The position numbers and the translations under genes are program-made. Below the pieces are notes generated by a model. It did no database searches, was not told the origin of the DNA, and saw only the letters and a list, made by a program, of their open reading frames with translations. A stretch of DNA of 64,000 nt from Clostridia bacterium. GTDB taxonomy: Bacteria; Bacillota; Clostridia; Oscillospirales; CAG-272. Shown piece by piece: positions 1-64,000 of this stretch; the stretch's first letter is position 1, and each line of letters starts with the position of its first letter. The DNA is taken from positions 12,008 through 76,007 of the forward strand of contig JAFSMU010000010.1 of the NCBI GenBank assembly GCA_017447775.1. The letters run 5' to 3'.

Positions 1-48
1 GCAAAAGAGAAGATTGAAGCCGCAGGCGGAAAGTGTGAGGTGGTATAA

Positions 49-1386
49 GTGCTTAAAACACTACGCAATGCGTGGGCTGTTCCCGAGATCAGACGGAAAC
101 TGCTGTTTACGCTCTTTATCATCTTAATATACCGTCTTGGTGCTTCGATCCCCGTTCCGTTTATTAACTACGGCGAAGTTCAGAAGGGTATTTTCAGCTT
201 TGTTGAAGAAAGCGGCGGTTCGCTTCTTTCATACTTCAACATCCTGTCGGGTAGTGCATTCGGAAATGCAACGCTGCTTGCTCTGTCGGTATCACCGTAC
301 ATCACGGCATCCATCGTTGTTCAGCTTCTCGGCGTAGCTATCCCGGCTCTTGAAAAGCTTTCCAAGAACGGCGAAGAAGGCAGAAAGAAAATCGAGAAGA
401 TCACTCGTTATCTCACTGTCGCTCTCGCTCTTATCACAGCTTTCGGTTATTACAGACTTCTCCGTCAGACATCCGGAATCTTCTTCTATGACGAAGGGTT
501 TGGCAGAGTATTCTCGGCGATCGTTATCATCGCGTGCTACACAGCCGGCGCTATGCTCGTTATGTGGCTCGGTCAGAAGATCGACGAACAGGGTATCGGC
601 AACGGTATCTCGATCATACTCTTTGCAAACATCGTAGGCGCTTTCCCGAACACGCTTTACACGCTCTTCCAGAACCTGAAAGCAGCGCACACAAGCGGTT
701 CCAAGTCGCTTGCAGTTGTTATCATCTACGGTGTACTCACAGTCCTCATCATCGTCGCATCCGTCGTATTCGTTACGTATATGTCCGATGCTGAGCGCAG
801 AATACCCGTTCAGTATGCTAAACGCGCCGTTGGCAGAAAAATGTACGGCGGTCAGAACTCGAACCTTCCCATTAAGCTGAATATGAACGGCGTTATGCCG
901 ATCATCTTCGCGTCGACACTCGTTTCGCTCCCGACAACGATAATCCTCTTTGCCGGCGGCTCCACGGGCGACGGTTTCTGGGCTAAGGTTTACACGGCAC
1001 TTTCGCCGGCGAGCCTTATCTACGCGCTTGTACTTCTCGTACTCATCATAGCGTTTGCTTACTTCTACACATCGATTTCATTCAATCCCACAGAGGTTGC
1101 CAACAACCTCATGCAGAACGGCGGCTCCGTTCCCGGCATCCGTCCGGGCAAGCCGACAGCGCAGTATATCAAGAAAGTGCTCAACAAGGTCGTACTTATG
1201 GGCGCGTTCTTCCTCAGCGTTGTAGCCGTGATCCCGATCATTCTCAACGTAATTTCCGGCGGACTTCTCAACGTCGTATCGTTCAGCGGTTCAACGTTGC
1301 TTATCGTTGTCGGTGTTACTCTTGAAACGTTCCGTGAGCTTGAAGCTCAGATCACGATGCGTCACTACAAGGGATTCCTTAAATAA
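49..1386 (+). CDS. secY: preprotein translocase subunit SecY
   Basis: 445-aa polytopic membrane ORF with a recognisable SecY sequence. It lies directly upstream of adk-map-infA, as at the end of the spc operon. Confidence 0.95.
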   Translation: MLKTLRNAWAVPEIRRKLLFTLFIILIYRLGASIPVPFINYGEVQKGIFSFVEESGGSLLSYFNILSGSAFGNATLLALSVSPYITASIVVQLLGVAIPALEKLSKNGEEGRKKIEKITRYLTVALALITAFGYYRLLRQTSGIFFYDEGFGRVFSAIVIIACYTAGAMLVMWLGQKIDEQGIGNGISIILFANIVGAFPNTLYTLFQNLKAAHTSGSKSLAVVIIYGVLTVLIIVASVVFVTYMSDAERRIPVQYAKRAVGRKMYGGQNSNLPIKLNMNGVMPIIFASTLVSLPTTIILFAGGSTGDGFWAKVYTALSPASLIYALVLLVLIIAFAYFYTSISFNPTEVANNLMQNGGSVPGIRPGKPTAQYIKKVLNKVVLMGAFFLSVVAVIPIILNVISGGLLNVVSFSGSTLLIVVGVTLETFRELEAQITMRHYKGFLK

Positions 1387-1396
1387 GATTATTCAC

Positions 1397-1425
1397 CTTC
1401 CCGCCGTCGCTATGGCGGCGGGAAG
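1397..1425 (+). promoter_or_regulatory. GC-rich stem-loop between secY and adk, no U-tract
   Basis: cttcccgccg / cggcgggaag form 10-bp perfect arms with a 9-nt loop. The following sequence is agaatgaatttt, so it is not a clean intrinsic terminator. A processing or stability element is possible. Confidence 0.3.
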
Positions 1426-1450
1426 AGAATGAATTTTGAGGAGGTAAAAA

Positions 1451-2092
1451 ATGAAATTAATGTTTCTCGGCGCTCCGGGTGCCGGAAAAGGAACTCAGGC
1501 AGAGAAAATATCGGAAAAATACGCTATTCCGTCGATCTCGACAGGGGCGATCCTCCGTGAAGCTATGGCTTCGGGTTCAAAACTCGGTATGAAAGCGAAA
1601 AGTTATGTCGATGCGGGCGCGCTCGTTCCGGATGAGGTCGTTATAGACATCATAAAGGAAAGACTTACCGCGGATGACTGCAAGGGCGGATTCATCCTTG
1701 ACGGTTTTCCGAGAACTGTCCCGCAGGCGAAAGCGCTTGACGATATGGGGATCGAAATGGACCTTGTCATAAGCATCGAGGTCGAGGACGACGACATCGT
1801 TGAACGCATGGGCGGACGCAGGCTCTGCAAGAGGTGCGGCACGGCTTATCACACAAAATACATCCCGACAAAAGTCGAGGGCGTATGCGATAAGTGCGGC
1901 GGCGAGCTTTACGTCAGAGCGGACGACAAGCCCGAGGTCGTCAAAGGCAGACTTTTGACATACCACAAACAGACCGAACCGTTGAAAGACTTCTATGCTG
2001 AAAAGGGCAAACTCGTGCTTATCCCCGGCAACGGCGCGATAGACGCGATAACAGCCGAGATCTGCAAAGCGATCGACGGTGTCAGAGGCTGA
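1451..2092 (+). CDS. adk: adenylate kinase
   Basis: P-loop GAPGAGKGT at the N-terminus. Zn-lid cysteines CKRCG...CDKCGG. RBS gaggagg upstream. Confidence 0.95.
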   Translation: MKLMFLGAPGAGKGTQAEKISEKYAIPSISTGAILREAMASGSKLGMKAKSYVDAGALVPDEVVIDIIKERLTADDCKGGFILDGFPRTVPQAKALDDMGIEMDLVISIEVEDDDIVERMGGRRLCKRCGTAYHTKYIPTKVEGVCDKCGGELYVRADDKPEVVKGRLLTYHKQTEPLKDFYAEKGKLVLIPGNGAIDAITAEICKAIDGVRG

Positions 2093-2094
2093 AA

Positions 2095-2847
2095 ATGATA
2101 CAGATTAAAAACAACGAACAATTGGCTTTGATGAAAAGAGCCGGAAGAATTACCGGAGAGGCGATCCTTGTCGGTCGTGAACATATAAGAGAGGGAGCCA
2201 GCACAAAAGAAATTGACACGGCTATCCACGATTATATAGTCAAATGCGGGGCAAGACCTTCATTCCTCGGTTACGGCGGTTTCCCCGGCAGTGCTTGCGT
2301 CAGCGTGAACGAAGAGATCATTCACGGTATTCCGAGCAAAGATAAAATACTTCACGAAGGCGACATTGTCAAGATAGACGTCGGCGCTTATATCGGCGGC
2401 TTCCACGGCGACAGTGCAAACACCTTCGGCGTCGGTAAAATATCGCCGGAAGCGCAGGCTCTCATCGATGCAACGCGCGAATCATTTTTCCGCGGCGTTG
2501 AATTTGCAAGACATGGCAACCGTATCGGCGATATCGGCCACGCAGTCAGCGAATATGCCGAAGCGCGCGGTTACGGAGTTGTCCGGCAGTACGTCGGGCA
2601 CGGCGTAGGTCACGAACTCCACGAGGATCCGGAAGTGCCGAACTACGGCACGGCGGGGCGTGGGCAGCGGCTGTATAAGGGAATGACCATCGCAATCGAA
2701 CCTATGATAAACATGGGTACCCCAAACGTGAGAGTGCTCCGCGATAACTGGACGGTCGTCACGGCCGACGGATCACTTTCGGCGCATTATGAGCACACCG
2801 TTGCTATCACGGACGGCGAGCCTATACTGTTTACCAAGGTGGAATAA
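2095..2847 (+). CDS. map: type I methionine aminopeptidase
   Basis: 250-aa ORF with MetAP metal-ligand context (DIVKIDVGA, GHGVGHELHEDP, IEPM). Conserved adk-map-infA order. Confidence 0.93.
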   Translation: MIQIKNNEQLALMKRAGRITGEAILVGREHIREGASTKEIDTAIHDYIVKCGARPSFLGYGGFPGSACVSVNEEIIHGIPSKDKILHEGDIVKIDVGAYIGGFHGDSANTFGVGKISPEAQALIDATRESFFRGVEFARHGNRIGDIGHAVSEYAEARGYGVVRQYVGHGVGHELHEDPEVPNYGTAGRGQRLYKGMTIAIEPMINMGTPNVRVLRDNWTVVTADGSLSAHYEHTVAITDGEPILFTKVE

Positions 2848-3159
2848 ATGTCAAAAAAGAAAGTTACCCGTACCAATGATCCGCAAATATGCGAGATGAC
2901 GGGCGATATATGCGTATCTCTATCGGGACGCGACGCGGGCAGTGCGCTTGTGGTTATCGGCAGATCCGAAAACGGATACGTGTACGTCGCAGACGGGAAA
3001 GCGCGCAAGATCAGCGCACCGAAACTCAAAAATTCAAAACACATAAGCGTTTTTGCTCATCTTGACGGCGCTACCGAAGAACAACTCAGATCAGGACGCG
3101 CAAGCGACGCGATGCTGAGAAAAGCGATCAGCGCGGCAGTCAATGAAAAATTATGCTAA
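2848..3159 (+). CDS. KOW-domain RNA-binding protein (small conserved protein between map and infA)
   Basis: 103-aa ORF starting right after the map stop. The VVIGRSENGYVYVADGK segment looks KOW-like. The exact start is uncertain. Confidence 0.6.
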   Translation: MSKKKVTRTNDPQICEMTGDICVSLSGRDAGSALVVIGRSENGYVYVADGKARKISAPKLKNSKHISVFAHLDGATEEQLRSGRASDAMLRKAISAAVNEKLC

Positions 3160-3185
3160 ACAAATTATTTTGAGGAGAATCATCA

Positions 3186-3410
3186 ATGCCGAAAGACGAT
3201 GTTATAGAATTTGAAGGCACGGTTGTTGAGACAATGCCCAACGCCACCTTCAAAGTAAAGCTTCCCAACGGTCACATCGTAACCGCTCAGATTTCTGGGA
3301 AGCTTCGCATGAACTTCATTAAAATAGTTCCCGGCGACAAAGTCACCGTTGAGGTCTCGATATACGATCTTAGCAAAGGCCGTATAACGTGGCGCCTTGC
3401 CGGCGAATGA
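3186..3410 (+). CDS. infA: translation initiation factor IF-1
   Basis: 74-aa S1-like protein, [26 protein letters not shown]..., a typical IF-1 sequence. Confidence 0.95.
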
Positions 3411-3454
3411 TCGGGAAAAACAAACTAAACTTATGAAAGGAACGGTGTAAAAAC

Positions 3455-3568
3455 ATGAAAGTTAAACCTTCCGTAAAAAAGATTTGCGATAAATGCAAAA
3501 TAATCAAAAGAAAAGGCCATGTAATGGTTATTTGCGAAAATCCGAAGCATAAACAGAGACAGGGCTAA
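3455..3568 (+). CDS. rpmJ: 50S ribosomal protein L36
   Basis: Below the ORF-track length cutoff. A 37-codon [40 protein letters not shown], has the C-x2-C...C-x4-H zinc ribbon. It sits between infA and rpsM. Confidence 0.93.
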
Positions 3569-3594
3569 AACACAAAGGGAGGTGTATTTACAGA

Positions 3595-3963
3595 ATGGCT
3601 CGTATAGCTGGTGTAGAAATTCCTAATCAGAAAAGAGTAGAGATCGGTCTTACGTACATTTACGGTATCGGCCGCTCCACATCAAATCAAATTCTCGCAA
3701 AAACGGGTATCGATCCCGATACGCGCTGCAAAGATCTTACCGAGGACGACGTTTCCAAGCTCCGTGATGAGATAGAAAACTTCCACAAGGTTGAGGGTGA
3801 CCTCCGCCGTGACGTTGCTCTTGACATCAAGAGAATGGTTGAGATCGGTTGCTATCGCGGTGTCCGCCACAGAAAAGGACTTCCGGTACGCGGTCAGAGA
3901 ACAAAGACGAACGCGAGAACGAGAAAAGGTCCCGCGAAGACAATCGCCAATAAGAAGAAATAA
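3595..3963 (+). CDS. rpsM: 30S ribosomal protein S13
   Basis: [26 protein letters not shown]... is canonical S13. Confidence 0.96.
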
Positions 3964-3981
3964 TTAAGGAGTGACAGAAAT

Positions 3982-4380
3982 ATGGCTAAAACAGCTACGA
4001 AAAAAGTAGTCAGAAAGCGCCGTGAGCGCAAGAACGTCGAATTCGGCGCAGCTCACATCCGCGCGACATATAACAACACGATCGTCACTATCACAGACAC
4101 AGACGGTAACGCAGTATCGTGGGCATCCGCCGGCGAACTCGGCTTCCGCGGCTCAAGAAAATCTACGGCGTTTGCCGCACAGATGGCTGCAGAGGCTGCT
4201 GCGAAGATCGCTGTCGACAACGGTATGAAAAAGGTCGAAGTATATGTCAAAGGCCCCGGTCAGGGCAGAGAGTCCGCAATTCGTGCGCTCCAGACGCAGG
4301 GACTCGAAATAACACTTATCCGCGACGTTACCCCCGTTGCGCATAACGGATGCCGTCCTCCGAAGAGAAGACGTGTTTGA
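3982..4380 (+). CDS. rpsK: 30S ribosomal protein S11
   Basis: 132-aa ORF with the canonical S11 core ([16 protein letters not shown]...GFRGSRKST). Confidence 0.96.
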
Positions 4381-4401
4381 TTATTAAGGAGGTATATCAG
4401 A

Positions 4402-4998
4402 ATGGCAGTTAACAGAGATCCAATCCTTAAGAGATGCAGATATCTCGGCATCAGCCCGACAGTTGTCGGCGTTGACAAGAGCTCTAACCGTAACCCCGGT
4501 GCTAACGTAAGAAGAAAAGTATCCGAGTACGGCCTTCAGCTCAAAGAAAAACAGAAACTTAAATTCATCTACGGCGTTCTTGAAAAGCAGTTCTATCATT
4601 ACTATGAGCTGGCAACGAAGATGGAAGGCAGCGCGGGCGACAATATCATAACGCTTCTTGAATCCAGACTTGACAACGTAGTATACAGAATGGGCTTTGC
4701 TTTGACAAGAAGAGAAGCAAGACAGCTCGTAAATCACGGACATTTCCTTGTAAACGGCAAGAAAGTTGACATTCCGTCTTACAGAATCAAAGCCGGCGAC
4801 GTTATCACGCTCAAAGAGAAGAGCAGAACAAACGTCAAATTCAAAGAAAATCTCGAGATCACAGCTTCGTATGTAGTACCGAGTTGGCTTGACGTAGACA
4901 GAGAAAACTTCAAAGCAACGGTTTCTCGTATGCCCCTGGCAGAAGACCTTGACTACGAAGTTGAGTCTCACCTTATCGTCGAGTTGTACTCCAAATAA
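4402..4998 (+). CDS. rpsD: 30S ribosomal protein S4
   Basis: 198-aa ORF with an S4 N-terminal domain and S4 RNA-binding domain (RLDNVVYRMGFA.TRREARQLV.HGH). Confidence 0.95.
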   Translation: MAVNRDPILKRCRYLGISPTVVGVDKSSNRNPGANVRRKVSEYGLQLKEKQKLKFIYGVLEKQFYHYYELATKMEGSAGDNIITLLESRLDNVVYRMGFALTRREARQLVNHGHFLVNGKKVDIPSYRIKAGDVITLKEKSRTNVKFKENLEITASYVVPSWLDVDRENFKATVSRMPLAEDLDYEVESHLIVELYSK

Positions 4999-5096
4999 TT
5001 GCCCCCAGAGCGATGCGCCGAATTGCATTTGCTTTGTTCTCGGCGTCATCTTATCCTGCAGAAAATGCGTAAAATTATTATAGGAGGGTTAATTCG

Positions 5097-6062
5097 ATGA
5101 TAGAAATAGAAAAGCCGAACATTTCGGCTGCAGATCTTAGCGAAGACGGAAAACACGGTATGTTTGTCGTAGAGCCGCTTGAAAGAGGCTACGGTATAAC
5201 ACTCGGCAACTCGCTTCGTCGCGTACTGCTCAGCTCTCTTCCGGGAGTTGCGGTTGTATGTATCAAGATAAGCGGCGGCGGCAAGGATGTCCTTCACGAG
5301 ATCTCAACGGTTCCCGGCGTAAAGGAAGACGTTACTGAGATAGTTCTGAACGTTAAAGGCATAACGGCTAAAATGTTCAACAATTCTCCCAAAACGGTTT
5401 CTATCGACGTTACGGGCGCTTGTGAGGTAACGGCCGGCGATATCGCAACCGATGACGAACTCCGTATTTTGAATCCCGAACATCACATAGCTACAGTCAG
5501 CGAAGGCGTAAGATTCCACATGGATCTGACTTTCGATCAGGGACGCGGCTATGTATCGCAGGAAAAAAACAAACAAACCTATTCAAGCGGTCAAGTTGGC
5601 GTGATATATGTTGACTCTATCTTCACGCCGGTCTATAACGTAAGCTACAAGGTAGACAATACCCGCGTTGGCAACATTACAGACTATGACAAGCTTACTC
5701 TTGATGTACTTACAAACGGCACGATAGACGCCAAAGAGGCAGTGTCGCTTGCAGCCAAGATACTCAACGAGCATCTCAACCTGTTTGTCGAGCTTTCGGA
5801 CGAGGCAAAGAGGGCAGAGATAATGGTTGAACGTGAAGAAACCAAGAAAGAAAAAGTCCTTGAGATGACCATTGAGGAACTTGACATGTCGGTTCGCAGC
5901 ACAAACAGCCTCAGACGTTCCGGCATAAACACGGTCGAAGAGCTCATTACGAAATCAGAAGAGGATATGATGAAGATAAGAAATCTCGGCAAGAAATCTC
6001 TTGAAGAGATCACGCAGAAGCTTCACTCCCTCGGACTTATGTTCCGTAATGATGAAGACTGA
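5097..6062 (+). CDS. rpoA: DNA-directed RNA polymerase subunit alpha
   Basis: 321-aa ORF with the alpha NTD ([15 protein letters not shown]) and CTD ([23 protein letters not shown]). Confidence 0.96.
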
Positions 6063-6122
6063 TCAAGTAAAGTTTCAAACAGTTGAATAGAACATCAAAT
6101 TCAGGTAAAGGAGGATACTGAA

Positions 6123-6464
6123 ATGCCCGGAACCAGAAAACTCGGCAGACCTACTGCCCACAGAAAAGCTATGCTCAGAGGAATGGTAACGTTCCTTCTT
6201 GAAAACGGCACAATGGAAACAACACTTACAAGAGCAAAGGAAGTCAGAAGCCTTACGGAAAAGATGATAACCCTCGGCAAGAAGAATACACTTGCTTCGC
6301 GCCGTGCAGCTCTTGCGTTTATAACGAAAGAAGACGTCGTTAAGAAACTCTTTGACGAGATCGCACCGAAATATGCGGACCGCAACGGTGGCTACACAGC
6401 CATCTACAAGCTCGGTCCCCGTCGCGGTGACGGCGCCGAAACGGCAGTAATCAAGCTCATCTGA
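6123..6464 (+). CDS. rplQ: 50S ribosomal protein L17
   Basis: 113-aa [19 protein letters not shown]..., canonical L17 at the end of the alpha operon. Confidence 0.95.
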
Positions 6465-6473
6465 GTTTAATTG

Positions 6474-6508
6474 AAAAAGCCTCCGCAATAGCGGGGGCTT
6501 TTCGTTTT
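6474..6508. terminator. bidirectional intrinsic terminator (rplQ on +, spoVM-like ORF on -)
   Basis: Stem gcctccgc/gcgggggc (one G-U pair) with loop aata. It is flanked by an A-run upstream and ttttcgtttt downstream. Confidence 0.7.
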
Positions 6509-6593
6509 ATGCCTTCTTTTTCTTTCTTGACTTTGCCAAAAGTCTGAACATCGGAAGAAATATCTTCGGCGGTTTTATAACTATGATCTTCAT
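6507..6593 (-). CDS. spoVM: SpoVM-like 28-aa sporulation peptide (unlisted micro-ORF)
   Basis: The reverse strand reads AGGAG-6 nt-ATG, then MKIIVIKPPKIFLPMFRLLAKSRKKKKA, then TAA. A gap-free match to B. subtilis SpoVM (MKFYTIKLPKFLGGIVRAMLGSFRKD) holds at M1 K2 I6 K7 P9 K10 R17. Confidence 0.6.
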   Translation of the reverse strand: MKIIVIKPPKIFLPMFRLLAKSRKKKKA

Positions 6594-6691
6594 ATTCATC
6601 TCCTGAATGATTATTTTTCGTTATCAGTATATGCAAAAGACAAAAAAATGTGAAAATAAGTGTAAAAATTTCAAAAAAATCGAAAAAACTA

Positions 6692-6720
6692 TTGCAATTG
6701 TTGAAAAAATCTGATATTAT
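6692..6720 (+). promoter_or_regulatory. sigma-A type promoter of the rimP-nusA-infB operon
   Basis: TTGCAA (6692-6697), a 17-nt spacer, then TATTAT (6715-6720). Confidence 0.5.
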
Positions 6721-6743
6721 GTAAACAGAAAACATTGACTACC

Positions 6744-6776
6744 TTGAGAGTGGGCTTAGCCCACTCTCAATTTTAT
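6744..6776 (+). terminator. leader hairpin with U-tract upstream of rimP (attenuator candidate)
   Basis: ttgagagtgggc-tta-gcccactctcaa is a perfect 12-bp stem followed by ttttat. It lies between the predicted promoter and the rimP RBS. Confidence 0.55.
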
Positions 6777-6792
6777 GAGAAAAGGAGATTTT

Positions 6793-7257
6793 ATGGCAAA
6801 GAATATCGGCATAGCGTCAATGGCTGAAAAAGACATTTTACCGAAGGTCGAATCGCTCGGCTATAAGCTCTGGGACGTAGAGTACGTCCGCGAGGGAGCG
6901 GAGATGTATCTGCGCGTGACGATAGACAGCGAAAACGGCATAGGCCTTAACGACTGCGAGCGTGTGCATCGTGATATCCTCCCGATACTTGACAAATACG
7001 AGTGGGATCATCTCGAAGTGTCGTCCCCGGGGGCTGAAAGAACGCTTAAAACAAAGGCGCATTTTTCATCTGTCGTCGGCGAGCGCGTTGAAATACGTCT
7101 GTTCGCGCCTGATGAAAACGGCAAAAAGTCATATACCGGTACGCTTGTTTCTTGTGACGAAGAAAGCGTTACGGTAAACTCCGACGGAAAAGAAACGGCA
7201 ATACCGCTTTCATCGATCGGAAAAGCAAAAACAGTATGCGATTTTGAAAATATATAA
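6793..7257 (+). CDS. rimP: ribosome maturation factor RimP
   Basis: Located upstream of nusA, with a RimP-like N-terminus (LGYKLWDVEYVREG...YLRV.ID). The start is moved to ATG 6793 behind the RBS aaaggaga. The track start at 6775 lies inside the leader terminator U-tract. Confidence 0.85.
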   Translation: MAKNIGIASMAEKDILPKVESLGYKLWDVEYVREGAEMYLRVTIDSENGIGLNDCERVHRDILPILDKYEWDHLEVSSPGAERTLKTKAHFSSVVGERVEIRLFAPDENGKKSYTGTLVSCDEESVTVNSDGKETAIPLSSIGKAKTVCDFENI

Positions 7258-7274
7258 ATGAAAGGCTAAAAAAG

Positions 7275-8300
7275 ATGAATAACGAATTTTTTACAGCGCT
7301 TGACCTTCTTGAAAAAGAGAGAGGAATCCCAAAAGAGTATATGCTTGAACGCGTAGAAGCGGCGCTTCTCAGCGCGTACAGAAGGGATAGCGGCGGTTTT
7401 GAAAATGTCCGCATATCAATTGATCCCGAAAAGAAAGACGTTAAGATGTTCAAACAGCTGAACGTTGTTGCGGAAGTTACCGATCCTTCGACCGAGATAA
7501 CGGTCGAGGACGCAAAAAAGGTCAGCCGCAGATATAAACTCGGCGACGTGTGCGAGATCGAGATGAAGACGAAGAACTTCGGCAGACTCAGCGCTCAGAG
7601 CGCAAAGCAGGTCATCATTCAGGGCATACGCGAAGCGGAGCATACAATGATGGTGCGCGATTATGAAAGCAAGAAAGAAGAAGTCATCACGGCGACTGTC
7701 ACAAGAGTTGATCCGATGAACGGCAACGCGATCGTCGATACGGGCACAAGCGAAGCGGTACTTCTCAAAAGCGAGCAGATACCCGGCGAGGTTTACAGCG
7801 TCGGCGACCACATAAAAGTGTTCGTTATGGAAGTGAGCAGCGAATCGAGAGGCCCGATAGTTACGCTTTCGCGCTCTCATTTCGGGCTTGTAAAGCGTCT
7901 TTTCGAGCTTGAAGTTCCGGAAATACAGGACGGCACCATCGTGATACGCGGCATCGCACGCGAACCGGGATCGAGAACGAAGATAGCCGTGTTCAGCAGA
8001 GATGAAAACGTTGACGCTGTCGGCTCGTGCATCGGCCCGAAGCGCGGACGCATTTCAGACATCGTTGACGAGCTGAACGGCGAGAAGATCGACGTCGTCC
8101 CGTTCAGCGAGGTTCCCGAGGAGTTTGTCGCGGCGGCGCTTAAACCCGCAACCGTTGAAAGCGTTACGTTTGAAAGCGAGCGCTCCTGCAAGGTCATCGT
8201 CGCGCCCGAACAGCTCTCTCTTGCAATCGGCAAAGAGGGACAAAACGTTCGTCTTGCGGCACGTCTTACGGGGTATAAGATAGATATCAAGACGGTGTGA
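7275..8300 (+). CDS. nusA: transcription termination/antitermination factor NusA
   Basis: 341-aa ORF with N-terminal, S1 and two KH domains (LAIGKEGQNVRLAARLTGYKIDI). There are no C-terminal acidic repeats, as is usual in Firmicutes. Confidence 0.95.
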   Translation: MNNEFFTALDLLEKERGIPKEYMLERVEAALLSAYRRDSGGFENVRISIDPEKKDVKMFKQLNVVAEVTDPSTEITVEDAKKVSRRYKLGDVCEIEMKTKNFGRLSAQSAKQVIIQGIREAEHTMMVRDYESKKEEVITATVTRVDPMNGNAIVDTGTSEAVLLKSEQIPGEVYSVGDHIKVFVMEVSSESRGPIVTLSRSHFGLVKRLFELEVPEIQDGTIVIRGIAREPGSRTKIAVFSRDENVDAVGSCIGPKRGRISDIVDELNGEKIDVVPFSEVPEEFVAAALKPATVESVTFESERSCKVIVAPEQLSLAIGKEGQNVRLAARLTGYKIDIKTV

Positions 8301-8301
8301 T

Positions 8302-8574
8302 ATGGCAGTACAGAAAAAGATACCCGAAAGAAGATGCGTCGGATGCTCGGAAAAGAAACCGAAGCGCGAGCTTATAAGGGTCGTGCGCTTGCCTGACGGA
8401 AACACGGTGGAGCTTGACGCCACCGGTAAAAAATCGGGCAGGGGAGCTTATATTTGCCCCTCAAAAGCATGCCTTAAACGCGCGCGCAAAAGACTGGAAG
8501 CAAATCTTGAATGTCCGATACCCGACGAAGTATTTGAAAAACTTGAGGAAGAAATAGAAAAAATAAATGGATAA
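8302..8574 (+). CDS. ylxR: YlxR/DUF448 RNA-binding protein
   Basis: 90-aa ORF with the motif RRCVGC....K.ELIRVV...GRGAYIC. Conserved position after nusA. Confidence 0.9.
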   Translation: MAVQKKIPERRCVGCSEKKPKRELIRVVRLPDGNTVELDATGKKSGRGAYICPSKACLKRARKRLEANLECPIPDEVFEKLEEEIEKING

Positions 8575-8884
8575 TGCACAAAAAAAGTCATTGCTTTTCC
8601 GAATCGGCCTCGGCAGAAAATCGGGAAAGCTGATATGCGGCACCGACGCCGTTTGCGACGGCATAAGGGACGGGAACGTTATAGTTGCGATTTGCGCGGC
8701 TGACGCTTCCGATAATTCAAAAAAGCGAATAAACAACTGCGCTGCATATTATAATAAAGAGTTGATACTTCTTGACGGCATTACAACGGATGAGCTTGGC
8801 ACGGCGATAGGGAAAGGCTCCGTCGCATGCGTCGGCGTTACCGATGAAAATATTGTCAAACTGATAAAGGGTTACAAAAAATAA
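8567..8884 (+). CDS. L7Ae/L30e-family RNA-binding protein (YlxQ-like)
   Basis: 105-aa ORF overlapping the ylxR end, in the conserved position before infB. It has an L7Ae-like GK...G...V segment. Confidence 0.8.
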   Translation: MDNAQKKSLLFRIGLGRKSGKLICGTDAVCDGIRDGNVIVAICAADASDNSKKRINNCAAYYNKELILLDGITTDELGTAIGKGSVACVGVTDENIVKLIKGYKK

Positions 8885-8905
8885 GTGCGGAAGGACGGTA
8901 ACATA

Positions 8906-11452
8906 ATGATTGCAAATACAAAAATTCGCATAAATACTCTCGCAAAAGACCTTGAAATGAAGGGAAAAGATCTTATTGATTTTATAGAAAAGGCGGGGCT
9001 TGGTCAAAAAACGACGTCGGGAACGCTTACCCCCGATGAGTTTTCTGTGCTTTTCGACAAGCTCACGCTTGAAAATCAGATAAGTAATATGGCCGATTAC
9101 CTCTCGGGCAAGGCTGACGTAAAACATAAAGAACCTCTTGCCAAGAAAACAGAAGAGGAACCGGCGGCACCTGAAAAGCCCGACGAGGAAGCTTCAAAGA
9201 AGAAAGAAGAAATAAAAGCGGATGCTGACAAAAAGCCGCAGACGACCGAAAAGGCAAATGAGAGCTCCGAGAAGGCGCAGGAGCCGAAAAAACAAGAGCC
9301 GAAAAAGCCGGTCGTCAAAATGCCATCGCAGCCGCAGGCTGAGCGCGGCTCGTCAAAAACGCCGGACAGATTCCAGAATCCGAATTTCGGCGGCGTTCAG
9401 AAACAGCAAAAACAGCAGAAAGAACAGCAAAAGCAGGAAGTCCGCAATCAGCCGACTGTCAAAATGGGCGGCGGCGAAAAGGTTACGGCTGAAAAGAAGA
9501 CGCGCGTTGTCGACACACGCTCGACAAACGTCGATCTGTCCAAATATGACGAAAGACTCGATAAATACACCGTCGATCAGGGGCGCTCAAACGTACCTGA
9601 CCGCCAGAAGCTGAAAAAACAGCAAAACAGAAATCCTTTCGGCAAAAAGGAACAGAACACAAAATTTGAAAAATCAAAGAAAGAAAAGACGCCGCCCAAA
9701 AAGCAGCAGCTTGTCGTATCGGTCCCTGATGAGATAACCGTCGGCGAGTTTGCGCAGCTTATCAAGGTTACTGCCGGTGAAGTTATAAAGAAGCTGATGG
9801 GCATGGGCATTATGGCAAGCATAAATCAAGTTATCGACTTCGATACGGCGTTCCTTGTCGCCGACGAGCTTGGCGTTATAGTCAATAAGGAAGTTCACGT
9901 TTCCATCGAAGAAAAGCTCTTTGACGAAACCGAGGACGCGCCCGAAACGCTTGTCGAGCGTCCGCCTGTCGTGTGCGTTATGGGACACGTTGACCACGGT
10001 AAAACGTCGCTGCTCGACGCTATCAGAAATACGCACGTTACCGCCGGCGAGGCAGGCGGCATCACGCAGAGCATCGGCGCTTACAGAGTAAATATCGACG
10101 GCAAGTACATCACGTTCCTCGACACGCCGGGACACGAGGCGTTCACCGCTATGCGTGCGCGCGGCGCCATGGCGACGGATATCGCTATTCTTGTTGTCGC
10201 TGCGGACGACGGGATCATGCCGCAGACGATCGAGGCTATCAACCACGCAAAAGCCGCGGGCGTCGAGATAATCGTCGCTATTAATAAAATCGACAAACCG
10301 AGCGCAAATCCCGAGCAGGTAAAGCAAGAGCTTACGCAGTATGATCTTCTTCCGGAAGAGTGGGGCGGTAAAACGATATGCGTTCCCGTTTCGGCGCTTA
10401 CCAAAAAGGGAATACCCGATCTTCTTGAAAACATACTCCTCGTTGCCGAGGTTGCGGAGCTTAAAGCCAACCCCAACCGCCGTGCAAAAGGCGTTGTTAT
10501 CGAGGCAAGACTTGATAAGGGACGCGGTCCCGTTGCGACGATCCTCGTTCAGAACGGCACCCTCCACGCAGGCGACACCGTAATTGCGGGAACGTCGGTA
10601 GGCCGTGTGCGCGCTATGACAGATGATCGCGGCAAGCCGGTTAAGGTTGCCGGCCCGTCAGTGCCTGTTGAGATCGCGGGACTTGACGAAGTTCCGATGG
10701 CGGGCGACGAATTCAACGCCGTTGAAGACGAAAAAATGGCTCGCGAGCTTGCACAGCAGCGCCGCTCCAAAGAAAAAGAGGACGAACTCAACGCCAACAC
10801 GCGCGTCAGCCTTGAAGACTTCTTCAATCAGATCAAAGACGGCGTGAAGGACCTCAATATCGTCGTAAAAGCCGACGTAAAAGGCTCGGCGGAAGCTGTA
10901 AAGGCTTCACTTGTCAAGCTGTCAAACGACGAAGTACACGTAAATGTCATCCACTCCGCTGTCGGCGGAATAACAGAGAACGACGTTCAGTTTGCCGCCG
11001 CTTCAAACGCTATTATCGTCGGATTCAACGTCCGCCCCGATAAGACGGCGATCGACTCTGCCGAAAGACAGGGAGTTGATATCAGAACGTACCGCATCAT
11101 CTACGAGTGCATCGAGGAGATCGAGGCCGCTATCAAGGGTATGCTTAAACCCGTTTACCGCGAGGTCGTTCTCGGCCACGCGGAAGTCAGACAGACTATC
11201 CACGTTCCAAACGTCGGCACTATCGCCGGTTCATACGTTCAGGACGGCAAGATCACGAACAAGTCGAAGATCCGCATCGTGCGCGACGGTATAGTTATAT
11301 TTGAGGATGCGATCTCATCTCTCCGCCGCTTCAAAGACGACGTCAGAGAGGTCGCGTCAGGGTATGAGTGCGGCGTCGGGCTTGATAAATTCAACGACAT
11401 CAAGGTCGGCGATATTCTCGAAGCGTTCATAATGGAAGAGATCGCAAGATAA
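8906..11452 (+). CDS. infB: translation initiation factor IF-2
   Basis: G-domain motifs [20 protein letters not shown] and NKID, preceded by a long K/E/P/Q-rich N-terminal region. ATG 8906 is preferred over the track GTG at 8885. Confidence 0.95.
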
Positions 11453-11462
11453 GGAGTGTAAT

Positions 11463-13442
11463 ATGAATTTCAGACAGGTACATCTCGATTTTCACACGAG
11501 CGAGCTTATAGAAGGGATCGGCTCTGAATTTTCAAAAGAGAATTTCCAGAAGGCGCTCAAAAAGGGACACGTAAATTCGATAACACTGTTCTCCAAGTGC
11601 CATCACGGCTGGGCTTATCATCCGTCAGAGGCAAACGAAATGCACCCGAATCTCTCGTTCGACCTTCTCGGCGCGCAGATAGAGGCGGCGCATGAAATAG
11701 GGGTAAGAACGCCGGTGTATCTTTCGGCGGGACTGGACGAAAAGATGGCGCGCCGCCATCCCGAGTGGCTTTATAGAAATGCCGACGAAAGCATGGCGTG
11801 GACGTCTGATTTTACGAAGGCGGGTTATCATCGTTTTTGCATGAATTCCCCGTATCTTGAATACCTCGCCGCTCAGGTGGAAGAGGTGGTCAAAAATTAC
11901 GACGCTGACGAAATATTCCTCGACATCGTCGGAGCTTTCCCGTGCCGCTGCCAGAATTGCGTCAGGTCTATGAAAGAGAAAGGTCTCGATCCGATGAGCG
12001 ACGACGACGCATACCGCCACGGCGTCGAAGTGTATCTGAATTACACTCGCCGTATGCGCGAAGCGGTCGATAAATACAAACCGGGACTTCCCATTTTCCA
12101 TAACGCGGGGCATATCCAGTGCGGCAGACGCGACTTCGCGTTCGCGAATTCGCATCTTGAACTTGAAAGTCTTCCTACGGGCAGCTGGGGATACGACCAT
12201 TTCCCGATGTCAGCGGCATACGTGCGCACACTCGGCATGGAATATATCGGCATGACGGGCAAATTCCACACGTCGTGGGGCGAGTTCGGTGGGTTCAAGC
12301 ATCCGAACGCGCTTAGATACGAAGCCGCGCTCAACATGGCGTTCGGCTCCAAAATGTCGATCGGCGATCAGTGCCACCCGAACGGGAAAATGGATATGGC
12401 AACGTATAAACTCATCGGAGAGGCGTATGCCGATATGGAGGTCAAAGAGCCGTGGCTCGACGGCGTAGAAAGCGTCGCCGATATAGCCGTGCTTTCGCAG
12501 GAGGCGGCTTACATATACCTCCACCCGAACAAAGAACCGCTCGGCAAGCGCTCGTGGATCGGCTCGACAGGCGCGTCGAGAATACTTCTCGAAGGGAAAT
12601 ACCTGTTTGACTTCGTCGATACGGAAGACGATCTCAAAAAATACAAGCTCCTTATACTGACCGATGACACTCTCCTCGACAGCGATTACGCCGAGAAGCT
12701 CCGCGAGTTCACCGACAACGGCGGCAAAGTGCTTGCAACCGGGAAAAGCGGACTCAAGACGGACGGCAGCGGCTTTGCCCTCGACCTCGGCGCAAGATAT
12801 ATAGGCGAGTGCAAATCAGACACATCGTTCATACGTCCGAAATTCGATATGGAAGGGCTTTACGACTCTTTCCACGTCATATATCAGCACTCCGAGGACA
12901 TAGAGGCGACGGGAGAAGTCATAGCCGAAAAGCAAAACACGTATTTCAACAGAACGGTGGAGCATTTTTCGTCGCATAAGCACGCGCCGAACGATCCGAG
13001 CAAGACTTATCCCGCGGCAACGATAGGAAAAGACGGAGCGTATGTCGTATATCCTCTTTTCACCGAATACGCGACGACCGGCTCGCTCGTTTCAAAGCGC
13101 GTCATTGAAGGCATTATCGACCGTCTTCTCGGCGACGACAAGACGCTGACTACAAACCTTCCCGTTCCGGGCATCGCCACGGTCATGCACCAAAGAGACG
13201 AGCGCAGATTTGTAAATCACCTTATCTACGCATCCCCCGTGAAACGCGGGACGGGCGTTGAGGTCGTTGAGGATATCGTGCCTGTTTATAACGTTGAGGT
13301 TTCGCTCAAACTCGGCGTTGAGCCGACGAGGGTATATCTCGCGCCGAGCGACGTCGATATTGAATACGATTTTACCGACGGCGTGCTTACTTACACGGTG
13401 GATAAGATAGACTGTCACAGAATGGTCGTGATCGAATACTGA
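11463..13442 (+). CDS. GH42-like / GHL6-type putative glycoside hydrolase with beta-galactosidase-trimerisation-like middle domain
   Basis: 659-aa ORF. The motifs FCMNSP and CRCQNC resemble the GH42 zinc-cysteine cluster, and the N-terminus looks like a TIM barrel. No signal peptide. The RBS overlaps the infB stop (taaggag). Confidence 0.6.
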   Translation: MNFRQVHLDFHTSELIEGIGSEFSKENFQKALKKGHVNSITLFSKCHHGWAYHPSEANEMHPNLSFDLLGAQIEAAHEIGVRTPVYLSAGLDEKMARRHPEWLYRNADESMAWTSDFTKAGYHRFCMNSPYLEYLAAQVEEVVKNYDADEIFLDIVGAFPCRCQNCVRSMKEKGLDPMSDDDAYRHGVEVYLNYTRRMREAVDKYKPGLPIFHNAGHIQCGRRDFAFANSHLELESLPTGSWGYDHFPMSAAYVRTLGMEYIGMTGKFHTSWGEFGGFKHPNALRYEAALNMAFGSKMSIGDQCHPNGKMDMATYKLIGEAYADMEVKEPWLDGVESVADIAVLSQEAAYIYLHPNKEPLGKRSWIGSTGASRILLEGKYLFDFVDTEDDLKKYKLLILTDDTLLDSDYAEKLREFTDNGGKVLATGKSGLKTDGSGFALDLGARYIGECKSDTSFIRPKFDMEGLYDSFHVIYQHSEDIEATGEVIAEKQNTYFNRTVEHFSSHKHAPNDPSKTYPAATIGKDGAYVVYPLFTEYATTGSLVSKRVIEGIIDRLLGDDKTLTTNLPVPGIATVMHQRDERRFVNHLIYASPVKRGTGVEVVEDIVPVYNVEVSLKLGVEPTRVYLAPSDVDIEYDFTDGVLTYTVDKIDCHRMVVIEY

Positions 13443-13443
13443 T

Positions 13444-13473
13444 AAAAAAGCTCCTGATCTCAGGAGCTTTTTC
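13444..13473 (+). terminator. intrinsic terminator ending the nusA-infB-hydrolase transcript
   Basis: aaaaaagctcctga-tc-tcaggagctttttc is a perfect 9-bp stem followed by a U-tract. Confidence 0.75.
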
Positions 13474-13486
13474 TTTAACGTCGCTA

Positions 13487-13515
13487 TTGATTTATTTTAC
13501 TTATTATGGTATAAT
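13487..13515 (+). promoter_or_regulatory. sigma-A type promoter
   Basis: TTGATT, a 17-nt spacer, then TATAAT preceded by tgg (extended -10 like). Confidence 0.5.
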
Positions 13516-13545
13516 AATGATAATTAAACTTTTTTTGGAGCAGTA

Positions 13546-15297
13546 ATGGATATTTTTGATGTATTAACGCTCATATGCGGTCTTTCGATGTTCCTTTTCG
13601 GAATGAACGTGATGAGCGACTCGCTGAAGAGAAGCGCGGGTAACAAACTTAAAGCCACGCTTGGCAAAATGACGTCGAACAAATGGAAGGGATTTTTGCT
13701 CGGTCTCGGCGTGACGGCGGTAATTCAGTCGTCGAGCGCGACGACTGTCATGGTCGTCGGTTTTGTAAACTCCGGAACGATGACGCTGTCGCAAGCCGTC
13801 GGTGTTATAATGGGCGCAAACGTCGGCACGGCGGTGACGTCGTGGCTGACAGGTCTATCTGGCATTGAGGGCGCGGCAAACATTATTCAATTTATAAAAC
13901 CGTCTGAATCGTCGTGGATAGCTATTCTTGCGCTCGTCGGCATTCTTCTTATAATGATTTCAAAGCGCGGAAAACGCCGCGATCTCGGAACGGTGTTCCT
14001 CGGATTTGTCGTGCTGATGATCGGTATGGAAATTATGTCAAGCGCCGTTTCAGGTCTTAAAGACAGCACGGCGTTCCGCTCAATACTCACCGCGTTTGAA
14101 AACCCGTTGCTCGGCATTCTCGTCGGTATCGTGTTTACAGCGATAGTTCAGTCGTCGTCGGCGTCGGTCGGTATATTGCAGTCGCTGACAACGACGGGCG
14201 CCATCACGTTCGGCGCGGCGTTTCCGATAATTCTCGGTCAGAACATCGGTACATGCGTTACAACGCTTATTTCCGCCGCAGGCGCGACGAAAAACGGCAA
14301 GCGCGCGGCGCTGATACACTTGTATTTCAACGTCATCGGCGCGGTCGTGGTAATGATACTGTTCTACGCGCTGAACGCGATATTCAAATTTACGTTTATG
14401 GAAACATCGATCGGTCCGTTCGGCGTCGCGGCAATACACACACTTTATAAGATAGGACTCGTCGCGCTGTTCGCTCCGTTTACAAAGCAGCTGGAAAAGC
14501 TCGCAACGATCTCCGTCAAAAGCTCTGACGAGCCGGAGAAGGAAAACCTGCTCGACGACCGCCTTCTGAAATCGCCGACTATCGCCGTTCAGCGCGCAAA
14601 CGACGTCGCTCACGAAATGGCAAAAATATCGTTTGAGGCAATGAAAAGCTCGCTCGGTCTGCTTTTCAGTTACGATATAAAAGCAGGTGCGGCGATACGA
14701 AAACAAGAGGAAAAAGCGGACGTGTACGAGGACGCGCTCGGAACGTACCTTGTCAAGCTCTCGGCTGAAAACCTTACCGAAAGTGACAGCCACCAGGTTA
14801 CAAAATTGCTCCATACAATATCTGATTTTGAGCGAATTTCCGACCACGCGGTAAACGTTGTCGAATCGGCGGAAGAGATACTCGACAACAAGGTCATCTT
14901 CTCCGACGAAGCGCGGCACGAAATAGACGTTCTGACCTGTGCAATTGATGAAATACTCGATATAACGTCGCGCGCGTTCATCGATAACGACCTTGACCTT
15001 GCCGCGACAGTCGAGCCGCTTGAACAGACGGTCGATCACCTCCGCGATACAATAAAATCAAACCACATCCTTCGCCTGCAAAAGAGCGAATGCACCATCG
15101 AACACGGATTTGTGCTCAACGATATTCTCACAAACTGCGAGCGCGTGTCCGACCACTGTTCAAATATCGCGGGCTGTGTTATCGAGCTTTCAAAATACGA
15201 CTCGCTCAATATGCACGAATACCTCAATAAGATCAAATCGGGCGAGCACAATTTCAAGAAAAAATACGAAGAATATATGCAAAAATATTCGCTGTGA
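13546..15297 (+). CDS. Na/Pi cotransporter family protein with C-terminal PhoU-like domains
   Basis: 583-aa ORF. The N-terminal half is polytopic with duplicated QSSSA(T/S) motifs typical of NptA-type Na/Pi cotransporters. The C-terminal half is soluble and helical with PhoU-type repeats (ERISDHAVN, ERVSDHCSN). Confidence 0.85.
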   Translation: MDIFDVLTLICGLSMFLFGMNVMSDSLKRSAGNKLKATLGKMTSNKWKGFLLGLGVTAVIQSSSATTVMVVGFVNSGTMTLSQAVGVIMGANVGTAVTSWLTGLSGIEGAANIIQFIKPSESSWIAILALVGILLIMISKRGKRRDLGTVFLGFVVLMIGMEIMSSAVSGLKDSTAFRSILTAFENPLLGILVGIVFTAIVQSSSASVGILQSLTTTGAITFGAAFPIILGQNIGTCVTTLISAAGATKNGKRAALIHLYFNVIGAVVVMILFYALNAIFKFTFMETSIGPFGVAAIHTLYKIGLVALFAPFTKQLEKLATISVKSSDEPEKENLLDDRLLKSPTIAVQRANDVAHEMAKISFEAMKSSLGLLFSYDIKAGAAIRKQEEKADVYEDALGTYLVKLSAENLTESDSHQVTKLLHTISDFERISDHAVNVVESAEEILDNKVIFSDEARHEIDVLTCAIDEILDITSRAFIDNDLDLAATVEPLEQTVDHLRDTIKSNHILRLQKSECTIEHGFVLNDILTNCERVSDHCSNIAGCVIELSKYDSLNMHEYLNKIKSGEHNFKKKYEEYMQKYSL

Positions 15298-15303
15298 GGG
15301 AAT

Positions 15304-16449
15304 ATGTCAACATACTATATCGATCCGCTTATCGGCTTGCCCGAAAATGACGGCTTATCCGAACTAACCCCGAAAGATACACACGAAGGGCTTTCTCTTC
15401 GCGCAGGTGACACGGTGCTTTTCCGTCGCGGGACGGAATACCGCCGCGGCATACATCACTCGGGACTTGACGGCGCGCCCGTGACTTTCGGCGCATACGG
15501 AAACGGCGAGGCGCCGAAGTTTTACGGCTCGATAAACCGCTCCGCCGCGTATCTGTGGCAGAAAACGGAGCGCGAGAACGTATGGAAGCTCGCCATCCCG
15601 CTGCGTGACGAGCCGTGCAACGTAATATTTGATTTCGGCGATCACTGCGGCACGCTTTCATGGACGAAAGACGGCCTTGACGCGCAGGGCAAATGGTGGA
15701 GCGACGCGATAGGCAAACGCATATCGAAAACACCGTTTGATTCCGCCGAATTCTATATTTATTCATCGGAAAATCCCGGAAAATATTACAGCGACATCGA
15801 GATCGCGCTCTACGGCGACAGGATGATGCTTTCGGCAAATAAAAACACCGTCTTTGAGGGGCTTGACATTTTGTGCGCGGGCGTGCACGGCTACGCCACG
15901 AGGCGCCCCGAAAACGTGAAAATAAAAGACTGCCGATTTGAATTTATCGGCGGCTGCGTGTGGGACTTGGACAGACGCATCCGCTTCGGAAACGGCGTCG
16001 AGCTTTGGGACGGCGGCAAAAACGTGACTGTTGAGGACTGCTCATTTTACAATGTTTATGACTCTTGCTTTACAACGCAGGGAAGCGAGAACATGACGCG
16101 GCACGAAAACATCAGATGTGCAGGAAATACAATGGTGAAATACGGTATGGCGGCGTTTGAAATACGCGACAAAATAGGCAAGAACGTCGTCTTTGAGCTT
16201 AACGTCTGCGAGGGCGCGGGGCGTGGATTTTCAATGCAGGGCGAAAAACCGCCGCGAATGTCCGAAATCTATCCCGAACCGATGGGGCATCACATCTTCG
16301 TTTGGCGCGCAAAGGCGACCGAGGGCGGGCACGTCGAGATCAGGCGCAACGTTTTCCGCGGGCGGCCTACGGGCGAGAATATCTATATCCGTTTGGATAG
16401 CACCGACGCCGCTCGACAGGTGACGATAGAGAATAACGAGGTACAGTGA
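15304..16449 (+). CDS. right-handed parallel beta-helix repeat protein (function unknown, no signal peptide)
   Basis: 381-aa ORF 6 nt after the transporter gene. It shows repeated short beta-helix-like turns (N.V..DC.F, GG..W). The assignment is tentative. Confidence 0.5.
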   Translation: MSTYYIDPLIGLPENDGLSELTPKDTHEGLSLRAGDTVLFRRGTEYRRGIHHSGLDGAPVTFGAYGNGEAPKFYGSINRSAAYLWQKTERENVWKLAIPLRDEPCNVIFDFGDHCGTLSWTKDGLDAQGKWWSDAIGKRISKTPFDSAEFYIYSSENPGKYYSDIEIALYGDRMMLSANKNTVFEGLDILCAGVHGYATRRPENVKIKDCRFEFIGGCVWDLDRRIRFGNGVELWDGGKNVTVEDCSFYNVYDSCFTTQGSENMTRHENIRCAGNTMVKYGMAAFEIRDKIGKNVVFELNVCEGAGRGFSMQGEKPPRMSEIYPEPMGHHIFVWRAKATEGGHVEIRRNVFRGRPTGENIYIRLDSTDAARQVTIENNEVQ

Positions 16450-16540
16450 AAATCTACCGTTTTTCGACATGACTTTTGACTGAGAAATATTGTAATTGAG
16501 CTGATGTTTTGATATAATTGTCTTGAAAGGAGATGGAAAA

Positions 16541-17155
16541 ATGTCGTATTCATTCGGAAATTATATTTGTGAGCTTCGGGAGAAGGCAAACCTCACACAA
16601 ACTCAGCTCGGAGAAAAACTCGGCGTATCGAACAAGGCGGTGTCGAAATGGGAAAACGGAGCCGCATATCCGTCGAGCGACCTGATGTATGATCTTGCAA
16701 AAGTGCTTGACACTTCGGTAGAAGAGCTTTATCGCGTTATGAGCGAAACGAAAAAAGAAAAAGGCAAACTCAGAGCGTTTCTCGACAAAGTTTTCGGATA
16801 TCCGAAAATCGAGATCCCGTTTTTTATCTTAATTTCGATTATTGTGTATATACTTTTCATCGCCTTCGGGAAAAACGATGATAAAAGTGTTCTTTTGATC
16901 GCAACGCCCGTGATTTGCGTTATTCTCGGCGCTTTTGTGTATTTAATAAATCGGATTTTAATAAAAATGCCGATGGTTTCGTCGAGGTTTATTGATATTT
17001 TGGAATTGTTTATGTTTTTTTCATTTATGATGGGGGAAACGGCTTTGCTCGTTGCGTTTTTTATTGATATGAAAAACGGTTTCAACTATTCCGCGGCGGC
17101 GGTTCCGTTTGCTTTGGCGGCGATCGTGATGTTTCACAATAAAAGAAAAAGATAA
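16541..17155 (+). CDS. XRE-family helix-turn-helix regulator fused to a 4-TM membrane domain
   Basis: The N-terminus LREKANLTQTQLGEKLGVSNKAVSKWENG is a classic HTH_XRE, and the C-terminal half is hydrophobic. The start is moved to ATG 16541 behind the RBS aaaggaga. Confidence 0.8.
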   Translation: MSYSFGNYICELREKANLTQTQLGEKLGVSNKAVSKWENGAAYPSSDLMYDLAKVLDTSVEELYRVMSETKKEKGKLRAFLDKVFGYPKIEIPFFILISIIVYILFIAFGKNDDKSVLLIATPVICVILGAFVYLINRILIKMPMVSSRFIDILELFMFFSFMMGETALLVAFFIDMKNGFNYSAAAVPFALAAIVMFHNKRKR

Positions 17156-17168
17156 TGTGAAGTGCTTT

Positions 17169-17194
17169 CGGGCGGCTTTTGCCGCCCGTTTTTT
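17169..17194 (+). terminator. intrinsic terminator after the XRE gene
   Basis: cgggcggc-tttt-gccgcccg followed by tttttt. Confidence 0.75.
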
Positions 17195-17337
17195 CTCTCC
17201 CTGTTTAAGGGAGAGTACCCGCGTCTGCGGACGCGGGGGAGAGGGCTCCGCCCTTGCGCGCCATCAAACAACCCCTCACCCGCGCAGAGCGCGGGAGCTC
17301 CCCTTGCACAGGGGAGCTCCCCTTGCACAGGGGAGCC
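17195..17337. repeat. array of GC-rich hairpins including a 19-nt tandem duplication (REP-like intergenic element)
   Basis: Hairpins: ctctccc/gggagag (17195-17215), cccgcgtc/gacgcggg (17218-17237), agggc/gccct (17242-17254) and cccgcgc/gcgcggg (17279-17295). The unit gctccccttgcacagggga is repeated twice (17297-17334), and each copy is itself a hairpin. Confidence 0.6.
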
Positions 17338-17360
17338 ATAAATACCACATATTGTATACC

Positions 17361-17398
17361 AAAATCTGTTGGTTTTTCCGACAGATTTTTCTTTTTTT
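17361..17398 (+). terminator. second terminator-like hairpin with long U-tract
   Basis: aaaatctgt-(11 nt)-acagatttt followed by tctttttttg. Confidence 0.5.
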
Positions 17399-17420
17399 GC
17401 CCGAAATTGCCGCATAAATG

Positions 17421-17501
17421 TTGACTTTTGTTGTTTTTGGTTTATTTTTGCGAAGATTTTATCAAAAACATATTGACAACAAACAACATTTGTGATATTT
17501 T
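17421..17501 (+). promoter_or_regulatory. two tandem promoter-like boxes upstream of the GRE/BMC operon
   Basis: TTGACT-16 nt-TATTTT (17421-17448) and TTGACA-17 nt-TATTTT (17473-17501). The flanking ttgttgttt / aaacaaca segments form an imperfect inverted repeat and are possible operator sites. Confidence 0.35.
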
Positions 17502-17533
17502 TAGAATAGAATATTTTGAGGAGGAATGTACTT

Positions 17534-20062
17534 TTGAAAAAATACTTTTCCGATAAAATACCGAAAAGCGACAGGATAACAAGGCTTGTCGAAAATCTAT
17601 ATAGAAAGATGCCGGAGATAGAAGCTGACCGCGGCGTGCTTATTACGGAATCATATAAGCAGACCGAGGGTGAGCCGATAATCACTCGCCGCGCCAAGGC
17701 GTTTGCACATATACTTGACAATATCCCGATCACCATTCGTGACGAGGAGCTTATCGTCGGCTCGGCGACAAAAGCGCCGCGCGGCTGTCAGGTGTTCCCG
17801 GAGTATTCATACGAATGGCTCGAAGCGGAGTTTGACACTGTCGAAACGCGCGTTGCCGATCCGTTTTACATATCGGAAGAAACCAAAAAGACTCTTCACG
17901 AAGTATATAAATACTGGAAAGGCAAGACTGTTTGCGAGCTTGCCACATCGTATATGGATCCGAACGCGCTCGCGTCGTTTAGACACGATATGTTCACGCC
18001 GGGCAACTACTACTTCAACGGCATCGGACACGTCACAGTCGACTATCCGAAGGTACTTCGCATCGGATATCGCGGCATTATCGATGAAGCGAAGGCGGCA
18101 AGGGAAAAGCTCTCCGTCGCCGACGCGGACTTTGCAAAGCGTTCACACTTCCTTGACGCGGTGATAATGAGCTGCGAGGCGGCGATCCGCTACGCAAAAA
18201 GATACAGCGCACTTGCGGCAAAGGAAGCGAAAAACACTTCCGACATGAAGCGCCGCGCCGAGCTTGAAAATATTTCGCGCATTTGCGATTACGTCCCCGA
18301 ACACGGCGCGACATCGTTTTACGAGGCGCTGCAAAGCTTTTGGTTCGTGCAGATGCTTATACAGATGGAGTCGAGCGGACACTCGATCTCGCCGGGGCGT
18401 TTCGATCAGTATATGTACCCTTATTTCAAAGCGGACATCGACGCGGGGAAGATCACGCGCGAGTTTGCACAGGAGCTTATCGACTGCGTTTGGGTTAAGC
18501 TCAACGATCTCAACAAATGCCGCGACGCTGTAAGTGCCGAGGGATTTGCCGGGTACAGCCTTTTCCAGAACCTCATCGTCGGCGGCCAGGATATTCACGG
18601 GCTGGACGCTACAAACGATTTGTCGTTTATGTGCATTGACGCTACAATGCACGTATTCCTTCCTCAGCCGTCATTCTCGATAAGAGTATGGAACGGCTCG
18701 CCGCACGAGCTGCTCATCCGCGCCGCGGAGCTGACGCGCACGGGCATCGGATTCCCGGCTTATTACAATGATGAAGTTATCATACCGCAGCTTCTTTCTC
18801 GCGGACTGAAGATCGAAGAAGCGCGCGATTACAACATAATCGGTTGCGTTGAGCCGCAGAAAGCGGCGAAGACGGACGGCTGGCACGACGCGGCGTTCTT
18901 CAATATGTGCCGCCCGCTCGAGCTGGTGTTCTCAAACGGCGTCGACAAGGGCGTTCAGCTCGGGCCGAAAACGGGCGACGTTACGAAGTTCACAACGTTT
19001 GACGAGTTCTACGGCGCATATAAAAAGCAGATGGAATTTTTCATCGAAATGCTCGTCAACGCCATCAACGCCATCGACGTGGCACACGCCGAAAGATGCC
19101 CGCTCCCGTTTGAATCCTCTATGGTTGACGACTGCATAGCTCGCGGCAAGAGTCTGCAGGAAGGCGGCGCCGTCTATAACTTCACAGGGCCGCAGGGATT
19201 CGGGATCGCCAACATGGCCGACGCGATGTGGGCTGTGAAAACGCTTGTTTTTGAACAGCATAAATACACTCTCGCCGATTTCAAAGAGGCGATGGACAAC
19301 AACTACGGCGAGGAAACGGACGCTCATCACGCGGAAAAACTGACAAAAGCCGTCGTTTCGGAGATCGTCAAGACAGGCCGCGCGATAAGCGAGGGCGATA
19401 TCGCAACGATATACAAAGAGGTACGCAAAAACAACTGCACCGAAGAACAGAAAAAGAAATACCGCGCGCTCCGCGAGGATATAGACGCGCTTCCGAAATT
19501 CGGCAACGACATCGACGAGGTCGACTCGTTTGCAAGGGAAGTTACATACACGTACACGCGCCCGATGGAAACGTATAAAAATCCGCGCGGCGGGCACTTC
19601 CAGGCAGGACTGTATCCCGTTTCGGCGAATGTGCTACTCGGCGGACAGACGGGACCGACGCCCGACGGCAGACTCGGATTCACACCTGTTGCTGACGGCG
19701 TAAGCCCGGCGGCAGGCAGAGATGTTAAAGGCCCGACGGCGGCGGCGAACTCCGTTTCTCGCATCGACCATTTCATCGCGTCAAACGGCACGCTGTTCAA
19801 TATGAAATTCCACCCGACGGCGCTCGCAGGCACGCAGGGACTCGAAAACTTCGTGGCACTGGTTCGCGGATACTTCGACAGGAAGGGCTCGCATATGCAG
19901 TTCAATGTCGTCAGCCGCGAAACGCTGCGCGACGCGCAGAAGAACCCCGATAAATACCGTTCGCTCGTCGTCAGAGTCGCGGGTTACAGCGCACTGTTCA
20001 CTACGCTTTCAAGAGCGCTTCAGGACGATATCATAAAACGCACGGAGCAGGGAGAATTCTGA
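17534..20062 (+). CDS. glycyl radical enzyme, dehydratase-type (probable B12-independent 1,2-propanediol dehydratase)
   Basis: PFL-fold length. The glycyl radical motif RVAGYS has its Gly codon at 19982-19984. The thiyl loop GCVEP has Cys at 18845-18847 and Glu at 18851-18853. Start preferred at TTG 17534, 9 nt after GAGGAGG; the track start is TTG 17516. Confidence 0.9.
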   Translation: MKKYFSDKIPKSDRITRLVENLYRKMPEIEADRGVLITESYKQTEGEPIITRRAKAFAHILDNIPITIRDEELIVGSATKAPRGCQVFPEYSYEWLEAEFDTVETRVADPFYISEETKKTLHEVYKYWKGKTVCELATSYMDPNALASFRHDMFTPGNYYFNGIGHVTVDYPKVLRIGYRGIIDEAKAAREKLSVADADFAKRSHFLDAVIMSCEAAIRYAKRYSALAAKEAKNTSDMKRRAELENISRICDYVPEHGATSFYEALQSFWFVQMLIQMESSGHSISPGRFDQYMYPYFKADIDAGKITREFAQELIDCVWVKLNDLNKCRDAVSAEGFAGYSLFQNLIVGGQDIHGLDATNDLSFMCIDATMHVFLPQPSFSIRVWNGSPHELLIRAAELTRTGIGFPAYYNDEVIIPQLLSRGLKIEEARDYNIIGCVEPQKAAKTDGWHDAAFFNMCRPLELVFSNGVDKGVQLGPKTGDVTKFTTFDEFYGAYKKQMEFFIEMLVNAINAIDVAHAERCPLPFESSMVDDCIARGKSLQEGGAVYNFTGPQGFGIANMADAMWAVKTLVFEQHKYTLADFKEAMDNNYGEETDAHHAEKLTKAVVSEIVKTGRAISEGDIATIYKEVRKNNCTEEQKKKYRALREDIDALPKFGNDIDEVDSFAREVTYTYTRPMETYKNPRGGHFQAGLYPVSANVLLGGQTGPTPDGRLGFTPVADGVSPAAGRDVKGPTAAANSVSRIDHFIASNGTLFNMKFHPTALAGTQGLENFVALVRGYFDRKGSHMQFNVVSRETLRDAQKNPDKYRSLVVRVAGYSALFTTLSRALQDDIIKRTEQGEF

Positions 20063-20850
20063 TGGAAGAGTACATGAACATAAAAGGCAGGATATTCGAT
20101 ATCCAACGCTTTTCCGTTCATGACGGGCCGGGGATACGCACGATAGTTTTCCTCAAAGGGTGCTATCTCCGCTGCCGCTGGTGCTGTAATCCCGAATCGC
20201 AGGAATATAAAATTCAAGAGATGACCCTCGCCGGGAAGACGAAGATCGTCGGCCGCGACGTTACCGTCGCCGAGGTCATGACCGAGGTCGAGCGCGACCG
20301 AGTTTACTACGATCGCTCCGGCGGCGGACTTACGCTTTCGGGCGGCGAGTCGCTCGCGCAGCCCGAGTTTGCGCCGGCACTGCTTCGCGCGGCAAAGGAG
20401 AGCGGCATCAATACTGCGATGGAATCGACGGGATTTGCCGAGTGGGCGGTCATTGAGAAGTATCTGCCGTATCTCGACACCTACCTCATGGACATAAAGC
20501 ATATAAACAGTGAAAAACACAAGGCGTTCACAACTCAGCCAAACGAGCTGATACTTGAAAACGCAAAAAAAATAGCGAAAAACGCGAAAAAGCTTATAAT
20601 CCGCACCCCGGTGATACCTACGTTCAACGCAACGCCCGAGGAGATACGCGATATCGCAAGATTTGCAAAATCGCTCGGCACGGTAAGCGAGATGCATATA
20701 CTGCCGTATCACCGCATCGGCTCGGATAAATACGCCGGGCTTGGGCGCGATTATACGCTGAAAGGCATCGAGCCGCCGTCGAAGGAACTGATGAACGAAC
20801 TGCTCGAAGTTGTCAATTCCGAAGGGCTTCGCGGACAGATAGGAGGGTAA
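20062..20850 (+). CDS. glycyl-radical enzyme activating enzyme (radical SAM), minimal PflA-like form
   Basis: CYLRCRWC is the CX3CX2C radical SAM motif, with GGE downstream. There are only four cysteines in total, so no auxiliary ferredoxin-like insert. TGATG overlap with the GRE stop. Confidence 0.92.
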   Translation: MEEYMNIKGRIFDIQRFSVHDGPGIRTIVFLKGCYLRCRWCCNPESQEYKIQEMTLAGKTKIVGRDVTVAEVMTEVERDRVYYDRSGGGLTLSGGESLAQPEFAPALLRAAKESGINTAMESTGFAEWAVIEKYLPYLDTYLMDIKHINSEKHKAFTTQPNELILENAKKIAKNAKKLIIRTPVIPTFNATPEEIRDIARFAKSLGTVSEMHILPYHRIGSDKYAGLGRDYTLKGIEPPSKELMNELLEVVNSEGLRGQIGG

Positions 20851-20851
20851 A

Positions 20852-21229
20852 ATGGACTTTGAAAAGATAGCAAATTCCGAGGGGAAAATGCGAATTATTC
20901 AGGAGAGCGTTCCGGGCAAACAGATAACGCTTTCTCACATCATCGCAAACCCCGACGCGCTCCTTTACCGCAAGCTCGGGCTCGATCCGTCGGTCGAATA
21001 CAGCGCGACGGCGATCGGAATTATGACGATTTGCCCCAGCGAAACGGCGATCATCGCCGCCGACATCAGCATGAAGGCGAGCGGCGCGCGACTCGGATTC
21101 GTCGACCGCTTCAGCGGAACGGTCATTATCACGGGGACGGTTTCGGAGGTTGAATCGGCGCTTGTCGCCGTCAACGAGTACGCCGAAAAGAAACTCGGAT
21201 ATGCCGTGTGCGAAATCACGAAAACGTAA
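20852..21229 (+). CDS. pduU: circularly permuted BMC-H shell protein (PduU/EutS type)
   Basis: 125-aa ORF with a PduU/EutS-like sequence (RIIQESVPGKQITLSHIIANP...GIMT...AIIAADI..KASG). Confidence 0.85.
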   Translation: MDFEKIANSEGKMRIIQESVPGKQITLSHIIANPDALLYRKLGLDPSVEYSATAIGIMTICPSETAIIAADISMKASGARLGFVDRFSGTVIITGTVSEVESALVAVNEYAEKKLGYAVCEITKT

Positions 21230-21648
21230 TGAAAAAAATAATTCTTATCGGGCGCTCGGGCGTCGGCAAAACGACGCTGAAGCAAGCTATGAGAAAAGAA
21301 AAAATCGAATATCACAAAACGCAGTACGTCGATTGGAGCGACTACATCATCGACACGCCGGGCGAGTACGTGGAAAACAAAAATCTGAGCTGCGCGCTCG
21401 GACTATACGCATACGAGGCGGACGTTGTGGGGCTGCTGCTCTCGGCTGACGACTGGTTCTCGGTCTATTCTCCGAATATGGTGGGACTTGTCAACCGCGA
21501 CGTCATCGGCATCGTAACAAAAACCGACCTCGCGTCGCCTAAAAGCGCGGAGCTTTGGCTTGAACTTGCGGGATGCAAAAAGATTTTCAAAGTGAACTCG
21601 ATCACGGGCGAGGGCGTTGATGAGATAGTCGAATACCTAAAACAGTAA
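21229..21648 (+). CDS. eutP: EutP/PduV-family small GTPase
   Basis: The P-loop GRSGVGKTTL follows MKKIILI. TAATG overlap with pduU. Typical length of about 140 aa. Confidence 0.85.
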   Translation: MKKIILIGRSGVGKTTLKQAMRKEKIEYHKTQYVDWSDYIIDTPGEYVENKNLSCALGLYAYEADVVGLLLSADDWFSVYSPNMVGLVNRDVIGIVTKTDLASPKSAELWLELAGCKKIFKVNSITGEGVDEIVEYLKQ

Positions 21649-21683
21649 ATAAAAAAATAAACATAAATCACAAGGAGACAAAA

Positions 21684-22490
21684 ATGGCAACTGTAAACGA
21701 ATATGAGATCAAAAAACAGATCTGCGACATCGGCAAGAGAATTTACAATCGCGGAATGGTAGCAGCCAACGACGGCAACATCTCCGTTAAGCTGAACGAC
21801 CACGAATTCCTCTGCACACCGACAGGCGTATCGAAGGGCTTTATGACTCCGGAATACATCTGCAAGGTCGATGAAAAGGGAAACGTAATTCAGGCAAACG
21901 CGGGCTTCAAACCGTCGTCCGAGATCAAAATGCACATGCGCGTTTATGAAAAACGCCCCGACGTAAAGAGCGTCGTTCACGCACACCCGATGTACGCGAC
22001 AAGCTTCGCTATCGCAGGTATCCCGCTTACTCAGCCGATCATGCCCGAGGCGGTAATCGCTCTCGGATGCGTTCCGATAGCAGAGTACGGATGCCCCTCG
22101 ACAGAGGAGATACCCGACGCCGTTGAAAAGTACCTCCCGTACTTTGACGCAGTCCTTCTTGCAAATCACGGCGCACTGACGTATTCCGATTCGCTCCTCG
22201 CGGCTTACATGAAGATGGAATCGGTGGAGTTCTACGCTCAGCTTCTGTACCAGTCGAGAGTTCTCGGCGGCCCGAAGGAATTCACACCCGAGCAGGTCGA
22301 GCAGCTTTATGAGATCAGAAGAAAATTCGGTATGAAGGGTAAACACCCCGCAAACGTATGCCTTAATGTCAAAGACGGCAAGCCCAGCTGCCACGGCTGC
22401 GGCGGCAACTGCCACAAATCAGCTCAGGGCGACGACTCAGCGCTCGTTGCAGAGATCACAAAGAGAGTAATGGAGCAGCTCGGCAAATAA
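21684..22490 (+). CDS. class II (metal-dependent) sugar-phosphate aldolase, fuculose/rhamnulose-1-phosphate aldolase-like, with C-terminal extension
   Basis: Aldolase_II motifs VVHAHPMYAT and LLANHGALTY. About 49 extra C-terminal residues contain C-x9-CHGCGGNC and the amphipathic helix SALVAEITKRVMEQL. Confidence 0.88.
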   Translation: MATVNEYEIKKQICDIGKRIYNRGMVAANDGNISVKLNDHEFLCTPTGVSKGFMTPEYICKVDEKGNVIQANAGFKPSSEIKMHMRVYEKRPDVKSVVHAHPMYATSFAIAGIPLTQPIMPEAVIALGCVPIAEYGCPSTEEIPDAVEKYLPYFDAVLLANHGALTYSDSLLAAYMKMESVEFYAQLLYQSRVLGGPKEFTPEQVEQLYEIRRKFGMKGKHPANVCLNVKDGKPSCHGCGGNCHKSAQGDDSALVAEITKRVMEQLGK

Positions 22491-22506
22491 TCTTTCAGGT
22501 GAGATT

Positions 22507-22986
22507 ATGAACGAAAAAATCATAAAAGATACCGTAGACGCTATCGTTGAAGAATACGTGCGCCCGACAAATGATATGACGCTTGCGGCGGCGGACAGGC
22601 TTTGCGAAAAGGTGCTGAAATACGCCAAAGAAAAAGGCGTAAACGCCGTTGTGGCCATATCAAACAAAGGCGGACACCCCGTATGCGTCAAATGCGCGGA
22701 CAATTCGTTCATCGCAAGTTATGATATCGCACTGAATAAAGCGTTCACCGTTGTGTCGCTCAAAATGACGACAAAGGAGCTTTCCACGCTCGCCGCACCG
22801 GGCGGATCGCTTTACGGAATACAGTTCACAAACGGCGGCAGGATCGTGATTTTCGGCGGCGGCGAACCGCTGAAAAATAAAAACGGCGATATCATCGGCG
22901 GCCTCGGCGTTTCCGGCGGAACGGAAGAGCAGGACACCGCGATAGCAAAATACGGTAGAGAAATATTTGAGAAAGGAACGAAATAA
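22507..22986 (+). CDS. GlcG/DUF336 (PduO C-terminal-domain-like, haem-binding family) protein
   Basis: 159-aa ORF with a GlcG-like core (GVNAVVAISNKGGHPV..., GGGEPL...G.IIGGLGVSGGT.EQD). About 22 extra N-terminal residues are present (EKIIKDTVDAIVEEYV). Confidence 0.8.
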   Translation: MNEKIIKDTVDAIVEEYVRPTNDMTLAAADRLCEKVLKYAKEKGVNAVVAISNKGGHPVCVKCADNSFIASYDIALNKAFTVVSLKMTTKELSTLAAPGGSLYGIQFTNGGRIVIFGGGEPLKNKNGDIIGGLGVSGGTEEQDTAIAKYGREIFEKGTK

Positions 22987-22987
22987 A

Positions 22988-24184
22988 ATGGATGTAAATT
23001 CCGCTAATATCGAACAGATAGTCAAGCAAGTCCTCGCACAGATGAGCGGAGCCGGCACGGCGCCGAAAGCAAACGGCCCTATTCCGAAAACGGCTCGCGT
23101 TGCGATGCTCACAAAGCTTGAACACTTCGACGTTCGCGAGTTTCCGATCCCCGAGCTTGGCGACGACGATATCCTCGTCAAAGTCGAAGGATGCGGCGTA
23201 TGCGGCACGGACGCTCACGAGTTCAAGAGAGATCCGTTTGGTCTTATCCCGGTCGCTCTCGGCCACGAGGGAACGGGCGAGATCGTGAAAATGGGCAAAA
23301 ATGTAAAAAAAGACAGCGCCGGAAAGCCACTCGCTGTCGGCGACAAGGTCGTAACGTGTATGATATTCAAGGACAACCCCGATATCACAATGTTCGACCT
23401 CAATAAACAGAACGTGGGAGGTGCTGACGTTTACGGTCTTCTTCCGGACGACGATTATCACCTCAACGGCTGGTTCTCCGACTACATACTCGTCAGAGGC
23501 GGTTCGACGATATTCAACGTAAGCGACCTCGACCTCGATTCAAGAATACTTATCGAGCCGTGTGCGGTGCTTGTTCACGCGGTAGAGCGCGCAAAGACGA
23601 CGGGCATACTCCGCTTCAACTCGCGCGTTGTAGTTCAGGGATGCGGTCCTATCGGACTTATCTGCATTGCAGTCCTTCGCACGATGGGTATTGAGAACAT
23701 CGTCGCTGTCGACGGCAACGAACAACGCCTTGAATTCTCGCACCAGATGGGAGCGGGCGCACACGTCAACTTCAAAAACTACAAGGGCATCGAGGAGCTT
23801 GCTCAGGGCGTCAAGGACGCATTCGGCGGGTACCTTGCGGACTTTGCGTTCCAGTGCACCGGCTCTCCGGCAGGCCACTCGAACATTTATAAATTCATTC
23901 GCAACGGCGGCGGCCTTTGCGAGCTGGGATTCTTTATCAACGGCGGAGATGCTACGATAAATCCGCATTTCGATATATGCTCAAAGGAGATCACAACAGT
24001 CGGTTCGTGGGTATACACGCTCCGCGACTACGCGACAACGTTTGATTTCTTAAAGAGAGCGCAGGCGATCGGACTTCCGATGAAGAAGCTCATAACGCAC
24101 AAATTCCCGCTTGATAAGATCAACGATGCGTTTATAACGAATCTCAAACAGGAAGGTCTTAAAATAGCGATAGTCAATGAATGA
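22988..24184 (+). CDS. zinc-dependent medium-chain alcohol dehydrogenase with N-terminal encapsulation-peptide-like helix
   Basis: MDR motifs GCGVCGTDAHEF and GHEGTGEIV, plus the Rossmann motif VVVQGCGPIGL. The N-terminus SANIEQIVKQVLAQMS plus an A/P/G linker precedes the catalytic domain. Start ATG 22988 is preferred over the track start at 22967. Confidence 0.88.
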   Translation: MDVNSANIEQIVKQVLAQMSGAGTAPKANGPIPKTARVAMLTKLEHFDVREFPIPELGDDDILVKVEGCGVCGTDAHEFKRDPFGLIPVALGHEGTGEIVKMGKNVKKDSAGKPLAVGDKVVTCMIFKDNPDITMFDLNKQNVGGADVYGLLPDDDYHLNGWFSDYILVRGGSTIFNVSDLDLDSRILIEPCAVLVHAVERAKTTGILRFNSRVVVQGCGPIGLICIAVLRTMGIENIVAVDGNEQRLEFSHQMGAGAHVNFKNYKGIEELAQGVKDAFGGYLADFAFQCTGSPAGHSNIYKFIRNGGGLCELGFFINGGDATINPHFDICSKEITTVGSWVYTLRDYATTFDFLKRAQAIGLPMKKLITHKFPLDKINDAFITNLKQEGLKIAIVNE

Positions 24185-24201
24185 TCAGGAGAAACGACGC
24201 A

Positions 24202-24516
24202 ATGGGAAAAGCGGTTGGAATAGTTGAAGTATACGGACTTGTGGCGGCGTTCGCGGCGTGCGACGCGGGCTGCAAAGCCGGCAACGTAACTGTTGAAAGG
24301 TTTGACAAAAACAAGCCCGCGAATGCGGACAGCCTTCCGGTTCCGCTGCTTGTGGCGGTAAAATTCCGCGGCGACGTATCCGACGTCGAAATGGCGGTCG
24401 AGGCGGCGCTTGAAGCCGCAAAACGCGTCAGCGGAGTAGTTACGTCCCACATCATCCCAAACGTCGAACAAGACACGGAAAAAATGCTGAAGATCAGCGG
24501 ATTTGACAAAGACTAA
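24202..24516 (+). CDS. divergent BMC-H shell protein with enlarged pore loop
   Basis: BMC-domain core AVGIVEVYGLVAAFAACDAGCKAGNV. The canonical K-I-G-S-G pore segment is replaced by FDKNKPANADSLPVP. Start ATG 24202 lies behind caggaga. Confidence 0.8.
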   Translation: MGKAVGIVEVYGLVAAFAACDAGCKAGNVTVERFDKNKPANADSLPVPLLVAVKFRGDVSDVEMAVEAALEAAKRVSGVVTSHIIPNVEQDTEKMLKISGFDKD

Positions 24517-24525
24517 GGAGCACGG

Positions 24526-24828
24526 ATGAAAGCACTCGGATTTATTGAAATAACGGGCGTTGTCGCCGCGCTTGACGCGCTTGATATCATGTGCAAATCG
24601 GCTGACGTAAGCCTTGTCACATGGGAACGCAAGCTCGGCGGAAGACTTGTAACGCTCGTCGTCGAAGGCGACGTGTCGGCGGTGACAGCCGCTGTGGATA
24701 ACGCGGTCAAGCTGTCGATAAAAAAGCCCGCGGCGCATCTGGTCATACCGAATCCTCACTCGGAAACGCGAAGGATAGTTGAGCTAAGCGCTTCGCGCCT
24801 TAAAAACAAGGAGGCAAAAAATGGCTGA
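24526..24828 (+). CDS. divergent BMC-H shell protein with basic pore motif and K-rich tail
   Basis: [26 protein letters not shown]. The pore segment is RKLGGRL, and the C-terminal tail is [11 protein letters not shown]. Confidence 0.82.
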
Positions 24829-24877
24829 CGAAATTAAAAAAACAAATACAAACACAAAAATCAAGGAGGAAACAAAA

Positions 24878-25156
24878 ATGGCACTTGAAGCACTCGGAAT
24901 GGTAGAAACAAGAGGACTTGTAGCGGCGATCGAAGCAGCCGATGCAATGGTTAAAGCGGCAAACGTAAGACTTATCGGCACACAGAAGATCGGCAGCGGA
25001 CTCGTATCCGTTATGGTTCGCGGCGATGTCGGCGCAGTTAAAGCTGCAACGGAAGCCGGCGGCGCAGCAGCTTCCAAGCTCGGCGAAGTTATTGCGGTTC
25101 ACGTAATTCCTCGCCCGCACTCAGACGTTGAGAAGATACTTCCTTCCATCGACTGA
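24878..25156 (+). CDS. pduA: canonical BMC-H shell protein (PduA/PduJ type), copy 1
   Basis: [30 protein letters not shown]...[24 protein letters not shown] aggagg lies 7 nt upstream. An alternative in-frame ATG at 24821 also has a good RBS and would add 19 residues. Confidence 0.9.
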
Positions 25157-25210
25157 TAAATAAAGAAAAAAACAAAAAAATAAAATAAAAAATTTTTGGA
25201 GGAAACAAAA

Positions 25211-25489
25211 ATGGCACTTGAAGCACTCGGAATGGTAGAAACAAGAGGACTCGTAGCAGCGATCGAAGCTGCCGACGCTATGGTTAAAGCGGCAAACGTT
25301 ACTCTTATCGGCACGGAAAAGATCGGTAGCGGACTCGTATCCGTTATGGTTCGCGGCGATGTCGGCGCAGTTAAGGCTGCAACGGAAGCCGGCGGCGCAG
25401 CAGCTTCCAAGCTCGGCGAAGTTATTGCGGTTCACGTAATTCCTCGTCCGCACACGGATGTTGAGAAGATCCTTCCCGTTCTCAAATAA
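25211..25489 (+). CDS. pduA: canonical BMC-H shell protein (PduA/PduJ type), copy 2
   Basis: Near-identical paralogue of copy 1, including the RBS ggaggaaacaaaaATG, offset by 333 nt. Confidence 0.9.
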
Positions 25490-25517
25490 TAGAGAAACAG
25501 CTTAAAACCTCAAAGCT

Positions 25518-25549
25518 CCGTTTGCCGCGGATAATACCGCGGCAAACGG
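25518..25549 (+). promoter_or_regulatory. intra-operon stem-loop after the major shell genes
   Basis: ccgtttgccgcgg-ataata-ccgcggcaaacgg is a perfect 13-bp stem. It is followed by aaaagtcc, so there is no U-tract. Confidence 0.55.
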
Positions 25550-25584
25550 AAAAGTCCGTTCAAAATACGAAAGGATAATATATC

Positions 25585-25863
25585 ATGATAGTTGGAAAAG
25601 TTATCGGAAGCATAGTTTCCACGCGTAAAAATGAAAACCTTGTCGGCAACAAATTTATGGTTATCGAGCCGATAGAGGGTATGGGCGTTAAAGAAAACAG
25701 AATAGTCGCCATAGATAATATCGGCGCCGGCATCGGCGAGCTTGTGCTCGTTGCGCTCGGAAGCGCCGCAAGAATAGGATGCAATATGGAATCAGCCCCC
25801 GTTGACGCCGCGATAGTCGGTATTGTCGACGACGGTATCGGAATGTCCGGAGTGATAAAATAA
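25585..25863 (+). CDS. eutN: BMC-P pentameric vertex protein (EutN/CcmL/PduN family)
   Basis: 92-aa ORF, MIVGKVIGSIVSTRKNENLVGNKFMVIEP... Confidence 0.9.
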   Translation: MIVGKVIGSIVSTRKNENLVGNKFMVIEPIEGMGVKENRIVAIDNIGAGIGELVLVALGSAARIGCNMESAPVDAAIVGIVDDGIGMSGVIK

Positions 25864-27189
25864 ATGAAAATAGACGAATTGTCAATGCTCCTTCGCAATG
25901 CGGGCATCGTCGGATGTGGCGGGGCGGGGTTTCCGTCTTATGCAAAACTTAAGGATGGCATTGATACCGTTATACTCAACTGCGCGGAATGCGAGCCGCT
26001 TTTGAGACTGCACAGACAGCTTATGGAAAAGCGCGCGTATGAAATTCTCAGCGCACTTGACTTGACTGCGAAAACTCTCGGCGCGAAAAATGTTGTAATC
26101 GGGCTTAAATCGGCGTACAAGAACGCGATAGCGGCCATCGAGAAGAACATTGCGTCGTTCAACAATATAAATATTTGCAAGCTCCGCGAGGTTTATCCCG
26201 CGGGAGATGAGGTCGTGCTGATTTACGAGGCAACGGGCAGGATAGTTCCTCCCGGAAGTCTTCCGGCGTCTGTCGGCGTTGTCGTTTTCAACGTCGAAAC
26301 GATGTATAATCTCTACCGTGCAACGCAGGGAAAAAACGTAACGCACAAGTACGTAACGGTTGCGGGCGAGGTCAAATCGCCGCGCACGTACCTTGCGCCG
26401 ATAGGGATGACGCTCGGCGAGCTTATAGACATGTCGGGCGGGGAAACGACGGAAAACCCCGCGTACCTTCTCGGCGGGCCGATGATGGGCTCGCTCGGCT
26501 CGCGCGAGGACGTCGTTACAAAGACGACAAACGCCGTCATCGTTCTGCCGGACGACCACTATGTCGTCATGCGGAAAAACACGAAGATCTCCATCGACCT
26601 CAAGCGTGCCATGGCGGCGTGCTGTCAGTGCAGATACTGCACAGATATGTGCCCGCGCAACCTGCTCGGACACCCGATCGAGCCGCACATGCTTATGCGC
26701 GTTGCGTCAAACAGAGATACGCACAATACAGAGCCGTACCTCAACACGTTTTTCTGCTCGGGGTGCGGCGTGTGCGAAATGTACGCCTGCTTCCAGGGAC
26801 TCTCGCCGCGAACACTTATCGGCGCGGTGAAGGGCGGGCTTCGCGCGTCGGGCGTAAAAGCTCCGAAAATCGAAAAAGAGCCGTCGCCGGTACATAACAG
26901 AGAGCTTCGCCGCGTGCCGCTTTCGCGGCTTCGCGCAAGGCTCGATCTTGAAAAATACAACCGCTCAGCTCCGATGACGGACGAAGCTATCGAACCGAGC
27001 GAGGTCAAAATCCTGCTTTCTCAGCATATCGGCACGCCGAGCGTGGCGTGCGTCAAATGCGGAGATATGGTCACTGCAGGCGACGTTGTGGCAAAAGCCG
27101 AGGATGGAAAGCTCGGTGTTGATATCCACTCATCGATATCAGGCAAAGTTACGGACGTAACAGACAAATTCATCATTGTAAGGAGGTAA
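25864..27189 (+). CDS. pduS: PduS/RnfC-like flavin and iron-sulfur oxidoreductase
   Basis: GCGGAGFPSY is the NuoF/RnfC-type nucleotide site. There are two cluster motifs, CCQCRYCTDMCP and CSGCGVCEMYAC. The C-terminus has a barrel-sandwich-like tail. Confidence 0.85.
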   Translation: MKIDELSMLLRNAGIVGCGGAGFPSYAKLKDGIDTVILNCAECEPLLRLHRQLMEKRAYEILSALDLTAKTLGAKNVVIGLKSAYKNAIAAIEKNIASFNNINICKLREVYPAGDEVVLIYEATGRIVPPGSLPASVGVVVFNVETMYNLYRATQGKNVTHKYVTVAGEVKSPRTYLAPIGMTLGELIDMSGGETTENPAYLLGGPMMGSLGSREDVVTKTTNAVIVLPDDHYVVMRKNTKISIDLKRAMAACCQCRYCTDMCPRNLLGHPIEPHMLMRVASNRDTHNTEPYLNTFFCSGCGVCEMYACFQGLSPRTLIGAVKGGLRASGVKAPKIEKEPSPVHNRELRRVPLSRLRARLDLEKYNRSAPMTDEAIEPSEVKILLSQHIGTPSVACVKCGDMVTAGDVVAKAEDGKLGVDIHSSISGKVTDVTDKFIIVRR

Positions 27190-27193
27190 CACC

Positions 27194-27742
27194 GTGGGAC
27201 GCGCACTTGGACTTGTTGAATATAAAACCGTTTCATCGGGCATTACCGCCGCCGATCTTATGGTAAAAACGGCAGAGGTCGACGTCATACAGGCTGAAAC
27301 TGTCTGCCCGGGTAAATACTTTGTTCTTGTCGAGGGCGAGCTTGCGGCAGTCCGCGCCGCAGTCGACACGGCAAGCGCGGCATATCCCGATAAGCTTATA
27401 GACAATTTCGTGCTTGGCAACCCGCACGATTCTATCTTTGAGGCGATCTGGGGTACGGCGAGCGTATCAGAGCCGAAGTCGCTAGGGATACTTGAAACAT
27501 ATTCCGTCGCGGCGGCAATCGTTGCGGCCGATACGGCGGCAAAAACAGCCGACGTAACGCTTATCGAGCTTCGTCTTGCTCGCGGTATGTGCGGAAAATC
27601 ATATCTGCTTTTAACGGGAGAGGTCGCGGCTGTCAGCGCGGCGATAGACAAGGCAAAGGCGGGAGCGGGCGACGAGGGAATGTTCCTTGACAGCTCCGTG
27701 ATCGCAGGACCGGACAAAAAAATGTGGGAGAAAATTCTCTGA
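27194..27742 (+). CDS. pduT: tandem-domain BMC-T shell protein (PduT type) with pore cysteine
   Basis: Two BMC domains are present (LGLVEY...VCPGKYFVLVEG and LGILETY...MCGKSYLLLTG). Cys38 is at codon 27305-27307, the position of the PduT [4Fe-4S] ligand. GTG start after aggagg. Confidence 0.85.
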   Translation: MGRALGLVEYKTVSSGITAADLMVKTAEVDVIQAETVCPGKYFVLVEGELAAVRAAVDTASAAYPDKLIDNFVLGNPHDSIFEAIWGTASVSEPKSLGILETYSVAAAIVAADTAAKTADVTLIELRLARGMCGKSYLLLTGEVAAVSAAIDKAKAGAGDEGMFLDSSVIAGPDKKMWEKIL

Positions 27743-27754
27743 TCGGAGGGACGT

Positions 27755-28513
27755 ATGTTTGCAATAGAAAGACGCAGCGCCATTCTTGAACAGCTCAGTT
27801 CCGAGGGAAAGGTCGTCGTATCGGAGCTTGCGGTTCGCTTCGGTGTAACCGAGGAAACGGTGCGGCGCGATATAGACAAGCTCGCAAGGGAAGGCCTTGC
27901 GACGAAAACCTACGGCGGCGCGGTATCGAACGTTTCGCCAAGCAGTGATCTGCCGTACAACGTTCGCAAGCGTTTCAACGTCGATCTCAAACAAAACATC
28001 GCCGAAAAAGTTGCCGCAATGATAAACGACGGCGACCGCATCATGCTCGACGCATCGACAACGGCGATATACGTTACCCGCAAAATCAAAAGCAAGAAAA
28101 ACATAACCGTCATCACAAATTCCGTCGAGATACTTCTTGAACTTGCCGATAAATCGGGCTGGACTATCCTTTCCACCGGCGGCACGCTGAAAGAGGGTGC
28201 GTTCTCGATGGTAGGCATTTCCGCCGAAAAAATGGTGCGCGGTTATCACGTCGACCTTGCGGTTTGCTCCGCCAAGGGCATCGACGAAAAAATGGGCATT
28301 ACAGATTCAAACGAAAAGGATTCGGAAATGAAGCAGGCCATCTTCTCGTCTGCGGACAAAAAAGTGCTTGCGCTCGATTCCACAAAGTTTGATAAAATTT
28401 CCTTTGTCAAAGTCTGCGACGTGCGCGACGTTGACATAATAGTTACGGACAAGGCACCGAGCGAGTCGTGGCAAACACGCCTGAGCGAAAACGGCGTAAA
28501 ACTGATATATTAA
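27755..28513 (+). CDS. DeoR-family transcriptional regulator
   Basis: N-terminal DeoR HTH (RRSAILEQLSSEGKVVVSELAVRFGVTEETVRRDI) and a C-terminal DeoR sugar-phosphate-sensor domain. Confidence 0.9.
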   Translation: MFAIERRSAILEQLSSEGKVVVSELAVRFGVTEETVRRDIDKLAREGLATKTYGGAVSNVSPSSDLPYNVRKRFNVDLKQNIAEKVAAMINDGDRIMLDASTTAIYVTRKIKSKKNITVITNSVEILLELADKSGWTILSTGGTLKEGAFSMVGISAEKMVRGYHVDLAVCSAKGIDEKMGITDSNEKDSEMKQAIFSSADKKVLALDSTKFDKISFVKVCDVRDVDIIVTDKAPSESWQTRLSENGVKLIY

Positions 28514-28522
28514 GGAGACATT

Positions 28523-29719
28523 ATGAAAATTCTGGTCATCAATTCCGGATCGTCATCGCTGAAATATCAACTTTTCGATATGGAAAGCGGAAACGTCCTT
28601 GCAAAAGGCGGCTGTGAGCGCATAGGCGCCGGCGGCGCCGTTACACATAAGGTGCCGGGCAGAGAAAACTACAGCATCGAGGTCGATCTTCCGTCGCACG
28701 ACCGTGCGCTTGAAATCGTTTTCGGCCTGCTTACCGACAAAGAGCACGGCGTTATTTCAAGCATTGACGAGATCGACGCCGTCGGGCACAGAGTGGCGCA
28801 CGGCGGGGAAAAGTACACAAAGTCCTCGCGCGTTGACGACGAAATGATAAACTACCTTGAAACGATCGTCCCGATAAATCCGCTTCACGGGCCTCCGGCG
28901 ATAAAGGGAATGCGCGCGTGCGTAAGACTTCTTCCGAAAACGCCGCAGGCGGCTGTATTCGATACGTCGTTTTACTCGGATATTGAAGATTTCAGATATA
29001 TTTACGCGCTTCCTTATGAATACTACACCGAGGACGGCGTGCGCCGTTACGGATTCCACGGAACGTCCCACAGATACGTTTCGCAAAAGACGGCGGAATT
29101 CCTCGGCAAAGACGTAAAGACGCTGAAAATGATCACCTGCCACCTCGGTAACGGCTCGTCGATAACGGCTGTCGACGGCGGCAAAGCGATAGATACGTCA
29201 ATGGGATTTACTCCGCAGGAAGGCATCCCGATGGGAACGAGAAGCGGCTCGATAGATCCGACGATCATCCCGTTCATAATGAAAAAGCACGGCCTTTCGC
29301 CCGACGAAATGGCAGACGTGCTGAATAAAAAATCGGGACTTCTCGGAATAACAGGTCTTTCAAACGACTTCCGCAACTGCCTTGCCGCGTCAAACGAAGG
29401 CAACGAGCGCGCAACTCTTGCGCTTAAAATGCTCTCTAACGGCATCAAGAAAATAATCGGTTCGTACGTTGCGGAGCTTAACGGGCTTGACGTGCTTGTG
29501 TTCACGGCGGGCATCGGCGAAAATCAGTATGAACTGCGCCGCATGGTATGCGAAAATATGGATGCGCTCGGCATCGTCATCGACGAGGAGAAAAACAAAA
29601 ACTTCACCCGCGGCATCCCGTTTGACATCACGGGCGAAAAATCAAAGGTAAAGGTACTCATCGTCCCCACGGACGAAGAATATATGATCGCGCTGGACAC
29701 TCAGCGTTTGTGTAAGTGA
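28523..29719 (+). CDS. ackA: acetate/propionate kinase
   Basis: MKILVINSGSSSLKYQL... and GFHGTSHRYV are canonical AckA. In this context it plays a PduW-like role. Confidence 0.93.
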   Translation: MKILVINSGSSSLKYQLFDMESGNVLAKGGCERIGAGGAVTHKVPGRENYSIEVDLPSHDRALEIVFGLLTDKEHGVISSIDEIDAVGHRVAHGGEKYTKSSRVDDEMINYLETIVPINPLHGPPAIKGMRACVRLLPKTPQAAVFDTSFYSDIEDFRYIYALPYEYYTEDGVRRYGFHGTSHRYVSQKTAEFLGKDVKTLKMITCHLGNGSSITAVDGGKAIDTSMGFTPQEGIPMGTRSGSIDPTIIPFIMKKHGLSPDEMADVLNKKSGLLGITGLSNDFRNCLAASNEGNERATLALKMLSNGIKKIIGSYVAELNGLDVLVFTAGIGENQYELRRMVCENMDALGIVIDEEKNKNFTRGIPFDITGEKSKVKVLIVPTDEEYMIALDTQRLCK

Positions 29720-29727
29720 GGTATGAT

Positions 29728-31176
29728 ATGGCTCAGATGACAGAAAATGAAATAAAAGACATCGTTGCGAAGGTCCTCGGACAGATGCAAAGTATGAAGC
29801 CCGCATCGGCTGACTGGGACAGCACACAGTACGGCGGCAGAAAGTTCATCGGTATTTACGAAGATATGAACGAAGCCATTGAAGCGGCAAACCGCGGATA
29901 CAAGGCTGTTCGCGCCATGAGCGTTGAGGAAAGGGAAAAGATCATAACCGAAATCCGCAAACTCACGCGTGAGGAAGCGGCTACAATGGCGGCACTCGGC
30001 GTTGCGGAAACAAAAATGGGAAGAGTTGAGCACAAAAGACTCAAACACCTCCTTGTCGCAGACAAAACGCCCGGCACGGAAGATATCGTATCGACAGCAA
30101 AAACGGGCGACAACGGTCTTACGCTTATCGAAATGGCGCCGTTTGGCGTTGTCGGAGCTATAACGCCCTCAACAAACCCGAGTGAAACTGTTATATGCAA
30201 CTCCATCGGTATGATCGCCGCCGGAAACGGCGTCGTATTCAACCCTCACCCCGGCGCTATAGCGACGTCGAACTACGCCGTTGACCTTGTCAACCGCGCG
30301 TGCCGCGCGGCGGGCGGTCCCGACGTGCTTGTATGCTCGATGAAGAAGCCGACAATGGAAAGCGCCGCTATAATGCAGTCGCACCCGCTTATAAAACTGC
30401 TCGTTTGCACGGGCGGCCCCGGAGTAGTCAAGGCTGTTCTTTCATCCGGCAAAAAGGCAATAGGCGCGGGAGCGGGCAATCCCCCCGTCATCGTCGACGA
30501 CACGGCTGACATTCAGAAAGCCGCAAAGGACATCATCGACGGATGCACGTTTGACAACAACCTGCCGTGCATCGCAGAAAAAGAAGTATTCTCGTTTGAC
30601 AACATCACCGACGAGCTTATCGCCGGTATGAAACGCGCAGGCTCGTATCAGATCACACGCGCGCAGGCGGACGAGCTTGCAAAGATAGTGCTTGTCGAAA
30701 AGACGAAAAAGGACGGCACAACGGTAAAAACAGTCAACCGCGACTGCGTTGGCAGAGATGCGGACGTTCTCCTTTCAAAGATTGGCGTTTCCGTCGGCAA
30801 GGACGTGCGCTGCATCATCGCCGAGGTGCCGTTTGAGCATCCGTTTGTTCAGGAAGAACTTATGATGCCGATACTCGGCATCGTTCGCGTCAAAGATATC
30901 GACGAGGCGATCGACCTCGCGTGCAAAGCAGAAGCGGGCCGCCGTCACAGCGCACATATGCATTCAAAGAATATCGACAACCTTTCGCGCTTTGCAAAGG
31001 CGGTCGAAACGACGATCTTCGTCAAAAACGCTCCGTCATACGCCGGTATCGGCTTTGGCGGTGAAGGACATACGACGTTCACGATAGCCGGCCCGACAGG
31101 CGAGGGCATCACGTCCGCGCGCTCGTTCACGCGCCAGCGCCGCTGCGTTATGGCGGACAGCTTCAGAATAATCTGA
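29728..31176 (+). CDS. pduP: CoA-acylating aldehyde dehydrogenase (PduP/EutE family) with N-terminal encapsulation peptide
   Basis: The ALDH fold has catalytic Cys context NNLPCIAEKE. The N-terminus is TENEIKDIVAKVLGQMQS. ATG 29728 is preferred over the track GTG at 29716. Confidence 0.9.
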   Translation: MAQMTENEIKDIVAKVLGQMQSMKPASADWDSTQYGGRKFIGIYEDMNEAIEAANRGYKAVRAMSVEEREKIITEIRKLTREEAATMAALGVAETKMGRVEHKRLKHLLVADKTPGTEDIVSTAKTGDNGLTLIEMAPFGVVGAITPSTNPSETVICNSIGMIAAGNGVVFNPHPGAIATSNYAVDLVNRACRAAGGPDVLVCSMKKPTMESAAIMQSHPLIKLLVCTGGPGVVKAVLSSGKKAIGAGAGNPPVIVDDTADIQKAAKDIIDGCTFDNNLPCIAEKEVFSFDNITDELIAGMKRAGSYQITRAQADELAKIVLVEKTKKDGTTVKTVNRDCVGRDADVLLSKIGVSVGKDVRCIIAEVPFEHPFVQEELMMPILGIVRVKDIDEAIDLACKAEAGRRHSAHMHSKNIDNLSRFAKAVETTIFVKNAPSYAGIGFGGEGHTTFTIAGPTGEGITSARSFTRQRRCVMADSFRII

Positions 31177-31187
31177 CGGAGGAAAGT

Positions 31188-31859
31188 ATGCAGTACGATG
31201 CAAAAACCATATCTGAAATAGTCAGCAAGGTCGTGGCGTCCGTTAACTCCGGCGCGCAGTCGTCATCGGCGTCATCTGACGGCGATATTCCCGTCGGCGT
31301 ATCAAACAGACATATCCACTTGACAAGAGAACACCTTGACATCCTTTTCGGCGCAGGATATGAGCTTACGCCGCTCAAAGACCTCTCCCAGCCGGGACAG
31401 TACGCCTGCAAAGAGCAGCTCACGCTTATCGGCCCGTCACTCAGAGCAATTGAGGGCGTGCGCGTACTCGGGCCGCTTCGCAAGGCGTCGCAGGTCGAAA
31501 TATCGAGAACGGACAGCTATACGCTGAAAGTAAAGCCGCCCGTAAGGGAATCGGGAGATGTGTCAGGCTCCGCTCCGATAACGATAGTCGGCCCGAAGGG
31601 AATAGTACAGCTTAAAGAGGGCTGCATCATCGCCAACCGCCATATACATATGAGTCCCGCGGACGGCGAAAAATACGGCGTTTCCGACGGCGATTACGTT
31701 GCGGTACAGACTGTCGGCGACGGCAAGCGCACAACGCTTTACGACGTTCAGATACGCGTATCCGATAAATTTGTGCTTGAAATGCACCTTGACACCGACG
31801 ACGCAAACGCTTGCGGGATCGGCAACGGAGCGAAAGTTAAGCTTATAAAGGAAAACTGA
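31188..31859 (+). CDS. pduL: phosphate propanoyltransferase PduL with N-terminal encapsulation peptide
   Basis: Duplicated PduL motifs VSNRHIHLTREH and ANRHIHMSPAD. The N-terminus KTISEIVSKVVASVNSG is followed by a Ser-rich linker. Confidence 0.92.
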   Translation: MQYDAKTISEIVSKVVASVNSGAQSSSASSDGDIPVGVSNRHIHLTREHLDILFGAGYELTPLKDLSQPGQYACKEQLTLIGPSLRAIEGVRVLGPLRKASQVEISRTDSYTLKVKPPVRESGDVSGSAPITIVGPKGIVQLKEGCIIANRHIHMSPADGEKYGVSDGDYVAVQTVGDGKRTTLYDVQIRVSDKFVLEMHLDTDDANACGIGNGAKVKLIKEN

Positions 31860-31890
31860 AAAAAGGCGCCTGTCGGCGCCTTTTTATTTT
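31859..31890. terminator. bidirectional terminator between pduL and the convergent FkbM gene
   Basis: aaaaaaggcgcc-tgtc-ggcgcctttttatttt. The minus-strand stop codon lies in the T-run. Confidence 0.75.
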
Positions 31891-32966
31891 GACGTAACGT
31901 AAATATTTATATCCCACGCGGGGATGTAGGGGTGCTTCCTCAAATAAAGCTTGTGATTCGGAAGCAGTCGTTTTATCATCTGCGGAAGAGCGAACAGATC
32001 CTCGCTTCTGTGATATGTCGAAACGATAAGGTCGCACTCGTTATCCGATATCAGCCTTCTTGCGCCTTCAATGGCGGCGCGCTCGCTTCCTTCAACGTCG
32101 AGTTTTATAAGCAGGCGCTCGTTTTTGTAATTGCAAATATCGTCAACGGCGCAAATTTTCACCTCTTCTGCGCGTCCTCCGTGCGCCTGGATCGAGCTTT
32201 CGCCCATTATCTGCGAATTTCGCCCCGCGCCGTCGATAAAAACGCCGTCTGTCGTAACGTCTGAAACGGCAACGTTGTATAGATCTACGTCAATACCGTT
32301 GCATATCGCGTTTTGCGCGAGCTTTTTGAAAATGCGCGGCGACGGCTCAACAGCCGTTATTTTTTTTACTTTGGGAAAATATCTCACGGCCTCGCTTATC
32401 GTATCCCCGTTGTATGCGCCAAGATCGACGTACGCCGTATAATCGCCGCCGAGAATGTCTGTCAGCGCGTCGCTTTTCGGCGTATCTATATAAAAATGAG
32501 AGATCATCCCGTCAAGCTTGTATTGTATCATCTCGTCGTAAACTTTGCGAGAATATTCGTCGGCAAAAAGCTCGCGCGCCGCGGCGATATCGTCTTTGTG
32601 GCTAAGATAAAACCCGGCGTTGAATATATCGTTTCCGGCGACGGGAACGTCCGGCGCATACGTTTCGCGCTCCGACGCTATTCTTTTCATATTGTTCATA
32701 ACGTCGCAAAGGCTTGAACCAAATGCGATCAAAACAATAAAATCGCCGAATTTAACACAAGCGTCGCTGTAACTCAAAACGGTTTCGCCGTGGAATTTAT
32801 GCCCGCGAACAAACCCGTCAGATGCAAAAAAGCCGCTTGGCCGCACTCCTGTCGATTCAAGAACCGAAAGTATTTTGTCAGCGCCGTTGCCCATTCCGTA
32901 AAGAAGTATTGGCTTTTTGGCGCTTTTCAGCTTTGACCAAAGCTCTGTCGTGTTGTAAAGTTCCAT
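31884..32966 (-). CDS. FkbM-family methyltransferase
   Basis: 360-aa ORF with the SAM-binding segment YVDLGAYNGDT and a VEPSP motif typical of FkbM methyltransferases. Confidence 0.75.
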   Translation of the reverse strand: MELYNTTELWSKLKSAKKPILLYGMGNGADKILSVLESTGVRPSGFFASDGFVRGHKFHGETVLSYSDACVKFGDFIVLIAFGSSLCDVMNNMKRIASERETYAPDVPVAGNDIFNAGFYLSHKDDIAAARELFADEYSRKVYDEMIQYKLDGMISHFYIDTPKSDALTDILGGDYTAYVDLGAYNGDTISEAVRYFPKVKKITAVEPSPRIFKKLAQNAICNGIDVDLYNVAVSDVTTDGVFIDGAGRNSQIMGESSIQAHGGRAEEVKICAVDDICNYKNERLLIKLDVEGSERAAIEGARRLISDNECDLIVSTYHRSEDLFALPQMIKRLLPNHKLYLRKHPYIPAWDINIYVTSK

Positions 32967-33093
32967 TTTTCGCCCTCCGTCATCTTATTTTAACATAAAG
33001 GCGGCAAAAAGTAAAGAAAATTGCAAAAGTGATTGAAAAAACGGCTCAATTATGGTAAAATAACATCAAAAGAAAGTATCAGCGGAGGTTTTT

Positions 33094-34026
33094 ATGCCCG
33101 AGAAAAATTCAAAATTCAAAACTTCATTCAGAGGATACGATAAAAATGATGTAAACGCCTACATCACCGCCATCGGCGCTGAGATGAAAATGAAGGAAGA
33201 AATGTTTGATACGGAGCGCCAGCGCGGTGAGCGCGAGGTTGCGCTTGCGAATGAAGAAACCAGATCCGCGCTGAAAAAGCTTGACGAGCTTGCGTTTGAG
33301 CTGTACGACGCGCAAAATCAGCTTTCAAAGCTCAAATCTGCAGGTGAGGACGCAAAACTGCTCGGCGAAAAAAACGACGAGCTTGCATTTGAGCTTTACG
33401 CCGCAGGCGAGCGCGAGAGGGAACTGAAAAACGCCGTTTCCGGCCTTTCGGCGCGCGTTGGCGAGCTTGAAGGGGAACTTAGCAACATCGGGCAGATGAT
33501 CGGTGTTGACGATGGCGACAGCGAGCTTACGCAGAAAGCGGCTCTGTACGACAAGCTGAGCGACAGAATAGGCGAGATAATGCTCAGCGCCGACGCAAAC
33601 GCCGAACAGCTTTTGACAGGTGCATCCGCTCGCGCCGACGAAATAATCGAAAACGCACAAAAAGAGGCGAATGAGATTCTCAAAGCCGCGGAAAACGAGG
33701 CTGAAAAGGTACGCTCACGCTACAAGGAAGCGGCCGGCGGATACTATGACGAGGTTGAAATTTTCGTTTCCGAAATAAAAGAAAACATCGAGAACTTTGT
33801 CAGAGAGATCAGCGCGAAAAGTATTGAACTTGAAAGAAAAATCGACTTTATCGGCCTTCCCGAGCAGGCGCAAAGACAGGAAATACCCGCGCAGTGCCGC
33901 GAAAAAGATGAACTTCCCGCCGAGCAGATAAAGCCGAAGCGTCCGTACAGTACCATCGACGAAAAAATAGAGAATTTCTTTAAGAAAACGATGGCAACCA
34001 TTAACTCGTTCCGCAACAAAAAATGA
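33094..34026 (+). CDS. DivIVA-domain coiled-coil protein
   Basis: The N-terminus FKTSFRGYDKNDVNAYI is the DivIVA signature. The rest is a long E/K/A-rich coiled coil with the internal repeat DELAFELY. Confidence 0.8.
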   Translation: MPEKNSKFKTSFRGYDKNDVNAYITAIGAEMKMKEEMFDTERQRGEREVALANEETRSALKKLDELAFELYDAQNQLSKLKSAGEDAKLLGEKNDELAFELYAAGERERELKNAVSGLSARVGELEGELSNIGQMIGVDDGDSELTQKAALYDKLSDRIGEIMLSADANAEQLLTGASARADEIIENAQKEANEILKAAENEAEKVRSRYKEAAGGYYDEVEIFVSEIKENIENFVREISAKSIELERKIDFIGLPEQAQRQEIPAQCREKDELPAEQIKPKRPYSTIDEKIENFFKKTMATINSFRNKK

Positions 34027-34565
34027 ACGATCGTAACATTGGAGAATATCGCCTGAACGTCGACGATATTCCGAAAAAACTAAACGATATCCACGCCGGC
34101 GACGTGGTTTATCTTTCCGGCACGGTATATACGGCAAGAGACGCGGCGCACAAAAAAATAATTTCTCTTATGGAGAAGGGGGAAAAACTCCCGTTTGACG
34201 TTTGCGGATCGGCTATATATTACGCCGGGCCTACTCCAGAAAAAGACGGACAGGTCATCGGCTCTTGCGGGCCGACGACGTCATCGCGTATGGATATGTT
34301 CACGGTGCCGCTGATCGAAGCGGGGCTTTGCGCCATGATCGGAAAGGGAAAACGCTCAAAGGCTGTCATTGATGCGATGAAAAAGCACGGCGCGGTATAT
34401 TTTTGCGCTGTCGGCGGCGCGGGCGCGCTTGCGGCAAGCCATATCACGTCATCGGACGTCATCGCTTTTCCGGAACTTGGGTGCGAGGCAGTAAGAAGGC
34501 TTGTTTTCAAAGACTTTCCGCTGATAGTCGGTATCGACGCGTCGGGGCAGAGCATCGTCAGATGA
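34023..34565 (+). CDS. Fe-S type hydro-lyase beta subunit (class I fumarate/tartrate dehydratase, C-terminal-domain protein)
   Basis: 180-aa ORF with motifs GTVYTARDAAHK, GPTTSSRMD and GKGKR typical of FumB/TtdB. ATGA overlap with the DivIVA stop. Confidence 0.8.
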   Translation: MNDRNIGEYRLNVDDIPKKLNDIHAGDVVYLSGTVYTARDAAHKKIISLMEKGEKLPFDVCGSAIYYAGPTPEKDGQVIGSCGPTTSSRMDMFTVPLIEAGLCAMIGKGKRSKAVIDAMKKHGAVYFCAVGGAGALAASHITSSDVIAFPELGCEAVRRLVFKDFPLIVGIDASGQSIVR

Positions 34566-34588
34566 TCTTCGCTTTTTTTGCAAATTTG

Positions 34589-34617
34589 TTGACTTTTCGA
34601 CGTTATTATGTTAGAAT
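34589..34617 (+). promoter_or_regulatory. sigma-A type promoter of mscL
   Basis: TTGACT-17 nt-TAGAAT. Confidence 0.5.
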
Positions 34618-34660
34618 TTAATCGGCAATAAACCAAATACATATCAGGAGATGAAAAAAT

Positions 34661-35182
34661 ATGGCTAAAAAAGGTTCATTTTGGTCTGATTTTAAGGAGT
34701 TTATATCAAGAGGCAATATTCTTGATATGGCAGTCGGCGTTGTTATCGGCGGAGCCTTCGGCAAAATAGTTACCGGGCTTGTAAACTTTATCATAAACCC
34801 GATCATCGGTTTGCTTACGGGCGGCATAAGCCTTGACGGACTGAAAACGATCGTAAGAGCGGCAGACGAAGCCGCCGGCGTTGAAGAGGTTGCGATCCTT
34901 TGGGGCTCGTGGATACAGACGATAATCGACTTTATCATCGTTGCATTCTGCATTTTCCTCGTAATAAGAGCTATTATGAAGGCAAAGAAAATCGCAAACG
35001 CAAAGAAGATAGCCGAAGAAGAAAAGAAAGCCGCTGAAGAAAAAGCAAAAGCCGAAGAAGAGAAGAAAGAAGCGGAAGCCGCTGCCGCAGCTCTTGAGGC
35101 AAAGAGAATCGCGGTTGAGGATGCTACTATCCGCAGCGAGAATCTTCTTGAAGAGATCAAAGAGCTTCTTGCAAAGAAATAA
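34661..35182 (+). CDS. mscL: large-conductance mechanosensitive channel MscL with extended charged C-terminus
   Basis: FKEFISRGNILDMAVGVVIGGAFGKIV is canonical MscL TM1. It is followed by a K/E/A-rich tail of about 60 aa. Confidence 0.9.
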   Translation: MAKKGSFWSDFKEFISRGNILDMAVGVVIGGAFGKIVTGLVNFIINPIIGLLTGGISLDGLKTIVRAADEAAGVEEVAILWGSWIQTIIDFIIVAFCIFLVIRAIMKAKKIANAKKIAEEEKKAAEEKAKAEEEKKEAEAAAAALEAKRIAVEDATIRSENLLEEIKELLAKK

Positions 35183-35193
35183 TATGCAAACAT

Positions 35194-35222
35194 AAAAATC
35201 ACCGCTTCGGCGGTGATTTTTT
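35194..35222 (+). terminator. intrinsic terminator after mscL
   Basis: aaaaatcaccgc-ttcg-gcggtgatttttt. Confidence 0.8.
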
Positions 35223-35240
35223 GATTTTTGAAAAAAGGTA

Positions 35241-35269
35241 TTGACAAATCGGGCATTTTGCTCTATAAT
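35241..35269 (+). promoter_or_regulatory. consensus sigma-A promoter of tRNA-Ser
   Basis: TTGACA-17 nt-TATAAT. Confidence 0.6.
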
Positions 35270-35297
35270 AAATAAGCTAAATAAAGATTTTCAATTC

Positions 35298-35390
35298 GGA
35301 GAAGTACTCAAGAGGCCGAAGAGGCGCCCCTGCTAAGGGTGTAGGTCGGACATAACCGGCGCGAGAGTTCAAATCTCTCCTTCTCCGCCA
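35298..35390 (+). tRNA. tRNA-Ser (anticodon GCT)
   Basis: GGAGAAG...CTTCTCC acceptor stem. The anticodon loop CTGCTAA gives GCT. It has a long variable arm, the T-arm GAGAG-TTCAAAT-CTCTC and an encoded CCA. Confidence 0.92.
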
Positions 35391-35393
35391 GAA

Positions 35394-35420
35394 AACAGTC
35401 GCAAAAGCGGCTGTTTTTTT
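35394..35420 (+). terminator. intrinsic terminator after tRNA-Ser
   Basis: acagtcgc-aaaa-gcggctgt followed by ttttttt. Confidence 0.7.
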
Positions 35421-35461
35421 CTTTATTCGTGCAAAAAAACGAGTATATTGTGACGAAAATG

Positions 35462-35490
35462 TTGACTTTTGTCGCAAAAAGATGTATTAT
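35462..35490 (+). promoter_or_regulatory. sigma-A type promoter of the GGDEF gene
   Basis: TTGACT-17 nt-TATTAT. Confidence 0.5.
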
Positions 35491-35521
35491 AATAAGTAAT
35501 TCTATTTAAGGATGGGAATTA

Positions 35522-36895
35522 TTGGTGAATATCAGATCCAAACAAAGAAAAATCGTCGGGGGCTGGACTACAAAATCGGTGATCATACCGATTGCGATCA
35601 CTCTTGCGATAATTCATGCCATAGTTATTTCGGTTATAATTTTAATAAACGTCAACAGTTCCCGACTGTCAACAATAATGCAAAATTACGGGCAGTATAT
35701 CGAGGACGCCACATCGTTGCAGGGAGGCTCGAGCTTGCTTTCGGAAACGTCGAGTATTTTTGTTCTTACTCCGCTTGACGATAACGGGGAGGTGAACTAT
35801 CGTTCCCTTATCGCATACGCAAACGAGATCAAAAGAGACAGACGCGGCAAAGACGTTCTGGGACGTTTTATGACGTATGACGTAAATAGCGACGTTATTG
35901 AAAAAATAAAGATCGCCGCGGAAAGCGCCGAGCAAATGCTTGTGATACAGCGCCGCGCCATCGGGCTTGTGCGCTCGGTATATGAGTTGCCGAAAATTCC
36001 GGTTCTTGACAACTTGCCGACGTATGAACTTACAGAAAGCGAGCTTTCGATGACAAACGAGGAGAGGCTTGCATACGCCGCGAAAATGATGTACGGGCCG
36101 GAATATTCGAGCTATAAGCAGCTTGTGTCCGAGAACACTACCGAGTCTGTCGGAAAGCTACGGGCTGAGCTTTCTCAGAAATCGAGCGTTGCGTCGCACA
36201 ACATAACGATAACAAGGATCGTAATGTGGGTGATCACCATCCTCGTTATTCTGATATTGCTTTTGACATTTGTTTTCATGTTCAGGCAGCTTGTCGTTCC
36301 TCTTACAAAGTTTACGGAGAAAATATCGTCGGGCGACAGCCTTGACGCCGACCATGGATTGTATGAGGTCCGCCTGCTTGCGTCGTCGTACAACGGTCTG
36401 CTTGAAAGAAAGGGAGATCTTGAAAACGCGCTCAGAAGCGCTGCGGAAACAGACGCCTTGACAGGCCTTCCAAACAGATTCAGCTTCAACCAGTTGCTTT
36501 CAAAGAAGGATGAACGTGGCTATTCCGTAGCAGTATTCCTTTTCGACGTCAATTTCTTGAAAATAACAAACGACACAAAAGGGCACGTTGCGGGCGATAA
36601 GCTTATTTGCGACGCCGGCGATTGCATAAAAGAGTGCTTTGGCAACAAAGAGGGAAGCTATTGCTTCAGGTTCGGCGGAGATGAATTTGCCGCACTGATT
36701 AAAGGGTGCAGCCGCGACGAAATAGACGGTTATCTTGAAAAATTCGAGGCTTTGCAAAAAGAAAAAGGCATAAGCATCGCAACGGGATATGCCTACGCCG
36801 ACGAAATATCGGAATCCGGCCTTGAAAAGATGTTCCTCGAAGCAGACAAGAAAATGTACGAAAACAAGGCCACAACTCACAAAAACAGAATATAA
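35522..36895 (+). CDS. membrane-anchored diguanylate cyclase (GGDEF domain)
   Basis: Two TM segments flank a periplasmic-type region. The C-terminal GGDEF domain carries RFGGDEFA and DALTGLPNR. Confidence 0.88.
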   Translation: MVNIRSKQRKIVGGWTTKSVIIPIAITLAIIHAIVISVIILINVNSSRLSTIMQNYGQYIEDATSLQGGSSLLSETSSIFVLTPLDDNGEVNYRSLIAYANEIKRDRRGKDVLGRFMTYDVNSDVIEKIKIAAESAEQMLVIQRRAIGLVRSVYELPKIPVLDNLPTYELTESELSMTNEERLAYAAKMMYGPEYSSYKQLVSENTTESVGKLRAELSQKSSVASHNITITRIVMWVITILVILILLLTFVFMFRQLVVPLTKFTEKISSGDSLDADHGLYEVRLLASSYNGLLERKGDLENALRSAAETDALTGLPNRFSFNQLLSKKDERGYSVAVFLFDVNFLKITNDTKGHVAGDKLICDAGDCIKECFGNKEGSYCFRFGGDEFAALIKGCSRDEIDGYLEKFEALQKEKGISIATGYAYADEISESGLEKMFLEADKKMYENKATTHKNRI

Positions 36896-36900
36896 AAGCA

Positions 36901-36931
36901 AAAATCGGAAGACGTCTGTCTTCCGATTTTT
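36901..36931. terminator. bidirectional terminator between the GGDEF gene and tRNA-Thr
   Basis: aaaatcggaagac-gtct-gtcttccgattttt is a 10-bp perfect stem with A and T runs on both sides. Confidence 0.75.
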
Positions 36932-37007
36932 TGGAGCTGGTAACCGGAATCGGACCGGTGACCTCGTCATTACCAATGACGTGCTCTACCGACTGAGCCA
37001 TACCAGC
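36932..37007 (-). tRNA. tRNA-Thr (anticodon GGT) with non-canonical T-loop
   Basis: The reverse complement is GCTGGTA TG GCTC AGTCGGTA GAGC A CGTCA TTGGTAA TGACG AGGTC ACCGG TCCGATT CCGGT TACCAGC T CCA. This is a full cloverleaf, but position 55 is C rather than U. Confidence 0.8.
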
Positions 37008-37051
37008 ACGGTTCATATTATAACAAACAAAAACCGTTTTGTCAACCGTTT

Positions 37052-37516
37052 TCAGCGATTTCTTTCTTTTTCAAACCGCTCGATATCGCGTCTTTCTGCC
37101 TTTTGAGCTTCCGCCTCGCGCTTATCGTAAAGCTTTTTGCCTTTGCAAACGCCAAGCTCAACTTTGACCTTATCGCCGAGAAAATACAAAGAGAGGGGAA
37201 CAAGCGTATATCCGTCGCGCTCAATGGACGATTTAAGCCTTACGATCTCGCGCTTGAGCATAAGCAACTTGCGCTCGCGGAGCGGATCGCGATTGAAGAT
37301 GTTTCCTTTTTCGTAGGGACTGATGTGAATACCGGTGGCAAATATTTCGCCGTCTTTTACGTGGCAGTATGAATCTTTGAGATTTACCGCGCCTTGCCTG
37401 AGCGACTTTACCTCCGTGCCGAAAAGAGCGATGCCCGCTTCGTGCGTGTCGATTACAAAATAGTCGTGATGAGCTTTTTTATTCTGCGCTATGATTTTTT
37501 TTGATCTTTCGGGCAT
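37052..37516 (-). CDS. smpB: SsrA-binding protein SmpB
   Basis: IAQNKKAHHDYFV...GIALFGTEVKSLR is canonical SmpB. The start is moved to ATG 37516 behind aaaggaga, which trims 24 spurious N-terminal codons from the track ORF. Confidence 0.92.
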   Translation of the reverse strand: MPERSKKIIAQNKKAHHDYFVIDTHEAGIALFGTEVKSLRQGAVNLKDSYCHVKDGEIFATGIHISPYEKGNIFNRDPLRERKLLMLKREIVRLKSSIERDGYTLVPLSLYFLGDKVKVELGVCKGKKLYDKREAEAQKAERRDIERFEKERNR

Positions 37517-37634
37517 TTGCGTTCTCCTTTCAGCCTTTTTCAGTATTTTACCATGTTTTTTCATCAAAGTCAATAGAGAGGAAAACAAAGCGAAAAAAAC
37601 GAAAACAAAAAAACGACAAATTTGCCTTAAATTA

Positions 37635-37663
37635 TTGAAAATCAGCGCTCGCGGTGATATAAT
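37635..37663 (+). promoter_or_regulatory. sigma-A type promoter of the MATE gene
   Basis: TTGAAA-17 nt-TATAAT with an upstream TG (extended -10). Confidence 0.5.
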
Positions 37664-37682
37664 CTACTCATAACAAATTATA

Positions 37683-39062
37683 ATGGGGAACGTTTTGGCA
37701 AAGGTCACTTTTGAAAACAATTTATCAGAGGGAAACGTGGCAAAAAAACTTCTCAAATTTGCCGCTCCTTTTATCATATCGAATATAATACAGTCGCTTT
37801 ATAACGTCGTTGATCTGATAGTCGTCGGATGGTTCGGCAACAGGCCGAGCGTTGCGGCGGTGAACAACGGCTCCCAGCTCACTTTTTTGGCAACGTGCTT
37901 TGCAATAGGCATTTCCGTCGGCGCAACGGTGCTTATAGGACAGTATCTCGGCGCGGGCAAGAGGGAAGAACTTAAAAAAACGATAGGAACGCTTATCGTT
38001 TCACTTACTGTCATCGCCGCTGTGGCGACGATGCTTATGGTCATATTCAAAGAACCGCTGCTGCGCCTTATCGGAATACCCGAGGAGGCCTTTTCGGAAG
38101 CGTCCGACTATTTGCTTGTGACCGCGCTCGGCACGATATTCATTTTCGGATATAATGCGCTTTCAGCTATAATGCGCGGAATGGGCGACAGCAAGCGCCC
38201 GCTGATTTTCGTCGTCATTGCCTGCGTTACCAATATCGGACTCGATATTTTGTTTGTCGCAGTATTCAAAATGGCGGCGCTCGGCGCGGCGATTGCAACC
38301 GTTATCGCGCAAGCGGTAAGCGTTGTTTTGTGTATAATTTACCTTACGAAAAACGATTTTATTTTCGATTTCAAAAAGCTGTCGTCGTATAAGGTAGACG
38401 GCGAAAACTTCAAAATGCTGTTCAAAGTCGGATTCCCGACGATGATCCAGCAGGTCGCGACAAACCTTTCGTTCCTTTTCCTGACGGCTCTTGCAAACAG
38501 TTTCGGACTTGCGGCGTCAAGCGCTATCGGGATAGTGGGCAAATTCAACGGCTTTGCGGTGCTTCCCGCGATCGCCGTTTCGTCGGCGATATCGGCTATG
38601 TGCGCTCAGAATATCGGCGCTGAACAAAACGAGCGCGCAGTGAAAACGATGACGACGGGGCTTATCCTTTCATACGCCATAACCGTCCCGATTTTCATTC
38701 TCACAAAAATATTTCCGTCGCAAATTTTGTCCATATTCGGAAACGACCCGGATATAATCGCCGAAGGGGTGAAATATATCGAGTTTTTCTCGTTTGATTA
38801 CCTGCTTGTGCCGCTGTTTTTCTGTATGAACGGACTTTTTATCGGCTCGGGACATACAACATTCTCGCTTGTGACGAATATGATATGTTCGATATTCGTG
38901 CGCGTTCCGGCGGCGTGGATATTCAGCAATTACGTCTTTGTCGGTATGCGCGGCCTCGGACTCGGCGCGCCGACTTCAACGCTTGTTTCGTGTATATTCG
39001 TCGTTGTTTTCTTCTTCTCGGGAAGATGGAAAAAGCGTGTTATTATCAAAAAATCAGAATAA
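37683..39062 (+). CDS. MATE-family efflux transporter
   Basis: 459-aa ORF with 12 predicted TM segments. The N-terminus has the typical MATE signature P.I.SN..QSLYN.VD...VG. Confidence 0.88.
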   Translation: MGNVLAKVTFENNLSEGNVAKKLLKFAAPFIISNIIQSLYNVVDLIVVGWFGNRPSVAAVNNGSQLTFLATCFAIGISVGATVLIGQYLGAGKREELKKTIGTLIVSLTVIAAVATMLMVIFKEPLLRLIGIPEEAFSEASDYLLVTALGTIFIFGYNALSAIMRGMGDSKRPLIFVVIACVTNIGLDILFVAVFKMAALGAAIATVIAQAVSVVLCIIYLTKNDFIFDFKKLSSYKVDGENFKMLFKVGFPTMIQQVATNLSFLFLTALANSFGLAASSAIGIVGKFNGFAVLPAIAVSSAISAMCAQNIGAEQNERAVKTMTTGLILSYAITVPIFILTKIFPSQILSIFGNDPDIIAEGVKYIEFFSFDYLLVPLFFCMNGLFIGSGHTTFSLVTNMICSIFVRVPAAWIFSNYVFVGMRGLGLGAPTSTLVSCIFVVVFFFSGRWKKRVIIKKSE

Positions 39063-39080
39063 ATATTTCAGGAGGACGAT

Positions 39081-40286
39081 ATGCTTACTCTCGGGAAAAT
39101 TTTTGACGCAAAGCGTGTGCTTAAAGACGTTGCAAGATACACCGATCTTATCAAAGCTCCGCTTCTTTCAAGCGAATGTAAACTCTATCTTAAACCGGAG
39201 AATCTTCAATTTACGGGATCGTTCAAGCTGCGCGGCGCGGGGTACAAAATTGCGTCGCTCACCGACGAGGAGCGCTCGCACGGCGTTATAGCTTGCTCGG
39301 CGGGAAATCACGCGCAGGGCGTTGCGCTTTCCGCGTCGAAATACGGCATAAAATCTGTGGTATGTATGCCCGATAACGCGCCGATAATGAAGGTTGAGGC
39401 GACGAAAGCGTACGGAGCCGAGGTCGTGCTCGTTCCCGGAGTTTACGACGACGCTTACGCAAAAGCCGTCGAAATGCAAAAGGAGTACGGCTACACATTC
39501 GTCCATCCCTTCAACGACGAAAACGTCATCGCGGGACAGGGAACGATAGGGCTTGAAATTCTCGATGAGCTGCCGGAAACGGACGTTATCGTCTGCGCTG
39601 TCGGCGGCGGCGGGCTTATCTCCGGAATTGCGTTTGCCGCAAAATCTGTAAATCCCAACGTCAAAGTATACGGCGTTCAGGCGGAGGGGGCCGCCAGTAT
39701 GTATGAAGCGGTGAACGCGGGACACGTCGTAAAGCTCCCGTCAGTCGCGACATTTGCGGACGGCATCGCCGTAAAAGAAGCGGGAAGCCTTACATACGAC
39801 ATCGTTTCAAAATACGTTGACGGCATCGTTACCGTCAGCGACAGCGAGATCGCAACGGCGATCCTTGCTATGATGGAAAAGCAAAAAATGGTCGCCGAGG
39901 GCGCGGGCGCGGCTGCGGTCGCGGCGGTGATCACGGGAAAGATACCGTGCAAAGACAAAAAGACGGTGTGCGTTGTTTCGGGCGGCAACATCGACGTGAA
40001 TATTCTTTCGACCGTACTTGAACGCGGCCTTTACGCAACTGGACGCACACACCGCGTAAGAGTTTCTTTGCCGGATAGACCGGGCGAGCTTTCGGAGATA
40101 ACGGGCGTCATTTCCGAAATGGGCGGAAACGTGCTTTCCGTTCATCACGAGCGCGGAAGCGACCTTTCAAAGATAAACAGGTGCAAGCTCGATATCGTTA
40201 TTGAAACGCGCGGATTTGACCATATAGAAAAAATCGACCGCGCACTTGAAGAACACGGATATGAATTTGTAAACAAATCGAAATAA
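39081..40286 (+). CDS. ilvA: threonine ammonia-lyase (PLP-dependent, with C-terminal ACT-like domain)
   Basis: PLP lysine context ENLQFTGSFKLRGA, glycine loop GGGGLISG, and an ACT-like regulatory tail of about 80 aa. Confidence 0.88.
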   Translation: MLTLGKIFDAKRVLKDVARYTDLIKAPLLSSECKLYLKPENLQFTGSFKLRGAGYKIASLTDEERSHGVIACSAGNHAQGVALSASKYGIKSVVCMPDNAPIMKVEATKAYGAEVVLVPGVYDDAYAKAVEMQKEYGYTFVHPFNDENVIAGQGTIGLEILDELPETDVIVCAVGGGGLISGIAFAAKSVNPNVKVYGVQAEGAASMYEAVNAGHVVKLPSVATFADGIAVKEAGSLTYDIVSKYVDGIVTVSDSEIATAILAMMEKQKMVAEGAGAAAVAAVITGKIPCKDKKTVCVVSGGNIDVNILSTVLERGLYATGRTHRVRVSLPDRPGELSEITGVISEMGGNVLSVHHERGSDLSKINRCKLDIVIETRGFDHIEKIDRALEEHGYEFVNKSK

Positions 40287-40305
40287 AAAACAGGAGGAGA
40301 TCACA

Positions 40306-40680
40306 ATGGCAGATATCATTTATACAAAAAACGCGCCTGACGCGATCGGCCCTTATTCACAGGCTGTTAAAGTCGGCGGACTCGTTTTCACATCCGGACA
40401 AATAGCAATAAACCCCGCAAGCGGAAACGTTGAAGCTACGACGATCGAGGAGCAGACAGAGCAAGTCTGCAAAAATCTTACAGCTGTCCTTTCGGCTGCC
40501 GGCACATCGATAGAAAAGGCCGTAAAGACGGTTTGCTTCCTTTCCGATATGGGCGATTTTGCCGCGTTCAACGGCGTTTACGGCAAATATTTCACATCAA
40601 AACCCGCGCGCTCATGCGTTGCGGTAAAAACGCTTCCCAAAAACGTTCTCGTCGAGGTCGAAGTAATAGCGGAAGTATAA
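40306..40680 (+). CDS. ridA: RidA/YjgF-family reactive enamine/imine deaminase
   Basis: 124-aa ORF, APDAIGPYSQAVKVGGLVFTSGQI...PARSCV.V..LPK...VE, canonical RidA directly after ilvA. Confidence 0.92.
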   Translation: MADIIYTKNAPDAIGPYSQAVKVGGLVFTSGQIAINPASGNVEATTIEEQTEQVCKNLTAVLSAAGTSIEKAVKTVCFLSDMGDFAAFNGVYGKYFTSKPARSCVAVKTLPKNVLVEVEVIAEV

Positions 40681-40720
40681 AAAACAGGCGGTCATTTTGG
40701 CCGCCTTTTTATGTTTTTGT
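40681..40720 (+). terminator. intrinsic terminator after ridA
   Basis: aggcgg-(9 nt)-ccgcct followed by ttttatgttttt. Confidence 0.65.
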
Positions 40721-40721
40721 G

Positions 40722-40750
40722 TTGACTTAATCGACATAATATGATAAAAT
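40722..40750 (+). promoter_or_regulatory. sigma-A type promoter of the mannosidase gene
   Basis: TTGACT-17 nt-TAAAAT. The first ATG of the track ORF (40741) lies inside this spacer/-10 region. Confidence 0.45.
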
Positions 40751-40785
40751 TATATCAAAGAATAAATATCAGAAAGGGCGACAAG

Positions 40786-43700
40786 ATGAATTTTATTTAC
40801 GAAAGAATAGGAAAAATGCTTTCCGTCATCAAAGAAAGAATGTTCGGCAAGGCGATAAAGATAAGCGGACTTGAATTCAGCGAGTGCGGATATAAAACGA
40901 CAAACCTCCCGCCGCGCGGACTAAGATGGACGCCTGTCCCGGATAATTTCAGCGTCGGAGGCGACGGCGCGGAGCATCATATGTGGGTAAAGGGCAAAAT
41001 AATCATACCCGATGAAATGATGGGCAAAAGCGTTGCCGTTATCAATTCTTCAAACGAGGACAGATCATGGGGAAGAACGCCGCAGTATCTTGTGTATATC
41101 GATGGCAAGGCGGTCGGCGCATTTGACAGAAACCATCTTTCGATAGATATTGATTCAAACGTAAAAGAACACGATTTTACCGTATATGTCTACGCGGAAG
41201 AGAACGCGCATATTTACGATATGTCATTCTCGATAAGGGAAGTTTACGATGACGTAAGACGTCTTTATTTCGATATCGACGTACCTTATGAGATACTCGG
41301 ATACAGCGATCCCGATACGCGTTCATACTGCCTTGTCAGAGATGCGGTAAACGAGGCGCTTAACGTTGTCGACTTTTCTTCTTGCGGCGAGGAATTTTTC
41401 AAATCGGCTCGCGACGCGTCGGCATATCTTGAAGAAAACCTCTACCAAAAATACAAAAACGAAGAAACTTCGTGCGTTTGCATAGGTCATACGCATATCG
41501 ACGTCGCGTGGATGTGGACGTTTGCTCAGACAAGAGAAAAAGTGCAGCGCTCATTTTCGACCGTTGTGTCGCTTATGAAAAAGTATCCCGAATACAAGTT
41601 CATGAGCTCGCAGGCGCAGCTTTATAAATTCCTCAAAGAAGACGCGCCGGACGTTTACGAGGAAGTTAAAACGCTTATAAAAGAGGGACGCTGGGAAGTT
41701 GAAGGCGCGATGTGGGTCGAGGCCGACTGCAACATTCCGAGTGGCGAATCGCTTGTCCGTCAGGTAATGTACGGCAAAAAGTTCTTTATGGACGAGTTCG
41801 GAGTCGACTGCCGCGTTCTGTGGCTCCCCGACGCATTCGGATACAGCGCCGCGCTCCCGCAGATACTTAAAAAGAGCGGTGTTGACTATTTTGTAACGTC
41901 GAAAATAGGCTGGAACGAAACGAACCGTATGCCGTATGATTTCTTTAACTGGCGCGGCATCGACGGTACGGGCATCCACTCGTATTTCCTTACGGCGCAG
42001 ACGAAAAAACGCGGTCAAAAGCCCGAAACGATATCGACGTACAACGCAAATCTTTGCCCGTCGCACGTCGCCGGGGCATACGATCGCTTCCAGCAGAAAG
42101 AGCTTTCCGATGAAGTCATTATAACTTACGGTTACGGCGACGGCGGCGGCGGCCCGACGGAAGAAATGATCGAGCGCGGACGCAGACTTGAGGGAGGACT
42201 TCCCGGTTGCCCGGCTGTAAAATTCGATTTCGCAGGGAAATTCCTTACGGATCTTGACGAAAAGACAAAATCAAAGAAGATACCCGAATGGCGCGGCGAG
42301 CTTTATCTTGAGATGCACCGCGGCACGTATACCTCCCAGGCAAAGAACAAGAAAAACAACAGAAAGAGCGAGTTTATCTATCGCAACGCCGAGCTTTACT
42401 CTGTAATGGGCGAGGTTTTGTGCAAAATTCCTTACCCGGCAAAGACGCTCTCGGAAGGATGGGAGAAGATACTTCTTTGCCAATTCCACGACGTTGTCCC
42501 CGGTTCGTCGATACACCCCGTGTATGAGGATACGGACAAGATTTATTCAAAGCTTATGGGCGAGGGCAAGGCTGTTGTTAAAGGCGTGCTCGACGTTATT
42601 TCAAAGAACGTAAAGACATACGGCGGTCTGCTTGTTTTCAACCCCAACCCGTTTGAAGTTTCGGCGCAGATCATGGCCGAGGGCGAGTGGAGATACGTCG
42701 AAAAGATACCTTCACTCGGCTGGGCAGTCGTTGCTCCTGCCGAAAAGGCAGTTCCGTATGTTTCGCCTAAAAAGATCGAAAACGACCTTCTTGTTGTCGA
42801 ATTTGACGACGATATGAACATTTGCCGCATTTACGACAAAGAAGCGGGACGCGAGGTGCTTAAATCGGGCGAGGTCGCAAACAAGCTTGAAGCTTATGAG
42901 GACTTCCCGCGCTTCTACGACGCTTGGGAGATCACAAATTACTATAAGGAAAAGAAATATGACGTAAACAACGTGATTTCGTGCGAGAAGTACGAATGCG
43001 GCGAAAAAGCCGGCGTTGTCGTAACGCGTAAATTCAAAAATTCCGTTATCCGTCAGATCATAACGCTTGACGGACACACCAAAAACATCGGTTTTGAAAC
43101 CGATATCGACTGGCATGAGGAACACATCCTGCTCAAATCCGCGTTCCCGTTTGACCTTAACACGTCGAGCGCAACGTATGAGATACAGTATGGATACGTT
43201 CAGAGAAACACGCACGAAAACACAAGCTGGGATGCGGCAAAATTCGAGGTATGCGGTCATAAATACGCCGATATTTCCGAAAACGGCTACGGCGTTTCGC
43301 TCATCAACGACTGCAAATACGGTTACAGCGCCGACGGTTCGACTCTGTCGCTGACACTGCTCAAATGCGCGACGTACCCTGATCCTGACGCAGATAAAGG
43401 CGTTCACCACTTCACGTACACGCTCGCTCCTCATAACGGCAGCTTCTCGGCGGCAAAAACGGTGGAAAATGCGTATATTCTCAACAACCCGCTTGAATGT
43501 GTGCCTATGTCAAGGCAGGACGGCGCGCTTTCCGACAAATTCTCGTTTGCGAAGATCGACGGCGAGGGAGTTGTCATTGATACTGTCAAGAAGGCAGAGG
43601 ACGGCAGCGGCATCATCGTAAGACTTTACGAGGCGACAAACTCGCGTGGCAAGCACACGCTGACCTTCGGCACGGCAATAAGCGAGGTTTACGTTTGCGA

Positions 43701-43800
43701 TCTGCTTGAAAGAGAAGAGTACTCGCTTGGCGTCGAGCGCAACAGCGTTTCTCTTGATGTAAAACCGTTTGAGATAGTAACGCTCAAAGTCAAAATTTAA
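40786..43800 (+). CDS. GH38 alpha-mannosidase (cytoplasmic)
   Basis: About 1000-aa ORF. GH38 N-terminal catalytic motifs GHTHIDVAWMW and WLPDAFGY, followed by the central and C-terminal beta-sandwich region. No signal peptide. Confidence 0.88.
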   Translation: MNFIYERIGKMLSVIKERMFGKAIKISGLEFSECGYKTTNLPPRGLRWTPVPDNFSVGGDGAEHHMWVKGKIIIPDEMMGKSVAVINSSNEDRSWGRTPQYLVYIDGKAVGAFDRNHLSIDIDSNVKEHDFTVYVYAEENAHIYDMSFSIREVYDDVRRLYFDIDVPYEILGYSDPDTRSYCLVRDAVNEALNVVDFSSCGEEFFKSARDASAYLEENLYQKYKNEETSCVCIGHTHIDVAWMWTFAQTREKVQRSFSTVVSLMKKYPEYKFMSSQAQLYKFLKEDAPDVYEEVKTLIKEGRWEVEGAMWVEADCNIPSGESLVRQVMYGKKFFMDEFGVDCRVLWLPDAFGYSAALPQILKKSGVDYFVTSKIGWNETNRMPYDFFNWRGIDGTGIHSYFLTAQTKKRGQKPETISTYNANLCPSHVAGAYDRFQQKELSDEVIITYGYGDGGGGPTEEMIERGRRLEGGLPGCPAVKFDFAGKFLTDLDEKTKSKKIPEWRGELYLEMHRGTYTSQAKNKKNNRKSEFIYRNAELYSVMGEVLCKIPYPAKTLSEGWEKILLCQFHDVVPGSSIHPVYEDTDKIYSKLMGEGKAVVKGVLDVISKNVKTYGGLLVFNPNPFEVSAQIMAEGEWRYVEKIPSLGWAVVAPAEKAVPYVSPKKIENDLLVVEFDDDMNICRIYDKEAGREVLKSGEVANKLEAYEDFPRFYDAWEITNYYKEKKYDVNNVISCEKYECGEKAGVVVTRKFKNSVIRQIITLDGHTKNIGFETDIDWHEEHILLKSAFPFDLNTSSATYEIQYGYVQRNTHENTSWDAAKFEVCGHKYADISENGYGVSLINDCKYGYSADGSTLSLTLLKCATYPDPDADKGVHHFTYTLAPHNGSFSAAKTVENAYILNNPLECVPMSRQDGALSDKFSFAKIDGEGVVIDTVKKAEDGSGIIVRLYEATNSRGKHTLTFGTAISEVYVCDLLEREEYSLGVERNSVSLDVKPFEIVTLKVKI

Positions 43801-43857
43801 TAATGAATGATCTGCGGGCGGTCCTTGTACCGCCCACAGAATTTTACAGGAGATATT

Positions 43858-45054
43858 ATGATACCCGTAAATGAAAAAATGCTGGGACTCGGCGAAAAAA
43901 GCTCGGCTATTCGTGAGATATTCGAGTACGGCAACAAAAGACGTGCGGAAATAGGCGCTGAAAACGTTTTTGATTTCAGCCTCGGCAACCCGAGCGTTCC
44001 GGCGCCGATGTGCGTGAACGAAACGCTTGTAAAACTGCTTGAAAAGGAGCCGGACAGCGTTCACGCGTATACGTCAGGCCCGGGAGACCGAAATGTTCGC
44101 GCGTCTGTCGCAGAGTATCTCAATAAAACTTTCGGCAGCGAGATGACGTATGAAAACATATATATGACGTGCGGCGCCGCCGCATCTCTTACGTCGACGC
44201 TGAACGCCGTTATAAACGGCGGCGATGAGGTCATCGTTTTTGCGCCTTTTTTTCCGGAGTACCGCGTGTTTATCGAAAAGGCGGGCGGGGAGCTTGTTGC
44301 TGTCAAGTGCCGCGAGGACGACCTTACTATCGACGCACGCCGCTTTGAAGAGAGCGTCACCGAGAAAACGAAGGCTGTCATAATTAATTCTCCGAACAAC
44401 CCGACGGGCGTCGTTATTTCCGAAAAACAGCTTCGCGATATTTCAGGCGTCCTTAAAAGAAAATCAGCGGAATACGGGCATATCATTTATCTTATTTCGG
44501 ACGAACCGTACCGCGAGCTTGTATATGGCGGAGTAAAAGTCCCGTTTGTGCCCGATTTTTACGGGGAAACGATCATTTGCTACTCTTTTTCAAAATCGCT
44601 TTCGCTCCCCGGCGAAAGAATAGGGTATATCGCCGTTTGCGAGAAGGCGACTGAGTGGAAAAGGCTTTTTTCGGCGGTCTGCGGAGCTGCGCGCTCGCTC
44701 GGATTTGTCTGCGCGCCGAGCATATTCCAAAAGATCGTGCCGGAGTGCCTCGGCAAAACTTCCGACATTTCGGTTTATGAAAAAAACAGAAATACACTTG
44801 TTGGCGCGCTTACCGAATACGGATATAAATTGGCAAGCCCCGACGGCGCGTTTTACCTTTTTTTAAAATCGCCGGATATAAGCGCCGCCGCTTTTTGCGA
44901 GCGTGCAAAAAAATACGAGATTTTACTCGTTCCAAGCGACAGCTTCGGCTTTGATGGATACGTCAGAATTGCGTATTGCGTAAATCCCGGTATGATAGAT
45001 CGCGCTTTGCCGGGCTTTCGAGCGCTTGCCGAGGAATACAAAATCAAAAAATAA
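43858..45054 (+). CDS. class I/II PLP-dependent aminotransferase
   Basis: SFSKSLSLPGERIGY carries the PLP-lysine motif, along with INSPNNPTG. Start ATG 43858 lies behind caggaga. Confidence 0.85.
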   Translation: MIPVNEKMLGLGEKSSAIREIFEYGNKRRAEIGAENVFDFSLGNPSVPAPMCVNETLVKLLEKEPDSVHAYTSGPGDRNVRASVAEYLNKTFGSEMTYENIYMTCGAAASLTSTLNAVINGGDEVIVFAPFFPEYRVFIEKAGGELVAVKCREDDLTIDARRFEESVTEKTKAVIINSPNNPTGVVISEKQLRDISGVLKRKSAEYGHIIYLISDEPYRELVYGGVKVPFVPDFYGETIICYSFSKSLSLPGERIGYIAVCEKATEWKRLFSAVCGAARSLGFVCAPSIFQKIVPECLGKTSDISVYEKNRNTLVGALTEYGYKLASPDGAFYLFLKSPDISAAAFCERAKKYEILLVPSDSFGFDGYVRIAYCVNPGMIDRALPGFRALAEEYKIKK

Positions 45055-45069
45055 ATGCAGGAGGATATT

Positions 45070-45801
45070 ATGGCGTTCGTTACTCTTAAATTTTTCAGCG
45101 AATCTCTCGGTATGCAGTCGGAAATCTACGTAATAATCCCGCAAAAAAAGCGTGAGGACGGCGAAAAATTCAAATGTCTTTATCTTCTTCACGGTCTCAG
45201 CGACGACCATACGATATGGATGCGCCGCACGTCGATCGAGCGATATGCCGAAAAGTACGGGATATGTGTCGTCATGCCCAATGCACACAGAAGCTTTTAC
45301 ACAAATATAAAAAACGGACTTCCTTATTATACTTATGTTGCAAAAGAGCTGCCCGAATTGATATGCTCTATGTTCAACGTGTCTGATAAAAGGGAAGATA
45401 ATTTCGTTGCGGGGTTATCTATGGGCGGTTACGGTGCGCTTAAAATCGCGCTGCGCGAGTGCGACCGCTTCTGCGCCTGCGGCGCTCTTTCCGCGGCAAC
45501 CGATATAGTTCGCAGAAAGGGAAAGGAAACTTACACGTTTGTTTTTGGTGAAAATGACGAGGTATCTGAAAACGACGATCTGTTTATTCTTGCAAAATCA
45601 AAAAAGGACTGCGAAAACAAGCCGCGAATTTATATGTGCGTCGGCACAGAGGACTTTTTGTACGACGAAAATCAGCGTTTCAAAGAGCATTTGTTATCTC
45701 TCGGCTATGACCTGACATATCGCGAATCGCACGGTTCGCACAACTGGGAATTCTGGGATGAGTACATAAAATACGTCCTCGATTGGATGTTTTGCACATA
45801 A
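45070..45801 (+). CDS. esterase-family alpha/beta hydrolase (esterase D / S-formylglutathione hydrolase-like)
   Basis: Nucleophile elbow GLSMGGYGAL, LHGLSDDH near the N-terminus and a C-terminal HNW motif. Start ATG 45070 lies behind aggagga. Confidence 0.8.
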   Translation: MAFVTLKFFSESLGMQSEIYVIIPQKKREDGEKFKCLYLLHGLSDDHTIWMRRTSIERYAEKYGICVVMPNAHRSFYTNIKNGLPYYTYVAKELPELICSMFNVSDKREDNFVAGLSMGGYGALKIALRECDRFCACGALSAATDIVRRKGKETYTFVFGENDEVSENDDLFILAKSKKDCENKPRIYMCVGTEDFLYDENQRFKEHLLSLGYDLTYRESHGSHNWEFWDEYIKYVLDWMFCT

Positions 45802-45926
45802 GCCAGGCTGTTTTTGTGCATTTTATATATTTGTATAGGTACAATAGCCATCTTGATTTCACTTTTTATGTGCATATTGACGACGAAATGTGCAAAAATT
45901 GAAAAAAATATCGTTTTTTTGTCATA

Positions 45927-45955
45927 TTGCAATTTCGGTCGAACCGTTATATAAT
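45927..45955 (+). promoter_or_regulatory. near-consensus sigma-A promoter of xpt
   Basis: TTGCAA-17 nt-TATAAT. This leaves only a leader of about 45 nt. Confidence 0.55.
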
Positions 45956-46007
45956 TTTATTGTAGAAAATATTTGTTTTCCGTTTCATCGGGGAAAGGAC
46001 GGCGCGT

Positions 46008-46583
46008 ATGAAACTTCTCGAACAGAGAATAATTTCCGACGGGAAAGTTCTGCCCGGCGACGTTCTCAAAGTAAACAGTTTTCTCAATCATCAGATCGAC
46101 GTAAAATTTGTATCACAACTCGGACATGAATTTCATAGGCTATTTGCGGATTGCGGCGTAAACAAAATTCTCACCATAGAATCATCGGGTGTGGGGATCG
46201 CTTGTCTTACGGCGCAATTTTTTGATGTTCCCGTCGTTTTTGCCAAAAAAGCGAAAACGTCAAACATTTCAAGCGACGTCTATTCCGCTTCCGCTCATTC
46301 GTATACGCACGGCAACGAATATGAGGCGGTCGTTTCAAAAGATTTTCTCCTTCCGAGCGATAAGGTGCTTATTATCGACGATTTTCTCGCCAACGGCGCG
46401 GCGCTTGAAGCACTTGTTTCGATATGCGAGCAGGCGGGAGCTGAGATCGCGGGATGCGGTATCGTCATCGAAAAACAATATCAGGGCGGGGGAGATAAGC
46501 TCCGCGCTCGCGGTATCCGCGTGGAATCTCTTGCAAAAATTCGCTCAATGAGCGATGACGGCAAAATAGAATTCTGCGAATAA
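46008..46583 (+). CDS. xpt: xanthine phosphoribosyltransferase
   Basis: MKLLEQRIISDGKVLPGDVLKVNSFLNHQID... and the PRPP loop VLIIDDFLANG. Confidence 0.92.
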   Translation: MKLLEQRIISDGKVLPGDVLKVNSFLNHQIDVKFVSQLGHEFHRLFADCGVNKILTIESSGVGIACLTAQFFDVPVVFAKKAKTSNISSDVYSASAHSYTHGNEYEAVVSKDFLLPSDKVLIIDDFLANGAALEALVSICEQAGAEIAGCGIVIEKQYQGGGDKLRARGIRVESLAKIRSMSDDGKIEFCE

Positions 46584-46643
46584 TAACGGTTAGCTGGAAC
46601 TTTGTTCCTTTTAATAAAAAATATAAAATATCGGAGGCAAAAA

Positions 46644-47864
46644 ATGAAGAAAATCCTTTCAATTATCCTCGCCGTCGCAATGCTTGCGGCAGTAGCTCTT
46701 ATTGTGGCATCTTGCGGCAAAACAAGCACTGTTGATAAGAAATCGATAAAGATCGGCCTTATCACGCTTCACGACGAATCGTCCACATACGACAAAAACT
46801 TCATCGACGCTATGTACCGCGCGCTCGAGGACCTCGGTCTTTCCAAGGACCAGCTCGTACTCTACACAGGCGTTGACGAGTCCAGCGCTTGCTACGACAA
46901 AGCGAAAGCTTGCGTAAATCAGGGATGCAACGTTGTATTTGCCGATTCTTTCGGTCATGAAGACTTTATGATCCAGGCTGCTCAGGAATTCCCGAATGTC
47001 GTATTTGCTCACGCAACAGGCACAAAGGCTCATACAGCTAACCTTTCCAACTTCTCAAACGCATTTGCGGCTATCTACGAAGGCAGATACCTTGCAGGTA
47101 TTGCAGCAGGTCTTAAACTCAATGAAATGATCGAGTCCGGCAAGATCACAGCCGAACAGGCAGTTATGGGTTACGTTGGCGCATACACATACGCTGAGGT
47201 TATGTCCGGTTACACATCGTTCTATCTCGGTGCAAAATCCGTTTGCCCGTCCGTTACAATGAAGGTTAAATTCACAGGTTCTTGGTACGACACAGATAAA
47301 GAGTACACGGCAGCGAAGTCCCTCATTTCCGACGGTTGCGTACTTCTTTCTCAGCACGCTGACTCTTACGGTGCGCCCAATGCTTGCGAAGAAGCAGGTG
47401 TTCCCAACGTTTCCTACAACGGCAGCACGGAAGCTCAGGGCCCGAATACATACATTGTTGCTTCCAAGATCGACTGGGCTCCTTACTATGAGCATATGAT
47501 CAACTGCGTTCTTGAAGGCAAACAGCTTGAAAAAGACTGGACAGGCACAATAGCTACAGGTTCCGTTAAACTTGAAGCTGTCAACACAAAGGTTGCGGCA
47601 AAGGGAACACAGGAAGCGATCGACAATGCACTTGCAGGCTTCAAAGCAGGCACACTCCACGTTTTCGATACAAATAAGGATAACTTCATTACCGTCGGCG
47701 GCGAAAAGCTCACGTCGTACAAGGCAGACGTTGACTTTGATACGGAATATCAAAAAGACACAGAGGTCGTATCCGGCGGATACTTCCATGAGTCCGAATA
47801 CCGTTCAGCTCCGTACTTTGACGTTGAGATCGACGGCATCACACTTCTTGACCGCGCATACTGA
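46644..47864 (+). CDS. BMP-family (PnrA/Med-like) ABC substrate-binding lipoprotein, probable nucleoside binder
   Basis: Signal peptide with lipobox IVASC, and a BMP-family core. Start ATG 46644 lies behind ggagg. Confidence 0.85.
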   Translation: MKKILSIILAVAMLAAVALIVASCGKTSTVDKKSIKIGLITLHDESSTYDKNFIDAMYRALEDLGLSKDQLVLYTGVDESSACYDKAKACVNQGCNVVFADSFGHEDFMIQAAQEFPNVVFAHATGTKAHTANLSNFSNAFAAIYEGRYLAGIAAGLKLNEMIESGKITAEQAVMGYVGAYTYAEVMSGYTSFYLGAKSVCPSVTMKVKFTGSWYDTDKEYTAAKSLISDGCVLLSQHADSYGAPNACEEAGVPNVSYNGSTEAQGPNTYIVASKIDWAPYYEHMINCVLEGKQLEKDWTGTIATGSVKLEAVNTKVAAKGTQEAIDNALAGFKAGTLHVFDTNKDNFITVGGEKLTSYKADVDFDTEYQKDTEVVSGGYFHESEYRSAPYFDVEIDGITLLDRAY

Positions 47865-47880
47865 TATTTGTAAAAATACA

Positions 47881-47921
47881 GGCAAAGCGGAGATTTTCTC
47901 CGCTTTGCCGCGTTTTGTTTT
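47881..47921 (+). terminator. terminator-like hairpin between the binding-protein and ATPase genes (partial attenuator)
   Basis: ggcaaagcggag-atttt-ctccgctttgcc is a 12-bp perfect stem followed by gcgttttgtttt. Confidence 0.55.
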
Positions 47922-47947
47922 CTATTCTACGATACCGGGAGGCAACG

Positions 47948-49564
47948 ATGAGCAAAGAGATCGCTCTTGAACTCAAAAATATAACAAAAAGTTTCGGAAG
48001 AGTTGTTGCGAACAGAAACGTAAATCTTACGGTTTACAAAAACGAAATTTTGTCGCTGCTCGGAGAAAACGGCTCCGGCAAGACCACGCTTATGAATATG
48101 ATCTCGGGAATTTATTTTCCCGACGAAGGCGAAATTTTTGTCGACGGCAAGCCCGCCGTTATTTCCTCGCCGAAAGACGCATTCGGCTACGGTATAGGTA
48201 TGATCCATCAGCATTTCAAGCTCGTGGATACGTTTACTGCCGCCCAAAATATAATTCTGGGCATTAAAAATGAAAAGTATAACATTAAACTTGTAAATTC
48301 CCGTGTCCGCGAGATCGCGGAGAAATACGGTTTCGATATAGATCCCAAAAAGAAAATACACGAAATGTCCGTTTCCGAAAAGCAGACTGTTGAAATTATC
48401 AAAGTGCTTTACAGAGGCGCGAACATTCTCATTCTTGACGAGCCGACGGCCGTTCTTACGCCGCAGGAGATAGAAAAGCTCTTTGCCATACTCCGCAAGA
48501 TGCGCGACGACGGCAAGTCGATCATTATCATCACGCATAAGCTCAACGAGGTTATGGAGATATCAGACAGGGTATCTATTCTTCGCAAGGGCGAGTACAT
48601 CGGCACTGTAAACACTTGTGAAACAACGGAAAAACAGCTTACCGAAATGATGGTCGGCAAGCAGATAGAACTTAAAATCGATCGCGTTAAGGTTGAAAGC
48701 ACAAAGCCGCTTCTTGAAATAAGAGATCTTGTTATCCGCTCCGACGACGGAAGCAAGGCGATAAAAAACGTCAGCTTCTACATCCGCGGCGGGGAGATAC
48801 TCGGCGTTGCCGGAATTACGGGGTGCGGTCAGAAAGAGCTTTGCGAAGCTATCGCGGGACTGAGGAAAGTAGAAAGCGGCTTTATTATGCATAAAGGCGA
48901 GTCGATCGTCGGCATGCCGCCAAAGCTTATCATCGAAAAGGGAATATCGATGAGTTTTATCCCCGAGGACCGTCTTGGAATGGGACTTGCGCCGTCATTC
49001 TCGATAACAGACAATATGATGCTGAAAACTTACGGCGAAGGCAAAACGCCGTTTGTAAACAGACAGGCGGCAAGAGAAAAAGCTCAGGCGCTTATTGAAA
49101 AGCTTGAAATAGCAACGCCGTCGACCGAAACGCCGGTCAGACGTCTTTCCGGCGGCAACGTTCAAAAAGTGCTTGTCGGACGTGAGATCGACGCAAACCC
49201 AAACGTAATCGTAACGGCTTATCCCGTTCGCGGACTTGATATCAACTCCGCATACGCGATCTACGATATACTGAACGAGCAAAAATCGAAGGGCGTCGGC
49301 ATACTTTTCGTCGGAGAAGACCTTGACGTTATGCTCGCTCTGTGCGACAAAATACTCGTGCTTTGCCACGGCGAAGTTATGGGCATAGTTCACGCCGCAA
49401 AGGTGACAAAAGACCAGCTCGGCCTTATGATGACGGGCGCCGTCAACCTTACGGAACTTCAAAAAGAAAAGAATTTCGGTATAGCGAAAGACTCCAACCT
49501 TACGGAAACCGAGTGGCTTAACGCAGCAAACGAACAGAATGGAGGAGCGGAAAATGAAAACTGA
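47948..49564 (+). CDS. ABC transporter ATP-binding protein with duplicated ATPase domains
   Basis: Walker A GENGSGKTT, signature sequences MSVSEKQ and LSGGNVQK, and Walker B ILILDEP in the first domain. Confidence 0.92.
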   Translation: MSKEIALELKNITKSFGRVVANRNVNLTVYKNEILSLLGENGSGKTTLMNMISGIYFPDEGEIFVDGKPAVISSPKDAFGYGIGMIHQHFKLVDTFTAAQNIILGIKNEKYNIKLVNSRVREIAEKYGFDIDPKKKIHEMSVSEKQTVEIIKVLYRGANILILDEPTAVLTPQEIEKLFAILRKMRDDGKSIIIITHKLNEVMEISDRVSILRKGEYIGTVNTCETTEKQLTEMMVGKQIELKIDRVKVESTKPLLEIRDLVIRSDDGSKAIKNVSFYIRGGEILGVAGITGCGQKELCEAIAGLRKVESGFIMHKGESIVGMPPKLIIEKGISMSFIPEDRLGMGLAPSFSITDNMMLKTYGEGKTPFVNRQAAREKAQALIEKLEIATPSTETPVRRLSGGNVQKVLVGREIDANPNVIVTAYPVRGLDINSAYAIYDILNEQKSKGVGILFVGEDLDVMLALCDKILVLCHGEVMGIVHAAKVTKDQLGLMMTGAVNLTELQKEKNFGIAKDSNLTETEWLNAANEQNGGAENEN

Positions 49565-50699
49565 AAAAGTTAAAAACGATCCTTTGTTCCATGTTTCCAA
49601 GAATGACAATCTGCCACGCTGGAAGGCTATGCTCATCAGGGCAGGTGCAGTCCTCGTGGCACTGGTCATTTGCGGTATAATGAGTGTGATACTCATAAAA
49701 GAAAACCCGTTCAAAATTTACGGAACGATGATAACCGGTGCATTCATCGATATCTGGACGCTTCTCAAAGATATCGCCGTGCTTTTGATGTTCGGACTTG
49801 CGGTAATTCCCGCGTTCAAGATGAAATTCTGGAATATGGGAGCAAACGGACAGGTGCTTATCGGCTGCCTTTGCGCTATCGCGTGCATGAAATTCCTCGC
49901 CGGTAAGGTTCCAAACGTCGTGCTTATAATACTTATGGTCGTCACAAGTATTGCCGCAAGCGTTATATGGGCGGTAATTCCGGCGATTTTCAAGGCATTT
50001 TTCGGCACGAATGAGACTCTGTTTACGCTGATGATGAACTATATTGCGATAGGTATCGTTGCGTATTTCTCGTTTTCGTGGAGTGACGGCTCCGGCACCA
50101 TCGGACTTGTAAACTACATCGGAAGCAAGAATTATATGGCGGGATGGTTCCCGAATATCGGCAATAAATATGTAATGATCATACTTATCGCGCTTCTTGT
50201 CGACGCATTTATGTTTGTGTATATGAAATATACAAAACACGGATTTGAAACGGCGCTTGTCGGCGAAAGCGTCAATACAGCCAAATACGTCGGAATAAAC
50301 GTCAAAAAGGTAATTATCAGAACGCTTATCCTTTCAGGCGTGATATGCGGCATAATGGGCGCAATGTTTGCGGGATCGCTTGAACATACTGTCAACACGT
50401 CTATATGCGGAAGCAAAGGATTTACGGCAATTCTTGTTGCGTGGCTTGCAAACTTCGATCCGCTTATGATGCTGTTCACGACATTCTTCGTTGTTTTCCT
50501 GCAAACTGGAGCCGAGAACGTAAGCACGGTATTCCAGCTCAAAAGCACGGACTACTCAAACATCGTTGTCGGAATAATTTTCTTCTGCATCATCGGATGC
50601 GAATTCTTCATAAGATATAAGATAATGCCGAGCCAGAGACTGAAAGACATTCTGAGCGGCAAAAAAACGCGCAGCGCTGAGAAAAAGGAGGAAGCGTAA
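49554..50699 (+). CDS. ABC transporter permease
   Basis: Polytopic membrane ORF. Start ATG 49554 lies behind ggaggag and overlaps the ATPase end by 11 nt. Confidence 0.88.
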   Translation: MKTEKVKNDPLFHVSKNDNLPRWKAMLIRAGAVLVALVICGIMSVILIKENPFKIYGTMITGAFIDIWTLLKDIAVLLMFGLAVIPAFKMKFWNMGANGQVLIGCLCAIACMKFLAGKVPNVVLIILMVVTSIAASVIWAVIPAIFKAFFGTNETLFTLMMNYIAIGIVAYFSFSWSDGSGTIGLVNYIGSKNYMAGWFPNIGNKYVMIILIALLVDAFMFVYMKYTKHGFETALVGESVNTAKYVGINVKKVIIRTLILSGVICGIMGAMFAGSLEHTVNTSICGSKGFTAILVAWLANFDPLMMLFTTFFVVFLQTGAENVSTVFQLKSTDYSNIVVGIIFFCIIGCEFFIRYKIMPSQRLKDILSGKKTRSAEKKEEA

Positions 50700-51652
50700 T
50701 GCTTAGTACACTTTCAACCATACTTGTCGACGCCATTAGCATGGGCACGATCTTCCTTTTCGGGTGCGTTGGCGAGATACTGACCGAAAAAGCGGGCAAC
50801 CTTAACCTCGGCATACCGGGAATTATGTGTATCGGCGCGCTGGGCGGGAGTTTTGGCGTTATGATTTACTCAAACGGCGCCGCCGATCCCACGCAGATGA
50901 GCGGATTCTGGCTTGTTGTCGTGTCTGTTCTTTTCTCGATGCTCTTTGCAGGCGCGGCCGGACTTATATACGCTTTTCTTACCGTAACGCTTAAAGCAAA
51001 TCAAAACGTTACGGGACTTGCTCTGACAACTTTCGGCGTCGGTTTTATGAAATTCTTTGCAAAGCGTATAGATATGACGAATTTTGTCGTTGCAAGCAAA
51101 TATTTCAAAAATCTGTTTCCGTTCTCCGGCAAGCTCGGATGGTTCGGGGAAATATTCCTTTCGCACGGCGTGCTTGTGTATCTTGCAATAGCTGTCGCGA
51201 TCTTTGCTTCAATTCTGCTTAACAGAACGAGAACGGGACTTCATTTGCGCGCCGTCGGCGAAAATCCCGCAACGGCAGACGCGGCAGGAATAAACATTTC
51301 AAAATATAAGTATATCTTCATCACACTCGGCAGTGCTATCGCCGGCATCGGCGGACTTTACTACGTCATGGACAAGACCAACGGAACAACGCTTGCGGAA
51401 GCGTCTATCGACTCTTTCGGTTGGCTTGCGGTGGCGCTTGTAATTGCGACTATGTGGAAACCGATATTTGCCATCCTCGGTTCGATAGTGTTCGGCGGAC
51501 TTTCCATTCTTGCAATGGACCTTACGACGCTGTCGTTCTCACAGCTTAAAATATTCGATATGTTCCCGTATATCATAACGGTTGTTGTCCTGATTTTAAC
51601 AAGCATTTTCGGGAAAAAAGAAAATCAGCCGCCGGCAAGTCTGGGACTATAG
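50699..51652 (+). CDS. ABC transporter permease
   Basis: Polytopic ORF with a TAATG overlap with the preceding permease. Confidence 0.88.
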   Translation: MLSTLSTILVDAISMGTIFLFGCVGEILTEKAGNLNLGIPGIMCIGALGGSFGVMIYSNGAADPTQMSGFWLVVVSVLFSMLFAGAAGLIYAFLTVTLKANQNVTGLALTTFGVGFMKFFAKRIDMTNFVVASKYFKNLFPFSGKLGWFGEIFLSHGVLVYLAIAVAIFASILLNRTRTGLHLRAVGENPATADAAGINISKYKYIFITLGSAIAGIGGLYYVMDKTNGTTLAEASIDSFGWLAVALVIATMWKPIFAILGSIVFGGLSILAMDLTTLSFSQLKIFDMFPYIITVVVLILTSIFGKKENQPPASLGL

Positions 51653-51687
51653 TATTTCAGAGAAGAAAGATAGTTTTTATCAAAAAC

Positions 51688-51715
51688 AGCGAGGTATTTT
51701 CATATACCTCGCTTT
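51688..51715 (+). terminator. stem-loop after the ABC operon
   Basis: agcgaggtat-tttcat-atacctcgct is a 10-bp perfect stem with only a short tt tract after it. Confidence 0.4.
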
Positions 51716-51748
51716 GGCATATAATCAAATAAAAATACGGAGGCAGGA

Positions 51749-53293
51749 ATGTTTGTTTATCAACTTGTATCAATCGAACTCATTGTCGGCGTCGTTTTGA
51801 TCGGCGTGCTTGCGTCGCGCGGAAAAAGCATCGCGGAAAGAGTCGTTTCGCTGATCTGCGTGCCGCTTTCGTTTATTGTCGCGTTCATCTTGGCAAAGCT
51901 TATCAACGTAAGTATGCTCGGAGGCGTTGTTGATAAGTTCATCTCAAGTATAAACGGCGGCGCCGACGTCACGGAAGAAACGTATCCGACGCTTTACGGC
52001 ATTTCAAAAGCCGCTGCCGTATCGATCGGCAAGCACATCCTTTTGACGGTGACTTTCCTTTTGCTGCTTTGCGTTTTCAGCATTATCGTTCATTTGATAT
52101 TCAAATCGCAGGAAAACCGGGAGTCATCGACAGGGAAGAACGCTGTATGCTGCGTTATCGGCGGCGTAAAATACTTTCTCGCGCTCATGCTTTCGCTTTT
52201 GCCGCTGACAATGCTTTTGAGAGTGGCAAAGCCGGTTGCCGATTACGCAAGGCAGAATCAGCCCAAGGACACATACGCCTATGAGCTTTCCGAATACATA
52301 GACGATAAGATTTTAGACCCGCTTGAAAATTCGGTTCTGGCAAAAGTCAATAAGTACAGCGGAGTCGGATTTTTGCTTGACACCGTTTCCGATTCAATAT
52401 CGACGCAAAACGTAACGCTTACCGACAAAAGCACCGCAAAAGTGAATATAAACGACTTTTTGAGGCGGCTTGTCGACGACGGGCTTCCCGTCGTATCGGC
52501 GTATGAATGTTTCAAACACCCGACGCAGCACTTGCTCGGCGACGTTAGCGACCTTCCGAGAGTAATGAAAGATATTTCATCCGACAAGGCGATGTCTTGC
52601 TTTGTGGCGGAGCTTATCGCGTCTTCAAGCGTAGGAAAAACTGACGATCCGATAGTTGACAAGTTTATTTCCGCGATCAAAAGCGGCGATCCGTCGACTT
52701 ATTCAAAAACGTTTGAAACGATGGGGAAGGTATTTGAAACGCTTATCGAAAAAGACCCAAGCGTCCTTCTTTCGTCGGAGGACGTTGTCGATCTTCTTAT
52801 AAAATCAATGAAGGACAAGGAATTTTCGGAAAAAATTTCCGAAGCGCTTGCGTCAAGCGACGTCGGCTCGGAGATTGCGTATGAGATAACGTCAAAAGCT
52901 CTTGACTCCGTTGGCGACACTATCGGCGTCGGCGGGCTGAATATCAATATGGAGCTGTTCAAGCAGCTTTTCGGCGAGGAAAACGTCGCCAAATATGCCG
53001 AAATACTGATCAAAGTTTCAGAACTTATCGACGAGCTTGGCGGCATGGGCAATATAACGCCCGATAAAGTCATTTCAAAGTTTGACAAGGTCGGCGCGCT
53101 TCTTGACGCGCTTGCCGTTTTTGAAGGCAAAGCAGACACATCGTTTGAAGCGCTAACGGCCATTGCAAAGGACGCAAGCTATGCTAAATACTTTGCGTTT
53201 ATCGGCGCCGCCGAAATTATAGCGAGGTATGAAAATAACACGTCGTCGTTTGAGCAAAGCTTTGCGATGATCAGAGATCATTTTACAAAATAA
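51749..53293 (+). CDS. hypothetical membrane protein (N-terminal TM bundle, long acidic helical C-terminal domain)
   Basis: 514-aa ORF with about 4 TM helices in the first 160 aa, then a D/S/K/E-rich soluble region. I recognise no motif. Confidence 0.6.
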   Translation: MFVYQLVSIELIVGVVLIGVLASRGKSIAERVVSLICVPLSFIVAFILAKLINVSMLGGVVDKFISSINGGADVTEETYPTLYGISKAAAVSIGKHILLTVTFLLLLCVFSIIVHLIFKSQENRESSTGKNAVCCVIGGVKYFLALMLSLLPLTMLLRVAKPVADYARQNQPKDTYAYELSEYIDDKILDPLENSVLAKVNKYSGVGFLLDTVSDSISTQNVTLTDKSTAKVNINDFLRRLVDDGLPVVSAYECFKHPTQHLLGDVSDLPRVMKDISSDKAMSCFVAELIASSSVGKTDDPIVDKFISAIKSGDPSTYSKTFETMGKVFETLIEKDPSVLLSSEDVVDLLIKSMKDKEFSEKISEALASSDVGSEIAYEITSKALDSVGDTIGVGGLNINMELFKQLFGEENVAKYAEILIKVSELIDELGGMGNITPDKVISKFDKVGALLDALAVFEGKADTSFEALTAIAKDASYAKYFAFIGAAEIIARYENNTSSFEQSFAMIRDHFTK

Positions 53294-53308
53294 CCGAGGA
53301 GGCACTGT

Positions 53309-53434
53309 ATGAAAAATAAACTTTGGGTTTTGATCGCCGTTGTGGCGCTTGTTGCTGTGGTTTCGCTTACGGTAGTTCTCTCGCTTTCTTATTTCAAAGG
53401 GCTGAGCTTTCCGTCGGCGGCAGGTCATTTTTGA
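53309..53434 (+). CDS. possible 41-aa single-pass membrane peptide
   Basis: RBS gaggagg lies 6 nt before the ATG. The peptide is MKNKLWVLIAVVALVAVVSLTVVLSLSYFKGLSFPSAAGHF. It is below the ORF-track cutoff and is followed by a terminator. Confidence 0.4.
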   Translation: MKNKLWVLIAVVALVAVVSLTVVLSLSYFKGLSFPSAAGHF

Positions 53435-53459
53435 TAAATCGAATTTTGATAAATCGAAT

Positions 53460-53490
53460 AAAAAAGCAGGGCAAACGCCCTGCTTTTTTT
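53460..53490. terminator. bidirectional terminator (membrane-protein unit on +, thiT-thiN on -)
   Basis: aaaaagcagggc-aaac-gccctgcttttttt. Confidence 0.8.
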
Positions 53491-53499
53491 CACCATAAG

Positions 53500-54108
53500 C
53501 TATTTTCTCGATAAAATCGCCAAAAGAATACCAGATTTTACTTCAACGCTTGCATAGTCGGCAGTTATCTCATTGCTGACGCCAAGCGGGAACGACGTAT
53601 CAAGCGACGCGCCGGAAAGGACGTACTTTGTCCCACTGATGCTCACCCCGTCGCATTTGCCGCCGAAAGCGAACAGGGAAAGATAAAATCCGTCGCGGCG
53701 CGTAATTTTCGCGCCTTTTTCAATCAAAAACGCTTCGTTGTCGCCGTCGCGCAAAAACGCTTTTGAGCCGTTGTCGAGAGCATATTTCAGCGACTGCAAA
53801 TTTGCGACTGTGTGATCGAGCCTTCCGCCGATGCCGCCCGCGATGAGTATTTCGTCGGCGCCCATTTTAATGGCGTGTTTTATGCAAAGCATTGTGTCGG
53901 TATCGTCCTTTTCGCACGGAACGCGGACAATTTTTGCGTCGGGGACGCTGCCGTGGTCAAAATCGCCTATAACGATATCCGGCACAAGCCCGGCGCCTGT
54001 CGCAATATCGTATGAAGCGTCAGCGCAGACGATCCCGTCAAATTTCTCACCGCGAATAATATCCGAAAGCGCGCCGCAGATATAAGGCGTTACGATAAGA
54101 TATCTCAT
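53500..54108 (-). CDS. thiN: thiamine diphosphokinase
   Basis: MRYLIVTPYICG...VIGDFDH...DDTDTM and a C-terminal TPK B1-binding domain. Start ATG 54108, with a 4-nt ATGA overlap with thiT. Confidence 0.88.
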   Translation of the reverse strand: MRYLIVTPYICGALSDIIRGEKFDGIVCADASYDIATGAGLVPDIVIGDFDHGSVPDAKIVRVPCEKDDTDTMLCIKHAIKMGADEILIAGGIGGRLDHTVANLQSLKYALDNGSKAFLRDGDNEAFLIEKGAKITRRDGFYLSLFAFGGKCDGVSISGTKYVLSGASLDTSFPLGVSNEITADYASVEVKSGILLAILSRK

Positions 54109-54776
54109 GCGTTGACTTTTCTGATATAAGGAATGCGCGCCACGGCAACTGACGCGGCGATCGTTATGATGATCTCGGGTATCATGTAGCATCCGTTATA
54201 TATTATAGAATAGATTATTGCAAGCCCCGCGCCGCTGAACGTTTTCATTATCCAAGCACTTACCGCAAGATCTTTGATGACGGTATCTGTGAAGAACCAT
54301 TCCGCCCACGCGCCATAGAAAATAGCTCCGCTTAAAACGTGGAACGCGTAACAAACGAGAAGCGCAACGGCAGAGCCGGCGATAAGCGCGCCTGTTTTGC
54401 TTTTTATAACACGTCTGAATATGCCGCCGAGTCCGAGGGAAGTGTACGCGAGTATATAATCAATGAAGATAATGATAAGCCCCGTGAAAACAGTAAACCC
54501 CGAATCGGGCAAAAACAGACCGGCAACAGTGCCGCTTGAACCGTGAATCAGAGATACGATTATCTGTATCACCGAATACGTAAACGAGGAAAACAGCCCC
54601 CATTTCAGCCCGTACATATATGAAATGATAACGATCGGCAGCATGCTTGCAAATGTGATCGTCCCGCCGAAAGGTAGGTTCAAAAACGGAATAAACTCGC
54701 ACACAACGGCGATCACGGTTGAGATCGCCAAAAGAACGGCTGACGTCGTCAGGCGCGAAATGCTCTCTCTTTTCAT
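54105..54776 (-). CDS. thiT: ECF-transporter S component for thiamine (ThiT)
   Basis: 223-aa six-TM protein directly downstream of a TPP riboswitch and upstream of thiN. Confidence 0.85.
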   Translation of the reverse strand: MKRESISRLTTSAVLLAISTVIAVVCEFIPFLNLPFGGTITFASMLPIVIISYMYGLKWGLFSSFTYSVIQIIVSLIHGSSGTVAGLFLPDSGFTVFTGLIIIFIDYILAYTSLGLGGIFRRVIKSKTGALIAGSAVALLVCYAFHVLSGAIFYGAWAEWFFTDTVIKDLAVSAWIMKTFSGAGLAIIYSIIYNGCYMIPEIIITIAASVAVARIPYIRKVNA

Positions 54777-54792
54777 AAAATCACCTCAAAAT

Positions 54793-54924
54793 AAAAATTA
54801 CCGCAAACGAATAATTGCGGTAAAGTAAATCTTCCTACGCCGGTATTATCCGTATCAGGTCAAAGGGTTCGGGCGATGCCCGTCTCAGCAAAACGCACCC
54901 CTGATTATATTTAATTGCGGTAAA
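54793..54924 (-). promoter_or_regulatory. TPP (THI-box) riboswitch with terminator expression platform
   Basis: The minus strand reads CAGGGGUGC...GCUGAGA...ACCCUUUGACCUGAUACGGAUAAUACCGGCGUAGGAAG. This is followed by the hairpin UUACCGCAA-UUAUUCG-UUUGCGGUAA, UUUUUAUUUU and the RBS GAGGUGA. Confidence 0.92.
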
Positions 54925-54927
54925 TTG

Positions 54928-54956
54928 ATAATACACCAAAACGGGAAAAAAGTCAA
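54928..54956 (-). promoter_or_regulatory. sigma-A type promoter driving the TPP riboswitch-thiT-thiN unit
   Basis: The minus strand reads TTGACT-17 nt-TATTAT. Confidence 0.55.
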
Positions 54957-55065
54957 TATCTTCCGCTAAAAAATATTCCGTCAGCAGTCTGAAATAAAAA
55001 AACCGTATTTTTTGCACTTTGACATTCAGTTTACAAAAAATTCACACTTTTTTATGTAAAAACTA

Positions 55066-55094
55066 TTGACAAATGGGCACAATAGTGGTAAATT
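55066..55094 (+). promoter_or_regulatory. sigma-A promoter of the hrcA-grpE-dnaK-dnaJ operon
   Basis: TTGACA-17 nt-TAAATT, with TG 1 nt upstream of the -10. Confidence 0.6.
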
Positions 55095-55105
55095 AGTATC
55101 ATAGA

Positions 55106-55132
55106 TTAGCACTTTGAACACAAGAGTGCTAA
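55106..55132 (+). promoter_or_regulatory. CIRCE operator (HrcA binding site)
   Basis: TTAGCACTT-TGAACACAA-GAGTGCTAA compared with the consensus TTAGCACTC-N9-GAGTGCTAA. Confidence 0.92.
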
Positions 55133-55149
55133 AAATGAGGAGGGTAGGT

Positions 55150-56238
55150 TTGAGCAAGGAAGTACTCGGCGGCGAAGAACTGAGCCGCAGAAAAAAACAG
55201 ATATTGCGCTCTGTCATAGAAGCGCACATTATGCTCGGCGAGCCGGTCGGCTCCAAATATCTTACAACAAACGCGGATATTCCGTTTTCCTCAGCAACAA
55301 TAAGAAACGAAATGGCGGAGCTTGAAGCCATGGGGTATCTCGAGCAGCCGCATACGTCATCGGGTAGGATCCCGACAAAAGCAGGGTACAGATTTTACGT
55401 CGACAGCCTGATGGACAGCTACAAGCTGACAGCGTCCGAGATCGTAACGCTGAATAATATGCTTCGCTCGAAAATAGGCGAGCTTGACAGCATACTTCAA
55501 AGCGCGTCAAAGCTTGTTGCCGCGCTTACAAATTACCCGACTGTCGCCGTTAAGACGACGTCGAGCGAAAACGTCGTTGAGCAGTTTTCGTATATGCTGA
55601 TGGGCGATAATGATTTTCTTCTCGTTATGCGCTTATCAGACGGCACGGTAAAATCAAAGCACATCAAAACGGACTTCTCGCTTGACAAAAATATACTTGA
55701 TACGCTCACCGATCAGCTCAACACATACGTTGCAAACGTATCGCCCGAAACGATAACTCTGCCGCTTATGATGCAGCTTGAAAAGAGCCTTGGCGACGCG
55801 GGCAAACTCGTCGATCTGTCGATAAAGGCGGTGTACGAAAACACAGTCAGCAGCGATGACAGCAGCGTAAGCTTTGAGGGCGTCGGAAAGCTTCTCGAAT
55901 ATCCGGAATTTGCAAGCGTCGATCAGATGAAGAGCGTGCTCAATATGATCGAGGACAAAGACGGGATAATCAATATAATGAAAGAGGGCGACGCCGACAA
56001 AGTCAACGTCGTCATCGGCGAGGATGATGAAAAGCTCGCGGAACATTCGGCGTTCATATTCCGCAAACTCGTGGTCGACGGCAAAGTCGTCGGCGCGATA
56101 GGAGTTTTCGGGCCGAGCCGGATGGACTATTCAAAAGTTGTTTCAACTGTCGAGTATTTGTCAGATCAGATATCGAAAACACTCGGCACGGCGCTCCCGG
56201 AGAAAAAAGACGACGATGGCGCCGACACAAAGACATAG
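55150..56238 (+). CDS. hrcA: heat-inducible transcription repressor HrcA
   Basis: LSRRKKQILRSVIEAHIMLGEPVGSKYL is the canonical HrcA winged helix. The track start at 55114 lies inside CIRCE. TTG 55150 lies 6 nt after GAGGAGG; ATG 55135 is an alternative. Confidence 0.9.
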   Translation: MSKEVLGGEELSRRKKQILRSVIEAHIMLGEPVGSKYLTTNADIPFSSATIRNEMAELEAMGYLEQPHTSSGRIPTKAGYRFYVDSLMDSYKLTASEIVTLNNMLRSKIGELDSILQSASKLVAALTNYPTVAVKTTSSENVVEQFSYMLMGDNDFLLVMRLSDGTVKSKHIKTDFSLDKNILDTLTDQLNTYVANVSPETITLPLMMQLEKSLGDAGKLVDLSIKAVYENTVSSDDSSVSFEGVGKLLEYPEFASVDQMKSVLNMIEDKDGIINIMKEGDADKVNVVIGEDDEKLAEHSAFIFRKLVVDGKVVGAIGVFGPSRMDYSKVVSTVEYLSDQISKTLGTALPEKKDDDGADTKT

Positions 56239-56259
56239 GCGTGAAAGGGATGACATACA

Positions 56260-56811
56260 ATGGATGAAGAAAAAGTAGAAAAAACAGAACAGACCGACGA
56301 TAAATCGGAAAAAAAAGAAGCGAAAGCTCAAAAATCGGAAACAAAGAAGCTGACTGCCGAGATCGAAAGCCTTAAAGAAGAAAACAAAAAGCTTTCGGGC
56401 GAGCTTGAAAGCGAGAAGGACAAATACCTTCGTATGCTTGCGGAATATGATAATTTCCGCCGCCGCACAAAGGCAGACAGGGAAAACATATATGCAGACG
56501 CTTACGGCGAGGCGCTCGGCGAGCTGCTCCCGATAATCGACAATATCGAGCGCGCGATCAACTTTGCGGACAGCGCAAGCTTTGCAGACGGTATGAAAGC
56601 GATAGTCGGGCAGGTCGCATCGGCGATGGAAAAGCTCGGAGTTGAAACATTCGGAAACGTCGGAGAAACGTTTGATCCGATGCTTCACAACGCGGTCATG
56701 CACGTCGACGATGAAAATCTCGGCGAGAACGTTATCGCGGACGTATTCCAGAAGGGATACAAAAAAGGCGACAGGATCATCAGACACGCGATGGTCAAAG
56801 TCGCAAACTGA
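56260..56811 (+). CDS. grpE: nucleotide exchange factor GrpE
   Basis: YLRMLAEYDNFRRRT and FDPMLHNAVMHV are GrpE signatures. Confidence 0.94.
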   Translation: MDEEKVEKTEQTDDKSEKKEAKAQKSETKKLTAEIESLKEENKKLSGELESEKDKYLRMLAEYDNFRRRTKADRENIYADAYGEALGELLPIIDNIERAINFADSASFADGMKAIVGQVASAMEKLGVETFGNVGETFDPMLHNAVMHVDDENLGENVIADVFQKGYKKGDRIIRHAMVKVAN

Positions 56812-56854
56812 AATCGTTAAAAAATAAATCACATATATTTCGGAGGTAATCATC

Positions 56855-58678
56855 ATGGCAAAAATTATTGGTATTGACCTTGGCACAACAAACTCTTGTG
56901 TTGCGGTTTACGAGGGCGGCGAGCCTATCGTTATAACAAATCCGGAGGGCGCGAGAACGACTCCGTCAGTCGTTGCTTTCTCCAAAACAGGCGAAAGAAT
57001 GGTAGGTCAGGTCGCAAAAAGACAGGCGGTTACAAACAGCGACAGAACCGTTATGAGTATAAAGAGACACATGGGCTCTGATTACAAGGTCGACATCGAC
57101 GGCAAAAAGTACACACCGCAGGAGATATCCGCGATGGTTCTTCAAAAGCTGAAAGCTGACGCTGAGGCATACCTCGGAACGACTGTTTCTCAGGCTGTTA
57201 TCACTGTCCCCGCATACTTTACGGACTCGCAGCGTCAGGCAACAAAGGACGCCGGCAAGATCGCAGGACTTGAAGTTCTTCGTATCATCAACGAGCCGAC
57301 GGCGGCAGCTCTTGCGTACGGTGTTGACAAAGAGGGAAGCGAGCAGAAAATAATGGTGTTCGACCTCGGCGGCGGCACGTTTGATGTATCTATTCTTGAA
57401 ATTTCAGACGGAGTGTTTGAAGTTCTTGCGACAAACGGCAACACTCGCCTCGGCGGCGACGACTTCGACCAGAGAATAATCGACTGGATCGCAGATACGT
57501 TCCAGAAGGAAAACGGAATTGACCTTCGCAAAGACAAAATGGCGCTTCAAAGACTCAAAGAAGCGGCAGAGAAGGCAAAGATCGAGCTTTCCGGCATGAT
57601 GAGCGCAAACATCAACCTTCCGTTCATCACAGCGGACGCTACAGGCCCGAAGCACTTTGTAGCCGACCTTTCGAGAGCCAAATTCAACGAACTGACTTCT
57701 GATCTTGTTGAGGCTTGCATGGGACCGTGCAAGAAGGCGCTTGCAGACGCGGGACTGAATATTTCTCAGATCAATAAGGTCCTTCTTGTCGGCGGTTCTA
57801 CGAGAATTCCGGCTGTTCAGGACGCTGTCAAAGCGTTTACGGGCAAGGATCCGTTCAAGGGCATCAACCCCGACGAGTGCGTTGCGGTCGGCGCTGCTAT
57901 CCAGGCTGGCGTCCTCGGCGGCGAAGTAAAAGATCTGCTTCTGCTCGACGTAACGCCGCTTTCACTCGGCATTGAAACGCTGGGCGGCATCTGCACAAAG
58001 ATCATCGACAGAAATACGACAATCCCTGTTAAGAAATCTCAGGTATTCTCAACGGCCGCTGACGGTCAGACGAGCGTTGATATCCACGTTCTCCAAGGCG
58101 AGCGCGAAAGAGCAGACGGCAACACGACTCTCGGCCGCTTCTCACTTGACGGCATCGCTCCGGCGCCGCGCGGCATCCCTCAAATCGAGGTCACGTTTGA
58201 CATCGATGCAAACGGCATCGTAAACGTAAGCGCAAAGGACAAAGGCACAGGCAAAGAACAGCATATCACGATCACATCCTCGACGAATATGAGCAAAGAG
58301 GACATCGACCGCGCCGTCAAAGAGGCGGAGAAATTCGCGGAAGAGGACAGAAAGCTTAAAGACCTTGTTGACGCGAAGAACCACGCGGAAGCTCTCGTTA
58401 TCCAGTGTGAAAAAGTTCTTTCCGACGCGGGCGACAAGATCAGCGACGGCGACAAGGAAACGGTACGCGGCGAGATCGAAAAGCTCAAAGAGGCGATCAA
58501 GTCCGACAATGCCGATACTATAAAGTCGGCAACCGACGAATTCCAGAAGAAGTTCTACGAAGTATCCGAAAAGCTTTATCGTTCGCAGGGCGGCAACGCA
58601 GGCGCAGGCGATCAAGGCGCTGCCGGAACACAGAACGACGACGGCTCGTTCAACGCCGATTTTACTGAAAAACAATAA
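56855..58678 (+). CDS. dnaK: molecular chaperone DnaK (Hsp70)
   Basis: [26 protein letters not shown] and [13 protein letters not shown]. Confidence 0.97.
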
Positions 58679-58694
58679 TTCAAATTCTTGCAAA

Positions 58695-58714
58695 GAGGCG
58701 GGATATCCCGCCTC
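58695..58714 (+). promoter_or_regulatory. stem-loop between dnaK and dnaJ
   Basis: gaggcggg-atat-cccgcctc is a perfect 8-bp stem with no U-tract. Confidence 0.35.
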
Positions 58715-58738
58715 AATGCTTGATTTTCGGAGAAAACA

Positions 58739-59869
58739 ATGAAAGACTACTACGAGGTCCTCGGCGTATCCAAAAGCGCCGACGACGAAGAAATAAAAAA
58801 GGCGTACCGAAAGCTTGCAAAGCAGTATCATCCCGATATGCACCCCGGCGACAAGACCGCCGAGGAAAAATTCAAAGAAGTTAACCAAGCGTATGCGGTG
58901 CTGTCTGATCCCGACAAGCGCAAAAAATACGACCAGTTCGGTTCGGAAGCGGCCGAGGGCAATGGCGGCGGATACAGCGGCGGTTTCGGTAACTTCGGCG
59001 GATTTACGGGCGGTATGGACTTTGACCTTTCCGACCTTTTCGGCGACTTTTTCGGCGGCAGCAGGACAAATACCCGCCGGAGCGGGCCCGAGCGCGGCGA
59101 CGATCTTCTTCAACGCGTTTTCATCTCGTTTGAAGAGGCGGCATTCGGCTGCAAAAAGGACATAAAATACACAAAGATAGACCGTTGTGCAGATTGCGGC
59201 GGAACGGGCGCGGCGAAGGGAACAACGCCGAAGGTCTGCTCAAAATGCGGCGGCACCGGCAGGATCAAAGTTCAGCAGAGAACCCCGTTTGGCGTTATGC
59301 AGTCGACGCGCGAATGTGATGAATGCGGCGGCAGAGGTGAAACGATACCGAATCCTTGCAAGGGGTGCGGCGGAAGCGGAGTCAAGAACGTAACGAAAAC
59401 TCTCGAAGTTTCGATCCCCGCGGGAATTGACAATGGCCAGCGTATAACGCTTCGCGGCATGGGAAACGCCGGAAAACGCGGCGGCCCGGCGGGCGATCTT
59501 TATATTTCCGTTCAAGTAAGACCGCACGCGCTGTTTGAGCGCGACGGATTCAATATCTACTGCGATATACCGATAACGTTTGCGGAAGCGGCGCTCGGCG
59601 CAACGATCTCCGTGCCCACACTCGACGGAAAAACGACGTTCCAGATCCCCGAAGGGACGCAAACCGGCACTGCTTTCACACTGAAAGGCAATGGAATTCA
59701 GAACATAAACGGACGCGGACGCGGCGACCTTATTTTCCGCGTCAACATTGAAGTTCCGAGATCACTGAACGACAACCAAAAAGACGCTTTGCGCCGTTTT
59801 GCAGACGCTTGCGGAATGTCAAATTACACAAAACGTGAAAAATTCTTCAAAAAATTCGGGAAGGGATAA
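58739..59869 (+). CDS. dnaJ: molecular chaperone DnaJ
   Basis: J-domain with HPD (YHPDMHPGD), a G/F-rich region and four CxxCxGxG zinc-finger repeats. Confidence 0.96.
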
Positions 59870-59874
59870 ATAAA

Positions 59875-60795
59875 ATGCTCTGGACACAGGTCAAAGTTAC
59901 ATGCAAGGTTTCCGATCTTGACTCGGTATGCGCCGTTATGTCGATGCTTGAAAATTCCGTTCAGATCGAGGATTACAGCGATCTTGATACGACGCTTCGC
60001 ACGGTTTACGGCGATCTCATCGACGAAAGCATAAAAAACGCCGATAAAAGCATAGCGTCGTGCAGTATTTACGTTCCAGAGGAAAGAAATCTTTCCGAAT
60101 ATCTCTCTTACATCAAAACAAAGCTCGACGAGCTGAAAATTTCAGCCAAAACCGAGATAATAGGCTGCGACGAGGAAGAATGGTCGACCGCGTGGAAAAA
60201 ATACTACAAGCCCACTCGCGTCGGCGAGCATATCGTTGTCGTTCCGAGTTGGGAAAAATACTCGCCGAAAGACGACGACGTTGTGATCGATATGGATCCC
60301 GGAATGGCATTCGGCACGGGAACGCACGAAACAACGCGACTTTGCGCGGCGCTCCTCGAAAAGAACGTATCGCGCGGCGACTATATGCTTGACGTCGGAA
60401 GCGGCAGTGGAATTCTTGCGATCGTGGCGAAAAAAATGGGCGCCGACTATGTTGCGGGATGCGACATAGACGAGGTTGCGGTACGCACCGAAAAAGAAAA
60501 CGCCGAGCGCAACGGATGCGATATCGATTTTTATAAATCGGATCTGCTTAAAGGCGTAAAGCTTCACTGCGGGCGGAAGTTTGATATCGCGTGCGCGAAT
60601 ATCGTTGCCGATATCATAATCCGCATGTCAGACGATATCGGCGGATTTATCCGTGCGGGCGGACTTTTGATCGCGTCGGGTATTATCGACGAGCGCGAGG
60701 CCGAGGTCGACGGTGCGATAGTTTCAAACGGTTTTGAAAAGATCGACGCGCTTCACGAAAAGGGCTGGTGCGCATGCCTTTACAGAAAAAAATGA
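59875..60795 (+). CDS. prmA: ribosomal protein L11 methyltransferase
   Basis: IDMDPGMAFGTGTHETT and DVGSGSGILAI. Conserved position after dnaJ. Confidence 0.92.
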   Translation: MLWTQVKVTCKVSDLDSVCAVMSMLENSVQIEDYSDLDTTLRTVYGDLIDESIKNADKSIASCSIYVPEERNLSEYLSYIKTKLDELKISAKTEIIGCDEEEWSTAWKKYYKPTRVGEHIVVVPSWEKYSPKDDDVVIDMDPGMAFGTGTHETTRLCAALLEKNVSRGDYMLDVGSGSGILAIVAKKMGADYVAGCDIDEVAVRTEKENAERNGCDIDFYKSDLLKGVKLHCGRKFDIACANIVADIIIRMSDDIGGFIRAGGLLIASGIIDEREAEVDGAIVSNGFEKIDALHEKGWCACLYRKK

Positions 60796-60800
60796 TTTTT

Positions 60801-60823
60801 CGGTCGGCTTAGCCGACCGTTTT
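60801..60823 (+). terminator. intrinsic terminator after prmA
   Basis: cggtcggc-tta-gccgaccg followed by tttt. Confidence 0.7.
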
Positions 60824-60836
60824 CATTTATATAAAT

Positions 60837-60865
60837 TTGACAAATGGCGCTATATGTAGTATAAT
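60837..60865 (+). promoter_or_regulatory. consensus sigma-A promoter of rsmE
   Basis: TTGACA-17 nt-TATAAT. Confidence 0.6.
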
Positions 60866-60894
60866 AGAAAAAAATAAAGTAAAGGATAACCGAT

Positions 60895-61650
60895 ATGCCG
60901 AAATTTTTTGTTCCGCCCGAACAGATTTATGACGATGAAATAATCATACTCGGCGACGACGCACGTCATATTTCAGCGTCGCTGAGAATGAAGACAGGCG
61001 ATACGCTTATCGTCTGCAATAAAAACAAAAGAGATTACGAGTGTATCATTTCGTCTGTCGAAAACGGGATAGTTAAAGCCGAGATAGTATCGTCATCTGT
61101 TTGCGGCGCGGAACCTGCATACAATATCAGGCTCTATCAGTGCTTGCCGAAGGGCGAGAAGATGGAATATATCATTCAGAAAGCGGTAGAACTCGGCATT
61201 TCGTCGATCGTTCCCGTTTATTCCTCGCGCTGTATCGCAAAGCCGACGCAAAAGGGAAAAGACAACAGGGACAAAAAAACAGAGCGATATAATAAGATCG
61301 CTTACGAGGCGGCACAGCAGAGCGGCCGCGGGATAGTACCCGTCGTTTACGACTGCATTACTCTTGAACGAGCTTTTGCGGCGGCAAAGGGTGACGCTTT
61401 GTCTTTTGTCTGCTATGAAAACGAAAACGGTATAACGGTAAAAAACCTTTTCTCAAGCTTTGACAGGGCCAAAAACCCGAGCGGGACAATTTCGTTTTTT
61501 GTAGGTCCTGAGGGGGGCTTTTCAAAGGAGGAGGTTTTGTTTGCATCAAAGCTCGGGATACCGTCGGTAAGCCTCGGCGAAAGAATACTCCGCACGGAAA
61601 CGGCGTCGTCGTTTGTTTTGTCGGCCTTGTCGTACGAAACGGAGATGTGA
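60895..61650 (+). CDS. rsmE: 16S rRNA (uracil1498-N3)-methyltransferase RsmE
   Basis: MPKFFVPPEQI...GDDARHI..SLRMK.GD and the C-terminal SPOUT knot GPEGGFS.EE...LG.RILRTETA. Confidence 0.9.
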   Translation: MPKFFVPPEQIYDDEIIILGDDARHISASLRMKTGDTLIVCNKNKRDYECIISSVENGIVKAEIVSSSVCGAEPAYNIRLYQCLPKGEKMEYIIQKAVELGISSIVPVYSSRCIAKPTQKGKDNRDKKTERYNKIAYEAAQQSGRGIVPVVYDCITLERAFAAAKGDALSFVCYENENGITVKNLFSSFDRAKNPSGTISFFVGPEGGFSKEEVLFASKLGIPSVSLGERILRTETASSFVLSALSYETEM

Positions 61651-61778
61651 AAAGACACGGAAAACGGCTTTGGTCGTTTTTAACACATGGTTTTTCAGCC
61701 TGTGATTGAAAGCAGGTGATTATTTGGTGTTCTTGTACATAAAATTAACAATTTTTTAGACAATTTTCCAAAAACCTA

Positions 61779-61807
61779 TTGCATTTTGACGAAATATATA
61801 GTAAAAT
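61779..61807 (+). promoter_or_regulatory. promoter-like boxes upstream of the PucR-family gene
   Basis: TTGCAT-17 nt-TAAAAT. Confidence 0.4.
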
Positions 61808-61837
61808 ACTTGTTGTGAAAATCAACAAGTATTTTTT
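61804..61837 (+). promoter_or_regulatory. perfect 12-bp inverted repeat overlapping the -10/start region (operator or leader hairpin)
   Basis: aaatacttgttg-tgaaaat-caacaagtattt followed by ttt. Confidence 0.5.
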
Positions 61838-61855
61838 CGGAAAGGGTGAAAAATT

Positions 61856-62941
61856 ATGTCAAGCAGGCTGTTTCAAGGCATAATTCATCAAATGAAAGAC
61901 GCGATAGGCCGCACCATCGGCGTTATCGACGAAAACGGAGTAATAATTGCGTGCAGTGACCTTGTAAAAATAGGCGAATCGCGTCAGAATATAAGAAAGG
62001 AAATGACGTATATTTCCGATATTATGGTTGCGGGCGGATACACTTACCGTCCAATGTCGCAGAGCGCCGGCTCGGAATATATCGTTTTTGTCGAAGGCGA
62101 GGACGTTCTCGCGGAGAAGTTGTCGCTTATCCTTGTCGTTTCGCTCAACAATATCAAATCATATCACGACGATAAATACGACAAAACGTCTTTTATCAAA
62201 AACATCATTCTTGACAATATTTTACCCGGCGATATATACGTTAAAAGCAAGGAGCTTCATTTTGCGACAGACGTGCTGAGAGTTGTGTTCCTTCTTAAAT
62301 TCCATCCCGGAACGGACATATCCTATTATGACGTAATAATGAATATGTTCCCGAACACAAATCAGGACTACGTCATCAGCACAAGTGAAAACGATATTGT
62401 CCTTGTGCGCGAAGTAAAGCCGGACAGCGACGTAAACGACTATAAAAAGACGGCAAAGCAGATAGCTGATACGATGATGGCTGAATTTTTGACAAAGGTA
62501 TCAATCGGTATCGGAAGCGCAGCCGAAAGCGTTAAGGACGTTGCGCGCTCGTATAGGGAAGCGCAGGCGGCGCTTGAAGTCGGCCACGTATTCGACACGG
62601 ACAAAAACATCGTAAGCTATGAAAACCTCGGCATCGGAAGGCTTATATATCAGCTTCCGACAACGATGTGCGAGATGTTCCTTGACGAAGTGTTCCAAAA
62701 GGAATCAATTGAAAAGCTTGACCAGGAAACGCTTTCGACAATTCAGAAATTCTTTGAAAACAACCTCAACGTTTCCGAAACGTCGAGAAAAATGTTCGTT
62801 CACAGAAATACGCTTGTTTACAGGCTTGAAAAGATCAAAAAAATGACGGGGCTTGATCTGCGCGAGTTTGAGGACGCGATCACATTCAAAGTTGCGCTTA
62901 TGGTAAAGAGATATCTTTCGTCAAAACCGAATAAGTATTAA
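61856..62941 (+). CDS. PucR/CdaR-family transcriptional regulator
   Basis: The C-terminal PucR HTH is NLNVSETSRKMFVHRNTLVYRLEKIKKMTGLD. The N-terminal part is a CdaR-like sensor domain. Confidence 0.85.
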   Translation: MSSRLFQGIIHQMKDAIGRTIGVIDENGVIIACSDLVKIGESRQNIRKEMTYISDIMVAGGYTYRPMSQSAGSEYIVFVEGEDVLAEKLSLILVVSLNNIKSYHDDKYDKTSFIKNIILDNILPGDIYVKSKELHFATDVLRVVFLLKFHPGTDISYYDVIMNMFPNTNQDYVISTSENDIVLVREVKPDSDVNDYKKTAKQIADTMMAEFLTKVSIGIGSAAESVKDVARSYREAQAALEVGHVFDTDKNIVSYENLGIGRLIYQLPTTMCEMFLDEVFQKESIEKLDQETLSTIQKFFENNLNVSETSRKMFVHRNTLVYRLEKIKKMTGLDLREFEDAITFKVALMVKRYLSSKPNKY

Positions 62942-63001
62942 AAAAGAATAATTTGAGCGATTCGTATGACTCGCTCAAATACTCATTTATAAGGAGATAG
63001 C

Positions 63002-64000
63002 ATGGACAACGAAAGAAATGACGCGCCGCAGGAGATCGAGTATAATCCGATGCCTCCGGTAAAGAAAAGTAAAAAACCGCTTGCCGTTCCGGCATGGGCA
63101 ACCATCATTTGCGTTCTTATCGCCGTTGTTGTAACTTTTTTGACAACGTTCTGCCTGCTTAACGACAGATATGAAACGGATCTTAAAAAATTCAAATCTC
63201 AAAGAAGCAGCGTAAATTCCGCCCTCGGGTCTCTTTACAGCAATATCGACGAAATATCGAATCTGATCGAAAAGCATTATATTTACGACGTCAACTATAA
63301 AGAAATGACAGAAGATATGCTTCTCGATTTTATGCTGAATACGGGCGACAGATACGGCTATTATCACACCAAAGAAGAGTGGGAAGAAGAGGAAAATACA
63401 TCCGAGGGCAACTCGGTTGGCATCGGGATACGCATCGTTCCGGTATATACTGATGAAAGCCGCCTGAAAATAAACGGACTTATGATCGTTCACGTGATGG
63501 CTAACACTCCCGCAAGCGAGGCGGGATTTGAAGACGGCGACTTTATCGTTGAGATAGACGGGAAGTCACTTAACGGATTAACGTACAGCGACGCATTGAG
63601 CCTTTCTCTCGGCGAAGCGGGAACAAAGCTTGAAGCCAAAGTTGAGCGCAACGGATCGCTTGTTTCGATATCCGCAATAAGAGGCAATTACGAAACGGAA
63701 ACCGTAACGTCGAAAATCATCGATGGGAACGTCGGCTACGTTAAGATAACCGAGTTTTACACGATAACAGTCGATCAGTTCAAAAAAGCAGTCGACAAAC
63801 TTATCGAGGACGGCTGCACATCAATCGTTTTTGACGTTCGTGACAACCCCGGCGGTGAGCTGAGCGCGATCACGAAAATACTTGACTATATTCTCCCCGA
63901 GGGCCCCATTGTCCACATAGAAGAGAAAAACGGCGCCAAAATAACGTATAAATCGGGAAAAGAATGTATTTCGGACGTTAAAATGGCAGTGCTTACAAAC
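63002..64000 (+). CDS. S41-family C-terminal processing peptidase (5-prime part; runs off the window)
   Basis: Not in the track because it is open at the window end. RBS aaggaga is followed by ATG 63002. It has an N-terminal TM anchor, a PDZ segment (GLMIVHVMANTPASEAGFEDGDFIVEIDG) and the S41 motif DVRDNPGG. Confidence 0.85.
   Translation, partial: MDNERNDAPQEIEYNPMPPVKKSKKPLAVPAWATIICVLIAVVVTFLTTFCLLNDRYETDLKKFKSQRSSVNSALGSLYSNIDEISNLIEKHYIYDVNYKEMTEDMLLDFMLNTGDRYGYYHTKEEWEEEENTSEGNSVGIGIRIVPVYTDESRLKINGLMIVHVMANTPASEAGFEDGDFIVEIDGKSLNGLTYSDALSLSLGEAGTKLEAKVERNGSLVSISAIRGNYETETVTSKIIDGNVGYVKITEFYTITVDQFKKAVDKLIEDGCTSIVFDVRDNPGGELSAITKILDYILPEGPIVHIEEKNGAKITYKSGKECISDVKMAVLTN

Follow-up and report, generated by a model that had tools for sequence, protein, structure and literature searches.

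A GRM5-type glycyl-radical microcompartment locus in an uncultured gut Clostridia bacterium

Extent and gene content of the locus

We have analyzed 64 kb of DNA from an uncultured gut Clostridia bacterium; this stretch (the window) very probably carries a complete operon for a glycyl-radical microcompartment of the GRM5 type. The locus comprises 18 co-directional genes on the plus strand between 17534 and 31859 (Table 1). Pfam E-values for the gene families range from 1e-11 to 1e-247, and the families are thus not chance assignments. An earlier note on this DNA had listed 18 one-strand genes of these families, and all of the ORFs are present by Pfam. The tiny or overlapping junctions that it described amount to -8 to +95 nt with gene starts as in public gene calls, and the B12-dependent diol dehydratase, reactivase and adenosyltransferase that it had reported missing are indeed absent. 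Its assignment to the aldolase-containing class of C. phytofermentans and R. inulinivorans corresponds to GRM5; the locus shows all of the published GRM5 features that a sequence can reveal. The note was also right that the class was already known; 216 GRM5 loci had been catalogued by 2021. The locus, complete and ordinary, belongs to a known organelle type; it was correctly recognised and is not new. GlcG/DUF336, PduV, DeoR and PduS belong to the usual accessory set of GRM5 and are not peculiarities (PMC4207490, PMC3557285).

The span first proposed, 17516-31890, contains the locus, but its ends are displaced. The ORF of the glycyl radical enzyme (GRE) is open from 17516; the TTG at 17534 is the most likely start and brings the protein into length register with its R. 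inulinivorans counterpart. The final stop codon lies at 31859. Refined starts were also obtained for PduV (21229), the alcohol dehydrogenase (22988), the first and fourth BMC-H genes (24202 and 25211) and PduP (29728). The operon is bounded 5' by a promoter-like site within the 378-nt leader of the GRE gene, in which an Rfam search found no riboswitch. The HTH gene upstream ends in a terminator hairpin (17169-17188). At the 3' end a hairpin directly follows the last stop codon and is likely a bidirectional terminator, common to the operon and to a convergent FkbM methyltransferase gene (31884-32966, minus strand).

Table 1. Features of the locus, in window coordinates.
Feature	Start	End	Strand	Evidence
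Promoter-like site, TTGACA-17-TATTTT with TG	17473	17501	+	consensus scan only
GRE, propanediol-type (1,2-propanediol dehydratase) by sequence, 842 aa from TTG 17534	17534	20062	+	Pfam PFL-like 8.9e-247, Gly_radical 1e-35
GRE-activating radical SAM enzyme, 262 aa	20062	20850	+	Pfam Radical_SAM, Fer4_12
PduU/EutS-type circularly permuted BMC-H	20852	21229	+	Pfam BMC
PduV/EutP small GTPase	21229	21648	+	Pfam PduV-EutP 1.5e-50
Class II (zinc, DHAP-dependent) aldolase, 268 aa	21684	22490	+	Pfam Aldolase_II 7.3e-49
GlcG/DUF336 protein, HbpS-like, PduO C-terminal-domain-like	22507	22986	+	Pfam HbpS-like 7.3e-34
Zn-dependent medium-chain alcohol dehydrogenase, 398 aa	22988	24184	+	Pfam ADH_N, ADH_zinc_N
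BMC-H 1	24202	24516	+	Pfam BMC (5e-20 to 8e-29 over BMC-H 1-4)
BMC-H 2	24526	24828	+	Pfam BMC
BMC-H 3	24821	25156	+	Pfam BMC
BMC-H 4	25211	25489	+	Pfam BMC
BMC-P pentamer (vertex) protein	25585	25863	+	Pfam EutN_CcmL 1e-28
PduS-like flavin/Fe-S oxidoreductase	25864	27189	+	Pfam Complex1_51K 1.7e-43, SLBB, Fer4_17, RnfC_N
PduT-type tandem-domain BMC-T	27194	27742	+	Pfam BMC twice, 2.6e-45
DeoR-family regulator, sugar-phosphate-sensing type, within operon	27755	28513	+	Pfam HTH_DeoR, DeoRC 1.4e-48
Acetate/propionate kinase, PduW equivalent	28523	29719	+	Pfam Acetate_kinase 7e-140
PduP, CoA-acylating propionaldehyde dehydrogenase	29728	31176	+	NCBIfam PRK15398 670 bits, above cutoff; Pfam Aldedh
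PduL phosphotransacylase	31188	31859	+	Pfam PTAC 6.5e-77
Palindromic GC-rich hairpin, A and T runs either side	31860	31885	.	

The glycyl radical enzyme and its activase

Both motifs reported for the GRE were found, with Gly817 in RVAGYS and Cys438 and Glu440 in GCVE. Its best PDB match is 5i2a, the R. inulinivorans diol dehydratase (1253 bits), a propanediol dehydratase known from both biochemistry and structure, to which it aligns without gaps over 838 aa at 64% identity; all catalytic residues are conserved. At both positions that separate propanediol from glycerol dehydratase the GRE has the residues of the former, Phe and Val (Tyr339->Phe344, Ser642->Val696), and a check of the pocket, which the note had called for, likewise matched propanediol dehydratase and not the glycerol, choline, hydroxyproline, isethionate or sulfopropanediol enzymes. 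On sequence grounds we regard it as a propanediol-type GRE. An insertion of ~58 aa (residues ~594-651 of the 842-aa form), which glycerol dehydratase lacks, is by its sequence a predicted intramolecular encapsulation peptide (EP); insertions of this kind are the internal EPs of GRM3, GRM4 and GRM5 GREs (PMC6325248; PMC5311937). The activase scores 299 bits against NCBIfam TIGR02494, above cutoff, in two matched segments that pass over the insert region of the models. Its cysteines are confined to CX3CX2CC and the ferredoxin-like insert is missing, a condition stated for GRM5 only (PMC6325248).

Aldolase and alcohol dehydrogenase

The aldolase consists of a FucA-like core (residues 1 to ~217), a Cys4/His linker and a C-terminal amphipathic helix. 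It matches PDB FucA structures with E values of 1e-18 to 1e-25, and its identity to characterised FucA is only ~30%. In a provisional alignment with E. coli FucA, all three Zn histidines are kept, together with the catalytic Glu and the residues of the phosphate site, and the aldehyde-side residues Tyr113, Phe131, Phe206 and Tyr209 are replaced by Met, Pro, Arg and Phe. No NCBIfam equivalog cutoff is reached, those of the FucA and RhaD models included; the best sub-threshold match is the 3-oxo-tetronate-4-phosphate decarboxylase model. The linker motif (H221, C226, C236, H237, C239, C243; nt ~22344-22412) is invariant in 61 of 61 aldolase sequences and is a small, so far unreported detail. The C-terminal helix (residues 252-265, nt 22437-22478), predicted with confidence by AF2, is on that model a putative encapsulation helix; EPs of class II aldolases have been described at this terminus (PMC4594438). 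Among related loci the aldolase, at 77-91% identity, is the most conserved locus protein; the GRE is at 63-78%. The place of the aldolase after PduV is fixed among relatives, and the gene for GlcG/DUF336, a GRM5 accessory (PMC4207490), comes after it wherever layouts were mapped.

The Zn-dependent alcohol dehydrogenase (Zn-ADH) begins with an encapsulation helix, NIEQIVKQVLAQM, and the BMC catalogue includes a GRM5-specific EP model for this enzyme (PMC8217296 supplement). We found no close solved structure for it, and propose that it acts as lactaldehyde reductase and/or propanol dehydrogenase. In the literature consulted the aldolase and Zn-ADH of the GRM5 class are only proposed or putative, and we found no biochemical assay of either.

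Shell, regulator and downstream enzymes

The PduU-type protein is closest in the PDB to 4axi, 3cgi (PduU) and 3i96 (EutS), with E values from 3e-33 to 1e-28, and the same comparison gave no GrpU match; the locus uses PduU rather than GrpU. BMC-H genes 3 and 4 are a tandem duplicate (direct repeat 24836-25135 / 25169-25468, 91% identity). PduT has its pore cysteine, in ETVCPGK. The NCBIfam relatives of the DeoR regulator are AgaR, GlpR, SrlR and FucR, every one below cutoff. The acetate/propionate kinase (474 bits against TIGR00016) and PduL (264 bits against phosphate propanoyltransferase) both score above cutoff, and the best PDB match of PduP is the C. phytofermentans BMC aldehyde dehydrogenase (AldDH) 4c3s/5dbv (585 bits). 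N-terminal encapsulation helices are found on PduP, EIKDIVAKVLGQM, and PduL, TISEIVSKVVASV.

Comparison with related loci and known microcompartments

At least 581 species genomes contain the aldolase family, and the same gene set, GlcG included, recurs in dozens of Clostridia genomes. The window has the rarer gene order (type B, DeoR-AckA-PduP-PduL at the 3' end), seen in 12 of 56 classifiable related loci, five of which have AckA; only a minority of relatives carry this kinase inside the locus. In the common order (39 loci) PduP comes after GlcG, and PduL after the BMC-H genes. The window lacks the PHP-domain hydrolase gene that 24 relatives carry upstream in the opposite orientation.

The GRM5 loci of C. 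(Lachnoclostridium) phytofermentans (Cphy_1174-1187) and R. inulinivorans share with the window a propanediol-type GRE with internal EP, a short activase, PduU, a class II aldolase with C-terminal EP, Zn-ADH, BMC-H paralogues, PduL, BMC-P, PduS, PduT and DeoR; PduV and DUF336 are also found in R. inulinivorans. The window differs in having PduP and PduL 3' of DeoR, with the kinase inserted. DeoR is reported as a separate transcript in C. phytofermentans, whereas here its gene runs in the direction of the operon and is packed closely into it. GRM3 (Rhodopseudomonas palustris BisB18, E. coli CFT073) has a B12-independent propanediol dehydratase with internal EP and PduP/PduL chemistry (PMC5311937), with acetate kinase and DUF336 again as accessories (PMC4207490; PMC5311937). 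However, it lacks the aldolase and Zn-ADH, its activase has the ferredoxin-like insert, and many of its loci contain GrpU (PMC6325248); the window PduP scores 498-503 bits against GRM3 AldDH and 581-585 bits against GRM5 AldDH. The PVM and PVM-like organelles of Planctomycetes-Verrucomicrobia share a homologous aldolase with C-terminal EP as the fucose/rhamnose entry enzyme, a DeoR regulator and acetate kinase (PMC4207490), but PVM has no GRE. The classical Pdu organelle of Salmonella enterica resembles the window in PduP, PduL and PduW-type kinase chemistry, in its PduU and PduT shell proteins and in PduS and PduV; its B12-dependent PduCDE, reactivase, adenosyltransferase, Fe-ADH (PduQ) and PocR are not found in the locus by Pfam.

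Substrate of the organelle

The Pfam-scanned ORFs of the window include no isomerase, kinase or permease for fucose or rhamnose, and RhaA and rhamnulokinase-like queries gave no tblastn match in the whole 64 kb. The earlier note had observed this absence near the locus, and it holds for the entire window; the further claim, that the substrate is thus an open question, was overstated, because such genes are also unlinked in C. phytofermentans and are attached in seven related loci. The BMC locus of C. phytofermentans contains neither the fucose genes (Cphy_3153-3155, 2010-2012) nor the rhamnose genes (Cphy_1146-1149, 0580-0584) of that organism (PMC3557285), and is induced 15-87-fold on fucose and rhamnose, with BMCs seen (PMC3557285; PMC6325248). 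Of 80 related loci, seven, with aldolases 77-83% identical to ours, have rhaA and/or an FGGY kinase gene next to or within the operon. In L071 the attached genes are immediately upstream of the aldolase, and L032 has an L-rhamnose isomerase (Pfam RhaA, 1e-180). The rhaA-linked loci are all of type A gene order, unlike the window.

It is unlikely that a different sugar-1-phosphate, such as D-ribulose-1-phosphate, L-xylulose-1-phosphate or another 6-deoxy-ketose-1-phosphate, feeds the organelle. The first two would lead by way of glycolaldehyde and ethylene glycol to acetaldehyde and acetate, and D-ribulose-1-phosphate is also cleaved by E. coli FucA. Such a substrate would suit an organism without fucose and rhamnose pathways, and the 64 kb devoid of these genes, an aldolase subfamily below all FucA/RhaD equivalog cutoffs with aldehyde-side residues unlike those of E. 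coli FucA, and a generic acetate/propionate kinase all agree with it. Against this, the hydrophobic Phe/Val pair of the GRE pocket fits the methyl group of propanediol, close relatives of the aldolase adjoin rhaA and/or FGGY kinase genes at the seven loci, homologous loci respond to fucose and rhamnose (PMC3557285), and unlinked upstream genes are normal in the model organism C. phytofermentans.

The aldolase and Zn-ADH could instead be cytosolic or vestigial, with the organelle merely scavenging 1,2-propanediol from neighbouring microbes in the manner of GRM3; propanediol cross-feeding is common in guts. A core of GRE, PduP and PduL is enough for propanediol use in GRM3 (PMC5311937), yet the rank of the aldolase as most conserved locus protein, its C-terminal encapsulation helix and fixed place, and the GRM5-specific EP on the ADH make this still less probable. 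Scavenging and deoxy-sugar use can also coexist, so that scavenging would be an added capability and not a true alternative. Least credible of all, to the point of being nearly negligible, is that the GRE is another eliminase (glycerol dehydratase, choline TMA-lyase, hydroxyproline dehydratase, isethionate lyase or sulfopropanediol dehydratase). The GRE falls far short of cutoff with the CutC, HypD, HpfG/HpsG and indoleacetate models, diol dehydratase leads the PDB ranking by >200 bits, and both discriminating pocket positions and the EP insertion speak for the propanediol enzyme, even though annotation separates GRE eliminases poorly (PMC13450708), only the broad TIGR01774 subfamily model is passed, and the 59% identity to glycerol dehydratase is not far under the 64% to the propanediol enzyme.

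Proposed pathway

The fucose/rhamnose pathway outlined here joins the gene content, motifs and homologies of the window to steps that we infer from homologues. L-rhamnulose-1-phosphate and/or L-fuculose-1-phosphate would arise in the cytosol through enzymes whose genes lie elsewhere, and would be the likely inducer sensed by DeoR. The encapsulated aldolase would cleave the sugar phosphate to DHAP, for glycolysis, and L-lactaldehyde, which the encapsulated Zn-ADH would reduce with NADH to 1,2-propanediol. Inside the shell the GRE, activated by its radical SAM partner, would convert propanediol to propionaldehyde. PduP would then form propionyl-CoA and regenerate NADH, PduL would yield propionyl-phosphate, and the operon's kinase would produce propionate and ATP; part of the propionaldehyde may become propanol. 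Four BMC-H proteins, a permuted PduU, a PduT trimer protein and a single pentamer protein would make up the shell. The electrons that activate the GRE are probably supplied or passed on by PduS and PduT, and short amphipathic helices, N-terminal (ADH, PduP, PduL), C-terminal (aldolase) or internal (GRE), would target the cargo. By this route gut Clostridia would use GRM5 to convert the breakdown products of fucose and rhamnose to propionate.

Gene content and boundaries of the locus

The locus comprises 18 consecutive ORFs on the + strand between 17516 and 31859. An earlier note on this DNA had assigned a family to each of the 18 genes and had recorded RVAGYS and GCVE motifs in the glycyl radical enzyme (GRE). 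Pfam searches returned the same family for all 18 genes, and both motifs are found in the GRE, so that the observation is confirmed. Six BMC-domain genes and one EutN_CcmL gene share the operon with the GRE and its activase by Pfam. The features are summarized in the table below. Public gene calls, taken from contigs with an identical aldolase, suggest slightly later starts for five genes; when these revised starts are used the junctions measure between -8 and +95 nt. A promoter-like site lies 3' of the terminator that ends the upstream HTH gene, and a palindromic terminator closes the operon, facing a convergent methyltransferase gene. Neither the 378-nt leader nor the intergenic gaps matched a riboswitch or any other RNA family in Rfam; the only matches in the window, a TPP riboswitch and a tRNA, lie outside these segments. 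The PduS-type protein carries its RnfC_N domain at the C-terminus, an arrangement that may represent a permutation; the same three Pfam domains are catalogued for PduS, with no order given there. One BMC-H gene is duplicated in tandem: a 300-nt stretch recurs at a spacing of 333 nt with 91% identity, and a Lys/Thr-rich extension of 19 residues is present at the N-terminus of the first copy.

Features of the window. Starts are from public gene calls unless graded; domain matches are from Pfam.
Feature	Position (strand)	Match or remark
GHL6-family glycoside hydrolase	11463-13442	4 kb upstream of operon
Promoter-like site	17473-17501	
GRE	start TTG 17534	842 aa; PFL-like 8.9e-247, Gly_radical 1e-35
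Activase		Radical_SAM 1.7e-18
PduU-type shell protein		single permuted BMC domain
PduV/EutP GTPase	start 21229	PduV-EutP 1.5e-50
Class II aldolase		Aldolase_II 7.3e-49
Aldolase linker motif	22344-22412	residues 221-243
GlcG/DUF336 protein		HbpS-like/GlcG 7.3e-34
Zn-ADH	22988-24184 (start 22988)	ADH_N, ADH_zinc_N
Four BMC-H genes (H1-H4)	H1 start 24202; H4 start more likely ATG 25211	BMC
BMC-H tandem duplication	24836-25135 / 25169-25468	
BMC-P		EutN_CcmL
PduS-type protein		Complex1_51K/SLBB/Fer4/RnfC_N
PduT		tandem BMC
DeoR regulator		HTH_DeoR, DeoRC
Acetate/propionate kinase		Acetate_kinase 7e-140
PduP	start 29728	Aldedh
PduL		PTAC 6.5e-77
Palindromic terminator	31860-31885	
tRNA gene	36935-37007 (-)	~5 kb downstream of operon
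smpB	37052-37588 (-)	
GH38 mannosidase	40741-43800	
Thiamine pyrophosphokinase	53500-54192 (-)	
Multi-pass membrane protein	54105-54776 (-)	223 aa
TPP riboswitch	54815-54912 (-)	72.9 bits

Assignment to the GRM5 class

Glycyl-radical microcompartment loci of the GRM5 type are defined by a propanediol-type GRE with an internal insertion, an activase without a ferredoxin insert, a PF00596 aldolase, a PF00107/PF08240 ADH, the presence of PduS and PduT in all loci (57/57) and the absence of GrpU (PMC6325248, PMC4207490); DeoR, DUF336 and a hydrolase are their accessories (PMC4207490). The window locus has a PF02901 and PF01228 GRE with its cognate PF04055 activase beside the BMC shell genes. The GRE is of the propanediol dehydratase type with a candidate internal encapsulation peptide (EP) of ~60 aa, the activase lacks the ferredoxin-like insert, and the PF00596 aldolase ends in an EP-like helix. 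The Zn-dependent ADH, PduS and PduT are present and GrpU is absent, while DeoR, DUF336 and the metabolosome core of aldehyde dehydrogenase and PTAC are all encoded in the locus. The view of the earlier note that this is a known aldolase-containing GRM, and no new system, thus agrees with every GRM5 feature that can be judged from sequence. GrpU was considered in place of PduU and rejected, the permuted BMC-H protein matching only PduU/EutS in a PDB search. In 55 of 59 relatives the Cys of the PduU TICPSE motif gives way to Ser or Thr, and it is therefore not a conserved Fe-S ligand. Genes resembling pduV and pduO are known from R. inulinivorans as well (PMC3557285). A 2021 catalogue contains 216 GRM5 loci; its models include one specific to the GRM5 aldolase and another, for the haem-degrading-like (DUF336) protein, that spans the GRM types (PMC8217296 supplement). 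The locus is a real and complete GRM5 operon in the genome of an uncultured Clostridia; its kind is already well catalogued, and this copy has a less common gene order and its own propionate kinase.

The glycyl radical enzyme and its activase

Among solved structures the GRE is most similar to the R. inulinivorans diol dehydratase (RiDD, PDB 5i2a; 1253 bits), with 64% identity over 838 residues and zero gaps. The C. butyricum glycerol dehydratase is second (1041 bits, 59% identity), and the choline, hydroxyproline and isethionate enzymes score far below. Pocket positions were mapped via HMMER alignments to 5i2a and 1r8w, with the residue numbers of the glycerol dehydratase and RiDD literature. 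The mapping is supported because this expected numbering came out (His166, Phe344, Cys438, Glu440, Val696 and Gly817). The GRE keeps His166, His283, Ser284, Cys438, Glu440, Asp452, Tyr694 and Gly817. Tyr339->Phe344 and Ser642->Val696 are the two positions at which the propanediol enzyme swaps polar glycerol-binding residues, and the window GRE has Phe and Val there. Relative to glycerol dehydratase it contains a 58-residue insertion, and its N-terminus is in register with RiDD, leaving no N-terminal EP. Its scores with the NCBIfam equivalog models are all far under the cutoffs, whether for CutC, HypD, HpfG/HpsG or indoleacetate decarboxylase. The earlier note had held that a pocket like that of the choline, hydroxyproline or isethionate enzymes would speak against a diol dehydratase; from the pocket residues, the insertion and the NCBIfam scores the answer is therefore negative, and propanediol-type Phe/Val is found instead.

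An intramolecular EP insertion has been described for the GREs of GRM3/4/5 (PMC6325248, PMC5311937), and the 58-residue insertion corresponds to it. The activase is 262 aa long and has only four cysteines, all within CX3CX2CC. Pfam detects no Fer4 pair domain in it, and the NCBIfam models match in two stretches from which the insert region is absent. GRM5 activases are without the ~70-aa ferredoxin-like insertion that other GRM activases have (PMC6325248).

The aldolase and its linker

The aldolase is ~30% identical to solved FucA enzymes and falls under every NCBIfam equivalog cutoff; its best FucA model, PRK06833, gives 119 bits against a cutoff of 264, and TIGR01086 gives 78 against 400. 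It therefore does not reach FucA at the equivalog level. Its residues were compared with those of E. coli FucA. The Zn ligands His92, His94 and His155 and the catalytic Glu73 of FucA are kept, as are the phosphate-binding Ser71/Ser72, Gly28/Asn29 and Thr43/Gly44, and all of these are conserved in 20 of 20 sampled homologues. The aldehyde-side residues of FucA are not kept: Tyr113, Phe131, Phe206 and Tyr209 become Met, Pro, Arg and Phe, which are invariant in the subfamily, the loop alignment at these positions being uncertain at ~30% identity. Among class II aldolases the window protein belongs to a BMC-associated subfamily of its own, and it is by inference only that it would act like FucA/RhaD.

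The aldolase family is very large and highly conserved: a protein search yielded 8000 scored candidates, all with E <= 1e-10, the best 120 of which are at least 79% identical; relatives occur in at least 581 GTDB species genomes. The exact protein was found solely on metagenome contigs (ENA, Logan; longest 298 kb), and its closest relatives with a name are animal-gut Clostridia MAGs. When related loci are compared, no other protein is as conserved as the aldolase (77-91% identity vs 63-78% for the GRE), which argues that it is an integral part of the system rather than a passenger.

The last 50 residues consist of a linker and, after it, an amphipathic helix (252-265; AlphaFold2, pLDDT ~84). 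The core and this terminal helix alone are modelled with confidence, pLDDT being <50 across linker residues 218-250. EPs of class II aldolases have been described at the C-terminus, and the linker as without conservation, yet unusually Cys-rich (PMC4594438). The linker here carries the motif H221-P-A-x2-C226-x9-C236-H237-x-C239-x3-C243, invariant in 61 of 61 aligned homologues. Of 120 proteins, 107 show the four-Cys pattern in its strict form, and the genomic hits that miss it keep the four cysteines and differ only in the last spacing. The motif is a candidate Zn or Fe-S site. A tentative and rather unlikely reading is that it binds metal, as a Zn knuckle or Fe-S cluster, and that packaging or activity would then be metal- or redox-dependent. 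The motif would in that case add a form of control or electron relay so far unrecognised in this microcompartment, which has already been noted as rich in Fe-S proteins.

The Zn-ADH and other cargo

The alcohol dehydrogenase of the locus is Zn-dependent by Pfam (PF00107 and PF08240), not an Fe-ADH, and groups with sorbitol/threonine dehydrogenase-like MDRs. No NCBIfam model scores above its cutoff. Its best PDB match is 1vj0 (122 bits), and it has no close solved or curated relative. That lactaldehyde is its substrate, as the literature assumes, rests entirely on context. An N-terminal extension of ~35 aa contains an EP-like helix; the 2021 catalogue includes a GRM5-specific EP model for the ADH (PMC8217296 supplement). 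For PduP the closest structure is that of the C. phytofermentans BMC aldehyde dehydrogenase (585 bits vs ~500 for the GRM3 enzyme). Candidate targeting helices are N-terminal on the ADH, PduP and PduL, C-terminal on the aldolase and internal in the GRE; these assignments are based on position, a shared I/V-V-x-x-V-L/M pattern and published descriptions, a hydrophobic-moment scan being weakly discriminating.

Gene order in related loci

Eighty related genomic loci were fetched, of which 56 could be classified by gene order. Most of these (39) have the C. phytofermentans-like order GRE-AE-PduU-PduV-aldolase-GlcG-PduP-ADH-BMC-H-PduL-BMC-P-PduS-PduT-DeoR, where AE is the activase. The order of the window, with PduP and PduL 3' of DeoR, is seen in 12, five of which include the kinase (AckA), and the remaining 5 show neither order. 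When loci L008-L086 were compared with window 27755-31859, the identity of PduP, PduL and DeoR to the window proteins was clearly higher in the group with the window's order. The two architectures suggest two GRM5 sub-lineages. GlcG follows the aldolase in the layouts mapped.

In seven loci (L017, L020, L021, L032, L046, L071 and L082) the operon has RhaA and/or an FGGY kinase next to it or embedded in it. The L-rhamnose isomerase of L032 matches Pfam RhaA at 1e-180, and in L071 (7100-10800) RhaA and a rhamnulokinase-like FGGY gene are directly upstream of the aldolase. A PHP-domain hydrolase is found upstream on the opposite strand in 24 loci and probably corresponds to the "hydrolase" that a 2014 account gave for GRM5; it is 262 aa long, for example at 8772-9560 (- strand) of L033. 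A HAD hydrolase recurs in 12 loci, an Fe-ADH in 13 and a NUDIX protein in 4. Pfam searches of 128 representative flanking ORFs revealed nothing recurrent besides these and RhaA/FGGY, and the window contains none of the PHP, HAD, Fe-ADH and NUDIX neighbours. Apart from these recurrent genes the flanks vary from locus to locus, which is consistent with horizontal mobility of the GRM5 operon.

Genomic surroundings

Upstream of the operon are rpoA, nusA, infB, the GHL6 glycosidase, a Na/Pi transporter, a beta-helix protein and an XRE-type HTH gene. Downstream are genes for an FkbM methyltransferase, a DivIVA-domain protein, a fumarase subunit, a GGDEF protein, the tRNA, smpB, a MatE transporter, threonine dehydratase, the GH38 mannosidase, an ABC transporter and a thiamine operon behind the TPP riboswitch, and still further hrcA-dnaK-dnaJ-prmA. 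These flanking genes are housekeeping or unrelated. The G+C content of the locus (~0.50-0.55) is slightly above that of most neighbouring sequence (~0.45-0.52), and no integrase or repeat boundary was seen around it. The tRNA gene adjoins smpB, and no integrase or repeat marks it as an insertion site. The riboswitch precedes the thiamine pyrophosphokinase gene and that of a membrane protein which is likely a thiamine transporter component. The GHL6 protein matches the alpha-L-fucosidase family below threshold, with E 6.6e-4 and 19.7 bits vs a cutoff of 25.2. For the GHL6 and GH38 genes a link to glycan foraging is possible.

Substrate and proposed pathway

The earlier note had found no fucose or rhamnose genes near the locus and had left the substrate as an open question. 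The absence stands, no fucose/rhamnose isomerase, kinase, mutarotase or dedicated permease being detected in 64 kb (by Pfam for the main ORFs of the flanks and by tblastn with RhaA and FGGY as queries). To call the substrate open on this ground overstates the case, as the same genes are unlinked in C. phytofermentans. There the BMC locus (Cphy_1174-1187) is induced by fucose and rhamnose, and the genes for both sugars lie outside it: those for fucose (Cphy_3153-3155, 2010-2012) and for rhamnose transport (0580-0584) are far by gene number, and the rhamnose enzymes (Cphy_1146-1149) are ~25 genes upstream (PMC3557285). The attachment of RhaA/FGGY to related loci, especially L071, is direct genomic support for rhamnulose-1-P as an aldolase substrate. 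For the function ascribed to GRM5, induction by and requirement for fermentation of fucose/rhamnose to propionate/propanol with formation of polyhedral bodies, the same attachment is indirect evidence, and experimental data come from C. phytofermentans (PMC3557285). Because of the unlinked genes in C. phytofermentans, the rhaA/rhaB linkage in relatives and the methyl-accommodating GRE pocket, L-rhamnulose-1-P and/or L-fuculose-1-P are by far the most likely substrates. In the literature consulted we found no biochemical assay of the GRM5-class aldolase or Zn-ADH, both of which are termed proposed or putative there.

In the pathway proposed here, all steps of which are drawn from homology, a cytosolic 6-deoxy-ketose-1-phosphate would enter the shell and be cleaved by the aldolase to DHAP and L-lactaldehyde. 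The Zn-ADH would reduce lactaldehyde to propanediol, which the GRE would dehydrate to propionaldehyde, and PduP, PduL and the kinase would convert this to propionate and ATP. NADH made by PduP would balance that consumed by the ADH, and PduS and PduT probably supply electrons for GRE activation.

GRM5 compartments are a main route by which gut Clostridia obtain the health-relevant short-chain fatty acid propionate from fucose and rhamnose of host and plant origin. The window copy extends GRM5 into uncultured, non-Lachnospiraceae Clostridia, in a rearranged operon with its own propionate kinase. Beyond this extended host range and rearrangement it brings no new biology, and the analysis leaves two modest leads: the rhaA/rhaB-aldolase linkage in some loci, which supports the long-inferred aldolase substrate, and the conserved Cys4/His motif of the aldolase linker.
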